From Octopus sinensis (Eukaryota): a DNA stretch of 64,000 nucleotides. The notes beneath the pieces are model-generated. The model did not search any database. It saw nothing but the letters and a program-made list of their open reading frames with translations, and had not been told where the DNA came from. Location of the stretch: positions 108,686,001 through 108,750,000 of the forward strand of contig NC_043000.1 of the NCBI RefSeq assembly GCF_006345805.1. The letters run 5' to 3'. Of the stretch, positions 1-64,000 are shown piece by piece. A program made the position numbers and the translations under genes. Numbering within the stretch: position 1 is the first letter of the stretch; each line of letters begins with the position of its first letter.

Positions 1-920
1 GACCAGGGTGGAAGACGCTTAATAGCAATAGAAGAATGTGTACAGATGGAAAGAGAAAGTCTAGTAGAGTATTTACAGAGCAGCACAGAAAAACTACTGA
101 AGACAGTTAAGAGAGAACAGGTGATGAAGCGCGTCATAGGAGAAAAAGACAAGAATGAAATACAAAGAGAGCATATCAGACAGATCAAAGAGAAACCTGT
201 GCATGGCCAATTTTGGAGACCCACTTAAGACACATGTGGAATAAAATCCTGAGCTTGGTTAAAATAAGAAACAGATAGCCTAATCATAACATTCCAAGAT
301 AAGCGATAAAAAAAAAACAACTTGAGAAAAAATATACATGGAGAGAGTGTGTCATAAAAATATAGAGGCTGTGGAACTTGGAATGAGACAGTGGCAGAAT
401 GTCCCAAGTTGGCACAGGAAAAATATAAGGAATGGAGGTATGACCAGTTTTACACTGGAAACTGTACCAAAATTGGAGATCTGAAGCTGGAAACACATGG
501 TACAATCATCGAGTTGAAAGAGTCCTAGAGTTGGAGAAATGGAAGATTTTGTGAGACTTTCCTATTCAAATGGAGGACAAGAAATTAGAAAACAATAGAC
601 CAGACTTATAAATAAGGAAAAGCAAAGTTGCTTACTTATCAACCCATCACACCCATTTGATTCCAGGATAGTCAAGAAAGAGGAAGGAAAACAAAAAAAT
701 ACAATCCCTTAAAATTTTAAATAGAAAGAACTTGGAGCATGCGAACAGTAAAGGCCTGCCTGGTAGAGCTCCTATAGAAAATTTGTCTCTTGGGGACAGC
801 AAGGATTATCAGGAAGGTTCTAAGCACTTGAAAGACTGCTGAAAACTTGTGGATAGCTAAGGTTACAGGTAGTACCCCATTACCCACATAAATCCCACCA
901 GGAATAAGACCAAACCTGAG
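1..920 (+). mobile_element. Degenerate R4/Dong-type non-LTR retrotransposon 3' end (restriction-like endonuclease region)
   Basis: Frameshifted translation gives KPVHGQF, CPKLAQEKYK, NNRPDL, HPFDSRIVKKEE and LGTARIIRKVL*, the typical C-terminus of RLE-type LINEs. Confidence 0.75.
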
Positions 921-2044
921 CCAAGTTTCAAATTTTGGCACAAGGCCAGTAATTCTTTTGGGGGTGGGGAGGGCAAGTAAGTTAATTACATCAATCCCAG
1001 TACTGCACTGGTCCCTATTTTATCAACCCTGAAAGGATGAAAGGCAAAGTTAACCACAGCATAATTTGAACTCAAAACATAAAGATGGACGAAATGGCCC
1101 TAAACATTTTGCCAGCTTGCCACTTTAATAGCAATAATAATAAAATTAGAGGAATCTGAGAAGCTTTTTATTAGGTCTGATTTGTTGTGAGGTGTGCAAC
1201 AAACGCTGTAGTTGATGTGTCTTGTTCTGGTTAGATGATGGGGTTTAGAGGAACTTATTTGGGCACTGCTATTTGAGATGCTTGCCCTCCTCTGCTCTAG
1301 CTAAGTGAGGAGAGAGAGAGAAGCATGTTGTAATGGGGATGGGGAACTTACACACACATGTAAACAGGCAAAGAGGAAAAAAAATGAGGGGCAAAAAAAA
1401 AAGAAGAGAAGAAAGGAATTCCTCCCATCTTTGCAGTTTATGAGCAAGAACACACATCTCTACAGATGGTCCTCTGGCTGTCTAATGATATAACAACAGT
1501 AATAGTCTTAGGTAGAAATCAAGGACAGAGTGTGTGTGTGTGGAAGATGCGGGTAGGTTTTACTGATTCACACTCACTGTTGAAAAACTCAGACCTATTG
1601 CACCACACACACACATACTTATGTACTGTTGTAAACCCACATGTGGCAGAGACAGTTTATACATTATGAAAAAAAAAAAAATAGGGGGTAGGGATCCTTC
1701 TTTCTTTTGTAAGTTAGGGAAGTTGGAAACTCAAGACACTTGTAAAGTGGTGGGAAAATTCATAGATACATTAGTGCAGCCGGCAGTCTGAAGGAGGAGG
1801 GGGGAAGAGGATGAGATGGTAGTGTGAAGAGGAAGTTGTTTGTTTTAACAGAAGGTGATGGTGGAGGAGCAGAAGAACAGAAAAATAGGTTCTGGAGCAT
1901 TTATTTACTTTTGAGTTTCAACATTAAAATTCTGAGTTCAAATCCCTGTCAGAATAGACTTTACCTCCCACCTCTGCAGAGTACCAACATTAGATGGGAA
2001 AGGAAAGCCATGAGGATTGAAAAGAAGGCAAACAATTTATTTGA

Positions 2045-2259
2045 TCCTTTTGTTACCAAATTTCTGTTAAAATATTCTACCTTTTGTTTTAATTCATTTT
2101 AGAATTCATGAAGAATTTAAGAAACTAATTTTGTTTTTAAGCTGCTATTTGGAACATAACAAGGAATTTTGATGGAAGATTTAAATTTAGATCACTTTAA
2201 AATAGGTAATTCGTATCACAGAACCAAGGGCAGTCTCAGGTAGACTTGTATCAACAGGG
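2045..2259. mobile_element. Degenerate piggyBac-like MITE
   Basis: Right end tatcaacaggg|ttaa and left end ttga|tccttttgttacca form decayed TIRs. Confidence 0.45.
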
Positions 2260-4269
2260 TTAATAAAATTCAGATGATTGTTAGACTTTTACAACTTGTC
2301 CAACACCATGGCAACTGATGAGGAGGAGAGAAGAGTTACATGGATGTAAACTGTATATTGCTCCCTGAATACCTAAACCCAACTCATTTGAGGGATCATT
2401 TCTTTTTCTTTTTGCACAAGTATTTGATGACTTCACCAGAGGTGGTACCACGAAAAAGAGTACCCAATACACCCAGTGGTTGGTGTTAGGAAGGGTTTAC
2501 AGCTGTAGAAACCATGCAAAAGCAGCCATTGGAGCTGAGCGCAACCATCTGCTTTGCTGGTTCCTGTTGAACCATCCAACAGAGGAAGAAAAGATGTTAA
2601 ATGATGATTGCAGTGGTGGGAAGACTAATTTTATTTTGTGTGTGTGGAGAGGGGGCAGTATCTGCTATTTGTCAGTTTGAGCACATACTTATTTCTACAT
2701 GATGATTTCCACTTATAATCATAAAGGCTTTTGGATTTCGTTAGTCTACACTGAATTCCATAAGCATGTTGACTTCAGATTTTACTGAGGTCATCTTTGC
2801 CTTCATCCATTTCAGTATCAATCAAATAAATTACACCATCCTACCCCAAGTTATGTGGTTTATTGCTTTTATTCAGAGATCCACTACAAAGTGGTTGTGG
2901 CAACACTTTCTTCTTTGGTCAAACCCTGCAGTAACAAGAATAATGGCATGAGTGAATGATTTGATTCTCAGCACATACTTATGGTTGGTGGTCAGGGTGA
3001 TCCTGGATCTGCGGGGTTCTTTAACTGGCCTTAGTTGGAGGAGCTCCTACATCAGAACTGTATCATCAACCTATTTGTATTTGTACTTTTCAAATTTGTT
3101 TGATTCATATGTAAATCTTCCACACTTTATATATCAGCAGACTGGATACTGGTGCTGGTGCCACATAAAAAGTGGTTGGTATGAAGAAGAGAATCCACCC
3201 ATAGAAACCATGTCAGAACAGAGAATGGAGCCTGATGTGGGCCCTGGCCTTAAGGGCTCCAGTCAAACCACCCACTCCATGCCAGCATGGAAAATGGACA
3301 TTAAATGGTGATGATGACTTGTGTTTAAATTGCACCCAAACCATGGTGTGAAATCTTGATACAAAATCTTTTCCCTTCCTAAGTTTTAGCTTTGCCCAGA
3401 GTGCAAGTAAAAAATCAAGCATAAAACAGTATGAAATGATTAAATGAGGGAACTTGTCTTCATTCAATGTCCCTATCCTCCAATGTTCCCGTGGTAATTA
3501 AAATAAATTTTAGCTGTTATTAATTCATTCAGGCAGAAATGATAGCATGTTGGACCAATGTTGGCTGTATGGTAAAAAGCTTATTCCCAACCTCACAATT
3601 CTGGGTTCAATCCAGTTGCATGACACCTTGGGCAAGTGTCTATTACCATAGCCTTGGATTGACCAAAGCCCTATGAATGGATTTGGTAGATGGAAACTGA
3701 AAGAAGCCCATCATATGTGTATGTGTGTATGTATATATATATATATATATATACCTGTGCCTTAGCTGTTTGGCAAATAAGACTGATAGGATATGAACAA
3801 GGCTTTAGAAAAAATTTGCATTTCATCTGCTGGGGTTGACTTCTCTCATTGCTCATCCTAACACCCATCCGCAAACAAATAAGCAATAATCATCTACTGG
3901 AGCCGACCGAATCAACTGCACTGCCCCAAACATTACAATTAGAGGGGGGGGGGGCTGTGCTATTGCATGAAATCATTATTATCTATTCCCTCCTGGCTCC
4001 TTAGTTTTATTGTTAGCATTTCTGTTATTCTTGCTGTTTGTTATCATGCTGTTCTTCTTAAAGCTTTTAAAAAAAAATTCAAAAATAATCGTTGGGAATA
4101 TACTGTAATTCTGCACCTCACACATCTTCCTCGTTAACAGATTTTTTTTATCCTTTCAGCTGCCAACAAATTATCTCATTAAAACAGACTGCATCTGTTG
4201 CAGATTTAATTATGACACAGCAACAACAACAACTATTATTATTATTGTTATCATTATTATTATTAAGAT

Positions 4270-4690
4270 GGCAAGCTGGCAGAATTGTTAGCACATCGGA
4301 CAAAATGCTCTGTAGCATTTTGTTCATCTTTATGTACTGAGTTCAAATTCCACTGAGGTTGATTTTGCCTTTCATCCTTTCAGGGTCAATAAAATAAATA
4401 CCTATTTCTTTATTACCCACAAGGGGCTAAACATAGAAGGGACAAAGACAGACATAGGTATTAAGTCGATTACATCGACTCCAGTGCGTAACTGGTACTT
4501 ATTGACCCCGAAAGGATGAAAGGCAAAGTCGACCTCGGCGGAATTTGAACTCACAACGTAACAACACACGAATTACGGCTACGCATTTCGCCCGGCGTGC
4601 TAACGTTTCTGCCAGCTCGCCGCCTTCAATAAAATAAATACCAGTTGATCACTGGGGTCGATGTAATCAACACCCTATTCTACTGGCCTT
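4270..4690 (+). mobile_element. Older tRNA-derived SINE interrupted by the 4403-4625 insertion
   Basis: Head gctggcagaattgttagca...gagttcaaattccactgaggttgattttgcctttcatcc; the element resumes after the TSD with cagttgatcactggggtcgatgtaatc. Confidence 0.75.
4403..4625 (-). mobile_element. Young tRNA-derived SINE with a perfect 17-bp TSD, nested in an older related SINE
   Basis: TSD tcaataaaataaatacc at 4386-4402 and 4626-4642. The head has A-box-like tggcagaaacgttag and B-box-like gagttcaaattcc. Confidence 0.9.
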
Positions 4691-4834
4691 GTGCCAAAAT
4701 TCAAAATCCATTGTTGTTGTTGTTATCATGATGATGCTGGAAACGTGCCGCTCCTCCCCTATCATCATGAATGTTGGGTAATAACCAAAAGAGTACAATT
4801 GTGAATACAAGTGACCAAAATGGGGAGCATCTGA

Positions 4835-5060
4835 AGGATTTCTGGAATGACATTACTCGACAAGGTATAAAGCTCAGAGATCAAGGTTGATCTCCAGGGT
4901 CAGCCATTATTTCTCTGCACTGAGAGGTCACAGCTCTGATATGTTGCAGGAAAGAATCACAAGATAAATTCTTCAAACCAGGCTGAATGGCAGGAGATCT
5001 AGGGTTAGAACAAGAATTTGATGGTTGCACAGTTCATAGTTTGAGTTGGTCACTCTTAGG
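4835..5060 (+). mobile_element. Degenerate RTE-type LINE 3' coding fragment
   Basis: ISGMTLLDKV.SSEI...QPLFL.TERSQL and ERIT..ILQTRLNGRRSR resemble the RTE C-terminus. Confidence 0.5.
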
Positions 5061-7500
5061 AATCGAGCATAAAAGTGTAAAATATGGATAAGGTAACTGA
5101 GAACTCTATCCCGACAACTTTCACAGGAACAGAACCACACATTTTATTGGGTAAGAAGAAGAGCTGTAATAGTTATATCAATCTCGTGCATGACCCATAC
5201 ATATTTTAGTAGCCCTAAAATACTAAAAATAGTGAACAACTGTTACTATATACAACCTGGCAGTTTGGTGCTCTACTCCACCCATTCTCCACCCTGATGA
5301 TATATTCATATAGGGACCACAAATTTTTTGATAGTGGGACGGGAGGGAATACAGTGGTGGTTTTTTTAAATCAAAGATGAAAGACAGCAAAGTCAACATT
5401 TACAGAATTTAAAAGAATGAATTACGAAAATAAGATTTAATCCCAAACTACCATTCCTGACGTCCCATCATTTTGTAGTAGTAGTAGTGGCAATAGCAGA
5501 AAGAGAGGATTTTTGTATTAGTCACAGGTTCCAAGATGTTGGGGACTGTACAAAGGTGGATCGCTTGGCAAAACAACAAAAAAAAATAAAAACAGTACAG
5601 AAATTTACAGTGCGTTAAGGATGGGGGGAGGGGGTGCGTTGCCACAACAATCAGGATACATCATCGCATCATTCACTTTATCCATGCTTATATGAGTTGG
5701 GCAGTGTTTAGTGAAGCAGATTTTCTACAGCTGGATGCCTTTTATGTTGCCAACCCTCACATTTCCCAAAGTAAGATAATTTCTTTGAGACTCCTGTCTC
5801 AGGTGCCAAGCAGTGCACTGAAGTTGAAACCATGTGGCTAAGAAGCAAACATTTTACCATATGGTTAATAAGCAACAGAACCAACAAAATGAGGGCTACA
5901 AGAGCTTCTTCGAAATTAAAGAGGAGCCAGAAAGAGTAATTTGGAACATTCCAGAATAATAGGAAGACCTTGGAACAGAGGTCTTCCTCAATAAATATTT
6001 GGCCTTACAAGTGAAGGTATATGTGATTGAGATGTTGTACTGAAGACTTGTCTCATGCAAACCAACATCAAAAAAACCAAAAAAAACCAACAAGATAAAG
6101 ATTGCATAGAAAGGAGTAGAACTACAAAAAGTAGATAAATTAAGGTCTGTTGGATTGTCTGTCTGTTTCTTGCTCTCAGAGATAAGACAAAATTGACATC
6201 AAAGTTATCAAATCCTTGTTGCCATCGCTATCAAATGATATCTTAGCTAGCTTGTCTAGTTTCCCTGTCTCCAAGCAGAAAAGATGACAAGAGGCATCTA
6301 ACACATCCATCTTTCTCTTCACAAAGATAAACAGGAAAAAAAAAATAGTGAAATGAAATAACCATCTTTACCCAAGGCAAAATATTATTTGATTTTGTGC
6401 GCACGTACACACACATGGATGTGGGTGTCTTTGTGTTCGTACACGCACCATCACTTGGCAACTGATGTTAACTCAGAGGTTCAGCAAAAGAGACTGAGAG
6501 AATAAGTACCAGGCCTACAAAGAATAAATCCTGGGGTCAATTTGTTCAACTAAAAGGTGATGCTCCTCATGGCTGCAGTCAAATGACTGATGCAAATAAA
6601 AATATGTATGTATGTATGTGTGCGTGTATGTATTTGTAAGTTTGGTGGTGTTGCAAACAGGAAAATAACTGATCCCTTGGGTCACCCTGTAATTTCTGTT
6701 GATTATTAATATGCATAATATATAGTGTGCATGCACGCACACACACACATGAACACAAATGCAGATGTGTGTGAATGCATGTATGGAGTGAGTGAGTATG
6801 TGTCTACTGGAAATCCCCTTGCATATATACAAGATAATCCCTTGCTCCAAGAAGGCAAGCAAACACCCATGCACCTCATGCATTTATAATGAAATTATCA
6901 GATCATATATCTGTATAATGTAGATAAGATAATTGAATAGATCACATGCTAGCATCTTTATATTAATGATTATGTCCCTAGCTTCATAAACGGTGTAAAG
7001 AAGTGGATCACCAACTTGCAATATATGCATAGCAAAGTGAAAGAGTCATTTGGAAACAGGCAACAGGAAGATTATCTAGCTTTAGAAAATTTACAATCCA
7101 TGCAAGCATAAAGAAACAGATATTCTACACATACACATGGTAAAGATGTTTTACACTAAACATGTCATATTGAAAACACAGCTGTCTTCCCATTTTTCCA
7201 TTGAGGGCCACCTATCTTAATATTAGTCCTCCTTTTGTCTTTATTTTAGAACAATAATACAGCAGCAAAGTCTGTCACTGTCTCCAAAATAGTTTGGGAG
7301 TAGAATGGATCCAACTCTATGTTGGGCCTTTTCTCTCCATTACGATGTTGATCCTGATTGCTTCAAAGGTAGAGATGGTTTCATAGCAAACACTGCACTG
7401 CACTGAGCTGAGCTCTATTCAGTGCCAGCAATTTGCATGTTTTCAGTTTCATATTGCAGATTTTCAAGTAGATCTTTAGAGTGTCCCTATAACAGTGCAG

Positions 7501-7777
7501 TGGGCAGCCTTAGTGCCTAGCATCAGAGCTAAACTGACCATAAAAGGGGGCTTTAGGTAAGCGAGTGTCTTTCATGCATACTGCATGGCCAACCCGTCTC
7601 GGTTGTCACATCTTAGAAGAGCCTGTGTTGGAGAACACAGGCTCTTCCAAGATGTGACATTCTAGGCATAGGGAACCGAGACAGGTTGGCCAAGCGGTAT
7701 GCATGAAAGACACTCGCTTACCTAAAGCCCCCTTTTATGGTCAGTTTAGCTCTGATGCTAGGCACTAAGGCTGCCCA
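7501..7777. repeat. 277-bp near-perfect inverted repeat (foldback)
   Basis: 7501-7604 pairs with 7674-7777 (3 mismatches in 104); 7605-7629 pairs with 7634-7658 (1 mismatch in 25); 4-nt loop GGAG; 15-nt one-sided bulge at 7659-7673. Confidence 0.95.
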
Positions 7778-8721
7778 TTTGATGTTGCAAATTGTATGAA
7801 TACAGTAAAGATGGAATGAGTCTAGCCATTTAATATGGCAACAACTGGATCTGTAAATCCCAAAGAGGTCTTAATTCTCACATGAGATGACACAATAAAA
7901 CATAGAACTAGAAACATTGTGTTCTGCTGAAACCCACTTCAGTGGTGACAGAGTTCAATTTACCAAATGAAAAAAAGAAAATAAATTCAACCCTAAGAGA
8001 ATGAAAGATGACTTTGAGCAAAAACACTCAGAGAGGATCAGCACCACTGGATTACATCCATGCTTGCTAATGGACATAAATGTGGTTTCAGCATTTGTGT
8101 CGATGTTATTGTCATTAACACCATTCCCATGATTTCTGTCCACTTTAAAAAGATTTCTTCAAAAAGAGAAAGTCTAGAAATATAGATATGGACCTCTGAA
8201 TAGTATTGTTCAAAACTAAATATGGATAAAGTAAAAAAGCAAAAGTCTAATAAAAAAAAATCCCAGAGAAGATAATATTTAAGTACAGCCATATTTCCAA
8301 AATACCTCCCCTCCCCCACCAAACATCAACAATAAGGAACTTTAAAGTTATCAAATGATATATATCGCATTTCATGTAGAGTATGAGCTGAAACATAGAC
8401 AGACAGACAGACACACATCCTGCAACAGATACTCTAATATGATAACATAATCCACCACATGAAAAGGAAACTAGATGAGGGTTTATTACAGGGTCACCAA
8501 ATGGTACCAAGTATATCAGATTTATCAGATGATGTTGTACATAACCCAATATACATTACACTCCATTGATGATGAGGATGGAGAGGGGCAAACATGATGG
8601 TTAAAATTAGTTTATTATATAGTAATATAAATATTGTAAATATCTCGTCACTAATTGGTTTGTGGTGGTGGTGGTGGCTTCAGATAACTATAACCAGTTG
8701 TCTAGTTTTTTTTTTTGTATA

Positions 8722-8923
8722 TTCTTTTATTTATTTCAGTCATTTGCAGCCATGCTGGAGCACCACCTTTGGTCAGACAAATCAACCCCAGAACTTATTC
8801 TATCGGTTTCTTTTGCTGAACTGCTAGGTTACAGGAATATAAACACACCAGCAGCAGTTGTCAAGCGATGGTGGGGGGACAAACACAGACTCACAAACAT
8901 ACACACACACACACATATATATA

Positions 8924-8970
<47 letters not shown>

Positions 8971-9104
8971 ACACATATATATACGATGGGCTTCTTTCAG
9001 TCTCCCTCTACCAAATACATTCAAAAGGCTTCCCCAAGACACTTCCCCAAGGTTCCATGCTGTGGCACTGAACCCTGAACCATGTGGTTGGTAAGCAAGC
9101 TACT
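8722..9104 (-). mobile_element. Second SINE family with a tRNA-like head and internal (TA)n/(CA)n; representative copy
   Basis: Head ...ggttcagggttcagtgccacagc... and body gactgaaagaagcccatcg; related pieces recur near 3570, 12350, 17160, 22130, 24050, 28460, 32090, 33510, 35240, 43020, 50520, 53020 and 56950. Confidence 0.75.
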
Positions 9105-10911
9105 CCTGCACTTATATGTATGTTAGGTATTTGTCGCCTGACTGGCTCCCGTGCCAATGGCATGTAAAAGCACCATCCAAACGTGGCCAATGCCAGTACC
9201 CACTGACTGGCTCCTGTGTCGGTGGCACATAAAAAGCACCCAATACACTCGGAGTGGTTGGCATTAGGAAGGGCATCCAGCTGTAGAAACACTGCCAGAT
9301 CAGATTGGAGTCTGGTGCAGCTACTGGCTCTCCAGACTTCAGTCAAATTGTCCAAGCCATGTCAGCATGGAAAATGGACATTAAATGATTGTAATGGTGA
9401 TGATGATAACATACATATATATATACACATGTATACATACACATATCTACATAAACATACAAACATATACACATGTATACATACACATATATATCTACAT
9501 ATACACATGTATATATATATTTTCAAAATGTAACCACATGTGAATCATTGGCAATTTTCTTCCTTTTCTTTTGGATCTTCCTGTTTCTGAAGAAGAGCTC
9601 TGTTCAAAATGTAAAACCACTTTTCTTTCCTTCCCTGAGCATCTGCTAATACTTTATACATGTACTACATCCTTCGTTTGTTCTTCATTTTTGGGGCTTT
9701 ACCATATATATATATATATATACATACATACACCTATATATACATCATCATCATCATTTGCTTCCATACTGGCATGGAAGGTGGATGTTTCACAAGAGCT
9801 GGCCAGGCAGAAGCCTGCACCAGACCTCTGTGACTGTTTTGGCAAGATTTTTACAGTTGGATGCCATTCAAAGCACCAACCACTTTACAGTGTGGACAGG
9901 GTGCTTTTAAGTGGCACCTGCACTGAGAGGGTCACCAAGTACTTGCAAGACAAAAAACAAACAAAAAGAAAAAAGAGAGGGGAGGGGGCTTTGGAGGAGG
10001 TGATCTTGTGTCAGATGATGAAAGGTTATAGTGAGGCCAGAGAGACAGAAAGGAGTGTCTTGCTGTAGAAGTGGGGCACAAGGTTACCCAGCCAGAGAGA
10101 GAGAGAGATCAGGAATGAAGAGAGAAACAGGTGCGCTACCGCAAAGGAAATACATGGTTACCCAACATGAAGGAAGCACAGGAAAAGGAGAGAGAGAGAG
10201 AGAAGGAGACAGCAACAACATACAAAGAATTATGACCATTGTCAAATGGAAAGAGCTGGCAGAATTGCTAGCCTCGGAGGCAAAATGCTTTCTGTTATTT
10301 CTTTTGGCTTTTTACATTCTGGGCTGAAATCCTGCTGAGGTCAACTTTGCCCACCATCACCACCACTACCACCGCTATGATTAATCCTACAGCAATCACC
10401 GCCCTTGTTCCTTCCCTTCTAGATTCTTGTTTTGTTTTTATATCAAATTAATTCGTTAGCCAATGAGACCTGCTGATAAGCTTTTTCACTCTATCTGTTA
10501 CAGCACCCGTAACACCAACAGCAAAAGTAACACCCTGTGTTTTAATTATACAACTACCACCTTTTTCTTTTCCCCTTTTCTCAAAAGTGGTAAAATGACA
10601 AAAAGAAACGAGAAAAAAGATGGCGAGAAAATGGAGGAAGAGGTGGGAGAGAGAAATAATTTTAGAAGATAATTGCCTTCTATAGTTACAAATAAAACAT
10701 TTTTGCAGAAATGTGTAAAAGCTAAGTTAACCATACCGTCTTTTGAAGGGGGCAATGAGCCAGAAGAAGAGGAGGTGATGATGATGAAGATTATAGCATT
10801 GCCCACCCCTCTTCCTGCCTCTACCTCACCACTCTTACTGAAACTCATCAGCAGAGCAATTAGTGAGCTGACTTGAGTATGTAAAGAGATAAAATATCTA
10901 CTATACAAGGA

Positions 10912-10984
<73 letters not shown>

Positions 10985-11333
10985 TGCATACACTCATACA
11001 CACATATCTCCACGTGTGTGTGTGTATATATATATATATATCTCCATTCACACATACATAAAATAGGAAAAGCTGTATTACCCTCCTACTTACTGCTGCA
11101 TTTGAGACCCTAAAAAGGAAATTACTTTTCTTAACATGGATCTTATATTTCACTGTGTATTTTCTCTGTACATCATAACAAAAATAAGGTTATTTTAAAA
11201 GGGCCCCATATGTATGTATATATGTTTGCAAGTCTTTAATCTAACAAAAGCACTCCTTGCTTTCTTTCAGAAACTAACTATAAACAAACCGCAACATTCT
11301 CATCCTTGTCAACGCTGTTGCTGCTGCTGCTGC

Positions 11334-11369
<36 letters not shown>

Positions 11370-14300
11370 CATTTTCACTAGTTTCATGTCATTTCAGCCC
11401 TCACCACTTCAGCTGTTGGATGGATATGTAACACTGACGAGGCTAGATTTGTTTGTTTCTTTTTTTTTTTTTCCCTTGTTAATATTTCCCTCTTGTGTTA
11501 TTTCCAATGCACCTTGACCCAACACATTGTAGTAACTCCTGAGTAATTCACCTGAATTGAGGTACAGACCTCAACTCCTCTGATTGCTGTATTATTACAA
11601 CACCAGAGGGCAGAAGTGTTAGCATGCTGGACAAAACGCTTAGTAGCATTTCCTCTGTGTTTACACTTTGAGTTCAAATCCCGCTGAGGCTGACTGTACC
11701 TTTCATCCTTTGGGGGTTTGATAAAATAAGTACCAGTTGATCACTGGGGTCAATGAAATCATCTATCCCACCCGCTCCAAAATTTCAAGCCTTGTGCCCG
11801 TGATAGAAACAACAATTATAACAACACTAAAGTCAAAATGGAGAACCTTCCTTCCTGAGGAACTGAAAGTGCTTTGCCAGCTTGAGAAAGGAATCCAACT
11901 GATTGACTCTTCTTCCCAAACAGTGGAAGGTTATTTATTAGCAGACATTGGTAATCCTTATTGTCACCATCATCATCATCATTTTACATCTATTTACTCT
12001 GTTGGCATTAGATGAGCAGATCGTGACAGTCCAAGTAAGCTCTTACTTAGAGTTATTGTTCTTCTAAGTGAGCCAGGAAACCATGTCTCACTTGTCTGTT
12101 TCTCATACTCCAGTTATATATATATCATCGTTGTTTTAATGTCCAAGAATTTGTTGAGGCAGATACTTTCTGGCTAGATGACCTGTTACCAGCCCTCATC
12201 TGTTTACAATTAAGGTAAATACTTTCTCATGACTAGACATGCTTTCAGAGAATGACTAAAAACGAAGGGCATTAGTTGCATGATGATAGCATTCGTTCCT
12301 GACTATCATGCAAGGACAAGGCAAGGAGACAATAACACACACATACATAATAAACTTTCAGTTTCCATCAATCAAATCCGCTCACAACCCTTTGGATGGC
12401 CCAGGGCCCTAGTAGAAGACATTTGCCCAAGATGCTGTGCAGTGGGACTGAACTTGAAACCATATGGTCATAAAGTGACCTTCTTAACAACAAAGCCACA
12501 CCTGAGCCAATATGTCTATAATCCAAGCAATATTTTAGTATTTGAAAAAGGTAAACATTGGAAGTTGGGTATTTTATGAAAGATAAGGTAGGAGGAATAT
12601 GAGAGAAAATGCTTGCCCAAGGGAACACAGCGAGGGTGTGTTGGGGATATAAAGGAAATAAAATCAAAACGATTTGAAAATGCCCTCCCTGACCAGGAAA
12701 TGTAGTTATAGAATACTCAAAGAGAAAAGGTGCTGGTGAGAGAGCTAAATCTCGACCATAACACAGAATATAGTTTTGTGGCAGAGTTAGTAGCAGAATT
12801 AGATGTAGAAAGAATGAATTCTGGAACAGCCTTGTTTGAAGATAATTTGTTTTCTCCAAATACACATCACACACATGACAGGCTTCCTTCAGTTTCCAAA
12901 ACCAAATCCACTCACAAGGTTTTGGTCAGCTTAGGACTAAAGAGGTGCCACACAATAAAATTGAACCTAAAACTATATAGTCAGGAATCAAATTTCCAAA
13001 TCACACTGCAATGCCTTTGCTTCACAGCACCCCCCAGCCACACCTCAGGGCAATTACATTTAACAAGAGACACCTTAGAAGGTAGATATTTCTTTAATGT
13101 ATCAGGGAGGCAGAGAAGATAGGCAACGGCAGTGATCTCGCGGAATCATTGAAGAATTAGAAAATACGTTTCAAGGTATTTCTTCCAGTTGTTCACATTT
13201 CAAGCTCCAATCCTGCTGAGATCAACTTTGCCTTTCATCCCTTGAGGGTCATTAAAATAAAGTACCACTTAAGTACTGAAGTTGATGAAATCGTCTAACC
13301 ACCTCCCCTAAAAATTACTATCCTTGTGCTTTAGTTACAAACCATTATTATTGCATCTACCCTTGTTTATCACAGCTTTTTGGTTCCAAAAAACAAAAAC
13401 GTTGTTAAATGAATCAGAGATGAATAAATGAAAATATGTGAAAAAAAAGGTTTCATTCTGAGGCCTGAAGTTCTCCTGAGCATTGTGAATGGTCACTTGG
13501 ACATGCTTTTGTGGTCCAAGCAGAATCTCTGACTGATCACTAACCCATGTTATCACAGATCAATTCAGTCTCTTTTGCAAATGTTTAATCAAATCTCTTT
13601 CCTCAACTAGAAACAAGAGTTTTTAAGTGACAGACTAATGCACTAAATGCATTATAGTACTAATTCCCCAACAGTCAGAGGTAGATAAATACCAGTCATA
13701 CACTGAGTGGGTTCCCCAAGCATATTGGTTTCAGGTTCAGTCCCACTGGGTGGCACCTTGAGCAAGTGTCTTTTAAAAAAAACTCTGGGCCAACCAATTC
13801 CTTGGTAAATAGAAACTGTGTTGAGGCTTTTTGTGTATGTGTGTCTTAATGTGTGTACTTGACGACGTTGGTTTGTTTATATCCCCATAATTCAGCAGTT
13901 TGGCGGAAAAAGGCTGATAGAATAAATTCCAGGCTTAAATAAGTACTGAAGTTGATTTGTTTCACTAAACAATTCAAGGAGGGAAAGGTGGTGCTCCAGC
14001 ATGGCAGTAGTCCAATGACTAAATCAAGACAAAAGGTCAATCCTTTCATCAGGATTCCAATTTCTTTCTTCATTCTTTTGTCTTTTCTATTGAGTCTTGG
14101 CAACACAAATGATTGTCTCCAGAGGCTGTTCACTTCATCTCTGCATACTTTCCTTTGTGGTGGCTGCCATGCCAAAATATACAATAACAGGGATAGTAAA
14201 AAAAAAAGACAAAAGCAATTTTTTTTTCACCTTTAAAGAGATTTTGTTGCTTTTTACTTCATTTTTTTTTTTACCCTTCTTTAACTATTTAAAGGAAAAG

Positions 14301-15626
14301 TAGTTGGGGTAAACCCCTCCAAAATATCTGTGTCTGCATGAGACAGATTTAGTTACTAGTGGAACTTTAAGCAAATGAAACACAAGGATGTGAATTGGTT
14401 ATTTTTTTAGCCATCGTAAGAAGAGAGAAAGGAAAAAGCAATTTTGTGTGTGTGTGTGAGTAAGATTGTGAAGTTGTGTTTCAATTTTCCATGATGATGA
14501 TGATGATGATTGGGGATGTAAATTATGTTTGTATTTGTACATGTCAGACAGATGTCCATTAAAGAAAAACAGGAACAGAATAGATTGATGAATAACTGTG
14601 TGTGTGTGTGTGTGTTTATTAGTTACTACTGACATGTTTAATAACAATAAAAAAAAACTGAAGAGTGCAATGGAAAATTATGACTGCCACAAGCATCCCT
14701 TTTATGTGCAGTAAACAATGGGGTGTCCAAGTAACAATTCTAAAGACAAATATAATTTGGGTGGACACACACAAACGTAATACACTGATAGACACAGGTG
14801 TGGCAGGTGGGTTTAAGAGATTTGCTTCCCAATCATGTTGTCTTGGTCCCAGCTCTGCAGTGTACCTCCTTGGGCAAGTGTCTTCTATTATAGCCCTGGG
14901 CTAACGTAGGTGTGTGTGTGTTGTGAACGTGCATATAGATGGTATGTTAATGTAAACAGGAGAGTGTAAAATAAAGAAAAATCTGTTTGAGAGAGAAAGT
15001 GAAATAAACATGTCTGCGAAAAGGCGCAGCTCTGACTGACAACAGATTGGTGAGGAGTGGAGGCCAGCTGTGTTGGGTTGATGAGAACTGATTAAAGGGA
15101 GGAATGTAGAATAAGAAATTGGAGAGAAAAATGAGAGAATAACCAAAGGAGAGAGAGAGGGAAGAGGCAGGGAATTAAGGAATGAATGAAAACAGAATGA
15201 GGTGAAAGAGAAAGAAGAGGAGAGAGAAGGAAGACCTTGAAACCTTGGTGACAGTCTATGCAATGATAGAAGTTAAGAAAGACTAGGATAGACTTGTCAT
15301 GAAAAAACAAATCTTTTGAAGCCCCAGAAAAGTAGAGAGAAAAAAACGAAAAAAAGCTCCATATCTTGCATTAATAAAATGACAAGAAAAAAAGCCAACA
15401 ACGAACAGGTTGGTCCTGAACCAAGAGATCAAAGTTGCTTTAGCCAAGAGCCTTCTATCTCGAGTGCCTACATTGCCAATCTGTTCTATGATTTGATAGG
15501 GATTCAGCTGCTATTTCTTGCAAGTCCATGCACCACACTGCAACAATTACTCTAATAATATAAAAAGTGAAATTCTTTGCAGTTCTTTCACAGCAGACTG
15601 AACAATGTGATTGCAGAACATTAAGA

Positions 15627-15850
15627 CAGCGAGCTGGCAGAAACGTTAGCACGCCGGGCAAAATGCTAAGAGGTATTTCGTCTGCTGTTACGTTCTGAGT
15701 TCAAATTCCACCGAGGTCGACTTTGCCTTTCATCCTTTTGGGGTTGATAAATTAAGTACCAGTTGCATACTGGGGTCGATGTAATCAACTTAATTCCTTT
15801 GTCCTTGTTTATTCCATCTGTGTTTAGCCCCTTGTGGGCAATAAAGAAAT
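15627..15850 (+). mobile_element. tRNA-derived SINE (same family as 4403-4625)
   Basis: Colinear with the other copies from gagctggcagaaacgttagcacgccggg to gccccttgtgggcaataaagaaata. Confidence 0.85.
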
Positions 15851-15859
15851 AAGAACATT

Positions 15860-16060
15860 GAAAGCCCAAGTTCTGCTGGGCTGAATATCTTGCAAGTGGA
15901 CCTGCACAGATGCTGAGGGACATCCAAGACCACATGGAAGGCCTCCACAACGATGGGGAGACAATTTAAGTGATTTGGGACAAGATGGAGAGGAATGGTG
16001 CAATCAAGAGAGAATTGGAAGAGCATTGGGACCAGCAGTGTACAAGAGTATCTGAGGGTC
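15860..16060 (+). mobile_element. Degenerate RTE-type LINE C-terminal fragment
   Basis: PRPHGRPPQRWGDNL motif (RxxGRPxxRW). Confidence 0.45.
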
Positions 16061-16425
16061 TGTTTAATACTGTGACCGAAAAAAGTGGGTGGCGGTAGTA
16101 GTAGTTATTGTTTAGCTGCAAGTGAGCCTTAACTGAGCAGCCTTATCATCAAAGACTTTTACAGCCATAACCATCTTGGTTTCTTGTGCCTCAGACACTA
16201 CCTTTTCTAATGGATCTGGCTTATTTAGGCTGTTATTTGAAAGTAATTTGGTTAATGTTGACAGGTGAGTAACTACAAAGAGGTTCCCTCCTTCAAAGGT
16301 AAGTCATTGTTGCTGTTTCGCCAGGATTAAATAGACACATCACCAAAGGTGTTCCAACCATGGCCATCCTACAGTTTTTTTTTCTCCCTTTTTTACACAT
16401 CTGGGATTGCTTGCTTTCTGTAATG

Positions 16426-16592
16426 CAGGCTTGGGCAACCTTTTTTGAAAAGTGGGCCACATGAGACATGGTTCATCATCAGATGGGTCACACAACTAAA
16501 AAAATTCAAAATAATTTCTCATTAGGTGTGCCATTTAGAAAGTCCCCAAGTGCCACATGTGACCCATGTGATCCACAGTTTTTCCATTACTG
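16426..16592. mobile_element. hAT-like MITE
   Basis: Left end CAGGCTTGGGCAACC, decayed right end ...gtttttccattactg; 8-bp flanks ctgtaatg / ttctaatg match at 6 of 8. Confidence 0.45.
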
Positions 16593-18749
16593 TTCTAATG
16601 TGTCCTTCCTTTTTCTTATATAGATGGTATAATGGCATGCAATGTATAAAGGGAATCAATTTGAGGGAGATTTGGCTGCTATTCCTGGCTAGCTGAGCAA
16701 CTGTAAAGATGGTTCTTCATCAGCAACAGTGAAGTGTTATGTTGTTGTTGGGATGGTGGTGGGTAGATATGTGAGAAGAAAGGGTTTAAACGGAAAGGGG
16801 TGAATTCCCAGAACAGAATGGAAAGACAACATCAAAGTGAATTCTTTTGAAGCAGAACTGATAATGGCCTTCTCCTGCTGCTATTGCCTGCCTCCCACAT
16901 TTCTGGCTCACCAAATGTTACTTTAGACCCCTCTCCATAACACAGCGGATTCCACATGACAACGGAGGAAGAAAGAAGAAAGAAAAAGGGAATTTAGTCA
17001 AGAGATTCCTATCAAGTTAAGGTTCTATTTGGGGGCAGCAGAATGGTGGGGGGATGAGGAGGAGAGAAATAGAGTGGGGAGGGGGGTCTAAAATTCATTT
17101 AATGTTTGTTTTACATTTTACTGAGTTGTTTTTCTTTGTTATTTATTCTATGATCTTTTACTTGTTTCAGTCATTGGATTGCAGCCACTGTCATGAAGAG
17201 CTTTACTTGAACAGATCAACCCCACCCCCAATACTTATTTCTGTCAGGTACATATTCTATCGATCTCTTTTTGCCAAACTGCTAAATTATGGGGATGTAA
17301 ACATGCCAACACTTGCTGTCAAGTAGGGAGATGAACACAGACACAAACAAATATATATATTATATATATGTGATGTATATACACTGTTATAGCGAAAACC
17401 CCAAGTCTTACCCAGGGTTTCATGGCCAAAACATTTTATTTTGCCATTTTTCAAGCTGAGAACAAAACCGTTTGTCAGTTGCTACACTGGGCAGATGTAT
17501 TTCACAAGACTTGGTGGCTTTCATCATAACATTATCTTCACTCCCTTAGCTGATCGACTGCTATTCTACTTGTAGCCTTGCCACATTTTATTTATATATA
17601 TATATATATATAAGTTTCAGCGGAGTTTCTTTTTACCAAATTCATTCACAAGGCATTGATTAGCCTGGGTCTTTAGTAGAAGACACTTGCCCAAGGTGCC
17701 TTATGATGGAACTGAATCTGAAACCATATGGATACAAAGTGAGCTTCTTAACAACATAGCCATGCTTTTTCTTTTTCTTCTCGAAATTTATATCTTCAGA
17801 TGGAGAAACAAGTCGTGTAGCTTAAAGTGTTAGATTCTTATTAGCTCAATTCTTATTACTGTCTTAAAACAAACAAGAAAGCTCAGGTGTTCAAACCCAC
17901 GTACGATCAAAGTCTTTTAACCCAGTAAACAAGCACAGTATGTTATTCAGCTTGCATTTTTTTATGAATATTAATGGAATGGCTCGTGGCCTTTTCTCCA
18001 AGATGAGAAAGCTCAATACTGTTTGCATTCTTTTTGGAAAGTTGTAAGTTGAGGATTACAAGAAAAATATGAATAGGGAAGGAAGTGTAGGGAAGTGATG
18101 TTATGGAGAGGAAAGCCAGCCGGCCTTCATCAGTCACTGTCAAAGCTCTAGTCAAAAATAAATGAACTCAACAAAAAAAGTATTGAGCATTTTTTCAGTA
18201 TAAAGTTAATTTGTTTTTTATAACTTGAGATAAAAGCAAACATCATCAGCATCATCATTTAATACGTTTTCCATGCTGTCATGTGTTGGACAGTTTGAGG
18301 GAAGATGGCCTATCAGAAGACTGTGCTAAGCTCAGTCTGCTTCCGCATGGTTTCTACGGCTTGATGCCTTTCCTAATGCCAACCACTTAACAGCAGCTGT
18401 GAGACCAGCAAATAATTTAAAAGACCCTCAAATGAGATGAGGTGAAGGAATAGTATTGCAGACGGTGGTTTGTGCCAGATGAGAGTTTAGGGTTGAGAGA
18501 CAAAAACAGGCAACTGCAGTAAAGCAGAGGGAGAGAGAGAGAGATGGTGGAGATGTGATGGACGGGATACACTCAACTTACAGGGAGGTGAATATAAGTG
18601 AAACCAAGGATTGTTGTATAGGGTGAATGGATGGGTAAATTTGCATGATTGTTAATGTATATTGAAAAGTAAAGCCTCCAAACGTCAAGGTCTTTCCCAC
18701 CATGCTAACTAACATTGCTTCCACACAGTAACTTCAATAGCTTTGTCAC

Positions 18750-18930
18750 AGCTGCCAGATAAAAGGTGGCTGAATCCCTCAAACATTTTCTATAAGAGAC
18801 TTGCATGCAGAAAGAGGACTGTTGGCAATCGTCAGCTGTGCTACAGGAATATCAGCAAGAAGAACATGAGAATGATAAATGTTGACATGGAGTGGTTGGA
18901 GACGCCACTGATGACTGCAACATATGGTGA
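18750..18930 (+). mobile_element. Degenerate RTE-type LINE C-terminal fragment
   Basis: LPDKRW...FY..LACRKRTVGNRQLCYRNISKKNMR resembles PD.R.PK..LYGEL..GKR..GR..LRYKD..K.DM. Confidence 0.5.
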
Positions 18931-19825
18931 AGTTATCCCTTGTTATTTGTTAAGAAGTGTGAGCCTATCCGTTTCTACATGCATGTGTGAATACGTACAT
19001 GTACAGTTTGTTTATTTTCTGGTACAAAAACATAAAAAGTGTTCAATACAGTCATGTAATCCTGTTTACTTTACACATAAATAAACACAGAAAGTGTAGA
19101 GAGAGAAAGAGTTTGAAAGAGAGGGAGAAAAATGCTGTATAAGATGTTACTGTTGCCTAAATACATCAGACATTCTGAGGCAGAATTTTAGGGCCCAGAA
19201 TTAGGTTGCCATAGGTTACACCAGCATGCTCTCCACCATTAAATGTCCACTTTTCTATGCTTGCATGGGTCAGACCGAATTGGTTCACACAGATTCTCTA
19301 TAGTTGGATGTCCTTGCTGTTGCCAACCCCAACCTGTTTCCAAGCAAGGTAATATTTCCCCTCCATGGCCAGAATTGTTTTTTTTTACACATTTGAAACA
19401 AACAACCTTGCTTGTGTTACGACGATGCTCATTTACAATCATTCAGTTAACGTTAGACAAGGATACACACAAACACACAATAAATGCCAGCATGGAAAAC
19501 AGATGCTTAAATGGTGGTCATAATAGGCTTCTTTCAATTTCTGCCTAACAAATTCACTCATATTGCTTTGGTTAGACATGGGCAAGGTGCCACACAAGGG
19601 ACTGAACCCATGACCACATGGTTTCCAACCAAGCTCCTTAACCACTTACCCACACTCGTGCTTAGCTGTACAATAAATATGAATTTAGAACAACTCCATT
19701 CTTATATTCGGTCTTGCATCAATAATTCAGATCTTCATATTTTCTTTTACTGCAAACTGATACTGGCCCCAAATCGGTGAGATCTTGTGAAAGTGCTTGC
19801 TGAACACCAAGTAAAAAATACTAAC

Positions 19826-19931
19826 CTGTGGATTCCAAGACAGTCCTGTAGTGTGGTATTCTTTGACGTAAGATTGAAGCTCTTTCAAGGCATTAATCCA
19901 AGCTTTGGTCCAATCAACATGAGTTGCATCT
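19826..19931 (-). CDS. CAP1: CAP exon, 106 nt ([35 protein letters not shown])
   Basis: Acceptor tttacttgtag, donor gttagt, phase 2 to 0. Contains HVDW.K.W...L.ELQ.YVKE.HTTGL.W, the end of the helical folded domain. Confidence 0.96.
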
Positions 19932-22900
19932 CTACAAGTAAACCAAAATCATCATAGTTATCATCATCATAATCAACAACACCAACACCACCCCCACCAC
20001 CATCATCATCATCAATAAGGATATATTTAAGTCTAATGATAAGGTTGGTGCTAATGTACATAATGTAGTGAACCAACAATCAATTCTGGTAAAGAAAGAT
20101 AGAAGATAACATCTGTGATTATATTTAAACAACACCATCACACACACAGAATCTAATGTAAGATATAGTCTCCAAGACTTCTAAGCACATTGGACTTTTT
20201 ATCTGGCAGTGGTGGACGAGTAATTTAAGCGGATTTGACTCAGACATCATTGATGCTTGCAGATGTCTTTTTGTGTTTTAAGATAAGAGAGGAGACAGAA
20301 AGGAAGAGAGAGCAGATCCTTATCAGGCCCTTAATTAAAGACAAATCAATTAAAAAAGAACTTAAATGATTGAACTGCTTTATTGACACAGAAGGGTAAG
20401 AACTTTGTCTCGTGTATCACATGGTGGCACATGGGGCAAGTGTCTTCTACTCTAGCTCCAAGCTGATCAAAGCCTTGCAGGTGGATTTGGTAGATAGAAA
20501 CTGAAAAGAAGCCCCATTAAGTGTGTATATGTGAGCGAGTGCATGTGTGTGTCTATTACTGTCTCCTTGACTTGACATCATCTGATAATTGTAAAAGAGT
20601 GCCACCATCATGCAAATGATGTCCATTTGCAGACTTCCATGAAAACATGTCTGGTCATTGAGGGAAATATTACTTTGCTTGGAAACAGCTGAGGTTTGGT
20701 AACAGGATGGGCAGATAATCTATGCCCCAAAATTCCATCCAATCCAATGCAAGCATGGAAAGTAGCATGAAATGATGATGATTTCATGTATGATAATAAA
20801 AATAACTCGAGACTTACTTCTCTTTGAATTCTTTCAGAACACGGTTGGTGTAGAACAGTGCTGAATCAGACATTTCCTTGATGTAAGATACTGGAGTATT
20901 CTGCAATTAAAGTAATTAAGTTCATGAAACCTCAACGACACAAGGAAATAATTATTTCATTTTGATAAATTGCAGCCAATTTTTGTTAGACAGGAAGAGA
21001 ATGGTTTTTCCCTCTTCATATTCTAAATTTATTCAACATAAAATTACTATTTTACATTTAATTTGCTATCAGCTTGTTAGTATATATAACGAATGGTGGG
21101 TAATTGCTGTTCTGGAAAGAGAATTCCAACTGCAGCAGTTTTACTTCACATCTATTAATCATCATCATCATCTTTTAACATCTGTATTTCATGCTGGCAT
21201 GGGTTGGATGCATTGACAAGGATCCAATGAAACAAAGGATTGGACTGTGCTCTGCTGTCTGGTTTCTATGGGTGGTGGATGCCCTTCCTAATGCCAACCA
21301 CTTTACAGTGTGTGCTACATGCTTCTTCCGTGCTACTGGCACTACTTAGGTCACCATAAAGCTCACAAGTCAACCAGCCGAGAGGTGGAGGGTGCAGTGC
21401 CTGTATGTTAGATGCAGGGTAATAATAAAACTTCTTTCTACAATAAACACAAAGCCGGAAATTTGCAGGGGTTGGTGGTAAAGCGATTACAATGACCCCC
21501 ATAATTCACCTTTGGAAACATGGGTGTTTCATTCAACAACCTTAAACAACCCTTATTCAGGGACCTTTTGAACAGGATGGGCTACTTGATCTAAAGAAAA
21601 TTCTAACTGGACTCCCACCTGCAAGGTCCTGCACTGTTTATTTTGGTATCAGATCACCATGTTGCCACATATCACATTTGGTTATGATGCATGTGCCTGG
21701 TGTACCTTTAATAGATGGGTAGTCATGAAGGGAAACTGGGCTTCGTATATTTTACCCCAGTGTCACTTTCATGACATGCACTGCTTTCTCACTCAATAAT
21801 AATAATTAGTGCAGGGTCCATGAATAAGATACTTGATTCTAGCTGACTGAGGGATTGAACTCTAAATAGATGCCTTAAGTCCAGTAGGGTTCATCTCTAG
21901 GAATAGTTATCATCATTGTTTTAATGTTCATTTTTGCATGGATCAGAAGGAATTTATTGAGGCAGGTTTTCTACAGTTGGATCCCAATCCTATCGTCAAC
22001 CCTTATCTGTTTCCAAATAAGGTAATATTTCTCCATGAACAGACATGTTTTCACAGGATATTTGAAAATGAATGACTTCCATTTACAACTATCACATGAT
22101 GTCAATACGAGACACAAATACATATATGCACAATACAGTGGGCTTCTTTCAGTTTCCACCTACCAAATCCACTCACAAAGCTTTGGTCATCACAGGGCTA
22201 TCATAGAAGACACTTACTCAAGGTGCAACATGCTGAGACTGAGCCAAAAAGCATGTGGCTGGGAAGCATAGTTCTTAACAACATGGTTCTGCCTAGTATA
22301 AGTATTTCTTGGCTTGTAACCCTAATTTCAATTTCTCCCATGAGTCTAGAAAGGGCAATGAGAATTTAACTGAAAAAACTGGTGTGGAAAAAATGTTGTA
22401 CTAAGATTTAACAGTGAATTAGGGGATGCGACTTATACATGAGCAAATACAGCGTTTCTATAGTAACCCTATTGCAACAAAAACTGTATTTTAACAGAAA
22501 TAGAGAAACAGAATGATTAAAGTAATATCTTAAACATTACCCCAAGATCACAACTAAAAGTTGTAGAAACAGCATTAAAAATTACTCAAACAACAAATTA
22601 GGAAAGTTAAGATACCCTCAAAACTCTGCTTAAATTTCTGTGAAAATAAAGTACAATAAAAAATGGGAACTTACCAAAGTTACCCATCCAAGCGCTGGGA
22701 TTGATTCACTGATGGCTGATAAATGGTTAAAGTATGGATCTCTACGGTTTTTCTCACGCAATTCCTGAAAGAGACAAAACATAATTGGTAAACAAAATTA
22801 CTTGGAGATTTTTATATAACATTTCTGTTTTACTTATTTATATATACAAGTTTATATAGACACATACCCATATATATACAAGTTTATATAGACACATACC

Positions 22901-25900
22901 CATATACATACAAGTTTATATAGACACATACCCATATACAAGTTTATATAGACACATACCCATATATATACAAGTTTATATAGACACATACCCATATATA
23001 TACAAGTTTATATAGACACATACCCATATATATACAAGTTTATATAGACACATACCCATATATATATACAAGTTTATATAGACATACCCATATATATACA
23101 AGTTTATATAGACACATACCCATATATGCGCCTACCCCCATATACACACAATGATTCAATAATTTCCCAATTAACAGTGTGGCTTTTGCTTTGATTAGAT
23201 CTTCTAAAATAAAATAATACAATAGTTCCAATGCTAAAGTGTAGCACCCTTAGTTTGTCTTTAATTTATATTTTTAATATAATATTCTATTTTGAGATAA
23301 ATGATTAATTTTCTGCCTTAGATGTAGACCCGTATTCCCACACTTTTCTCCTTTGGTATGACAGGGAACAGGAAAGGAAAAAAAAAAAAAAAAATTAATG
23401 CCTCCAAATTCCAATGAAAAGTCAGTGGGTTAGCAGGAAGTTCTAACTGCTGTTGGCCATGGAATGGTTTCCCTAAGTAGTCAGGATTTAAGAGACAAAT
23501 AAATTATAAATAGGTTAAATGTGATAACTGTCTTCTAGATGTAGGTCAATGTGTCTACTTGGCCATGCCACAAGAAATTAACACTGCATCTCCTCACTAA
23601 CATTTAACCCTTTAGTGTTTAAACCGGCCCAAATATTCTAAAAGTTTTATATTCAAACTGGCTATATCTAGCCTCTCACACATAACCTACAATGTCATGC
23701 TAAAAATAAACAATCACATCACTGAAACCTCAAAGCTACAAGATAATGCATGATTAATTCAAAACAATTTGAGTGAAAAAGTATTACATTTAACAGAGTA
23801 ATCTGAACACTAAAGGGTTAATGTCCACTTTTTCTTGCTTGCATGGGTCAGACAGAATTTTGGGGGATGGATTTTCTATGGCTTGATGCCTTACCTATTG
23901 CTAACAAACACCCATTACCAAGCAAGGCAATATTTTCTCATAGCTAGACATTTTTCATGGAACACTTGAAATGATAGAACACCTATATGATTTGTTTACA
24001 ACCATAGAATGATGTCAAGACAAGGACACACAAACACACACATGCATACATATATGACAGGCTTCTTTCAGTTTCCATCTATCAAATCCACTCACACAGG
24101 CTTTGGTTGGCCTGGAACTATAGTAGAAAACACTTGCTGTACAGTGGGACTGAACTCAAAACTACACGGTCACGAAGCAAACTTCTTAACAACGCATCTG
24201 TGCCTACACCATGCCGGTGTGTGTGTGTCTATCGATATAACAGATGACAGAAGTTTCATGGTAATGAGTGAAGAAGAGGATGGTGGTACTATGGTGGATT
24301 ACTAGGTGGAGTTATTCGATGGGGAAGGTAGCATCCATGATTCTTCACAAGTTCTCCAAGACTAGGGGGTGGAGAAGGGATGAAGGTATCCTGAAACTGA
24401 AATCCTGAACCAAAAGTTTGCAACAGGGTGGACTTTGCTAAAGGAATCCAAGGCACCAAGTGATTAGGTTAAATCTTTACTTGAGTGAAGTATAATGTCA
24501 ATCACTTGGTTAACTTTATGGTGATTCATAACCACACCTCAAGCTATCTATGACCATGCCTGTGTCTTTAGTCATACCTAAAGTCTAAAAAAAAAAGAAC
24601 CAATTTTCACCCCAGCATATTCTCACTAACACAAAATGAATGGCATATGCCATGAAAGGCAGCGAACATAATAAAACCTGTCTCAGTAAAATCCAGATGA
24701 ACACATGAAGACATCTTACCTGAATGGCTTGCAGTTTAGAGCTTGTCGGATTCAAAAGGTGGTTCATTTGATCCTGAGAAAAAACAAACAAAAAGCAATA
24801 TTTAAACAGTCATGGAATAAATTCAGAAATGCTATTTTCACAGTTTTTAGCTGAATTTTTAGCAAAATAGTTTCAAATAATAAAGCAGAGCCCTAACTCA
24901 CTGGCAAGTATGAATTGAGAGCATCGATAGTGCTTTCACTGTTTTAGGTGTCTACAAAGTTAGGAACAAACATAATCTTGGTCATCCTGTTGTTCTTGAC
25001 TCAGCATGACACCAGGGATGTGATAACTGGAGCAAGAGAGAGGCAGAGCAGGAACGATTCAAGGCTCAGTTAAAGAAAAATCATTCTAGAGTGGTGGAGT
25101 GGAAGCTGAGCAGTATTCAATGCTGCTCTTTGTGTTCCGAGCTCAAGGCTCATACTTATTTTTCAGTAAACTGGAGCAATGCAAAATGAAATACCTTGCT
25201 CAAAGAATTTAACCAACGATGTAATGATCACAAGTCCAACATCCTAACCACTAGGCTGCATGTCTTTGCAGTACCAAATACATTGACAATGCATATTAAC
25301 TTCATCTTGTTTTAGGATAATTATTATCAGCCAGGGTAAACATCAAAGGAAACCTATGAACTACCCAGCTAGCTGGCTTTCTTCAGTAAGGGGCTGATCG
25401 TTTTCTAAATGAGACACTGTAATTTGCTGCAGGGGACCACAAGGCAACAGTTCGGAGAATTTTGTAACTGAACACCTCTTTTCATAAAATGGTGTTCTCT
25501 AAACAAGGGTCTTTTAGTAACTATTGATGGCACAACAGCCTGGTTTGGAAGCATCTACAGTTGTAGACAAGTTAGACATAAAGACAAGAAGTAATTAGCA
25601 ATCTTTTATTTCAGTAAACTGATTGTTTTATTTTTGATTTGTGTTGTTGTACTTGTTCCTTCTTTAAATATACAGAAATATTTCAATGAAAATTTATTAT
25701 TTGTAAAATAATGGCCAGTGTATAGGTGACCTATACAGAAATAAAGAAACAACTTCTTACATTTGCTGGCTTTTTGCTGCGAGATACTTGAACAAGGAAA
25801 CTTCGCTGAGCATTGAAAGCCTCCTGCACCATGGCGGCCTGGAAGAAGACAAAAAATTATATCAACACACAGGATACTTCATGCAGTGAATTTCCATTAA

Positions 25901-28900
25901 TAAATAAATCAACAACTATATTAGATTCAAGCCCTCTTGCACCTTACCATACATACATACATACATACATCATCATTTTATGTCCATTGTACAATGGTTT
26001 GAGTGGGGTGGCATGCTGTGCCAGGATCCAGCCTGATTTGGAATGGTTTTCTATGGCTGGATGCCCTCCCTAATGCCAACCACTCCAAGAGTGTAATGGG
26101 TGCTTTTATGTGCCACTGGCATGGGTGCCATTTGCATGACACTGGTATCTGCCACAACTGCAATTTTGCTCGGCTTGATGGGCCTTCTTTTCAAACACAA
26201 CAATGCCAAAGGTCTTGGTCATTGCTTTTGTGAGGCCCAACACTTGAATGGAGCTCAGCCATTTTGCCTCCATGAAGCCCAAAACTCGAAAGGAACTCGG
26301 TCACTTTGCCTCTGTCAGGCCTAATGGAAAAGATACAATGAAGATACATTTCAACAATGTGTCAAAGACAGCAGTTTCGTAGATAGAAGAGGAACCAAAC
26401 GTTAACAACTTATTCTGAATTAAATCAAGGCTTGGTCAATTTGGACTCCTACCGTTTCTCTGGATACATTCAGTTATGAAGTAATGCCCAACCTTTCAAA
26501 CTCATCATCTGCACATTTTTCACACTTTTCCAACTGAAGTGATATCATGGCCATATTCTTCATCGTATAACACTACCATATTGTAGTTTCCCTATTTCTT
26601 AATCTGTGCATGAGGGATCAATACCATCAAGAGGAAGTCAACAAGAGAATTATATAGTTAAAAAGAAAAAAGATTATTACCCTGCGTGCGTAAATGAAAG
26701 CAGGGCATTGTAGTCAATCGTCTTTGTTGTGTTTGAGAATCCAACTAGGAAGTTGGATTAAAGATGGTTGCTTCTGCTAGGAATCTATGGTGGAGGTGGC
26801 TATGGACTCTACCCCCAACAACCCTCTCAAGAACGGGGGGGGGGGCAGAGAAAAATAGACGAATGGATAAAATAAGGTAGTGCCCCAGTATGGCCTCGCT
26901 CAATCCAATGACTGAGTGAATGTTGATTCTTGTTTGCCAATACTTACTTGGATCTTCACATTGCCATTAATCTTGGAAGAGAGGGCAATAAATGTTGCCA
27001 CAGGTCCCTTGATAATGTCATCGTAAGCCACTACAAACGGTGAAAGTACTTCTGCAATAAAAAAGGAAAAACAAAAATTATTATTAATATAGAAAGGGCT
27101 GAAGGAGGACAGCTTCGACTTGAAATGGAAAGGGAAGATAGAGAGGAAAATAGTGCCTTCTAACAAACTTGTTGAGAGATGGGTGACAGTAGCAAGAATG
27201 GTCCAGATAAATGGGCCTGCTCTGAGTATGTGTGTCTATAGATTGAGAGAGGGTGATGAGGGAGAGGGTACTTGCCTTAGTGGTCAGAGTAAATGGGATT
27301 TGTGCAGCTTTCACAGGCAGCCCTTAGAGGTCTCCCACTTTTTGAGGAATTTTCTGGTTTGAATTTTTGTTTCTTTGTTTTTGTTATTTTACTGTTAATA
27401 GGGCTTCGTAGAGCCACATGCCATATCCTATTGTATCATCTTGTACAATCCTTGATCTGTTTTTAAGCCCTTATTAAAGAAATTATTATTATTATTACTG
27501 AAAGAATCAGAAGTGTGGTGGAGAAAATACTCTGTGGTATTTTCTTCAGTTGCTTTCTTTTACATTTAGAGTTCTAATTCTGTCAAGGTTGATCTTACTT
27601 GTCACCCTCTCAGAATCAATAAAATCAAGTACCAGCTATGAATTGGGGAGGGGGGGCGTCAATGTAACTGGCTACTATTCGCCCCGTGCCAAAAAGAAAT
27701 ACTGTGACCCTGGACCAATGCTAACAATCATCATTATTTTCTATGAATCTGACAAAGAAATCACAAGTGTAACAATGTAATGGACAAATTAAATAAAAGA
27801 GGATCAATGAGACGTGTGAAAGTGCTTTCATTGCAATTTCTGACTTTGTCAATGACATGCCTTCCTCCTCCTCTTCTCCGGGTCTGCAACGAAAGGACTT
27901 GGTCAAACTTAACAGATTGATTGATTAATCTAAGGGTTAATCAGAAGAGAAGAGTATCGATTGAAACTTTTGGAAAAACCATTGTAAGAGGTAAAACAAT
28001 ACAAGAAGAGAAACATTTAGAAGTGGAACCACTTGAAACTCTATTACAGACACTGTTGAAGTCCAGACCCAGAAGATGCAACTCTACTTATTATGATCAT
28101 CCTGACACTCCATATTTCATGGCTGGGTATACTTAAGACTATGAACAACATTTAGCTATAGAAACATCTGAGGAAAGGGGGTTGTGTATGTCTCATGGGA
28201 CCATGGGCCTGAAACCAATCCCAGACAAGGATTTCATGGAAGCCCAGCCATTGGCCATGGATGCAGGTTGTCCTTCTTCACAGCATCCCTGTTGTTTAAG
28301 AAGAAAGCAGAGACCAGTACTGATGCCGTTGCTATAGGAATGCAAAGAGCAACGTCACAGCAGGATATTAAGTTGGAACACCACGAGGCAGACAAACTGA
28401 TGGGTTCAAGACTCGAAATTTCATTTTCTGGGGGAAAAACAGCTTCTCCAACAAAAATAATCCCAGTTACAGCAGTGGACTTCAGCCATGCTGGAGCACT
28501 GCCTTGAAGGGTTTACGAGGATCGATAAGTCTGATACTTATTCTATCAGTTACTCTTGCCAAACCACTAAGTTATAGGGGATACAAACAAACCAAAACTA
28601 GTTGTCAGGCAGGGGTAGGGGAGACACAACAAAGACACACATAGGCTAGGATTCCACACAGTTTCTGTCAACCTTATTAACTCACAAAGCATTGATTGAT
28701 AGCAGAAGATACTTGCCCAAGGTGTTGTGCAGTGGGACTGAACCCAAAACTGGATGGTTACAAAGCAAGCAGAGTCGCGCCCACATTTATATAAACAGAG
28801 AGAAAAAGAAAAGGACCAAATCATAAAAGCAACATATTTTGAGGGTACTTCAGGATCATCAGCATCATTATCATCTGGAATTTCAGGACCGTTTCCTTTT

Positions 28901-31421
28901 AAAGACTTTCAGTGGGATGCTAAGCTTTAGAAAAATATATGTAACTCAACTCTCTCATCTACTGCCACCATTCATAAGGGGTCACAATCTTATCGTCTCA
29001 AATTGGTTTCTACAATGTTGTAAGAAAATCACAGATGGGACTGGAACTTTCTCAGTAGGTTCAAAATAATTAGACACAAAAGTACACCCCATCATATGAC
29101 ACTATGCCAGCATGACACACTGACACACATCAAAGACAAGGATCCAACAATCACCCAAAGGATGCTATGGACTACATTCATTTCCATTATCACCAATTCT
29201 TCTGACATCAGCCAAAACTGCAATTAATAATGATGATGATTTATTTTCCACAAGGGCAAAGGATGAAGGGGCCAAGACAAAGACAGATATAAGGTGTTGG
29301 GGGGGGGGGGTGTACATGAAATGAAATGACACAAAAAGAAATATATAGAGAATAGTATACACAGTATACAATCAAACAAAGAGAAGCATAAAAAACAGTA
29401 AGAGAAAAAAAAGTGGGGATGATAGTGATGATGTCCTGGCACAGGAGGACCTCTAGGAATAATCGAGGAGCCCTACCATCTAAGATCTCCCTAAACACAG
29501 AGGACAAGTGCTCTCTCCAACTCACAGGTCTATACTTAGAGCAGTGTCATCCACTCTTCCCATTTTCACAACTTTCAATAAATTCACAAGGACAGCACCT
29601 CCCTCTCCACCCTTGCCTTTTCAAGTGAAAACTTGAAAAGGTTAGTGAGGACCCTATCAAAGAGGAAAGACTCTGTCCTCATGCTTTTCAGCCTCATCCA
29701 GCAGATAATCTCTTGCCATTGCCATTAAGCAAAGGAAAACTACCTTATCTGCCTGATTAAAGCAATACTCACTATGGACTCAGCAGACAGATGGATCTGT
29801 GCCCACATACAACAGCAGTTGTTCAGCATAACTCCCACGGGTCATCAATGCACGGACACTGAAAGAGTGCATGTACACATCTCAGACAATCCTGTCTGAC
29901 AGCACATCCATGCCTGTTGAGTTTATCTTGAACTGGTAATGCCTCTCAGAGGCACTGCCAAGCCAAGGACATCTGGAAATTATCCATGGTAGTCCCTGTC
30001 CAAAAAAGTCCTCCACAACAAACTAACCAGTTTGTTTTCATCAACAGCCACAGTCTCCCTGAGAAAATCATCACACTTCTCCTCCACTAATCCTCCACAT
30101 CTTGCTAAAGTGGAACATGCACCAATGACATTCTAGGTGCCAGGTGCCCAATCTCAGTCTTTTCTTCACCCAGGACTGCAGCTCTGTCAAGGAGACAAGC
30201 TGCAGAAAGACAAGCCTCACGAATGGTACTTAGACATGCCCACTGTTCAAAAATTGTTACAGTGAGTGCAACCGGAGTGCATGCCTCTGCATAAGAAGCT
30301 GCCACTGAGAGGGTACTGGCAGCAGACTGACCATTGGAATGTGTCCCTTCCACAAGAAATTAAATAAGATACACTCCATCTTGGTCAAGCAGTACCTGGA
30401 GCAGGACACAATGGCCAGGCAATAAATGATGATGGCTGACCTTTCAGAAACAGCTTCTTCTCAGCCTGTTTCTGGTAAGACTAGCCACCTTGCTTGTCAC
30501 CTCATCCCAGTTCTTATCCACCTGGAGGTTGGGACCAAACCAGACCCCAAGCAGTTTAACTGGTTTGTCAGTTCAATGTCCCCTGATGCAGTCCAACAGC
30601 ATCGACCTTCCTCTCCAGGTGCCCAACTGCAAGCCGGCTGACTTGTTGGAGTTGCAACCAACTTGTATTCCTTTAGAACGGTGCTGACCGTCTCCACTCC
30701 TGGGTATCCAACAACAACAATAATACGTCTCAAGGTGGTTAAAATCCCAAGTGATTGCAGGGGCTGAAGGAATGATCAAAACTGAAAATTAACCAAGAAT
30801 GATTCCTGGCTTACCATCCCAGCAAGAAGTGCAAAAGATTGTTTTCACAAGTATGTCACACATATTGAAAAGAGCATTGTTGCTGTGAAAATGATAAATG
30901 TCAATGTAAATAATTGTTTGTTTGTTTTTCTACTGAACACCATTTGATTTGTAAATGAATTTATTTGGTGAGTTACTTTTAATGGCCAATCAATGTATAC
31001 AGTGAGCTTTATTGCCCTAGGTGTCGGGAAGACATGGCCAGAAATGGAAACGAAATTGAAAGATGACGAAAAACTAATAATAATAATAATAATAATAATA
31101 ATAGCACTGACAACCAAATTTGAGAAATATGTCAGAGAAAAGTACAAACAACCAAGTTCAAGAAATATATCAGAGAATTCGGAATTGACATGAGAGCAGT
31201 GCAAGCCTAAAAAACTGCTCTGCTGGGGACAGCTAGGATTTTGAGATTACTACTTGGATGTTGAATGTCTGCCACATTAATTAACAACCAATTATCAAAG
31301 CTTATAATGTGCAGAAGGAGACCCTGTGAGACCTCTGACAGCAGGCTGCTGTCTGTTCTCACAAAATTGGCCAGAGCAAACAAGACCAAACGCTCTGAGA
31401 AGTAAAACAAAAACAACAACA

Positions 31422-31454
<33 letters not shown>

Positions 31455-31659
31455 TGTGTCAAAAGGATGATTAATTACTAGCTAGAATCATAGTCAAGCA
31501 GTAATTAACAGCAATTCTTGTTAGTCGTATCAGTGAAATAAGATTAGATAAACAAATGTAAAATATAGCCAGCAGTGGTCCAGCTTGGAGTAAATCTTAC
31601 ACTTGCACACTGTATTAATTCCATGCTAATCTCACTATTTCCATAATCCTTTCAATATA

Positions 31660-31690
<31 letters not shown>

Positions 31691-34600
31691 TACACAAGGC
31701 ATTTTAAGTTGTGACAGTGCAACTTGAAGTGAGAAGTTTGTTCTTTCAAGTTCTTTCCTGAAGGCAAAAAAAAAAGAAAAAAACAACTACAAAATATCAC
31801 ACATAAGAAGGAGTTAACATCATCAGTTTGTAAGAGTATTAAAAATTTAAACCGTAAATATCCTCACCACGCTCGTCATTGCATTTACATCTACTTTTCA
31901 ATGTTTTAATGGCTCTGATGGAATTTGTTATGACAGATTTCCTACAGCTGGATGCCCTTCCTGTCACCAAACCATAACTTTTTCAAGCAAGGGGATATTT
32001 TCTCATAACCAGACATGGTTTTCATGGAAGACGGGGAAAAAATGAATACTCAACACAAAACAAGGGTAGACGCACACACATGCGACAGACTTCTTTCAGT
32101 TTTTATCTCCCAAATCTACTCACAGACGCATTGATTAGCCCAGAGCTGTAGAAGATACTTGCCCAAGGTGCCTAGCAGTAGGACTGAACTGGAGACCACA
32201 TGGCTGGGAAGCAAGATTCTTAACTACCCACCTAGATAATAAGAGTGTGGTGATTAATGTATAAAGAATTAATGAACTAAACTAGAAAAATATCATATTA
32301 AACAATGACTAATATTTTCCATTCAGGGTGACGACATCAAACAGATTTTTGACATCTTGTCATCTTCATAGCTTCACAGAATAATTACTAATGAGGAAAT
32401 CTGGATAAACAATATCATTTCTACTTGTGTGAATGTGAGAAGTTTAATACAAACCATCAGGGTGAAAATGAGTGTAAAAACAAAAACAAGAGCTACGTGT
32501 ATTACAGATTTATTTAAGGTTGAAAAGTTGAGGATTACATTATATTCAATACTACTACATTTTGTAATGTACTGAATGGCATGCCAAACAATAGATTTGA
32601 CATTTCCTCTACATGTCATCAAAGGTGATTAAAGAGGTTGGAAAACCACAACCAGCAACAACTACCCAGGCAGATCCATGGGTCAGAGGGTTGTTACCTG
32701 AGTGGTGCAGCCACATCATCCACCAGGAATAGTAGGGAATTGCTGACAAATGATGGATTCCCAATACCTGACCTGATCTACATTGTAAAATATTCTAGAC
32801 AATAGGCTGATTGATTTGTATATGTATGAAATATTGTAAAGAAATTGCTTATAAGGTCACCTATTATATTGGATTCTCTTGTCACATCCATGAAAGAGGG
32901 ATCAACAAGACACAAGTGCATAGTGCTCTTAGTTCAGTGTTTGATCATGTCTCGTGGGAATTCAAACTTATCCAGGATTTGCAAATTCAGTGGCTGACAT
33001 TGCAATTGTAATCTCTGTCATCTGGGCTTGGCTCTATTTGGGGGTCCTTTGCTTTTTTAGGGTGTAGATCTTGGCTGTCTCAAAGTCAGAGATGGCTTTA
33101 GTGTTTCTGATTCCTGTGTCTTCAGATTTATCTTGTAAGTCTTTATAGAGTGTCCTTATAATGGAACAGTGAGTGGCCTTGGTGCCTGGTACCAAAGATT
33201 ACACACTGAGTTCAAGTCCCATGGAGGCCAACTTTGCCTTACATTCTTTTGGGGTCAATAAAATATCGTAGCAGTGAAGTACTGGAGTTGATCAGATAAA
33301 ACAAAGGACCTGTGAAGTAACGGAGCCAAAGAAATCAACTAACTGACACCCCTAAAAATTGTAGGCCTTATGTCAAAATTAGAATCAGCCAAGAAAGAAG
33401 CCTCAGCAAGGGATCCACTGGGCAGTGAGTTAAAATGATACACTACTACAGATTAAGAGAAGAGAATATTGAATATATTTTGTCTGATTCTTTTACTTAT
33501 TTCAGTCACTGGACTGTGGCCATGCTGGGGCACAACATTCACTGGTTTTAGTCAAACAAATTAACCTTAGTACTTCTAAAGCCCGGTACTTATTCTATTG
33601 GTCCAAATTGCTAAGTTACATGAACGTAAACTAACAAAAACTTGTTGTGAAGCAGTGAGTAGGTGAGAACACACACACACACACAAGTGGGCTTCTTTCA
33701 GTTTCTGTCTAAGTTAATACACTCAAAAGTTGGCCTGAGATATCTGTAGAAGACATTTGCCCAGTGGGACAGACCCAAAAACCACAGGGTTGCAAAGTGA
33801 GCTTCTAAATCACAACAGCCATGATGTGCCCTATCATATATGGAATGATCAGCAAAAGGGTTTCAGTTTTTGATCAGAAAAGAACTCTGCCCAGATCAGG
33901 GCTGACTTGGGACCCTAGAACTAAACTTATCACTTCAGGTTACAGCAGCAGCACCTTGTGAAGCAATTTTCCATCTGGAGTTGGGAAATAAAGGAATGAT
34001 AGGGGAACAAAGGCAAAAAATAGCAGCACTGCACCCACCACCACCACCTCTGCTGCTACACAGAAGAATCTTTTTACCATTATCTTCTCTGGTTCCTCAG
34101 TTAAGAATGCTCCTCCCCAACCACAACTGAGATTTCTTCTCCACCTTCAAGAGTCTTCTGGTAATTCAGTTTCAATGACGCATGCCATTACATCTACCAG
34201 TCCCTGTTTTTTCACAGCAATACCTGTGATTGGTGCAGAAAACAACACAAGATTGGAGAGAGGGGGGGTGAGAGAGAGAGAGAGCATGTATATGTTTACA
34301 TTTCATATGTCCCATAAGTATGTCAGGTTTGCTAACGTTTAACTGCTGTCTTAGGGAACACATTTAATACACCATTATTTATATTTATATATATATATAT
34401 ATACACATACACACACACACATACACAAATAACATGGAGGGAGTGATTTGAGAAGATTCACCACTCCAAATTTTCAGCAAGTTTCTAATCTTAGTTTTGA
34501 CAAGTAAAATAAGGGAGGAGACGTGTAAAGGTGGAAAAAAAAAAAAACACCCATCCTTTTTTTTCCTTAATTGTTTTTTGCTAGGAGATACTTTTGCATT

Positions 34601-37600
34601 GTAACTATACCTGAAAACAGATGTGAGAAATATTGTTAATAGAAGTAAATGAATAAAAATAAAAGGTAATAAGAAAAATAACAAGAAAGGCTGGAATGGT
34701 GTGAGGATTCGAAATAACTTATGTAACTTTAGTATTTAACAAGGTCAGTTTGACATCTGGGTTTATACATCTGGCAGTACCTTAGTAACAGGATCAGGTT
34801 CCAGAGTGAAGAGAACAGAAAGCTGATTGGCTGTAATAGCAAATGACATAATTAGGAAAACTCAGGATTTAAACCAGCAATTCTTCACCGCAGCTCCCAG
34901 GGTCTCACGCAGCCCTCAATGGCCTTCCCTCTATAAATAGAAACTTTTCTTTAATCCAGGGGTGTTTTACTGTTTTTGGTGCAGCCCCCTAAAAAAACCA
35001 GGTTTGAGATCTGGCCCTAATATTAAAAGGGCTGAGAACATTGCTTTAGACAATGACCAATATCTATGTGTGAGGATAGAAATGTGTATTTATGAAGGTG
35101 TACACACTTTTTGTGTTCCCTTAGACTAAGTATGAAGTAAAACTTTTCTTGCTCCTTGAAAGAAGACTTGCCCCACCCCCACCAAAACTTATAAAACATT
35201 TAAATTTAAATTTATATATATTGTTTACCTTTTCTCTTTAACTTGTTTCAGTCATTGGATTGTATCCATGTCAGGGCACTGCCTTGAAGGTTTTAGTCAC
35301 ACAAATCAACAACAATAATTTATTTTAAAGGGTAGTATTTGTGCTGCCAATTTCTTTTGCTCAACCACTAAGTTACGAGGATGTAAACAAACCAACAATG
35401 GTTGTCAAGTAGTAGTGGGTGAGGGTCAAACACACATACTTGTGCGTGTGTGCATGATAGGCTTCCACACAGTATCCATCTACCAAATTCCCTTACAGGT
35501 ATTGGTCAGCCCATGACTACAGAAGATACTTGCCCAAGGTGCTCTACAGTGGAACTGAGTGATCGAATAAATACCAAGCTTAAAAAATGTACTGTGGCCA
35601 TACTATGGCAGCGTAGCATGGCCACAGTCCATTGACTGAAACAAAGGCATATGATAAAAGACTGGACCCACAAATAAATGAAGGTACGTCAAGGAGTCCA
35701 TTTTTATGTTTGTGTAAACATTCTAGTGTTGATGGCTGTCATGAAGCCCATTTGGTCCACTTCTTCATTTGGGGTTCTAACTAAAGAGTCAGGTGAAGCA
35801 AGTAACCTCGATTCGAATGAATCCTACAAGTAATTGTGTAGCCTTGTCTTGATGATATGTAATGTTATTTGTTTCCAATCTCTCATGGAAAACATGCTTG
35901 AGCATGAGGAAATATTGTCTTGCATGGAAACAGTGGGGGTTGGTGACAGGAAGGGCATTCCAGCAGTAGATCTGCCTCAACAAATTCCATCTCACCCATG
36001 CAAACATGAAAAAGCAGACATCAAATGACAATGCTATATATGATGTGTGTGTGTGTGTGTGTGTACAAGTACGCACTCACACAGCAGGAAAAGTTTATAT
36101 TAATGGTGTTAAGACTAAGAAAAAATATATATATATAAATAATAGAAAGACTAAATCAAAGAACATTATCAGGTATAATATATCATTCACATATTCCATA
36201 GCTACTAATATTCTTCAGAAAATCTTTGCTGCACTATATAAATATTTCCCACCTTCAAACAAGTATGGAAAATTATTTCATCACCATAAGGTAAAATTTT
36301 CATATTCAACCACCAGAAATTTGGCTGAAATTGTAGCAGCACATAGCGAAAGTAGAATTAGGCAATATCGCAACACAACATCTGTAAACACAAGAAGAAC
36401 CAATAGTGTGAATTGTGGAATTAAATCAATGATAATTTTACTTTAGGTAAAAGTAATTCCGACTGTGATAATATGTGTGTGTTTGTGTGTATATACACAC
36501 AGACACACACATGTAAAATTCTACCATATATGCACAAGATGTCAGAGATGAGTGTTTCCAAGATGACCAATTTGCAGATTGCTAACCTGATGAAATACTG
36601 ATATTTACATGAAATATATCAATCGGTTAAATCTTCAATTGTGTGCTGATATCTTATTCTATTGACGTAAATACATAAAATAGTGGCCCAGTGATTAGGT
36701 ACACTGTAGTATCCTTAGTTTAGAAACAAAGTTTCCTGGTTCAAACCTAGTCTATAACTATATTCATATCCTAAAATAAGACAATGCGATAATACATAAT
36801 CATTTACCAGTTGACTTTCATAACCAAATAAAAACAGGAGCTTCATTCATTCAGTTTAAGACCCAGTAAGAACAATTGTGATTTCAAGATGCCATTCACC
36901 AATTAGGGAACAATTTTCTTCTCATCTTACTATTATGATGATTGGAGATTAAAAGATGTAGATATAAATATAGTGTGTGTGTGTGTGTGTGTGTGTGCGC
37001 ACGTGCGTGTGTGCATGTGTACTCTTGGGCATTTGGGAACTTATAACCTAATAAATGTAGTAATACAAATAGAAAATGTTGGATAAGATTCAAAACTATC
37101 TTGGGGAATTTGGCAAAAAGTAAAGCAATTAAAATTGCAGCATTTAAGACATCTTTTAACGACCGCAAGCTTATTACCTTTCGTCCAAAACAAACACAAA
37201 ACAACAAAATAGCAGCAATATCAATATTTGTTCAGCAACAGGTTGTTGATTTCAAAGGATTGAAGTTACGATATGGGGGAGGACCAGCCGGAATCATACC
37301 CACTGATTAAATTCTATTGCAAACACCATCATCTTTATATCGTCCAATTTTCCATGTTTGCATGGGTCAGACAGAATTTATTGAGAAAGATTTTCTCTGG
37401 CCAGTTGCCCTGCCTTTTAAATCTCATCAGTTTGCAAAAAAGGTAATATTTCACCATGATCAGACATGTATTCTTGGAAGATTGGAAATGAACAGCCTTG
37501 CTTGTATGATGGTGACACTCATCTACAGCTATCATGTGGAGTGAAGGCAACACACACACGATAGGGTTCTTTTAGCTTTAATCTATCAAATCCACTCACA

Positions 37601-38506
37601 CAGATTTGGTTGGCTTGGGGCTACAGAAGAAGACACTTGCCCAAGACACCAAGCAGTGAAAAAGATGATGCAGAAATAATATATAAACAGCCCTGACAGT
37701 CCAGAGGTTGTGATAATATGGTCAATTTGTTATACAGTGTAACCAACAGCATAACTGGGGAATAATCTCTTTCACAGAATATTGGAAATGAATGGCATTC
37801 ATTTACCAAAATACCAAAATCTTGTGATGTTAAGACAAGTCACTCAGCCACACACACAACTGGCCATGGGGAAATATTATCTTGTTTGGTAACGGGTGAA
37901 GGTTGGCAACAAGAAGGGCATCCAGCCATAGAGAACTTTTCTCAATAATCTCTGACTCGTGCAAGTATGGAAAAATGGGCATTAAGATAATGATCATCAT
38001 CATCATCATCATCATCATCATTTTGACTTTATGGTGGAGCATACTGTAATTGTTTAGGCATTTAAAACAATATCCCTAATTTAAAAATAGTAATAGGTTT
38101 CTAAGGGACTTTGACAATTGTACTAATAATCAGAAATGTAAAAAAGAAAGAAAAGGAGATTGGGTGAGATTCAGTTTGGTGCTGCAGTACAGGATGTTTT
38201 GTTAGAATTTTCTTTTTGTGGAAAGTTTAACCGATTTTTTTTGGTCCCCATTTTATTTATGAGACAAGCTATGTTACGATTGAAGGTTGGAGAACTAGTG
38301 GCCTCTTAAAGATAATGGGTATTTGTTTTAGGAAATTCAGGCTGTTATGTTGAGTAAAGTAACCAATTATATAATACATTGCTCGTATCACTGTTTGTGG
38401 TAGAATGTACATATTACATGTGTGTCTTTGACAAGGGGAGAGAGAGAGAAAGAAAGAGAGAGAGAGAAGAGAGTACTGGGAGGAAAGAAAGAAGAAGTAT
38501 ACTGGC

Positions 38507-38555
<49 letters not shown>

Positions 38556-39425
38556 AGGCAACTGAGTATAGGTTAGAAAGTATAAAAGCAGAAGTTATTT
38601 TGCTAAATAGTGTTGTGTGATTGAATCATGACTAAATTACCTCCGGGTTTTCTGAAGAGCTAAATAGCTGCAACTACAGCAGAGGCGAAGCTGGTTTTAG
38701 TTGGTATGAGTCATGCAGAATGGAGGATTAGTATTTCAGGAATGTCTAGTGAACAAAGGCTCCAGAGGTACAGGTTGTTGAAAGACAACAGGTATGGTGT
38801 CAGGAGAAAAAGGCTTCAGAATAGAAACGAAGAGATGAACACACACACACACACACATACAACTACTAGATACATGCCTGTGTATATATACATATATACA
38901 CACACACACACGGTATCTTTTACTTGTTTCATGCATTATACTATGGCGATGCTGGGGCATCACCTTGAACATACTGAACATATATACACGCACACACATA
39001 TATACATATGTATATACATACATATACGTCTATGTATATGCATACACATATATACATATGTATATACATACATATACGTCTATGTATATGCATACACATA
39101 TATAAATAGATATCTATGTATACATATATACATACATACATACATACATATATGTATACACACATATATATATATATATACAAACATATGTATACAGATA
39201 TATTTGCATACATATATGTATGCATACATATACATACATATATGTATTCATACACATATATATGTACATATAAGTATACATATATATATATATATACATA
39301 CATATATATATGCATACATATATATATACATACACACATATAGATATATATACATACATATATACACATATAGATATATATACATACATATATACACATA
39401 TAGATATATATACATACATATATAT

Positions 39426-39476
<51 letters not shown>

Positions 39477-39832
39477 CACACAAACATATACATGGTGGTT
39501 GTCTACCCCTTATGCAGAGTCTGACCACTTTAGATCTATCATGACGTCAGATGAGGCTTTTTAAACCCCACAAATGTTTTGAAAAGAGCCCAACATAAAC
39601 TGCATATCTGCTTTGGACCACCAAGAACTGCATTTAGGTTCTGGTCTTTATGGCTCTTAAAATGTCTTAGATTTGCAGACCTTATGGCATACACGACATA
39701 GAGAGACATTCACAGATAGATAGGCAGAGTAGTCTGGTGTCTGGCACGGGATTAGCTTATCTCATGAGCAGGTAGAAGCTCTTTAACTTTGGTTGGTAAT
39801 GTACCTAGGAGAAGGAAATCTCAAAAACATAT

Positions 39833-39894
<62 letters not shown>

Positions 39895-42800
39895 GGACAT
39901 GTTTGGGTTCCATGGCATACATGGAGGCTACAGTTTTGGTTCTCGCAATGTGAAGCTAAGTAAAAGCATGGTTACCCTTATATACAATTTCATCCCCTGT
40001 AACCCTCTCTATCTGAGTATCCCTAATCTTGTGGGCTCATAGGTACTGGTGCCACATGAAAAGCACGCATGCCAGTGCTGCTGCGTGAAAGCACCCAGTA
40101 CACACTGTACGAAGGGCATCCAGCTGTAGGGACCGAGAATGTAGTGGGTGCTTTTTATGTTATGTGTCACTGCCACAGGAGCCACTCAGGTGGCACTAGC
40201 ATCAACCATGTTAGGATGGTGCTTTTTACGTGCCATTGGCATGGGGAGCAAGTCATATACACACACACAAAAATTATTGAAACCACAACATTACATTTTA
40301 CCCAGTCTTTATCAAACCCACTCCGTTTGAGGATAAATTTGTTTAAATTATTTTTCTAGGCTTACTAATGTAAAGAATGAGGGTGGGGCAGGAGTTGTTG
40401 TTGATGAAAATGCCCTCTATTGTTTATTCCCTTCCCAACTAGAAACACTTGTGTCCACCGACCTTGTGGCAATGCATTGACATCACAACTTCCTTATATA
40501 TCCTGGGATTCATGACAATTTAAAAAAAAAAAGAGAACCAAATGTGTGTGTGTGTATAAGCATACATGTACATAAAGAAGTTGATTTACAAACACCTCTA
40601 TCTGTTTCTTTATTACCCACAAGGGGCTAAACATAGAGGGGGCAAACAAGGACAGACAAATGGATTAAGTTGATTACATCAACCCCAGTGCGTAACTGGT
40701 ACTTAATTTATCGAGGATGAAAGGCAAAGTCGACCTTGGCGGAATTTGAACTCAGAACGTAACAGCAGACGAAATACCACTAAGCATTTCGCCCAGTGTG
40801 CTAATGGTTCTGCCAGCTCGCCGCCTTTTTTACAAACACCTCTATCATTAACACAAACATAGATATCCCTACATACTTGCACATACACACACACATTATT
40901 CTTCTCGACACTTCCATACATACATATGCAGTTAACCACACACACACACACACACACAGACAGAATTGGACAACACAATAAATTGTGAATCTTGCAAAGA
41001 AGGCAAAATTTACATGAAAGTAGAATTTATGGAGCAGATGATGAAGGCCATGATGTTAAGTTGGTGATGGGAGATAGTGTAACACCTACCTACTTCTGCA
41101 TAATCGCTGTCCTCCTCCTCGTTTTCTGTTCCCGCATTTTGTTGCGAGATTTTATCAGTGGAGAGGTCATACTCGTGACTGACAGAAGTCCTGTTCTTGC
41201 TATTGTCATAGTAGGGGTCATCGTTGGAATGGTCCTTGATATTATCATAGTTGGGGTAATTGTTTACGTAGTGGGGGCTTTCCTGGTAGTTGTTGATAGT
41301 CTCATAGTAAATAGTCCCAGTGCTGTCGTTGCAATCTGATACACAAACAGCAGGACTTTTCCCTGTAATAACTCTACTGCCATCAGGACCACACTCACCA
41401 CCACCACCACCACCGTCCTGTGTCACAGCCACCAACGGCTTTTTGTGACTGTGACTAACACAGGCACCCATGTATATGTGACATGAAAACAAACTCAAAC
41501 TCTACCAAAAGTATCACCAAACTTCTCTGGCCCCTTACATCACAGTCCAGTACACTAAGCTCCTGATTAGTTGGTTTGTGTGATACTCAAGCAACACACA
41601 CACACACAAACAAACTAGTGTTGTTGCAGCTATAGACTGATAATCCTACTGTTTTTTTCTAGACCAGCCCCACTCCAGCCCCACTTGTGTAGTAAATGAG
41701 TTTGGGAACATAATCATTACCTTTAGGGCAACTGCACCTTCAATCAACCTCTTCCATTACTCCAACCAGCATTATTTAAATTGCTAGGACCCCTCAACAC
41801 CAACAACAACACTAACAAGGAGACACCCAGAAGTGGTGTGGGGGGTGGGGTATATTACCAAAAAGAAAGAAAGGAAAACACTTTCCCCACCACTGTCCCC
41901 ATCTCCATTCAATCAACAACAGATCACTCACCATTCCCAACAACAGCAGACAGCAACCACCTACCATCATCATCATCAACACCATTATTACTTATTACCA
42001 CCACCACCACACACAACATAATTCCTTTTCTCAACCTTCCCCACCCTCTCACCACTGCCACCATACAGACAACCTGTCAGTGTGTTATTGTCACCAAGAA
42101 CACCAGTGCCACCTCCAGCCAAATGTGACAACCACTAAAGCTTTCCCCAAAAAGATACTAAATACCAGGAAAAGCAGAAGTTGGTGTGTAGAGATGTGTG
42201 AATGAATAATGTCTTCTCCCCCTTGTTTATGGCACAGCTGGGGGGGGGGAGTTATAAGGGGGGGGGGTAGCTAGAGATGGATGGGGGCAAGGTACTTTAT
42301 TCCATGTCTTCTTGCCATTGAACCATCAAACTAGCAAAACTATTGTTTATTTGTGTGGTGATGGTCATGGTGTGTGTGTGTGGGGGGATGCCATAAGCCT
42401 GTCACTGCTGCCCAAGCAGGGTCAATGTGAAGATAAACACACACAGAGGTTTCAGTACAGTTTCTGTGTAGCAAACTTCACAGGTAAATCCAGAGTGGTC
42501 AATCCCAGGCTTTACTAGAAACTACTTATCCTATATGTGATGCAATGAAATTGAACCTGAAACCTTGTGGTTGGCAAGCAAACTTCTTAACCACACAGCC
42601 AAGCTTGTACCTTCTTCCCTATGACTGGCAGAGAAAGTGCACAAGTTACAAGTCACTACCAACTCTACTAGTGCTTCTACTACACCACCACCACTTACCA
42701 TGACCATCACCATTATAAGCAACAAATGTATTTATTTGTGAAGATGCCATTTTTACTTCACTTGACAATTATAAATTACATTTCACACCTGAATTATTCC

Positions 42801-45800
42801 ATTTCTGTCTGTCATTCTATTTCGTTGACTGTTATGGGAAGGAGGAGGTGCATGACTAGGAAGTAGAAAGAGACAGAAAGAGATGGAATAATTCAGGTGT
42901 GAAAGGTGATTTATAATTGTCAGGTGAAAAAAAATGCTAATACTCATCTTGCAGCAATCACACTATGTTGTGACAAGGAGACAGAACCTCCCCCCCCCAC
43001 ACACACACAGCAGGCTTCTTTGTGTTTCCATCTACCAAATCTACTCACAAGGTTTTGGTTGGCTCAAGGTGGCCATAGAAAACACTTGCCCAAGGTGCCA
43101 CACAAGGGGTCTGAACCTGAAACCATACGTTCGGGAAGAGTCGTGATTGCATTCAATATTGAAACTGTTCAGCTGGATTTGAACTTGGATATCATAAATC
43201 AGAACCTTTGTGTCATGTCAAGCAAACCATTTTCTTCTTGGATTGTATGCTAACAACTGCTGAGCAACACACACACACACACACACACACACAGTGCAAG
43301 CATCTTGTCAGGATGGGGAGGTGCTTGCAGAATGTGATGGTGGTGGAGGGCATGAAAACCAAGCAATTACATTACAGGAGTCATACATTGTATTACATAA
43401 ATTGCATCATATATACCAGCACATATTGTATTACATACATATATATTTCTTTACTACCCACAAGGGGCTAAACACAGAGGGGACAAACAAGGACAGACAA
43501 AGGGATTAAGTCGATTACATCAACCCCAGTGCGTAACTGGTACTTAATTTATCGACCCCGGAAGGACGAAAGGCAAAGTCGACCTCGGCGGAATTTGAAC
43601 TCGGAACGTAACGACAGACGAAATACGGCTACGCATTTCGCCCGGCATGCCAACGTTTCTGCCAGCTCGCCGCCATATTGTATTACATACATATAGTGCA
43701 GCATGTACCTGCATACGCTGTATTACTTAAATATATTGTGTTACACAGACAGTGAATAAATTTGACTGAACCCCACCTCACCACTCTTTGAAACAGAATA
43801 AGACAGTAAGAGAGAGAAAAAAAAACAGAATAATTGATAACTCACCTGTGGCAGGTTGATAATATACTGGCGATTGGTAATACGGATAGGAATAATTGTA
43901 TGGGGTATAGTAATAATTCATGTTAGGGTTGTTTAGATACATACTTATAGGTTGATGTATAAAAACAAAAACAAAAATACTATTCAGATTGTTGTGTAAG
44001 TGTATGCGTGTGTTGTGGAGCTTTATTTGGCACCAAACACTACTATATAGAAATAAATGTGATGGATACGAAGAGTGTAATTGGGCAGAAAATTTGCAAC
44101 ACAATTAAGTAAGGTGGATAATTAAAACTTGCTGGTCTGTAATTACATAACTGCTATTATAAAAATAAATTTCCTACTTTAAGAAACAAGATGAACTGAA
44201 ATCTAAACTTCAGTGAGTCTGAATGATAGATCACAGACAAAACGGGTCAAATGACTTCAACAGAATAATTTATGAAATAAATAAAAGAAAGGAGGAAAGA
44301 AACAAAGAAAATTAAAACAGACAAAAAAAAAACCTGAATAAAAATGATTAAGCAAGATAATGTGAGGAGTGAAGGTGTATGGGTATTTTATAAGTCACAG
44401 GGAGACTGACATCAGTGTGATGGTGTCATTGTAACACAGCTATGATGATAAATTGATTAACTTGAATTAGAAGATACAAGAGGCACCACCCATCAGATTA
44501 TGACAAATTGGCTGGCTGGCTGGCTGGTTTGTTGGTTGGCTGTCTGGTTGGTGTTCTGGTAATCCTACATCACAAGTTGTCCCCCACCCCACCACAACTA
44601 CCCACCTCACACCTGTAACATTTAATCTAATCTCTATTAACATTTAATGCAAAACAGTTGTACTTCCATTTACTTTAGTTTCATCCTCTTCACTGTGGCC
44701 CTCACCCCCAACAACTGCTGGAAACTGATTTCACAGCAATCTGTGTTCTAAAAGTCTGATAAACTTTTTCTTAATCTTTTTGTTGTTGTTTTAACTCACA
44801 TCACAGGGGGACATTGGGACGTAACTGGAAATTTCTTCAGCTTCAAGTTACCATATATTCAACTAAGTCACCTCAGGGTTCACAAAGATTAAAGCTACCA
44901 ATCTGTTCATATTCAGAGATATGAAGGATAAACGTCAGAATGAATCAAAGAAAAAGACATGGGGCAAAAGAGAAGATTCTCCATGGACACTGTTAAGTCT
45001 ACAAGTCTGGATTTGATTCCAGATCTGCAAACAAGCAAAGCACAAGCCTTTATACATGGTAGCTTAACATATAGCAACCAAATCTTCCCTGCTCAAATCA
45101 TACACTAATCGTAAATTACAAAAAACATATAATTATATAATAATATACAGAAAATTCAATATTTCCAATCGTAACCACTATAAAAATATTAACATTTTTT
45201 TTTGTTTTTGCTTTTAACATTTTTTTTGGTCCTTATTATATAGTCACATTATGTTGTGATTCCATTCCCATGTGATTTTATTCCCAGGTATGGCTTTGTA
45301 GTAAGTAATTTGCTTACCAATAACATGGTTCTAGGTTCAGTGAATAAAGGGTCCAATTTAGGTCGTATATCAGTGTGTGTATATAAAAAATTTTTTTCGT
45401 AATGTGGCAGTGGATGCTCAGATAGTGTTACCACTAGAATAAGAATAGCCTGGGCAAAGTTTAGAAAGCTTCTACCCCTACTGGTGACAAAAGGTCTCTT
45501 GCTCACAGTGAAAGGTAGATTGTATGATGCATGTGTGCAAACTGCCATGCTTCATGGCAGTGAAACATGGGCCGTGACTGTGGAGGACATGCGTAGGCTC
45601 AAAAGAAATGAAGCTAGCATGATCCGCTGGATGTGTAATGTCAGTGTCCATGCACAACAGAGTGTAAGCGTCCTGAGAGAAATGTTGGACATAAGAAGCA
45701 TCGGGTGTGGCATGCAGGAGAGATGTTTGCGTTGGTATGGTCATGCACTATGGATGGATGAGGAGAGATGTGTGAAGAAGTGCCACTCCCAAACAGTTGA

Positions 45801-46844
45801 AGGAATCCAGGGTAGAAGTAGACCCAGGAAGACATGGGATGAGGTGGTCAAACATGACCTTCGAACATTGGGCCTCACGGAGGCAATGACGAAAGACTGA
45901 GACCTTTGGAGATATGCTGTGACTGTGAAGACCTGACAAATTAAATGAGTTCATGGCTCGCAGGACGGCCTGCTGTGCTTACCTTGGATCGTAGGGCAAC
46001 CCGCTGTGCTTGAGGAGACCTATTGAGTCAAGTACATCAACATCAAAATAAAAATTAAATGGAAATTGTAGTTGTGATATCTGTACCAGTGGCACGTAAA
46101 AAGCACCAACCAATTGTGGCCGCTGCCAGTCTCCCCTGGCACCTGTGCCGGTGGCACGTAAAAAGCACCCACTACATTCACGGAGTGGTTGGCATTAGGA
46201 AGGGCATCCAGCTGTAGAAACACTGCCAGATCAGACTGGAGCCTGGTGCAGCCTCCTGGCTTCCCAGACACCGGTCGAACCGTCCAACCCATGCTAGCAT
46301 GGAAAACGGACGTTAAATGATGATGATGATATATAGATAGATAGATGAGGTAATACATATATGTATATATGTGTGAGTGCTTTTGTCCCCCATTACTTAA
46401 CTGGTTTTAGTTTGTTTACTTTCCTGTAACTTAACGGTTTGGCAAAAGAGACCAACAAAATAAGCACCAGGTAAAACACTGAGGGCCATTTGTTTCATAA
46501 AAATGCTTCAATGAGAGAGATTCAAGCAAAAGTGGAGAAAATACATAAAACTTTGGTGAAATGGAATTTCAAATGACCTAAAATAAATAAATCTGAGACA
46601 TTCCACCCCTAACTCCATCCCCGACACCCTTAATTTCATGCTTGCTGCCACAGCACTAATTTTACAACAGATAAAATAACACAGGCTGCACTCAAGACAC
46701 TCCATAGACACCAACAATTACAGGTGCAATGTCTATGCTACACCACCACCACCACCATGAACATCAACAGTAATTTCATACTAACTAAATGTACATCACT
46801 TTCCAGTTGTGGGATGGAATGAGTTAAGAGTATGTGTGTGTGTG

Positions 46845-46889
<45 letters not shown>

Positions 46890-47050
46890 GATATAAGATA
46901 AAATTTTTTCGGGAAAAAAATTTTATCAATGGCCAGCATATAAAAAAAATGCCTTTAAAGGTAAAATTTAAACATAGTTTACAAGATAAGGGCAGAAGAA
47001 AAATTCTAATGCCAGATACGCCGAAACAAAAAATTGTTGATAATCATTAA

Positions 47051-47113
<63 letters not shown>

Positions 47114-47298
47114 TATATGATAGATCAGTAGCCACTACACACATTTTTTTCTCTCCTTGTTTCTTTCTGTGTTCCTTTCTGTGGAAGAGCGTAGGCTCGA
47201 AAAATAAAAGAGTTGTTCAATTCCTGAGCATTATACTAATACATCTGTTTGTTTTCTACACCACCTGTCTTCATCTTTTGTTTTTTTCGTGAATTCTC

Positions 47299-47348
<50 letters not shown>

Positions 47349-50300
47349 TGCTAGCATGGAAAGCGGACGTTAAACGATGATGATGATGATGATGATACAC
47401 ACACACACACAGGGTGCAATGAGTAAACTGTTGCCATTTTATATTTCAAGTTTCATATATGCGCATTGTTTGAATCGTAGGGTCAGTTGGGCACTGTCTG
47501 TGAGAAAAACAGCACCATGACATAATTCACTGTGCCAGAAATTTGGAAACGACATGCTGTACTCCAATAACATGGTTTACAAACTCTATGCTTAAAATGA
47601 CCAATTTTAAATACTATTGGAACTTACACACAATATACAGGAAACTCCTATGTATACCATTCTGCTTAAATAATAGAACTGCAGATACAATATCCCTGCA
47701 TATATCACGTCTGTTTTCATTCCTCCACTTCACTCTCTATTTCATATCTTCTCGCACCGTCTCTGATGAAGGGATATATAAAATATCCCGGAAGCAACTA
47801 AACCTTCTCTTTGTAAATGTTCTGAAATCTTTCACAGCCTTGGATTTTTATCTCATTCTGTTAATTTTGATATCATCATCATCATTGTTTAACGTCCACT
47901 TTTCATGCTAGCATGGGTTGGACAGTTCTACTGGGGTCTGGGAAGCCCGAAGGCTGCACCAGGCCAGTCAGATCTGGCAGTGTTTCTACAGCTGGATGCC
48001 CTTCCTAACGCCAACCACTCCATGAGTGTAGTGGGTGCTTTTTACATGCCACCTGCACAGGTGCCAGGCGAGGCTGGCAACGACCACGATTGGATGGTGT
48101 TTGTTACATGCCACCGGCATGGAGACCAGTCGATGCGGTGCTGGTTACGGTCACGTTTGGATGGTTCTCTTACATGCCACCGGCACTGGTATCACAACTA
48201 CAAATTCCATTGATATTGATCGATTTTAATTTTGATTTTCACTTGCCTCAACAGGTCTTCACAAGTAGAGTTATGTGTCCCAAGAAGGAAGGTATGCACA
48301 GGTGGACTGACTACGTCCCAGGTAGAGACCACGGGTTATGGCCTCACTTGTCCTGCCGGGTCTTCTCACGCACAGCATACTTCCAAAGGTCTCGGTCACT
48401 GGTCATTTCCTCGGTGAGACCTAAAGAGCGATGGTCGTGCTTCACCACCTCGTCCCAGGTTTTCCTGGGTCTGCCTCTTCCACAGGTTCCCTCAACCGCT
48501 AGGGTGTGGCACTTTTTCCCACAACTATCTTCATCCATTCTTACCACCTGTCCATACCAGCGTACACGTCTCTCTTGCACACCACATCTGATGCTTCTTA
48601 GGTCCAACTTTTCTCTCAAGGCACTTACACTCTGTCGGGTATGAACACTGACATTACACATCCATCGGAGCATACTGGCTTCATTTCTTGCAAGCTTACG
48701 CATATCCTCAGCAGTCACGGCCCATGTTTCACTGCCATGTAGCATGGCTGTTCGTATACATGTGTCATACAGTCTGCCTTTTACTCTGAGTGAGAGGCCT
48801 TTTGTCACCAGCAAAGGTAAGAGCTCTCTGAGCTTTGCCCAGGCTGTTTGTACTCCAGCAGTTACACTTTCAGCACACCCGCCCCCGCTACTGACTTGAT
48901 CACCTAGGTAACGGAAACTATCAACTATTTCTAGTTTTTCTCCCTGGAATGTGGCGGAAGATGGTCTCTGCGCATTTTCAGTGTTTATTGCACCAGAGCA
49001 TCTGCCACATACAAAAACTATCTTCCTAGTTAGCCTTCCTTGAACATTGCTGCACCTCTTATGTGTCCATAGCTTACACTTGGTGCATCTTATAGAGTTC
49101 CTACCTACGCCTTTTCTACAGATCGAGCAGGGCCATCTACCTGAAGGCGTTTGTGATTTGTCTACCTTCCTACTTATTAGGACTTTGGTTTTAGCTCTAA
49201 GGCCCTTCGATTCTAATCCTTGCTTCCACGTCAGAAACTTCTCCTCCAGTTCTGATAGTGACTCAGTAATTAGAGCAAGGTCATCAGCATAGAGGAGCTC
49301 CCAGGGGCATCCTGTCTTGAATTCCTCCGTTATTGCTTGGAGGACTATGATAAATAGGAAGGGGCTGAGGACTGAGCCTTGGTGGACTCCAACTTCTACC
49401 TGGAATTCTTCACTGTACTCGTTGCCAACCCTCACCTTACTAACAGCATCCCTGTACATGACTCGCACAGCTCTCACTAACCATTCATCTATCCCTAGTT
49501 TCCTCATTGACCACCAGATAAGGGATCGGGTGACCCTGTCAAAGGCTTTCTCCAAGTCAACGAAAGCCAGGTACAGAGGTTTATCTTTGGCTAGGTATTT
49601 CTCCTGCAGCTGTCTCACCAGAAATATGGCATCGGTGGTGCTTTTCCCTGGCACGAAACTGAACTGCATCTCGTCCAGGTTGACTCTCTCCCTAATCAGT
49701 TGGGCTATGACCCTTTCCGTAACCTTCATTACCTGATCCAACAGCTTGATACCTCTGTAATTACTTGTATCTAGGGCGTCACCTTTACCATTGTAGCAGT
49801 TGACTATTATGCTACTACACCAGTCATTGGGTATGACTCCTTCATGTATCACCTGGTTAACTATACGGGTGACTAGGCTATAGCCGACACTGCCAGATAT
49901 TTTGAGCATCTCTGCAGTAATTCCTGATGGGCCTGGGGCTTTCCCTGTCTTCATGCTTCTAATTGCCTTAACTACCAAGGAACTGTCAACTCGGATAGCT
50001 GGTCCCTCAGTTGGGAGAAACCATTTTCTTTAAGTAAACTATGGCACATCTCTTAGCAAGATAATGCTGCTGGTATTTTATAGAAGTGCCAAGAAAACAT
50101 GGTGCCCCACCTTCAAAGAAGATCTGAAATAATTTAGTATCATCACCTGAGAAGATGCAGGCAACTATGTTCAAAACTAGGAAGAGTAGGGGCATCTTGC
50201 TGCTCAATGTAGCGGCCAATTGCATGGGAGGAACTCAGACTGTGTGGTGGGACTGAACGTGTTGTACCAATCTGAGAGATTATTATCAGTGATGAAAGAT

Positions 50301-53300
50301 GACACTGAACCCCTGGGGAAAGTAGATATTTTAACCCTTTAGTAAACTGGCAATATCTGACCCAAATAGTCTATCAGTTTAATGTTGAAACTGGCCAGAT
50401 CCAACTTCTTGTACATACCTTACAATGTTAGTCCAGAAATAAATACTCACATCATTGAAATCTCCAAGCCATGAGATAATGCAGGATTGAACTCAAAGTC
50501 CTGAAAATGTTCCATGTGTGAGTTGACTGCAGTGGTTAAGAAGCTTGTTCTGTAACCACAGAGTTTCGGGTTCAGTCCCAGTATGAGACACCTTGGGCAA
50601 GTGTCTGTGATTAGCCCTAGGCCAACAAATGCCTTCTGAGTGAATTTGGTAGGGAGAAACTTTGAGGAACCTGCTGTGTGTATGCGATGTCATTGTCTTT
50701 CATCACCACCAGCAACATTTGAATTGATTTGTTTACATTGTTGTAACTTAGCAGTTCTACAAAAGAGATCAATACAATAAGTACTGGGGCTGGTTTGTTC
50801 AACTAAATCCATCAAGGTTGTGCTCCAGCATGGCTGCAGTCACAGGACTGAAACACAAATATTGAAGAGGCAAACAAAATATTTACCATTTTCTTTGTTC
50901 CAAGACTGATAGGATTCTCCACATGCAAGTTTTTCATACCCACACTTGACACAATTTATTATTTTTTAGAGAATTGGACTCAATTCCTTACAATATTGAA
51001 CTGTATTGATCTGAGTTCAGATTGCAAATCCAACTGTGATCGATTGTTGAATGTCAACCTCCCAATAAATAATAAAATGACTTCCACTGTTCATGCTTAT
51101 TGATTGATTTCATCAACAAAACCTTTTGGTATTGATTTTATTGACCCTGGTCAACCCATGCATGGCTGAACACCAAATACAGAAAGAGAATATTAAATGC
51201 TGCAATTTTTTCCTTCTTTTTTAATTCAACACTGCTCCACTTTTTGTGGCTGTAAACCTTTTGCTTTAACATGACAGCAAATGGGAACAGGAAACCCATC
51301 GAGAAGCTTCTATGTAGTTTCCTCATCACCCCAAGGTGTTATTGTCTTAAGTTCAAGGACTCATAGGACTGGTTACCCAGTTTCCATGGCATTTAAATGA
51401 CAAAAGTCACAACACCCTCCCCGAATGAGATGCAATGAAGTTAATCCTAGCAAGGACACCTTTTTATGATAAAGTTAATCCTTTTGCAAACCTTCCAGAT
51501 CCATGAAATTGGAGATTATCTCTGGTTCCCATAGTACTGAGTTGCTTAAAGACAAACATTTTGATTGATTTTCTGGATGAGAAACAAATCTACTTGCTGC
51601 TCAGTTGAAAGTGAAGTTTTACTACAGGAAGAGGTCTTCAACTTAGCACTGCATGCCAACAAACCAATGCTGCTGCTGCCATTGCTTATGGCTTTGAACT
51701 AGAGACAATGAGAACAAATACAAGTATATCAAATACCATACAAAATTATTGATTTATTAAATTTATCTCCACCTCAAGAGGACGTATCAATTACCAAATT
51801 GCAATTAAAACCAGCTTCCCATGAGGAGATAACCTCAAGTATCAAAGATTTTCTGAAATTGATAGACCATTAAGGAAAAGAAAGAATTGGCTTACTGTCT
51901 GCAGATAAGAGGACAGTTGTGGACATAAGTTTCTGCCTCAATAGGCGTCATCAGCACAACCTACCTTGAGCAACCAATGAACTTTAGACTTATACAAAAA
52001 AAAGGAATAGACACATTTATGCCCCAGGTAATTTGTAATTTGTACAATTTGCGCAAAAAAGAGTTCAGAGAAAAAAGTCAGAGTGGCCAGTGGCATGTAT
52101 TTGGACCAAATAGATAAATACAAGTATATCAAATACCGTAAAATATAAATTCTTGGTGAAGTATCTTCGTCAAGAAGATACCCAGTGCTTACAACAACAA
52201 ACTATGAATGTCAAGTCTCTTGGCTGCTAATCCAGTTTCCTATTGACCCATCATAATCGTGTTCAACACACATCATGGAATTTATAACAGAATACCTCTT
52301 TTGCCTGTAAACTCTTTGCTTAGTGAATGAGTAAATAGTCTTTAAGCCACAGCTGGTTGGAAACTCTCTCATAAAAGTATGCTACTATTACATATAATTG
52401 ATCTAACGAGAGAAGGATCTATAAACTCTCACAGCTGCTGGATGCATTAACTGTTGTTATAAAAGAAAACCATTCTTATATCAATGTAGACTATCAGCAT
52501 TTTCCTTAGAGTTTGGATTTTACTGCAGCCACGTTTGTGCCTAGGACGACGACAACAACAACAGCATTAATTATGGAGTATTAATTACTTATTCCAACCG
52601 AAATGCAAAGTTATGGGGTTGGTAAAATATATGAATGCACACATGCACACATTCAAGTTAAAATCTGAATTTAGTTGATGAAACTGGACTTAAAATTTCC
52701 TTTGTAAAATATGAGTTTGAAAGAAATTCAGAAATCATCATCATCATTCTTGTTTTAATGTCTACTTTTAAATGCTTGCATGGATTAGGCACAATTTATC
52801 AAAGCAGATTTTCTATGGTTGGATGCACTTCCTGTCACCCACCCTTACCTATTTCCCAGCAAAGAAATATTTCCCCATGGCCAGACATGTGCAGCAGAAT
52901 AGCAGAAATGAATAACATTGCTTGTAAAGCAGCAATACTCATTTACAACCATGATATCAAGAGATACATTCATACACATATGAACACATGCACATACATG
53001 TGTGTATGTGTGTGATGAGCTTCTTACTGTTTCCACCAACCAAGTCCATTCACACAACTTTGAGCAATCTAGGGCAAAAGTAGAAGATACTTGCCCAAAG
53101 TGCCACACAGTGACACTGAACTCAAAACCAAGAATTTGGGAAGTAAGCTTCTTCACCATTTTTCTCACTACATTATTTTAGCTTACTTCAACATTTTTAA
53201 CCCACTTACCTATTGTTCATCAAGAAGATGTCATCTCAAAACGATATCATTTCTAAACAAATTTAGTTTTAATACCTTCAAACTTTACTTCTGTCCATTT

Positions 53301-56300
53301 ACTTATTAATTTGTTTGCTATCAGTTTATCAAGCTGCAGTAAGGTCATACTTTTGCTAAATTTCAAACATCCAAAAACATGTCTGGAGTTGTCACCCATA
53401 AATACTGGTAAACAGATGTCCTGGGCTGAGAAGACTTTTTCCTCAACACATTATACATTTCACTTCAATGTTCAACTGCTCCGTGCATTAAGTATGCTTT
53501 TATTCATCTGCTACAAAATATAATAGAGACTGTCATGATTAAATATATTTTGAGGCAGTGGCACTCTGTGGAGTGGCTGGTGTTAGGAAGAGCATCTAGC
53601 TGTGAAAAACCATGCCAAAACAAACGCAGAAGTCTGGTGCAGGCTTCTGTCAAACCCTCCAACCCATGCCAACATGGAAGGAAGACATTAAACAATGATG
53701 AGCATGTAAAGAGCACCTTTCGAGCGTTGGACCTCACAGAGGAAAAGTGAGTGAGTTCCTTTCGAGCGCTGGACCTCACAGAGAGAAAGTGACTGAGACC
53801 ATTTGGCATTATGTCATGCTTGAGAAGAAGACCCATCAAGCCAAGCAAAATCGCAGTCATGGCAGATACTGGCATCCAGTCATAGAGAACCATGCCAAAT
53901 CAGACTGGAGTCTGGTGCAGCCTTCCAGCTTACCAGCTGCCCAACCTGCCCAAACTGTGCCAGCATGGACAACGGATGTTCAATGATGATGATGATTGGT
54001 AGAATTTGAGAAAATGCTTTGTTATTTGTCAACTCTTAGTGTTGTGACTTGAAATCATCATCAGGTTAATTCTGCCATTCATCCTTATGAGGTTGACATT
54101 GTTTTACAGGAAAATAGATCTTCCTGTAACTTGAGGGGATGCCTTGACCCATCTTCAACACCATCCTCTTTCTTTTCCAACTGGGGTAACCATGTACCGC
54201 CTCCACAGAAATCCACCCGTTTCGACACCACTCCCATTACCTGCTATAAAGCCTCTCCCCTCAATACCATTCCCTCCACTCACCAGAAGGGTTTTGTCTT
54301 ACAAGTTGCTGGACCTCACTAGAGCTAAAGCCCTTTAAAAAGCATTCAGTTCACTCTGTAAAGTGGTCAGCTTTGGGAAGGTCATCCAGTTGCAGGAACC
54401 ATGCTAAAGCTGATAAATGGAGCCTGGTGCAGAACTCTGGCCTGCAGGTTCTGGTTGAACCATCCAATCCATGCCAGCATGAAAACAGTGGACATTGAAA
54501 TGATGATGATGATGATATATACATATATAGAACTATTTTTTTCGTTAGCACTCAAGTGTTACTGAAGTATGAGTCTCTGGATTAAGTGTACCAATATGAC
54601 TCAAAACTCTATCAAGATGGACAAACCGTGTTTTCATTTAACTGTAATTAGAACCTATAGGATAGGATTGAAAACCGAAACACCCTTTCATTTCTACCAT
54701 TGGAATATTAAGGATATATTGTGATGGAGGGAGAGAGGGAGGGTGAGTCAAAGTTCACATGTAGAGAGTATTTCCCCATTGTTTTGTTATAAAAGAAACA
54801 AACAAGATTGTAGGAATCTGTGTTTGTGATGTATGTTACATGTATTGTTGATTGGTGTGTGTGTGTGTGTGTTTATGCTAGCATGGAAAAAAACAGGATG
54901 GAAAATGATAATGAGTGTCTGTATAAATTCATATATATATATATACACCCATGAATACACAAATACCATATAAGGTATTACACAGAAATTATTAATTACG
55001 TCAATAATTACAAGTTCTTGTAATTATAACATCACTTAATACTTCCATTTGTATATATCGTTATGCTCACAAACTATCCTATTTTTGATGTAGTATCCTT
55101 TGAGCAGAAGCTAAATAAAATCAGGTCATAAAAACAATTCACTTGGCCATATCTGAGGCAGTTTGCAAATGGATTACTAACCTGCAAATCAGGTTCCACA
55201 ATCAAGACATTCTATAAACTCTAAGAGCAATGTAGAAGCTTTGGAACAGTTATTTTGAAATGGTTGACATCAGAAAATTTACTGAGTAAATAATTATTAT
55301 CAACAGTAGCCAAATTTTCCTCATACCAACTTTTTTTTACTACCTTTAGTATTGTAGTCATATCTTTGATATTCAGCTTCCAGTTGGAGAGAGTCTGAAA
55401 TCATTACTATCACTTTTGCTCTTCAAACTATACAAATATAAAATCTTTACAAATTTTCTAGAAACTCCAAGTTCCATTGCAGTTAAGTAAATGTTAAGAC
55501 CCTGTTTTCTGTTTCCTACCATGTTCCCTTTTCTCTAACCAATATCAGTGAAGTACAAAGATTCCGTGCTCCTTCTCCATGGGGCTAAAGATTAAGACTA
55601 CACATTCTATGAGCAGCCATTTTCCACTATGCATTATAAAGGAGAGTTGATGGCAAATAAAGAAAGGATATTGTTGAATGGTATGGTGGTGTTGACATAA
55701 ATAAAACAAAATTATCTAAGATATGGTACTGACCTAACTAAGTTCAAACTCCCTGCAGGCATCGTTGGCAAGTATATTTTGTCTCAATCCATTTAGCAAA
55801 CAGGTTAGCAATCATAATCATCGTTTAACATTTTTTTTCCATGTTGGTGTGGATTGGACAATCTGACAAGAACTGGAAAGCCAGAGGACTGCACCATGTT
55901 CCAGTGTCTCCTTTAACATGGTTTCTATAGCTGGGTGCCCTTTTTAATACTAACCACTTCCACAGAGTGTACTTTTTTACAAAGCACTGGCACAAGTACA
56001 GTCGCTAAGTAACAAGACAAAACCAAGGGGGAGGGAGTAGCATAGAAGAAGGTGGGAGGTTTTAGCCGGGTGATTGGAGGCTAAAGTGTGATAGAGAGAC
56101 AAGAACAGGTGTCTTGCCGTCAGGGAGAGACATAGTTAACCCAGTTGGAAAGGAAAGACGCTGATGGTGATAATGTGTGAGGGAGAGAACTGGGAATAGT
56201 GATGACAGAGTGAGCAATGTTTATCTACCCAGTTCCACAAATGCACAGTTAAGTACTGACTTGTGAAGCTCTTAGCAAATTAAGAGACATTAACACTTTT

Positions 56301-59300
56301 ACAAAGAAGCAGCACAGAGTCTGGCACCAACCGGTGTGTTTTGTCTTCAGCACTGGAACTACTTTATACCCATATAATTTGTAATGATGGCTGGACAATA
56401 GACAGACATATTGGACAGGACTAGCTTCTACCAATGTCCAATTCTTCAATTAACTGCAATTGGTCGGCAACTCAACAGAGAATTGGAATCCAGCAAACTT
56501 GTCAACATAGCAGTGGTTTTGGTAGGTGTGTGAGGTTTCATATTTTTTCTTTGCTTTATTTTTTTACCCCACTGGTTTTTTTGTTTTTTTTTGAAGGATG
56601 GAATTCTCTAGAACCAAGGCATAATATTTGTAGGTGATGGAAGATAGTAAACAACCAATGTCAGAAGGGTTTCTGTGACGACACAGACCGTTTTTACACT
56701 CCATCGTCCCAACCATTATTTCCCCCAACTCAACACATTCAACAATCAAAACAGAAAACCGAAAACCCTGTTTTTATCCCGTTTCTTTACTTCACTGATT
56801 ACTTGAATGTCTGGTCTGATAGTAAAGAAACTTCTGGAGCTGGAGATCATCATCATCATTTTTAGTTTGCTTTTCCATGCTGGTATGGGTTGCATGTTTT
56901 TTTATCTATTTATTTTTTGAGGCAGTGTTTTACCACCTAGATAGTGGCAGGCACAGGTGTGTGGTTCCCAACCACATGATTCCAAGTTCAGTCCCACTGC
57001 TTGGCACCTAGAACATGTGTCTACAGTAGTCCCATACCAACTAAGGCCTTCAGAATGGATTTTTCGTTGATGGAAACTAAAAAAAAAATCCATCATATGT
57101 GTGTGTGTGTCCTTGATTTGGCATGGTGTAACAGTTGTAAAGGATTATCCTTGTTATACAAGCAGTGTCATTCATTTCCAATGTCCTGTGAAAATATGTC
57201 TGGTCACGGGGGGAAAATATTACCTTCCTCGGAAACAGGCACGGGTTGATGACAGGAAGAGCATCCACCAGTAGAAAATCTGTCTCAACAAACTCCATCT
57301 CAGCCATGCAAGCATGGAGAAGAGAACATTAAAACAATGATGATGACCACTTCATCATATCCATTCTCTACACTCACATGGGTTGATGATCATGCAATTT
57401 ATTTTTAATCAGTATGTTTATGAGAAAAAGATAGTCTTTGAAATTTTGCTTTTTTAAATAAATAATTTGGTTGTTAATTCCTTTCTATTCAATACATTGG
57501 AAAAGCTACATTTATAATGGAAATAAACAAACAGAAACAGTTGCCTAAGGAATGAAATGAAATGGGTCCATAGTTACATAAGAATGCAATTTCTTTTTCA
57601 TGGTTGTTATAATGATTGGAAATTAAAAAAAAAAAAAATTCAAAGATGTACAGAAAATCTTAGTTTTTAGTAAACGCCTTTGGAAATATTGAATTACATA
57701 AGAGATCACAGCTATGGCCATGTGGTTAGACTGTCAGAGGAAAGAATCAGAAAACAGATTCAAGACAAGCCAACTGGCAGGAGATCTAAGGGTAGAATAA
57801 GTTACTTGGATAATATCCATAGTCTGAGTCAGTGATATTTTGGGAATCCAGCCGGAATGCTTCTTGATATCGCCCTTTAATACCTCATCATCACCATCAT
57901 GTAGAATCCATTCTCCATGCTGGCATAGGTTGGACAGTTCAACAGGAATTGGCAAGCCAGAGAACTACATCAATTTCCAATGTCTGCCATAGCAGGTTTT
58001 CACTGGCTGGGTTCCCTTCCAAACACCAACCACTTTACAGGGTGTACTGGGTCCTTTTTATCTGGCACTAGTGAAGTCAACAAGTAATTCACAAGACAAA
58101 ATCTCTCAACCGAGGTGGGAGAGCAGTATTGAGGGAGGTGGTTTTATGCCAGATAATCAGAAGTTAAAGTATGACAGGAATGGGTATGATGCTGTGGGTG
58201 AGATGCATGGTCACCCCACTTGGAAGAGAAAGATCGTGGTGAAAATGTGTCATGGTGTACCATCAACTTACAACAACATATTTTTTGGTCTTTGCCCTGA
58301 ATTGGTTGGGGCGTTGCCTTACTAGCACTTTACTGCATTGCCTTACTAGCACTTGTACTCGTAGCATGTGAAATATTTGAGCGAGGTCATTGCCAGTGCA
58401 GCTGGGCTGGCTCCTGTGCAGGTGGCACGTAAAAAGCACCATTTGGGCGTGGCCGTTTCCAGTATCACCAAACTGGCCCTCGTGCCAGTGGCACATAAAA
58501 GCACCCACTACACTCTCAGAGTGGTTGGCGTTAGGAAGGGCATCCAGCTGTAGAAACTCTGCTAGATCAGATTGGAGTCTGGTTCGCCAGACCTCAGTCA
58601 AATCGTCCAACCCATGCTAGCATCGAAAGTGGATGTTAAATGATGATGATGACTTCTTTACATGTCTGTCACCTTTCAAACACACGATCTCCATCTAAGA
58701 ACTTTCCTCTCACACCTTGTTTTTCTCTCGATTCATTTGTCATCCATCAATCATGCACACACAAATTACATGCCTAGCAAAACATGCGTGCGTCATCCAT
58801 TTCCAATTTTTGTACATCCTTTGCATTCAATACTAATATTTTGGTCCCATGCAGTATCAAACTTTAATTGGAGACAGAGTTTCTTTTTTGTTGCTAATAG
58901 AGTCAAGAGCTTTCTAAACTCCACCCTTCGATTCGTATTCCGACTACTATACTTTGAAACACTCTCCTCCACTGCTAATTAGGTCACCTTGCTAAAAGGA
59001 GCTATCAATCACATCTACGGAAACTAACATAAGGGATAGCTAAAATATCAGGGCATTGGGCAAAAATCTCTTTTGGAAAGGGATGCCAGACCATCCCTGG
59101 TAATATAAAAAAATAACTTCTACTGAGTGATAACAATCACTTGGTTGAAGTGGCCAAAATTAAGTGTCCTGTCTAATGACATTATTACAGTGCCAACAAT
59201 GGATTTGAACCGGAGACCAATTATCTAGCACTATATAGCCATTTTAGATTTGATTTGCCCCTGATCAGTAATAAGCCACACTGGCTGTTTTACAGCAGGA

Positions 59301-60670
59301 TTGCACGACTTAGAAAATGGTAAGACAATTCCACTATTCCAACAAATTAATAGTTTAGATACTTTTAATCCTGAATAGAGTATGCAGCAACTGAACATAA
59401 AATTTCTTAATTTAACCTAAAGCATGAAACTCAACAAGACATACGACTGGGTTAGTAGATTGTAGTAGATAATAGGCTTTTATGGGGTTATGTCCAGTCA
59501 CGGCATGAAACGTTTCAAATTATGCCAGATAAGAAATTTACTTGGTGATACACAAAATGAGCATAAAACTATAGACCTCATGTTTAATCAGAATATCCAG
59601 GTGCCGTTTTCAGCTAGTGTGATAGAGGGTAATGGTTGGGGGAAGTTGTAGGGAATAATTAGAGAAGGGGCACACACTATGGGTCAGGGAGAAGAGGGAG
59701 CATACTGTAGGATTGAGGGAAGTGGGTGTACATTGTATGGATGAGAGAAGGGGTTGCATAGTGGAGGGCCAAAAGAAAAGGAGGCACACACTGCAGGGCT
59801 GACCTAAGGTGTTGAAACCACGGCAGAGGCCCTGTTAGAAGTTGGAGTGCAACCATATATAGAAGTGAAATAGCTGAACTGATAAGGCATAAATCTACAA
59901 GTTTTTATGTCTTGCAGGTGTTCTGTTGAATATTTGGACCGAAAACTTATTTCTGTAATACTTAAGTTTACTTAGCTGTTAGAAAGAGATGTGGGAACTT
60001 CAGTGAATCTTAGCTGGGAAAAGTTCTTTGAGGTCAACTGGAAGCACTTGATCTTTTCCTAATAATAAAGAAAGGAGGTGGGGGGATAAAAAGAGAAATT
60101 TAATTTCTTACCTTCAGAGTTGCCTGCATTAACTAACTTTCCGGAAGTGTTGGCAATAGTCTCAAGCCGTGTGGATACCCGTTCCAGGCTCACCACCGCC
60201 GTCTCAAGACGCTCAATTGATTTTATCATTTGCTCAGCTGACATTTCGCCAGAATTGAGTCGAGCTCTTTCTTCAGCAGCAATAGCAAGAGCGTTGGATA
60301 GCTCACTGGCAATACGTTTTTCTCTTTTTTGTGATGCTTTAATAAGTTCACTTGCAAACGGTAGAGAGGAAACTGGTTGTTCACTGCTGGGCTTTTTCAC
60401 AATGTCCTGTTTAAATTCTTTAGCCTTTGCTTCTGAGGTAGAAGTATTTTCTTTAGAAGATGCAACTGGATCAGGTGCAGTCTCTTTTTTGATGTCTGTT
60501 GTTTCTACGCTGGCTCGTTTTGTTTGAAGGTCAAGTTCTACTTTCTCAACAATTGGTGGCTCAACTCCGTTTCCTGACTTGTAAATTGGATTTTCAGAAT
60601 TCTTGTTGTCTGGTGTTACTTGCAAAATCTTCTTCGATTTAGATTTCCTACAACCAGTACAACAAAACAT
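19826..60670 (-). CDS. CAP1: Adenylyl cyclase-associated protein (CAP/Srv2 family), multi-exon, 3'-partial in this window
   Basis: The spliced exons translate without a stop: ...[216 protein letters not shown]. The motifs RLE, FNHLSAxSESIxALGWV, FYTNRVLK and HTTGLxW are diagnostic of the CAP N-terminal domain. All junctions are GT-AG with matching phases. CAP1 is a family label; the vertebrate CAP1/CAP2 distinction cannot be made here. Confidence 0.96.
20818..20900 (-). CDS. CAP1: CAP exon, 83 nt ([27 protein letters not shown])
   Basis: Acceptor tactttaattgcag, donor gtaagt, phase 0 to 2. Contains the signature KEM.D...FYTNRVLKE. Confidence 0.96.
21495..21809 (+). repeat. Interspersed repeat ending in a short (TAA)n tail, probably a LINE 3' UTR
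   Basis: Ends ttttaccccagtgtcactttcatgacatgcactgctttctcactcaataataataat; family assignment is from recall only. Confidence 0.4.
22675..22764 (-). CDS. CAP1: CAP exon, 90 nt ([30 protein letters not shown])
   Basis: Acceptor tgtctctttcag, donor gtaagt, phase 0-0. Contains the signature REKNR..[17 protein letters not shown]. Confidence 0.96.
22841..23126. repeat. Minisatellite, about 32-nt unit (caagtttatatagacacatacccatatatata) x9
   Basis: Nine copies of caagtttatataga; unit length varies only in the (TA)n and ca parts. Confidence 0.95.
23608..23817. mobile_element. piggyBac-like MITE (210 bp) with TTAA TSD
   Basis: TTAA|CCCTTTAGTGTTTA ... TGAACACTAAAGGG|TTAA; TIRs match at 13 of 14 positions. 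Confidence 0.85.
24720..24773 (-). CDS. CAP1: CAP exon, 54 nt ([18 protein letters not shown])
   Basis: Acceptor ttgttttttctcag, donor gtaaga, phase 0-0. Matches the LLxPxS helix of CAP. Confidence 0.9.
25761..25838 (-). CDS. CAP1: CAP exon, 78 nt ([26 protein letters not shown])
   Basis: Acceptor ttgtcttcttccag, donor gtaaga, phase 0-0. CAP-like AFxAQRxFL..S..KKP pattern. Confidence 0.93.
26948..27051 (-). CDS. CAP1: CAP exon, 104 nt ([35 protein letters not shown])
   Basis: Acceptor ttttttattgcag, donor gtaagt, phase 1 to 0. Matches the first helices of the CAP helical folded domain. Confidence 0.93.
29620..30770 (-). mobile_element. Degenerate L1/Tx1-like LINE fragment (RT C-terminus and zinc-binding region)
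   Basis: Pieces read across frames: [60 protein letters not shown]...C.RC..HALFQCP. Boundaries approximate. Confidence 0.65.
31104..31453 (+). mobile_element. Severely 5'-truncated R4/Dong-type element between (TAA)n arrays
   Basis: Encodes [35 protein letters not shown], then a short UTR and (TAA)n at 31424-31453. Preceded by (TAA)n at 31075-31103. Confidence 0.75.
34875..35043. mobile_element. hAT-like MITE
   Basis: Ends cagcaattcttcacc / ggctgagaacattg; 8-bp flanks atttaaac / ctttagac match at 6 of 8. Confidence 0.45.
36200..36450 (+). mobile_element. Penelope-like element ORF fragment (region after the RT)
   Basis: [47 protein letters not shown] resembles the TNIG..F..L..KHFP..HK..KIFN...VK.SYS...N....I.AHN segment of Penelope-like ORFs (recalled pattern). 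Confidence 0.6.
38965..39490. repeat. Complex (TA)/(CA)/(TACA) microsatellite field with an embedded unit of about 30 nt x3
   Basis: Seen directly; it produces the spurious YIYI/CVCI ORFs in the track. Confidence 0.95.
40603..40828 (-). mobile_element. tRNA-derived SINE with an 18-bp TSD
   Basis: TSD tttacaaacacctctatc at 40585-40602 and 40829-40846. Confidence 0.9.
41090..41471 (-). CDS. CAP1: Candidate alternative CAP first exon, 127 aa, starting [11 protein letters not shown] with a Tyr/acidic tail
   Basis: Inside the stop-free, non-repetitive ORF 41010..41498. Starts MGxCxS..KK. Ends at donor GTAG|GTAGGT in phase 1, in frame with exon 27051. An internal phase-1 acceptor-like site is present at 41335. 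Confidence 0.65.
43444..43673 (-). mobile_element. tRNA-derived SINE with an approximately 22-bp TSD
   Basis: catattgtattacatacatata at 43422-43443 and 43674-43695. Confidence 0.9.
43846..43942 (-). CDS. CAP1: Candidate alternative CAP first exon, Tyr-rich 32-aa leader ([32 protein letters not shown])
   Basis: ATG-initiated open frame ending in a perfect donor ACAG|GTGAGT in phase 1, so in frame with exon 27051. 11 of 32 residues are Tyr and the segment is not a microsatellite. No transcript evidence. Confidence 0.6.
45399..46330 (+). mobile_element. RTE-clade LINE 3' fragment, same family as 47871-50015, opposite orientation
   Basis: ORF 45484..45900 aligns by eye with the C-terminus of the 544-aa ORF ([20 protein letters not shown]...[15 protein letters not shown]). 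It has a matching 3' UTR and a (GAT)n tail. Confidence 0.9.
47120..47300 (+). mobile_element. Short element between (TA)n arrays, Penelope terminal-repeat-like
   Basis: About 180 nt bounded on both sides by long (TA)n. Contains ctgtggaagagcgtaggctcgaaa, a hammerhead-like core. Confidence 0.5.
47871..50015 (-). mobile_element. RTE-clade LINE, 5'-truncated, with 3' UTR and (GAT)n tail
   Basis: Contains the 544-aa RT ORF followed by about 470 nt of 3' UTR ending ...atgctagcatgaaaagtggacgttaaacaatgatgatgat on the minus strand. Clade inferred from the C-terminal GSETW / RWYG / GRGRPRKTW motifs. Confidence 0.93.
48344..49978 (-). CDS. LINE reverse transcriptase ORF (no endonuclease domain in the retained part)
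   Basis: Motifs [47 protein letters not shown] and FRYLG; a C4HC3 cluster follows the RT core. Confidence 0.95.
   Translation of the reverse strand: MVVKAIRSMKTGKAPGPSGITAEMLKISGSVGYSLVTRIVNQVIHEGVIPNDWCSSIIVNCYNGKGDALDTSNYRGIKLLDQVMKVTERVIAQLIRERVNLDEMQFSFVPGKSTTDAIFLVRQLQEKYLAKDKPLYLAFVDLEKAFDRVTRSLIWWSMRKLGIDEWLVRAVRVMYRDAVSKVRVGNEYSEEFQVEVGVHQGSVLSPFLFIIVLQAITEEFKTGCPWELLYADDLALITESLSELEEKFLTWKQGLESKGLRAKTKVLISRKVDKSQTPSGRWPCSICRKGVGRNSIRCTKCKLWTHKRCSNVQGRLTRKIVFVCGRCSGAINTENAQRPSSATFQGEKLEIVDSFRYLGDQVSSGGGCAESVTAGVQTAWAKLRELLPLLVTKGLSLRVKGRLYDTCIRTAMLHGSETWAVTAEDMRKLARNEASMLRWMCNVSVHTRQSVSALREKLDLRSIRCGVQERRVRWYGQVVRMDEDSCGKKCHTLAVEGTCGRGRPRKTWDEVVKHDHRSLGLTEEMTSDRDLWKYAVREKTRQDK
50335..50490 (+). 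mobile_element. Left-end fragment of the same piggyBac-like MITE family
   Basis: TTAA|CCCTTTAGT start and internal similarity to 23608-23817 (aaactggc, tacaatgt, cacatca, gataatgca); no right TIR seen. Confidence 0.55.
58330..58652 (+). mobile_element. Non-autonomous element sharing the RTE 3' UTR and (GAT)n tail; representative copy
   Basis: gagtggttggcgttaggaagggcatccagctgtagaaac...cccatgctagcat...gttaaatgatgatgatg matches the 3' UTR of the RTE copies; many similar copies occur (e.g. near 9130, 21160, 25970, 53550, 53790, 54350, 57900). Confidence 0.8.
60112..60670 (-). CDS. CAP1: CAP distal first coding exon (long ATG 60670; conventional in-frame ATG 60244; RLE motif)
   Basis: Lies within ORF 60059..60682. 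Contains [19 protein letters not shown]. Ends at donor GAAG|GTAAGA in phase 1, which matches the phase-1 acceptor at 27051. There is no AG between the upstream T-tract and ATG 60670. Confidence 0.9.
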
Positions 60671-63600
60671 TTTCACAGTCAAAATATGAAGAAATCAAAA
60701 TGACAGTATAGTTTAAATAAGAAAAAAAAAAATTGTTTTTTTCTCTCTATCTCCTCACACTTTTTCCCTCCCTTTTTTTGTTGTTAAGCTTTGAAAAATT
60801 TCTCAGAAAAGCATGAGGTTGTGTTAAAGAGCTATGAATAAAAAAAAATGCAGTGAAGTAGGTGGCAGGGTGAGTGGGAAGAAGAGGGGAAATAATATTT
60901 GTAAAAGTATTAAACAAATAAAACAATTGAGTGTGAATAAGAGAGAGTGTGTATGTGTGTGTGTATAAATGAAAAGTACAAAAAGAATTAACAAAATTTT
61001 GAGAATCTACTTGTCTTAAAAGGTTAACAGACGCCAGTGTGTGTGTGTTGTAGTAGTAGTAGAGGAGGAAGAGGAGGAAGAAGAGTAGAAGGATAGTTAT
61101 GTACAACAGAATTTAAATTGGTTTGTCTTTGATCAAAAAAAAATAAAAATAACCAATTGCAAAATAATTCAAGAGAAAAAACAATTAAAGTAGAGGAGTG
61201 CCTATATATATATATATATATATATAGTGAGAAAGACAAAGAGAGTTTTGAGTGTATAGCGGATAAATATTAGGGCAGAATGAGAAAGAAGGGGGAGGGA
61301 TAAAAGTTAGTCACAGATGGAAAGAAAAAAAAATGTACCTATGTGTATGTGTGTATATATAAGAGTTTCTTAACAATCCGTTTACTATTTGGAGACAGAT
61401 AAAAGTAAAATGATAAAACAAACCAGAGAAAATATTTCACAGAAGCTTTCTATCTTTGTGTATATTTATTGCGTAAAATATAATGTCTATATATATATAT
61501 ATATATGGGTGTGTTCGTGTGAGAAAGCATAAGAGTCATAAATGCTGTGTCTGAGTGGGAGAAAAGGTTGCTTTTTTTTTTTCCTTCTTTAAGACAGAAG
61601 TATTTCTTATTCAGTGTATGTCCAGAAATGTGTGAATGTGTGTGGCTCCAAGGCCACAGACGGACTAAATGACTAACATCAAAGAGAAAAAAACTAGGGT
61701 GATGTTATAGAAGAAAGGAGAGGAAAAAAAAAGAGAAAGAAAATCAAGGAGAGAGAGATTTTAAAAGGTGGACTTTCACTAGGAATGGTTTAAAGACGAG
61801 TTGACTTCAAGTTTGACCAGTTTACTTCTCTTTCTATTTTTATTACCAAAAACCGAAAAACAAAAAACCAACAGAAGAGAGAGAAGAGTAAAATTTTACA
61901 AACACAGAAATCAAACTAATTAAACAGAAGTGAATGAAATCACCAGATGAAACAAGTCGAAATTTCAAGTTGAATTAACATCAGTTTGAGTGTGTGTTAA
62001 TTAATTTATCATACAAATGATTTTCCAGGCTAGCATGGTGTGTGGATGAGCACATTAATGAGGTATAGTTTCTGTTGGATGCCCCCTCTTGTTGTTCACC
62101 TTTATCTTTTTTGCAAATAAGGGATGTTTTTTCCCCCCACTTTTCAGATCTACAGACTATATATATATATATATATATATAGAACTGGATTCAAAGAATC
62201 AAGTGGAACCCAGTGTAAAGCACTCCAGATGAGGATATCTAGCTATATTGTATGGGTTAGTATGGATACAATAGTCTCAGTGTTTATCTCCAAAACACTC
62301 AAATGGACGGCAGTTACCTGAAAATTTCAAAGAGAGAATATCCCCATGGAAACATGTGTCAAACACACACACACACACATGTATGTATGTTTGAAAGTAT
62401 AATGAGGCCAACTGTATTTTGTTACAGAGAAGTCTTGAAACACACAGCTGAACTTTTAAATGTTTTTTGCAGTTGAGACGTTCTAGGTTGAGACAAAAGG
62501 CAGTGAAGAAAAAAAAAATGGACTCAAAAGTTTATTTTTAAAAAGAGTTTCTCATCAACTCAATGAGATTCTGCTAGATACAGGGATGCAAAGACTACAT
62601 TAGTATTTTATCTTACTAGTCCAAACTCCTAGGAAAGATTAAAGATAAATATTTAAGCGCCCTTGGCAGTATTTGAACACGAAACACTCAGGCACTGAAC
62701 TATATGGAGAGAAATATATCTCCAACTGACCAGCTCTACAGTGTCCACTTGAACAAGCCCTGCCCAAAAACGTAGCAGCAGCAGTAGTAGTAGTTTCTAA
62801 GATAGGCACACAAGGCCTGAAATTCTGGGGGAGGGTCTTAGTTGATTACATTGACTCCCAGTGCTTAACTGCTATTTTATTGATCCTGAAAGGACAAGAG
62901 GATGATAATAATAATAATGATAATAATAAGTATAATGAGTATAAGCTAAAAGAGTGGGAATAAACTGCTCAGATGTGGTGTGGTGTTCATAATAAATCAA
63001 CAAAAAACTGTGAAAAAAATAATAATAAGAGGAAGTGAATGTGGGTGGGGATTGATTGTAAGATCAGAAAATGTTAATTAACAATAGAGCTGGCAGGAAG
63101 AAGATTTTAGTAGGTTTTGTCTTGTTGTAAATGTTGTGAATTTCTTTTGTTTTTGTCTTTATTTTCTTCTGCACTTTTATGCCTCAACACAGAAGTGAAA
63201 TAATAGAAAATGAATTGTGGTTTTGGATTCAGAAAATGAAACACTAAAACTAGATTGTCACCAATAATAATTTCTACAAAGAAGTAATGAATAGGTTATT
63301 GAGGAAACATGAAACTAGATTGTGGACTCAGGTTGTCAAGAATTGACTAGTGTATGTGTGTGTGTATAAAACTCAAAATCAGGTGATTGTTTCCTTTTTG
63401 ATCAAAACTCGAAATACAAGTTACTATTAGTAGTATCAACAGAGGAAAAAGAAAAATGATTAAAAAAACTTGACTAATATTACTAATTTCAGTCAATAAT
63501 AGCCCTTCAGTAATAGTTTTATTTTTAATACTGGATTATAACTGTTGGCTAAGTTGAGTGGGAAAGAAAACTGACACATTTCCTGTGCATTGTTAGAAGT

Positions 63601-64000
63601 AAATGCAACAGTTCAAATCAACAATACCATTATGACCATCACAATTCAATACCAGATGGAAGGACTGGAATTTTATGAAATAAACAACAGTATTTTAGTA
63701 TTGTAAATGAAAATAACAATAGATGGGATATTTCTTTAAGGTGCTAAGTTGAAATATAAGTCAACAAACATCCACTTGGAGCAATATTGGAACCTTTCCA
63801 AATTATAGAATAGACTGCACTGCACCTTGTTTTACGCTTACACTACGTATATATATATATATATACCAGACCACATTAACTACATGCCAATGAATGAGTG
63901 TATGTGGTTACTATCTGTCAGAAATAGTAATCAAATCTCTCTCAAAGCAGTGAGGATATGTTAGCCTTTGATGAACTAAAACAAAGATGGTGGAGCCATG

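Follow-up and report, generated by a model that had tools for sequence, protein, structure and literature searches.

Does the large first intron of this CAP/Srv2 gene hold alternative first coding exons, and what would their use do to the encoded protein? The window studied here, a stretch of 64,000 nucleotides from Octopus sinensis, carries the 5' half of the gene on its minus strand. A preliminary description had proposed three interchangeable first exons giving different N-termini to one helical domain. In this work, we give about half of our confidence to a reduced version of that proposal, in which the gene comprises the canonical exon 1a, exons 2 to 7 and one further genuine first exon, 1c, spliced to exon 2, with the third candidate, 1b, arising by chance.

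Anatomy of the CAP gene and its shared domain

The exons coding for the helical folded domain (HFD) were found by tblastn, and their boundaries were then refined by eye. The probe was a human CAP1 sequence, which is validated by its identical alignment to the CAP1 chain 9q7o of the PDB. Exon 2 (26948..27051), with which the HFD begins, is followed by exon 3 (25761..25838), exon 4 (24720..24773), exon 5 (22675..22764), exon 6 (20818..20900) and exon 7 (19826..19931), with which it ends, all on the minus strand. Splice sites were located by exact string search and the exons then joined in silico. The assembled protein matches the Pfam family CAP_N (PF21938) over the full profile, positions 1-159, with its residues 196-353 (E=7.8e-64). 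The HFD matches human and mouse CAP1 structures (9q7o, 6rsw and 6rsq), the PDB CAP1 matches reaching up to E=4e-54, and it is 43-57% identical to animal CAPs in a protein database search. In the AlphaFold2 model it consists of six helices with pLDDT above 95.

Exon 2 opens at a common phase-1 acceptor at 27051, ttattgcag/AAG (AAGTAC). The Pfam CAP_N match begins 10 residues into the exon, the first residues of the HFD crystal constructs 6rsw and 6rsq align to PFVVAYDD, and helix 1 of the modelled HFD starts 4 residues past the exon 1/exon 2 junction. As the acceptor lies at the domain boundary, any phase-1 first exon leaves the HFD intact, and a swap of first exons would exchange everything N-terminal to the intact domain.

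Neither tblastn nor a motif scan of positions 1-19825 of the window found exons for the Pro-rich, WH2 or CARP (PF08603) regions, and the 3' half of the gene that encodes them is presumably located outside it. Intron 1 spans 33 kb and is filled with interspersed repeats, microsatellites and a LINE reverse-transcriptase fragment. Exons 1a, 1b and 1c are all located in unique sequence, according to a self-similarity check within the window.

The phase-1 GT donors at 60112, 43846 and 41090 each close an ATG-started open segment of the minus strand; these segments define exons 1a, 1b and 1c of 559, 97 and 382 nt, respectively, each 1 mod 3. From all three leaders, the reading frame stays open across the join to the 27051 acceptor, which shows compatibility, not use. 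On these points the coordinates, donors and sequences of the preliminary description proved exact, as did its assignment of the RLE motif to the distal exon only: the RLE coiled coil is found in exon 1a and is absent from 1b and 1c.

The canonical first exon and its N-terminal extension

Exon 1a (60112..60670, minus strand, ATG at 60670, donor GAAG/GTAAGA) is the canonical, distal first coding exon. Its IERLE segment aligns with the RLE motifs of other CAPs, and Met143, at 60244, aligns with their N-termini. Upstream of Met143 the frame is open for 142 codons, up to an M1 that starts the sequence MFCCTGC, and encodes a Cys-rich and basic extension. The composition of this extension is coding-like, with an LLR of 6.13 against a maximum of 5.1 among 118 null ORFs. 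The helices predicted in the 1a product include one at residues 104-139 (36 residues, pLDDT ~82), directly before the coiled-coil helix at residues 145-179. The extension had been overlooked in the preliminary description. In canonical metazoan CAP1 and CAP2, too, an RLE coiled coil and a linker precede an HFD of six helices. The gene described here departs from them in its Cys-rich and basic extension of 142 residues ahead of the usual start, and in a candidate alternative first exon that would take the place of the coiled coil.

The 1a leader fails the N-myristoylation pattern MG{EDRKHPFYW}xx[STAGCN]{P}. Its MFCCTGC start suggests that the RLE isoform may be lipid-anchored too, through palmitoylation. 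The contrast first drawn between an oligomerising CAP and lipid-anchored isoforms is too simple in this respect, since the RLE-bearing exon itself opens with these cysteines. Exon 1a probably yields two products, namely a long Cys-rich form and, if Met143 or another internal start is used, a standard CAP; by analogy with the Toxoplasma proteins discussed below, initiation at Met143 could give the standard cytosolic protein. Protein searches with leader 1a joined to exon 2 returned no match, an exact look-up of the 1a read-through ORF gave no record, and no sequence orthologous to the 142-residue extension was found.

Probable coding constraint on exon 1c

Candidate exon 1c (41090..41471, minus strand) comprises 127 codons between an ATG at 41471 and the donor GTAG/GTAGGT. 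When its peptide was searched against a database of 5.8 billion proteins, it matched one ORF cluster, P0001, at 70% identity. The three members of this cluster come from the runs SRR11869391, SRR11869384 and SRR11869385. Colinearity of the matching contigs with the window extends over the upstream region, the ORF and the intron, which indicates that these contigs represent genomic or unspliced sequence of a related organism; they are ~82% identical to the window in non-coding DNA.

The ATG of 1c with its context, the MG.CVS start and the donor GTAGGTAGGT are kept in the three independent contigs of this related organism, and conservation peaks in an upstream block, in the block of Tyr motifs and at the donor. 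The indels within the ORF measure 6, 3, 3 and 6 nt, all four being multiples of three as against 5 of 17 in the flanks; two of the four lie in GGT/GAG trinucleotide repeats. The first frame-breaking indel (1 nt) occurs 42 nt beyond the donor. As had been predicted for a genuine leader, the frame is conserved and dN/dS is below 1, with values of 0.27-0.51 in frame and 0.85-1.13 in shifted frames. Differences are distributed 20/18/32 over the three codon positions, an excess at the third. In a neutral simulation based on the substitution spectrum of the flanks, an amino-acid identity of 0.65 was expected, compared with 0.746 observed (p=0.0096). All 10 tyrosines of 1c are kept (p=0.018 in the neutral simulation), and so is the Asn at +2 in each of the four YxN sites. 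By a position-specific composition score trained on the known CAP exons of the window, 1c has an LLR of 5.36 per 100 nt, to be compared with a mean of -3.6, a standard deviation of 4.1 and a maximum of 5.1 for 118 ATG-ORFs of the intron. Measured against one comparison lineage, these features point to moderate coding constraint, and we regard 1c as rather probably a genuine coding exon.

Alternatively, 1c might be a non-functional ORF that has persisted because the compared genomes are still ~82% identical, and the gene would then have no alternative coding first exon. The nucleotide identity of the ORF (83.1%) is at the level of its flanks (81.8% and 83.7%), with dN slightly below flank divergence. 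The simulation leaves the ORF without a stop with P=0.13, and by our estimate a 64-kb stretch with this base composition should contain ~0.4 ORFs as long as this one. Moreover, three of the five ORF SNPs within the comparison lineage, which has eight SNPs in all, are nonsynonymous. A neutral ORF, however, would account neither for an amino-acid identity and a Tyr retention in excess of the simulation (p≈0.01 and 0.018), nor for the third-position excess, the coding-like composition in the correct frame and the conservation of the ATG context, the MG..VS motif and the donor. We therefore consider this alternative unlikely.

The donor of 1c is modest, at 4.55 bits, and those of the constitutive CAP exons range from 3.0 to 5.2. 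The conserved upstream block (41519..41597, minus strand) is located 50-125 nt upstream of the ATG and shows 90-93% identity against a background of ~82%; it is possibly a promoter or 5'UTR element. An origin of 1c from a repeat or a transposable element was rejected, as no self-similarity was detected within the window.

The leader encoded by exon 1c

The 1c leader starts with MGACVS, which places a Cys at position 4, is rich in Asp, Asn and Tyr, and carries the sequence DYAEV. The N-myristoylation pattern given above, with a Cys nearby, is matched by MGACVSH of the window as well as by MGTCVSQ of P0001. Judging from these motifs, the leader is likely to be N-myristoylated and palmitoylated. 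AlphaFold2 predicts it to be disordered (pLDDT below 50), and the conserved tyrosine motifs, four YxN, fall in the disordered region, where they could be docked by SH2 proteins once phosphorylated. The idea that the leaders devoid of RLE carry lipid anchors is supported by the conserved start motif of 1c and is not supported for 1b, which has no lipid-anchor motif. As for the phosphotyrosine-type motifs, the conserved tyrosines and YxN sites of 1c bear them out.

The leader belongs to no family in a Pfam scan, and when a 1c profile was run with HMMER against 1.84 billion representatives, it retrieved the same ORF alone and no other homologue. Degenerate-pattern scans of JGI metagenome contigs with the 1c Tyr block and with exon 2 gave zero matches, and an exact look-up of the 1c read-through ORF yielded no record. 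None of these protein, metagenome and ORF searches turned up a sequence of the octopus species itself.

Is exon 1c joined to CAP?

Exon 1c lies on the same strand as CAP exon 2 and in matching phase, for which the prior is 1 in 3, and no other coding-looking minus-strand ORF is present between 41090 and 27051. From strand, phase and the lack of another plausible exon, splicing of 1c to exon 2 is plausible. A spliced 1c-exon 2 protein was not found in the databases, which is uninformative as they contain no close CAP relative (best match, 57% identity).

Exon 1c could also be part of a distinct gene lying within the first intron of CAP. Such a gene would encode a small myristoylated, Tyr-rich adaptor, either in a single exon or in 1c spliced to unrecognised exons. 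Nested genes are common in large introns, the leader contains no CAP-related sequence and has a conserved upstream block of its own, and the read-through ORF ends 78 nt past the donor. Nevertheless, the tail of this read-through ORF is not conserved in frame, being broken by the 1-nt indel mentioned above, whereas the donor itself is conserved. In addition, there is no poly(A) signal within ~475 nt of 1c, and a nested gene would account neither for the phase shared with CAP exon 2 nor for the lack of a coding-looking partner ORF on the same strand. On balance, we find a nested gene improbable.

We also considered 1c as a cassette exon with an acceptor upstream of its ATG; there is no such acceptor. 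Within 1c itself, there is an internal acceptor at 41335 (AG 41337-41336). Its use would add an in-frame, Tyr-rich segment of 82 residues after the coiled coil and before the HFD, which is a possible arrangement.

Exon 1b and other segments

Candidate exon 1b (43846..43942, minus strand, ATG at 43942) has 32 codons and the donor ACAG/GTGAGT. At 8.77 bits, this donor is the strongest on the minus strand of the intron and its sole donor-like site of at least 8 bits. A phase-1 ATG-ORF of at least 30 codons is also found at 5 of the 28 donor-like GTs on this strand, and the coincidence of ORF and phase seen in 1b has a probability of ~0.05-0.17. The composition LLR of 1b, 0.16, falls inside the null distribution, and its Y/N/P-rich sequence is of the kind produced by AT-rich DNA. 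It has no Pfam family, no lipid-anchor motif, no homologue and no orthologous sequence that we could find. Most likely, 1b is a chance ORF beside a strong donor-like site, and its being a real exon is doubtful. The claim that the alternative leaders are real is thus to be kept for 1c, which goes beyond chance by its length of 127 codons, its conservation and its coding-like composition, and dropped for 1b, which is at the level of chance.

It is very unlikely that 1a, 1b and 1c are all real first exons of CAP that exclude one another: they are all in phase 1 and in frame, and 1b combines the best donor-like site of the strand (CAG/GTGAGT) with unique, non-repeat sequence and an A at the Kozak -3 position, but its 32 codons, a composition within the null, the ~5-17% of donor-like sites at which chance alone provides a phase-1 ATG-ORF at least as long, the lack of a homologue or lipid-anchor motif and a sequence of the kind that AT-rich DNA gives count against it.

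The possibility that 1b is an in-frame cassette exon was rejected, as there is no suitable acceptor. A 44-codon ORF ending at a donor-like site at 41932 is not coding: its donor region is conserved, but its ATG and frame are not.

Possible function and known parallels

In the reading that we prefer, with 1c as the one additional first exon, 1c would be transcribed from a separate promoter and its phase-1 donor most likely spliced to exon 2. The resulting CAP would be devoid of the RLE coiled coil but would retain the whole HFD and presumably also the C-terminal half of the protein. It might be tethered to membranes through its lipidated MGACVS start, and its tyrosines, if phosphorylated, would dock SH2 proteins. 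The activity of N-CAP scales with oligomer order, and loss of the oligomerisation domain weakens it (PMC6888645), which agrees with the role ascribed to the RLE region in the preliminary description. Exchange of the coiled coil for another leader is thus expected to reduce cofilin-assisted disassembly. If the engineered low-order constructs of N-CAP are a guide, the 1c isoform would be less active in this process and would act locally at the membrane.

A bolder reading, less likely than not, is that promoter choice yields either an oligomerising and maybe palmitoylated CAP or a lipidated CAP devoid of the coiled coil, whose cluster of Grb2-type YxN motifs would, at the membrane, link signalling by receptor tyrosine kinases directly to the recycling of actin monomers; the in-frame 82-residue insert is a possible third mode. 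A natural 1c isoform would amount to an evolved low-order, membrane-tethered CAP, in which a lipid anchor and SH2-docking tyrosines replace the coiled coil. Through it, tyrosine-kinase signalling could act directly on actin turnover, and the oligomerisation model could be put to a ready-made test in vivo. Should RNA data fail to support the 1c isoform, what is left is a normal CAP gene whose first intron is large and full of repeats. To our knowledge, little is known about the targeting of CAP in animal cells.

An exchange of this kind exists in another protein family. In PSD-95 and SAP97, alternative 5' exons generate alpha and beta forms by swapping a palmitoylated Cys motif for an oligomerisation (L27) module, with the rest of the protein unchanged. 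The logic of the exchange is the same as between 1c and 1a, although the families are unrelated and the analogy is one of mechanism only. In FRS2 and LAT, an N-terminal acylation motif precedes a disordered stretch containing several YxN sites of the Grb2-SH2 type; in addition, a PTB domain is present in FRS2 and a transmembrane helix in LAT. The 1c leader resembles them in its acylation motif and its disordered YxN tyrosines. It has no detectable homology to them, however, and would be fused to an actin-regulatory module.

The preliminary description knew of no account of such an arrangement, but there are precedents among CAPs themselves. The Drosophila gene capulet gives rise to CAPT-RA (short) and CAPT-RB (long), which have differing N-termini and the same core (bioRxiv 10.1101/2025.09.12.675872). 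As in the octopus proposal, one CAP gene has products with different N-terminal regions. In contrast, a myristoylated Tyr-rich leader is not indicated in that report, which gives no detail of the fly N-termini. In Toxoplasma gondii, longCAP has an N-terminal extension with C6 and C8 and is membrane-bound and apical, and shortCAP is cytosolic (PMC6785269). The two forms arise by alternative translation initiation, and the apicomplexan CAP is a short, CARP-only protein of 20-24 kDa (PMC6785269). This system parallels the choice between MFCCTGC at M1 and Met143 in exon 1a, as well as the idea of a lipid-anchored CAP isoform. It differs in having no alternative first exons and no swap that involves an HFD or an oligomerisation domain.

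With CAP isoforms devoid of RLE and palmitoylated CAP already precedented in Drosophila and Toxoplasma, the 1c variant is plausible. A recent review of CAP treats isoforms as separate genes only, and our literature search found nothing specific on alternative first exons or promoters of CAP and no description of a myristoylated, YxN-rich CAP leader. In a database comparison, the ORFs of many invertebrate CAPs lack RLE and open at the HFD itself. In one genomic contig, the ATG of such an ORF is closely preceded by an in-frame stop, and RLE is missing from the 3.4 kb upstream.

Exon 1c and its upstream region

The candidate alternative first exon with the MGACVS start and Tyr-rich leader (exon 1c, 41090..41471, minus strand) contains an internal AG at 41335-41337 (-), in the context ctgctgtttgtgtatcag|AT, which would delimit a 246-nt open exon, 41335-41090, running from phase 1 to phase 1. 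Judged by its reading frame, this shorter exon is hypothetically insertable in frame between exon 1a, the distal first coding exon with the RLE coiled coil, and exon 2, which opens the helical folded domain (HFD). If it were used as such a cassette, the RLE isoform would gain the Tyr-rich 82 aa, a hypothetical outcome.

Upstream of the exon 1c ATG, a block at 41519-41597 (-), which includes TGATGTAAG and CCAACTAATCAG, is 90-93% conserved and is possibly a promoter or 5'UTR element. A donor-like site, AATG|GTGAGT, is found at 41932 (-), and its next 15 bases are identical in L006, a contig of a related organism. A non-coding 5' exon may end at this site, or the site may be a product of chance. 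The 44-codon ORF ending at 41932 is not conserved and was rejected as coding sequence: its ATG is lost in L006, and its alignment contains a 1-nt indel.

The same exon 1c ORF is present in three contigs of the related organism (L001, L006 and L007), which come from three runs of one project and have eight SNPs among them. Five of the eight lie inside the ORF (three nonsynonymous, two synonymous) and the other three upstream, which makes SNPs denser in the ORF than in its flanks.

N-terminal extension of exon 1a

A 142-aa extension 5' of the canonical CAP start occupies 60245-60670 (-) as an open, coding-like frame. Its N-terminus has a Cys cluster and a polybasic stretch, palmitoylation-like by sequence, and residues 104-139 of the exon 1a product form a predicted helix immediately preceding the RLE helix.

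CAP architecture in the window and in other organisms

In L002 (positions 3150-3460), an invertebrate genomic contig, the CAP ATG (MSVAGYTDIV...) is located at the start of the HFD, with a TGA stop in the same frame and a splice acceptor immediately 5' of it. No RLE motif was found in the 3.4 kb upstream of that ATG; the L002 gene is a CAP lacking the coiled coil. In the protein database search, all 120 CAP matches listed were of 301 aa or less, the closest among them having 57% identity; that database seems to lack both full-length CAPs and sequences closely related to the window CAP. As for the 3' half of the gene, no Pro-rich, WH2 or CARP exons were detected 3' of exon 7, the end of the HFD, in window positions 1-19825. 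Either another intron of at least 19.8 kb follows, or the remaining gene lies outside the window.

Repeats and retrotransposon remnants

A non-LTR retrotransposon reverse-transcriptase ORF (48344-49978, minus strand; PF00078, E=2e-26) carries a PHD/C1-like zinc-finger tail, and a second, partial copy of the element lies in the opposite orientation at 45484-45900 (+). At 38706-39528, a microsatellite block of the (TA/CA) type, long and imperfect, is the source of spurious ORFs, 120-270 aa in length, on either strand. An interspersed repeat is present in several copies, on both strands, at 9008-9355, 46020-46358, 47905-48213, 53504-53893 and 58263-58610, and the ORFs of these copies have a 20-letter protein motif in common.

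What the first reader, a model, noticed from the sequence alone, without database searches (positions are those of the whole stretch)
41090..41471. Hidden exon starting [11 protein letters not shown] with a cluster of phosphotyrosine-like motifs
Seen: a 127-codon non-repetitive open frame. Its start fits the N-myristoylation consensus (Met-Gly, Ser at position 6) with a nearby Cys4 and a KK pair, as in dually acylated proteins. The last 82 residues hold 10 Tyr in contexts such as IYYETI, HYVNN, NYDNI, PYYDNS, EYDL and [10 protein letters not shown]. Established: acidic residues before Tyr and YxN/YxxI/YxxL/YxxV patterns are typical of tyrosine-kinase substrates and SH2 ligands. Inference: a membrane-anchored, tyrosine-phosphorylated CAP isoform lacking the RLE motif.
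Basis: partly seen in the sequence, partly recalled or inferred. Interest (0 to 1): 0.75.

Follow-up and report, generated by a model that had tools for sequence, protein, structure and literature searches.

The report
Conserved alternative first exon of octopus CAP
Inside the first intron of an octopus cyclase-associated protein (CAP) gene lies a protein-coding exon, conserved in a second octopod, that would give CAP a lipid-anchor-type start and a tyrosine-rich docking-like tail in place of its usual coiled coil. Whether it is transcribed and joined to CAP could not be tested here.

Summary
The open frame is real. It lies on the minus strand, 41471→41090, as 127 codons plus one base, and ends at a good splice donor (TAG|GTAGGT).

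It sits in the 33-kb first intron of a CAP/Srv2 gene. It ends in phase 1 with a G, exactly like the upstream RLE exon, so it reads in frame into CAP exon 27051-26948.

A related octopod (Logan contigs L001-L003) keeps the frame:
- dN/dS is 0.27.
- All four indels inside the exon are multiples of three, against 4 of 14 in the flanks.
- The antisense ORF is broken.
- M-G-x-C-V-S, all 10 Tyr, four YxN motifs and the donor are conserved.
- Constraint is concentrated on residues 1-6 and 35-80.

The segment has no homologue outside octopods, matches no Pfam domain (beyond a weak CAP_N hit in the appended exon 2) and is predicted to be disordered.

No transcript data were reachable, so splicing to CAP, acylation and phosphorylation remain inferences.

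Precedents exist: insect CAP isoforms without the RLE motif, palmitoylated Toxoplasma longCAP, and FRS2α (myristoyl-Gly2, palmitoyl-Cys4/5, Grb2 sites).

Verdict: probably a genuine lineage-specific alternative first exon, a new variant of a known kind.

The parts
41090..41471 (-). Candidate alternative first coding exon: ATG at 41471-41469, then 127 codons plus a G (phase-1 end).
   Evidence: The frame is conserved open in L001/L002, with dN/dS 0.27 and in-frame indels only.
41454..41471 (-). Codons 1-6, MGACVS: an N-myristoylation-type Gly2/Ser6 with Cys4 (dual-acylation type).
   Evidence: The pattern is met in both species. pN is 0.07 against pS 0.82.
41232..41369 (-). Residues 35-80, the most constrained island: [13 protein letters not shown]...[24 protein letters not shown], holding six Tyr, three YxN motifs and YETI.
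   Evidence: pN is 0.045 against pS 0.338. Alignment.
41091..41231 (-). Residues 81-127, an acidic tail with PYYDNS, EYDL and DSDYAEV. Constraint is moderate.
   Evidence: pN is 0.164 against pS 0.457. All Tyr are conserved.
41083..41089 (-). Splice donor G|GTAGGTG (GT at 41089-41088), identical in the relative.
   Evidence: After about 30 nt the alignment acquires 1-nt and 13-nt indels, so the coding signal stops here.
41455..41484 (-). Overlapping out-of-frame uORF of nine codons (ATGTCACATATACATGGGTGCCTGTGTTAG). Its start and stop are conserved in L001.
   Evidence: Read.
41547..41596 (-). Most conserved upstream non-coding block (92% identity). It is a candidate 5'UTR or core-promoter element.
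26948..27051 (-). CAP exon 2, the first exon of the helical folded domain. Its acceptor is ttattgcag|AAGTACTT with phase-1 entry, and it is the proposed splice partner.
60112..60670 (-). Canonical long first coding exon of CAP: [14 protein letters not shown]...RLE coiled coil...NSE+G, with donor G|GTAAGA and a phase-1 end.
19826..25838 (-). Further CAP helical-folded-domain exons: about 25838-25761, 24773-24720, 22764-22675, 20900-20818 and 19931-19826. The C-terminal half of the gene lies outside the window.
   Evidence: tblastn with O. bimaculoides XP_014791006.1. Junctions.

Best explanation
The segment is a lineage-restricted (octopod) alternative first coding exon of the CAP/Srv2 gene. 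It would be transcribed from a start site inside intron 1 and spliced from its donor at 41089 to the acceptor of CAP exon 2 at 27051.

The resulting isoform would lose two things: the MFCC-type N-terminal extension and the RLE coiled coil, which is the oligomerisation module. In their place it would carry a 127-residue, acidic, disordered segment.

The segment's first six residues, M-G-A-C-V-S, form an SH4/FRS2-like site. Gly2 would be N-myristoylated and Cys4 reversibly palmitoylated, tethering CAP's actin and cofilin-binding domains to membranes. Its conserved Tyr cluster (four YxN motifs, plus YETI and YAEV) would act, once phosphorylated, as docking sites for SH2 adaptors of the Grb2/Drk type.

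Shown here:
- The open frame, its purifying selection and where that selection is concentrated.
- Conservation of the motifs and of the donor.
- Phase compatibility with CAP exon 2.
- Absence of a fold or a transmembrane segment.

Inferred:
- Transcription and the splice partner.
- Both lipid modifications.
- Phosphorylation and SH2 binding.
- The functional consequence, namely a membrane-tethered, less oligomeric CAP.
For: Coding signal:
- dN/dS is 0.27 against L001.
- Amino-acid changes number 33, against 43±3 expected if the same substitutions were placed at random (P≈0.001).
- Indels in the exon are 4 of 4 multiples of three, against 4 of 14 in the flanks. By my arithmetic, Fisher's one-sided P is 0.023.
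- The antisense ORF is broken in the relative, while the sense frame is open in both species.
- Coding-type conservation ends at the donor.

Where the constraint lies:
- Residues 1-6 have pN 0.07 against pS 0.82.
- The Tyr island has pN 0.045 against pS 0.34.
- The linker, residues 7-34, is neutral.
- All 10 Tyr, Gly2, Cys4, Ser6 and four YxN motifs are conserved.

Gene context:
- The exon lies in CAP intron 1, on the same strand as CAP.
- It ends in phase 1 with a G, as the RLE exon does, giving an open junction DYAEV-E-VLSPF.
- Its donor, TAG|GTAGGT, is comparable with the true CAP donors.
- An in-frame TAG lies 11 codons upstream, and the only plausible upstream acceptor AG is polymorphic in the relative. 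Met1 is therefore the N-terminus.

Nature of the segment:
- No Pfam domain within the exon (the only hit, a weak CAP_N match, falls in the appended exon 2), no hydrophobic segment, and mean pLDDT 38.

Precedents:
- Many RefSeq insect CAP isoforms start at MSVQAFED..., without the RLE motif.
- Toxoplasma longCAP is targeted through Cys6/Cys8, which are putative palmitoylation sites (PMC6785269).
- FRS2α uses Gly2 myristate, Cys4/5 palmitate and pTyr sites for Grb2 and Shp2 (10.64898/2025.12.11.693497).
Against: - No RNA evidence of any kind, and no database protein that joins the exon to CAP. Those collections hold almost no octopus CAP, so this absence is weak evidence.
- Only two species could be compared.
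- Nucleotide identity of the exon (83%) is no higher than that of the alignable flanks (84-85%).
- dN (0.14) is close to flank divergence, so much of the segment evolves fast.
- The start codon has T at -3 and is preceded by a conserved out-of-frame uATG.
- K11 is not conserved, and the acidic context of the Tyr residues is compositional.
- The only octopus CAP model seen, O. bimaculoides XP_014791006.1, uses the RLE exon.
- No homologue exists outside octopods among 1.84 billion representatives.
Confidence: 0.55

Rival explanations
1. The exon belongs to a separate small gene nested in the CAP intron. Either it is a mono-exonic 153-162-aa read-through protein (MG...AEVGRCYTI...), or it is the first exon of a gene whose other exons lie elsewhere in the intron. 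Such a gene would encode a free lipid-anchored, Tyr-rich adaptor that is not fused to CAP.
For: - The read-through ORF terminates within about 25 codons in both species, and its first 11 codons (GRCYTI.H.QL) are similar.
- Gene callers reported it as a stand-alone ORF.
- Nothing ties the donor to CAP exon 2 except phase and position.
Against: - After those roughly 30 nt the two species differ by 1-nt and 13-nt indels, and their tails are unrelated.
- A consensus donor sits exactly where the coding constraint ends.
- A simple scan found no obviously coding phase-1-compatible exon between 41089 and 27052 (a weak test).
- Alternative first exons at this CAP junction are common in other animals.
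Confidence: 0.22
2. The ORF is not translated. It is a chance open frame in conserved non-coding DNA, such as an intronic enhancer, a promoter or a lncRNA exon. Its apparent motifs come from an A/T-rich, Tyr/Asn/Asp-coding composition.
For: - The flanks are as conserved as the ORF at the nucleotide level.
- There are only two species and no expression data.
- The start context is weak and a uATG precedes it.
- Motif matches of this kind are common in low-complexity sequence.
Against: - The open frame is maintained across 68 substitutions and 4 indels, all in frame.
- Replacement changes are in deficit (P≈0.001), and third-position changes are in excess (19, 18 and 31 at positions 1, 2 and 3).
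- The antisense frame has decayed.
- Synonymous changes occur inside the MGxCVS codons while the residues are kept.
Confidence: 0.1
3. The exon is coding but serves mainly as a regulatory cassette. It could be a unit controlled by the overlapping uORF, or one whose inclusion after the RLE exon creates a premature stop. On this view it produces little stable protein.
For: - The overlapping uORF is conserved.
- Entering the region from the phase-1 RLE exon through upstream AGs runs into stops (my reading).
Against: A poison exon would not show protein-level constraint focused on an acylation motif and a Tyr cluster.
Confidence: 0.08

Closest known systems
CAP/Srv2 N-terminal isoforms made by alternative first exons (e.g. 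insect RefSeq isoforms starting MSVQAFED...)
   Same: The same gene family and the same junction, just before the helical folded domain. The RLE coiled coil is skipped.
   Different: The insect exons add only 1-3 residues. This one adds a conserved 127-residue segment with an acylation-type start and a Tyr cluster. Its usage is unverified.
Toxoplasma gondii longCAP/shortCAP (PMC6785269)
   Same: A CAP isoform with an N-terminal extension is localised through lipidation-type cysteines, while another isoform is cytosolic.
   Different: Toxoplasma uses alternative translation starts rather than alternative exons, and palmitoyl-type Cys6/Cys8 without Gly2. It has no Tyr cluster, and apicomplexan CAP lacks the N-terminal half altogether.
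FRS2α/SNT docking proteins
   Same: An MG-x-C start with myristoyl-Gly2 and palmitoyl-Cys4(/5), and multiple pTyr sites that bind Grb2 (YxN type) and Shp2. From memory, the FRS2 motifs HTYVNT and YENI resemble HYVNN and YDNI here.
   Different: No PTB domain and no detectable sequence homology. Here the anchor and motifs would be fused to an actin regulator.
SH4 domains of Src-family kinases and yeast Vac8 (from my own knowledge)
   Same: Gly2 myristoylation plus nearby Cys palmitoylation, followed by a disordered 'unique' region.
   Different: The Cys is at position 4 only, the basic patch is only partly conserved, and no kinase or armadillo domain follows.
Palmitoylated transmembrane adaptors LAT, NTAL and PAG (from my own knowledge)
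   Same: Membrane-tethered, disordered, with multiple YxN or YxxV SH2-docking motifs.
   Different: Those proteins are transmembrane. This segment has no hydrophobic stretch.

Membership tests
CAP/Srv2 (cyclase-associated protein) gene product | Helical folded domain (Pfam CAP_N, PF21938) encoded downstream on the same strand | tested here: met
   Exons at 27051-19826 align at 85-100% to O. bimaculoides CAP. Exon 2 gives a weak CAP_N hit.
CAP/Srv2 (cyclase-associated protein) gene product | Physical joining of this exon to the CAP exons in mRNA | not testable with these tools
   Only phase and frame compatibility were shown. No octopus transcripts are in the reachable collections.
CAP/Srv2 (cyclase-associated protein) gene product | N-terminal RLE coiled coil | tested here: not met
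   It is absent from the 127-aa segment and present only in the exon at 60112-60670. Many annotated CAP isoforms also lack it, so its absence does not exclude membership.
CAP/Srv2 (cyclase-associated protein) gene product | C-terminal WH2 and CARP domains | not testable with these tools
   They are not in the window: tblastn finds nothing beyond residue ~390 of P0002.
N-myristoylated proteins | Met1-Gly2 with a permissive residue 3, small residue 6 (Ser) and no Pro at 7 | tested here: met
   The PROSITE-type pattern is matched in the window and in the orthologue. The residues are kept despite three synonymous changes.
N-myristoylated proteins | Actual myristate attachment by NMT | not testable with these tools
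   This needs metabolic labelling or mass spectrometry.
Dual-acylated SH4/FRS2-type anchors | Cys within a few residues of Gly2 | tested here: met
   Cys4 is invariant in all four sequences. FRS2α Cys4 is palmitoylated.
Dual-acylated SH4/FRS2-type anchors | An adjacent basic patch as a second signal | tested here: inconclusive
   HKK in the window against PKT in the relative; only K10 is conserved.
FRS2/SNT family | N-terminal PTB domain | tested here: not met
   No Pfam hit within the 127-aa exon; the only hit, a weak CAP_N match, falls in the appended exon 2. Exhaustive phmmer gives no FRS2-like hit.
Phosphotyrosine docking segments (SH2 ligands) | Conserved Tyr in SH2-type contexts (YxN, Yxx[ILV]) | tested here: met
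   10 of 10 Tyr, four YxN and three Yxx[ILV] motifs are conserved. YxN is enriched (P 0.008-0.03).
Phosphotyrosine docking segments (SH2 ligands) | Tyr phosphorylation and SH2 binding | not testable with these tools
   This needs phosphoproteomics or binding assays.

The most novel reading that the evidence does not exclude
Octopods have evolved a CAP isoform that is itself a membrane-anchored phosphotyrosine docking scaffold. An FRS2-like module (myristoyl-Gly2, palmitoyl-Cys4 and multiple Grb2-type YxN sites) would be fused directly to the cofilin/actin-recycling machinery. Tyrosine-kinase signals at the membrane would then recruit adaptors to, and locally control, an actin-turnover enzyme that has lost its coiled-coil oligomerisation module. 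Together with the MFCC-type long isoform, the gene would encode two different lipid-anchor N-termini.
Probability: 0.25. Interest if true: 0.7.

Novelty: new variant of a known kind. Interest (0 to 1): 0.5.

Why it matters
CAP is a core, conserved actin-turnover factor. Its N-terminal coiled coil drives the oligomerisation thought to be needed for efficient cofilin-assisted filament disassembly.

An isoform that swaps this module for a lipid anchor and an SH2-docking region would be a direct, genetically encoded link between membrane tyrosine-kinase signalling and actin recycling. It would also be an example of lineage-specific exon birth creating a new signalling interface in cephalopods.

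The idea is directly testable by RT-PCR, G2A and C4S mutants, and phosphoproteomics. If the exon proves not to be joined to CAP, it still defines a previously unrecognised small acylated Tyr-rich protein.

Tried and rejected
1. The + strand reading of the given coordinates is full of stops. The feature is on the minus strand.
2. The antisense 115-aa ORF (40992-41339, +) is broken in the relative and does not fit the substitution pattern. Rejected.
3. A transposon or repeat origin was rejected. The exon is unique in the window and only a (CA)n repeat in the upstream flank (about 41595-41618) finds other matches.
4. Structured RNA was rejected. Rfam gives only sub-threshold miRNA-like hits on simple palindromic repeats outside the exon.
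5. A known protein domain was not found. Pfam gives nothing in the 127 aa and AlphaFold gives no fold.
6. Searches for more orthologues or a spliced protein returned only P0001 and its two near-identical variants. These were two k-mer searches, one profile search and one exhaustive phmmer search.
7. The O. bimaculoides CAP locus and the window's own ORF are not on record.
8. An exact splice-junction scan of the metagenome collection found no hit. The control with CAP exon 2 was also negative, so the result is uninformative.
9. The SRA run accessions could not be tied to a species or paper. The contigs break at SINEs, so they say nothing about transcription.
10. An internal-exon model, with an upstream acceptor, is disfavoured. 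The candidate AG is polymorphic in the relative (CAG against CGG), and entry from the RLE exon's phase gives stops.
A simple in-phase exon scan found nothing convincing.
Full report
**Observation.** The coordinates 41090-41471 hold no open frame on the + strand. On the minus strand they read [127 protein letters not shown], followed by one extra G. The next bases are GTAGGT, so the frame ends at a consensus-like donor, TAG|GTAGGT, with the GT at 41089-41088. An in-frame TAG lies 11 codons upstream of the ATG, so Met1 is the first possible start.

**Chance.**
- The start matches the PROSITE-type N-myristoylation pattern.
- An ATG-to-stop ORF of this read-through length (153 aa) is expected 0.11 times per 64 kb under a first-order Markov model.
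- YxN motifs are enriched against shuffles of the same composition: 4 against about 1 (P 0.008-0.03).
- Yxx[ILVM] motifs are marginal.
- 'Acidic residue before Tyr' is not enriched at all.

**Context.** The window is from an octopod genome, with abundant SINEs and (CA)n/(TA)n repeats. Its CAP exons are 85-100% identical to Octopus bimaculoides XP_014791006.1 but not the same, so it is a different species.

The minus strand carries a cyclase-associated protein (CAP/Srv2) gene:
- A long first coding exon at 60670-60112 ([14 protein letters not shown] ... [20 protein letters not shown] ... NSE+G, donor G|GTAAGA).
- Exon 2 at 27051-26948 (acceptor ttattgcag|AAGTACTT, encoding (E)[34 protein letters not shown], the start of the CAP_N helical folded domain).
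- Five further helical-folded-domain exons, down to 19826.
- The C-terminal half lies outside the window.

The candidate exon lies in the 33-kb intron between the first two exons. Both upstream exons end in phase 1 with a G. Either one therefore completes the codon G+AA=Glu and reads on into exon 2.

**Is it coding?** The only relatives in 5.8 billion clustered proteins and 1.84 billion exhaustively scanned representatives are three near-identical 153-aa ORFs (P0001, P0005, P0006). They come from Logan assemblies of runs SRR11869391, SRR11869384 and SRR11869385. These are genomic-type contigs that read through the donor and break at SINEs at both ends. Two of the three contigs (L001, L002) were aligned and run collinear with the window over about 1.1 and 1.4 kb at about 76% identity.

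- Within the exon, 68 substitutions give 33 amino-acid differences. Random placement of the same substitutions gives 43±3.1 (P≈0.001).
- Nei-Gojobori dN/dS is 0.27, and differences by codon position are 19, 18 and 31.
- All four indels in the exon are multiples of three (6, 3, 6, 3), against 4 of 14 in the flanks.
- The sense frame is open in both species, whereas the antisense 115-aa ORF is interrupted in the relative.
- About 30 nt beyond the donor, 1-nt and 13-nt indels appear and the read-through tails become unrelated.
- One caveat: aligned flank columns are as similar (84-85%) as the exon (83%). The evidence is therefore the pattern of change, not the amount.

**Where the constraint lies.**
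- Codons 1-6 (MG[A/T]CVS) have pN 0.07 against pS 0.82. Three synonymous changes occur while the residues are kept.
- Residues 7-34, the Gly-rich linker, are neutral (pN 0.235, pS 0.25).
- Residues 35-80 ([13 protein letters not shown]...[24 protein letters not shown]) have pN 0.045 against pS 0.34.
- Residues 81-127 are intermediate.
- Conserved features are Gly2, Cys4, Ser6, all ten Tyr, four YxN motifs, three Yxx[ILV] motifs and the donor. K11 of the 'KK pair' is not conserved.
- The segment is very hydrophilic, with net charge -14 and no transmembrane-like stretch.
- It matches no Pfam family; the only hit is a weak CAP_N match in the appended exon 2. AlphaFold gives mean pLDDT 38.

It therefore behaves as a disordered region carrying short linear motifs.

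**First exon or internal exon?** The only plausible acceptor AG between the upstream stop and the ATG is polymorphic in the relative (CAG in L001, CGG in L002). Entering from the RLE exon's phase would hit stops. Conserved non-coding blocks lie upstream, for example 41596-41547 at 92%. This fits a separate transcription start, but no promoter can be demonstrated.

Two features argue for weak or regulated translation. The start has T at -3. A conserved out-of-frame uATG 13 nt upstream opens a nine-codon uORF that overlaps the start.

**Is it joined to CAP?** This could not be tested. None of the protein collections returned an octopus CAP other than the O. bimaculoides RLE-form model. The metagenome collection lacks even CAP exon 2. 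The absence of a spliced product is therefore uninformative. The window's own ORF and the O. bimaculoides locus are not on record.

The indirect support is as follows:
- Same strand, same phase, an open junction and a good donor.
- No convincing alternative in-phase exon in between (a weak test).
- Precedent: of 120 CAP relatives inspected, 74 lacked the two-RLE pattern searched for; many of these, mainly insect ones including RefSeq 'isoform X2/X3' models, start directly at the helical folded domain (MSVQAFED...) without any RLE motif, while others keep an RLE...KLE-type coiled coil.

**Mechanism proposed.** An internal start site would produce an mRNA whose first exon encodes the MGxCVS start and a docking-like tail, spliced to CAP exon 2.

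By established rules for NMT substrates (my own knowledge), Gly2 with Ser6 is a good substrate after Met removal. Cys4 next to a myristoyl-Gly is a palmitoylation site in FRS2α (Cys4/5; 10.64898/2025.12.11.693497).

Lacking the coiled coil, the isoform should be less oligomeric and membrane-tethered. The conserved YxN, YETI and YAEV motifs are candidate SH2 ligands (pYxN for Grb2/Drk, from my own knowledge).

A lipid-targeted CAP isoform is documented in Toxoplasma, where longCAP localises through Cys6/8 (PMC6785269).

My estimates are:
- Real coding exon: about 0.85.
- Joined to CAP: about 0.6.
- Myristoylated, if translated from Met1: about 0.7.
- Functional pTyr docking: about 0.35.

**Comparison and novelty.**
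- It is not a member of the FRS2 family: it has no PTB domain and no sequence homology.
- It would be a CAP isoform only if the splice is confirmed.
- It resembles FRS2 and SH4 anchors in mechanism.
- It resembles the insect RLE-less isoforms in gene architecture.
- It has no homologue outside octopods.

I rate it a new variant of a known kind. It is interesting but unverified, and I could not check whether current octopus RefSeq models already contain it.

**Side observations** are listed separately. The main one is that the canonical long exon starts with a GAP-43-like Cys cluster (MFCCTGC), and gastropod CAPs start MFCCC or MLCCC.

Noticed in passing
window 60629-60670 (-); proteins P0004, P0008, P0020: The canonical long CAP exon starts [14 protein letters not shown], a GAP-43-like Cys cluster plus basic patch (palmitoylation type). 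Gastropod CAPs start MFCCCAEE (Candidula), MFCCCPQD (Bulinus) and MLCCCPKEK (Aplysia), each before a long low-complexity extension and the RLE coiled coil. Short mollusc forms start right at the RLE motif. This suggests a conserved lipid-anchored long CAP isoform in molluscs. The O. bimaculoides model reads MFSCFSFGKIFRKSKSKK instead.
   Followed up: partly
window 41455-41484 (-): A nine-codon out-of-frame uORF (MSHIHGCLC*) overlaps the candidate start codon. Its start and stop are conserved in the related octopod (MSHIHGHLC*).
   Followed up: partly
window ~41259-41301 (-): A run of about 43 nt inside the Tyr cluster (GAGACTATCAACAACTACCAGGAAAGCCCCCACTACGTAAACA) is identical between the two species, synonymous sites included. 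This could be chance, an exonic splicing or RNA-level constraint, or an RNA-editing-related constraint. It was not tested.
   Followed up: no
window 48344-49978 (-) and 45484-45900 (+): A 544-aa ORF of a non-LTR-type retroelement, with RVT_1 (E 2e-26) and a weak PHD-like zinc finger, lies in the same CAP intron. A truncated copy of its C-terminal region, in the opposite orientation, lies at 45484-45900.
   Followed up: partly
window 40780-40850, and ORFs at 9008-9355, 46020-46358, 47905-48213, 58263-58610: Multiple copies of an octopus SINE-like repeat are present, seen as recurring translated motifs (...[20 protein letters not shown]...) and GGCGAGCTGGCAGAA...GCTTAG. The related-species contigs end exactly at such repeats.
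   Followed up: no
window 39825-39909 and 42780-42905: Sub-threshold Rfam miRNA-like hits (mir-297, mir-1277, mir-3914) occur on both strands of simple palindromic repeats. They are far below gathering scores and are most likely repeat artefacts.
   Followed up: partly
window 41472-42400: The region upstream of the candidate exon has a CpG observed/expected ratio of 0.0. The exon itself has 0.49 and the RLE exon 0.63. The meaning is unclear: it could reflect methylation-driven depletion or a compositional quirk.
   Followed up: no
window 60240-60250 (-), within the RLE exon: An internal Met (…[17 protein letters not shown]) aligns with the start of a short CAP form (P0007, species unknown: MSSEQLLKAVDRLE). 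Long and short RLE forms could therefore arise from alternative starts within this exon, as in Toxoplasma.
   Followed up: no
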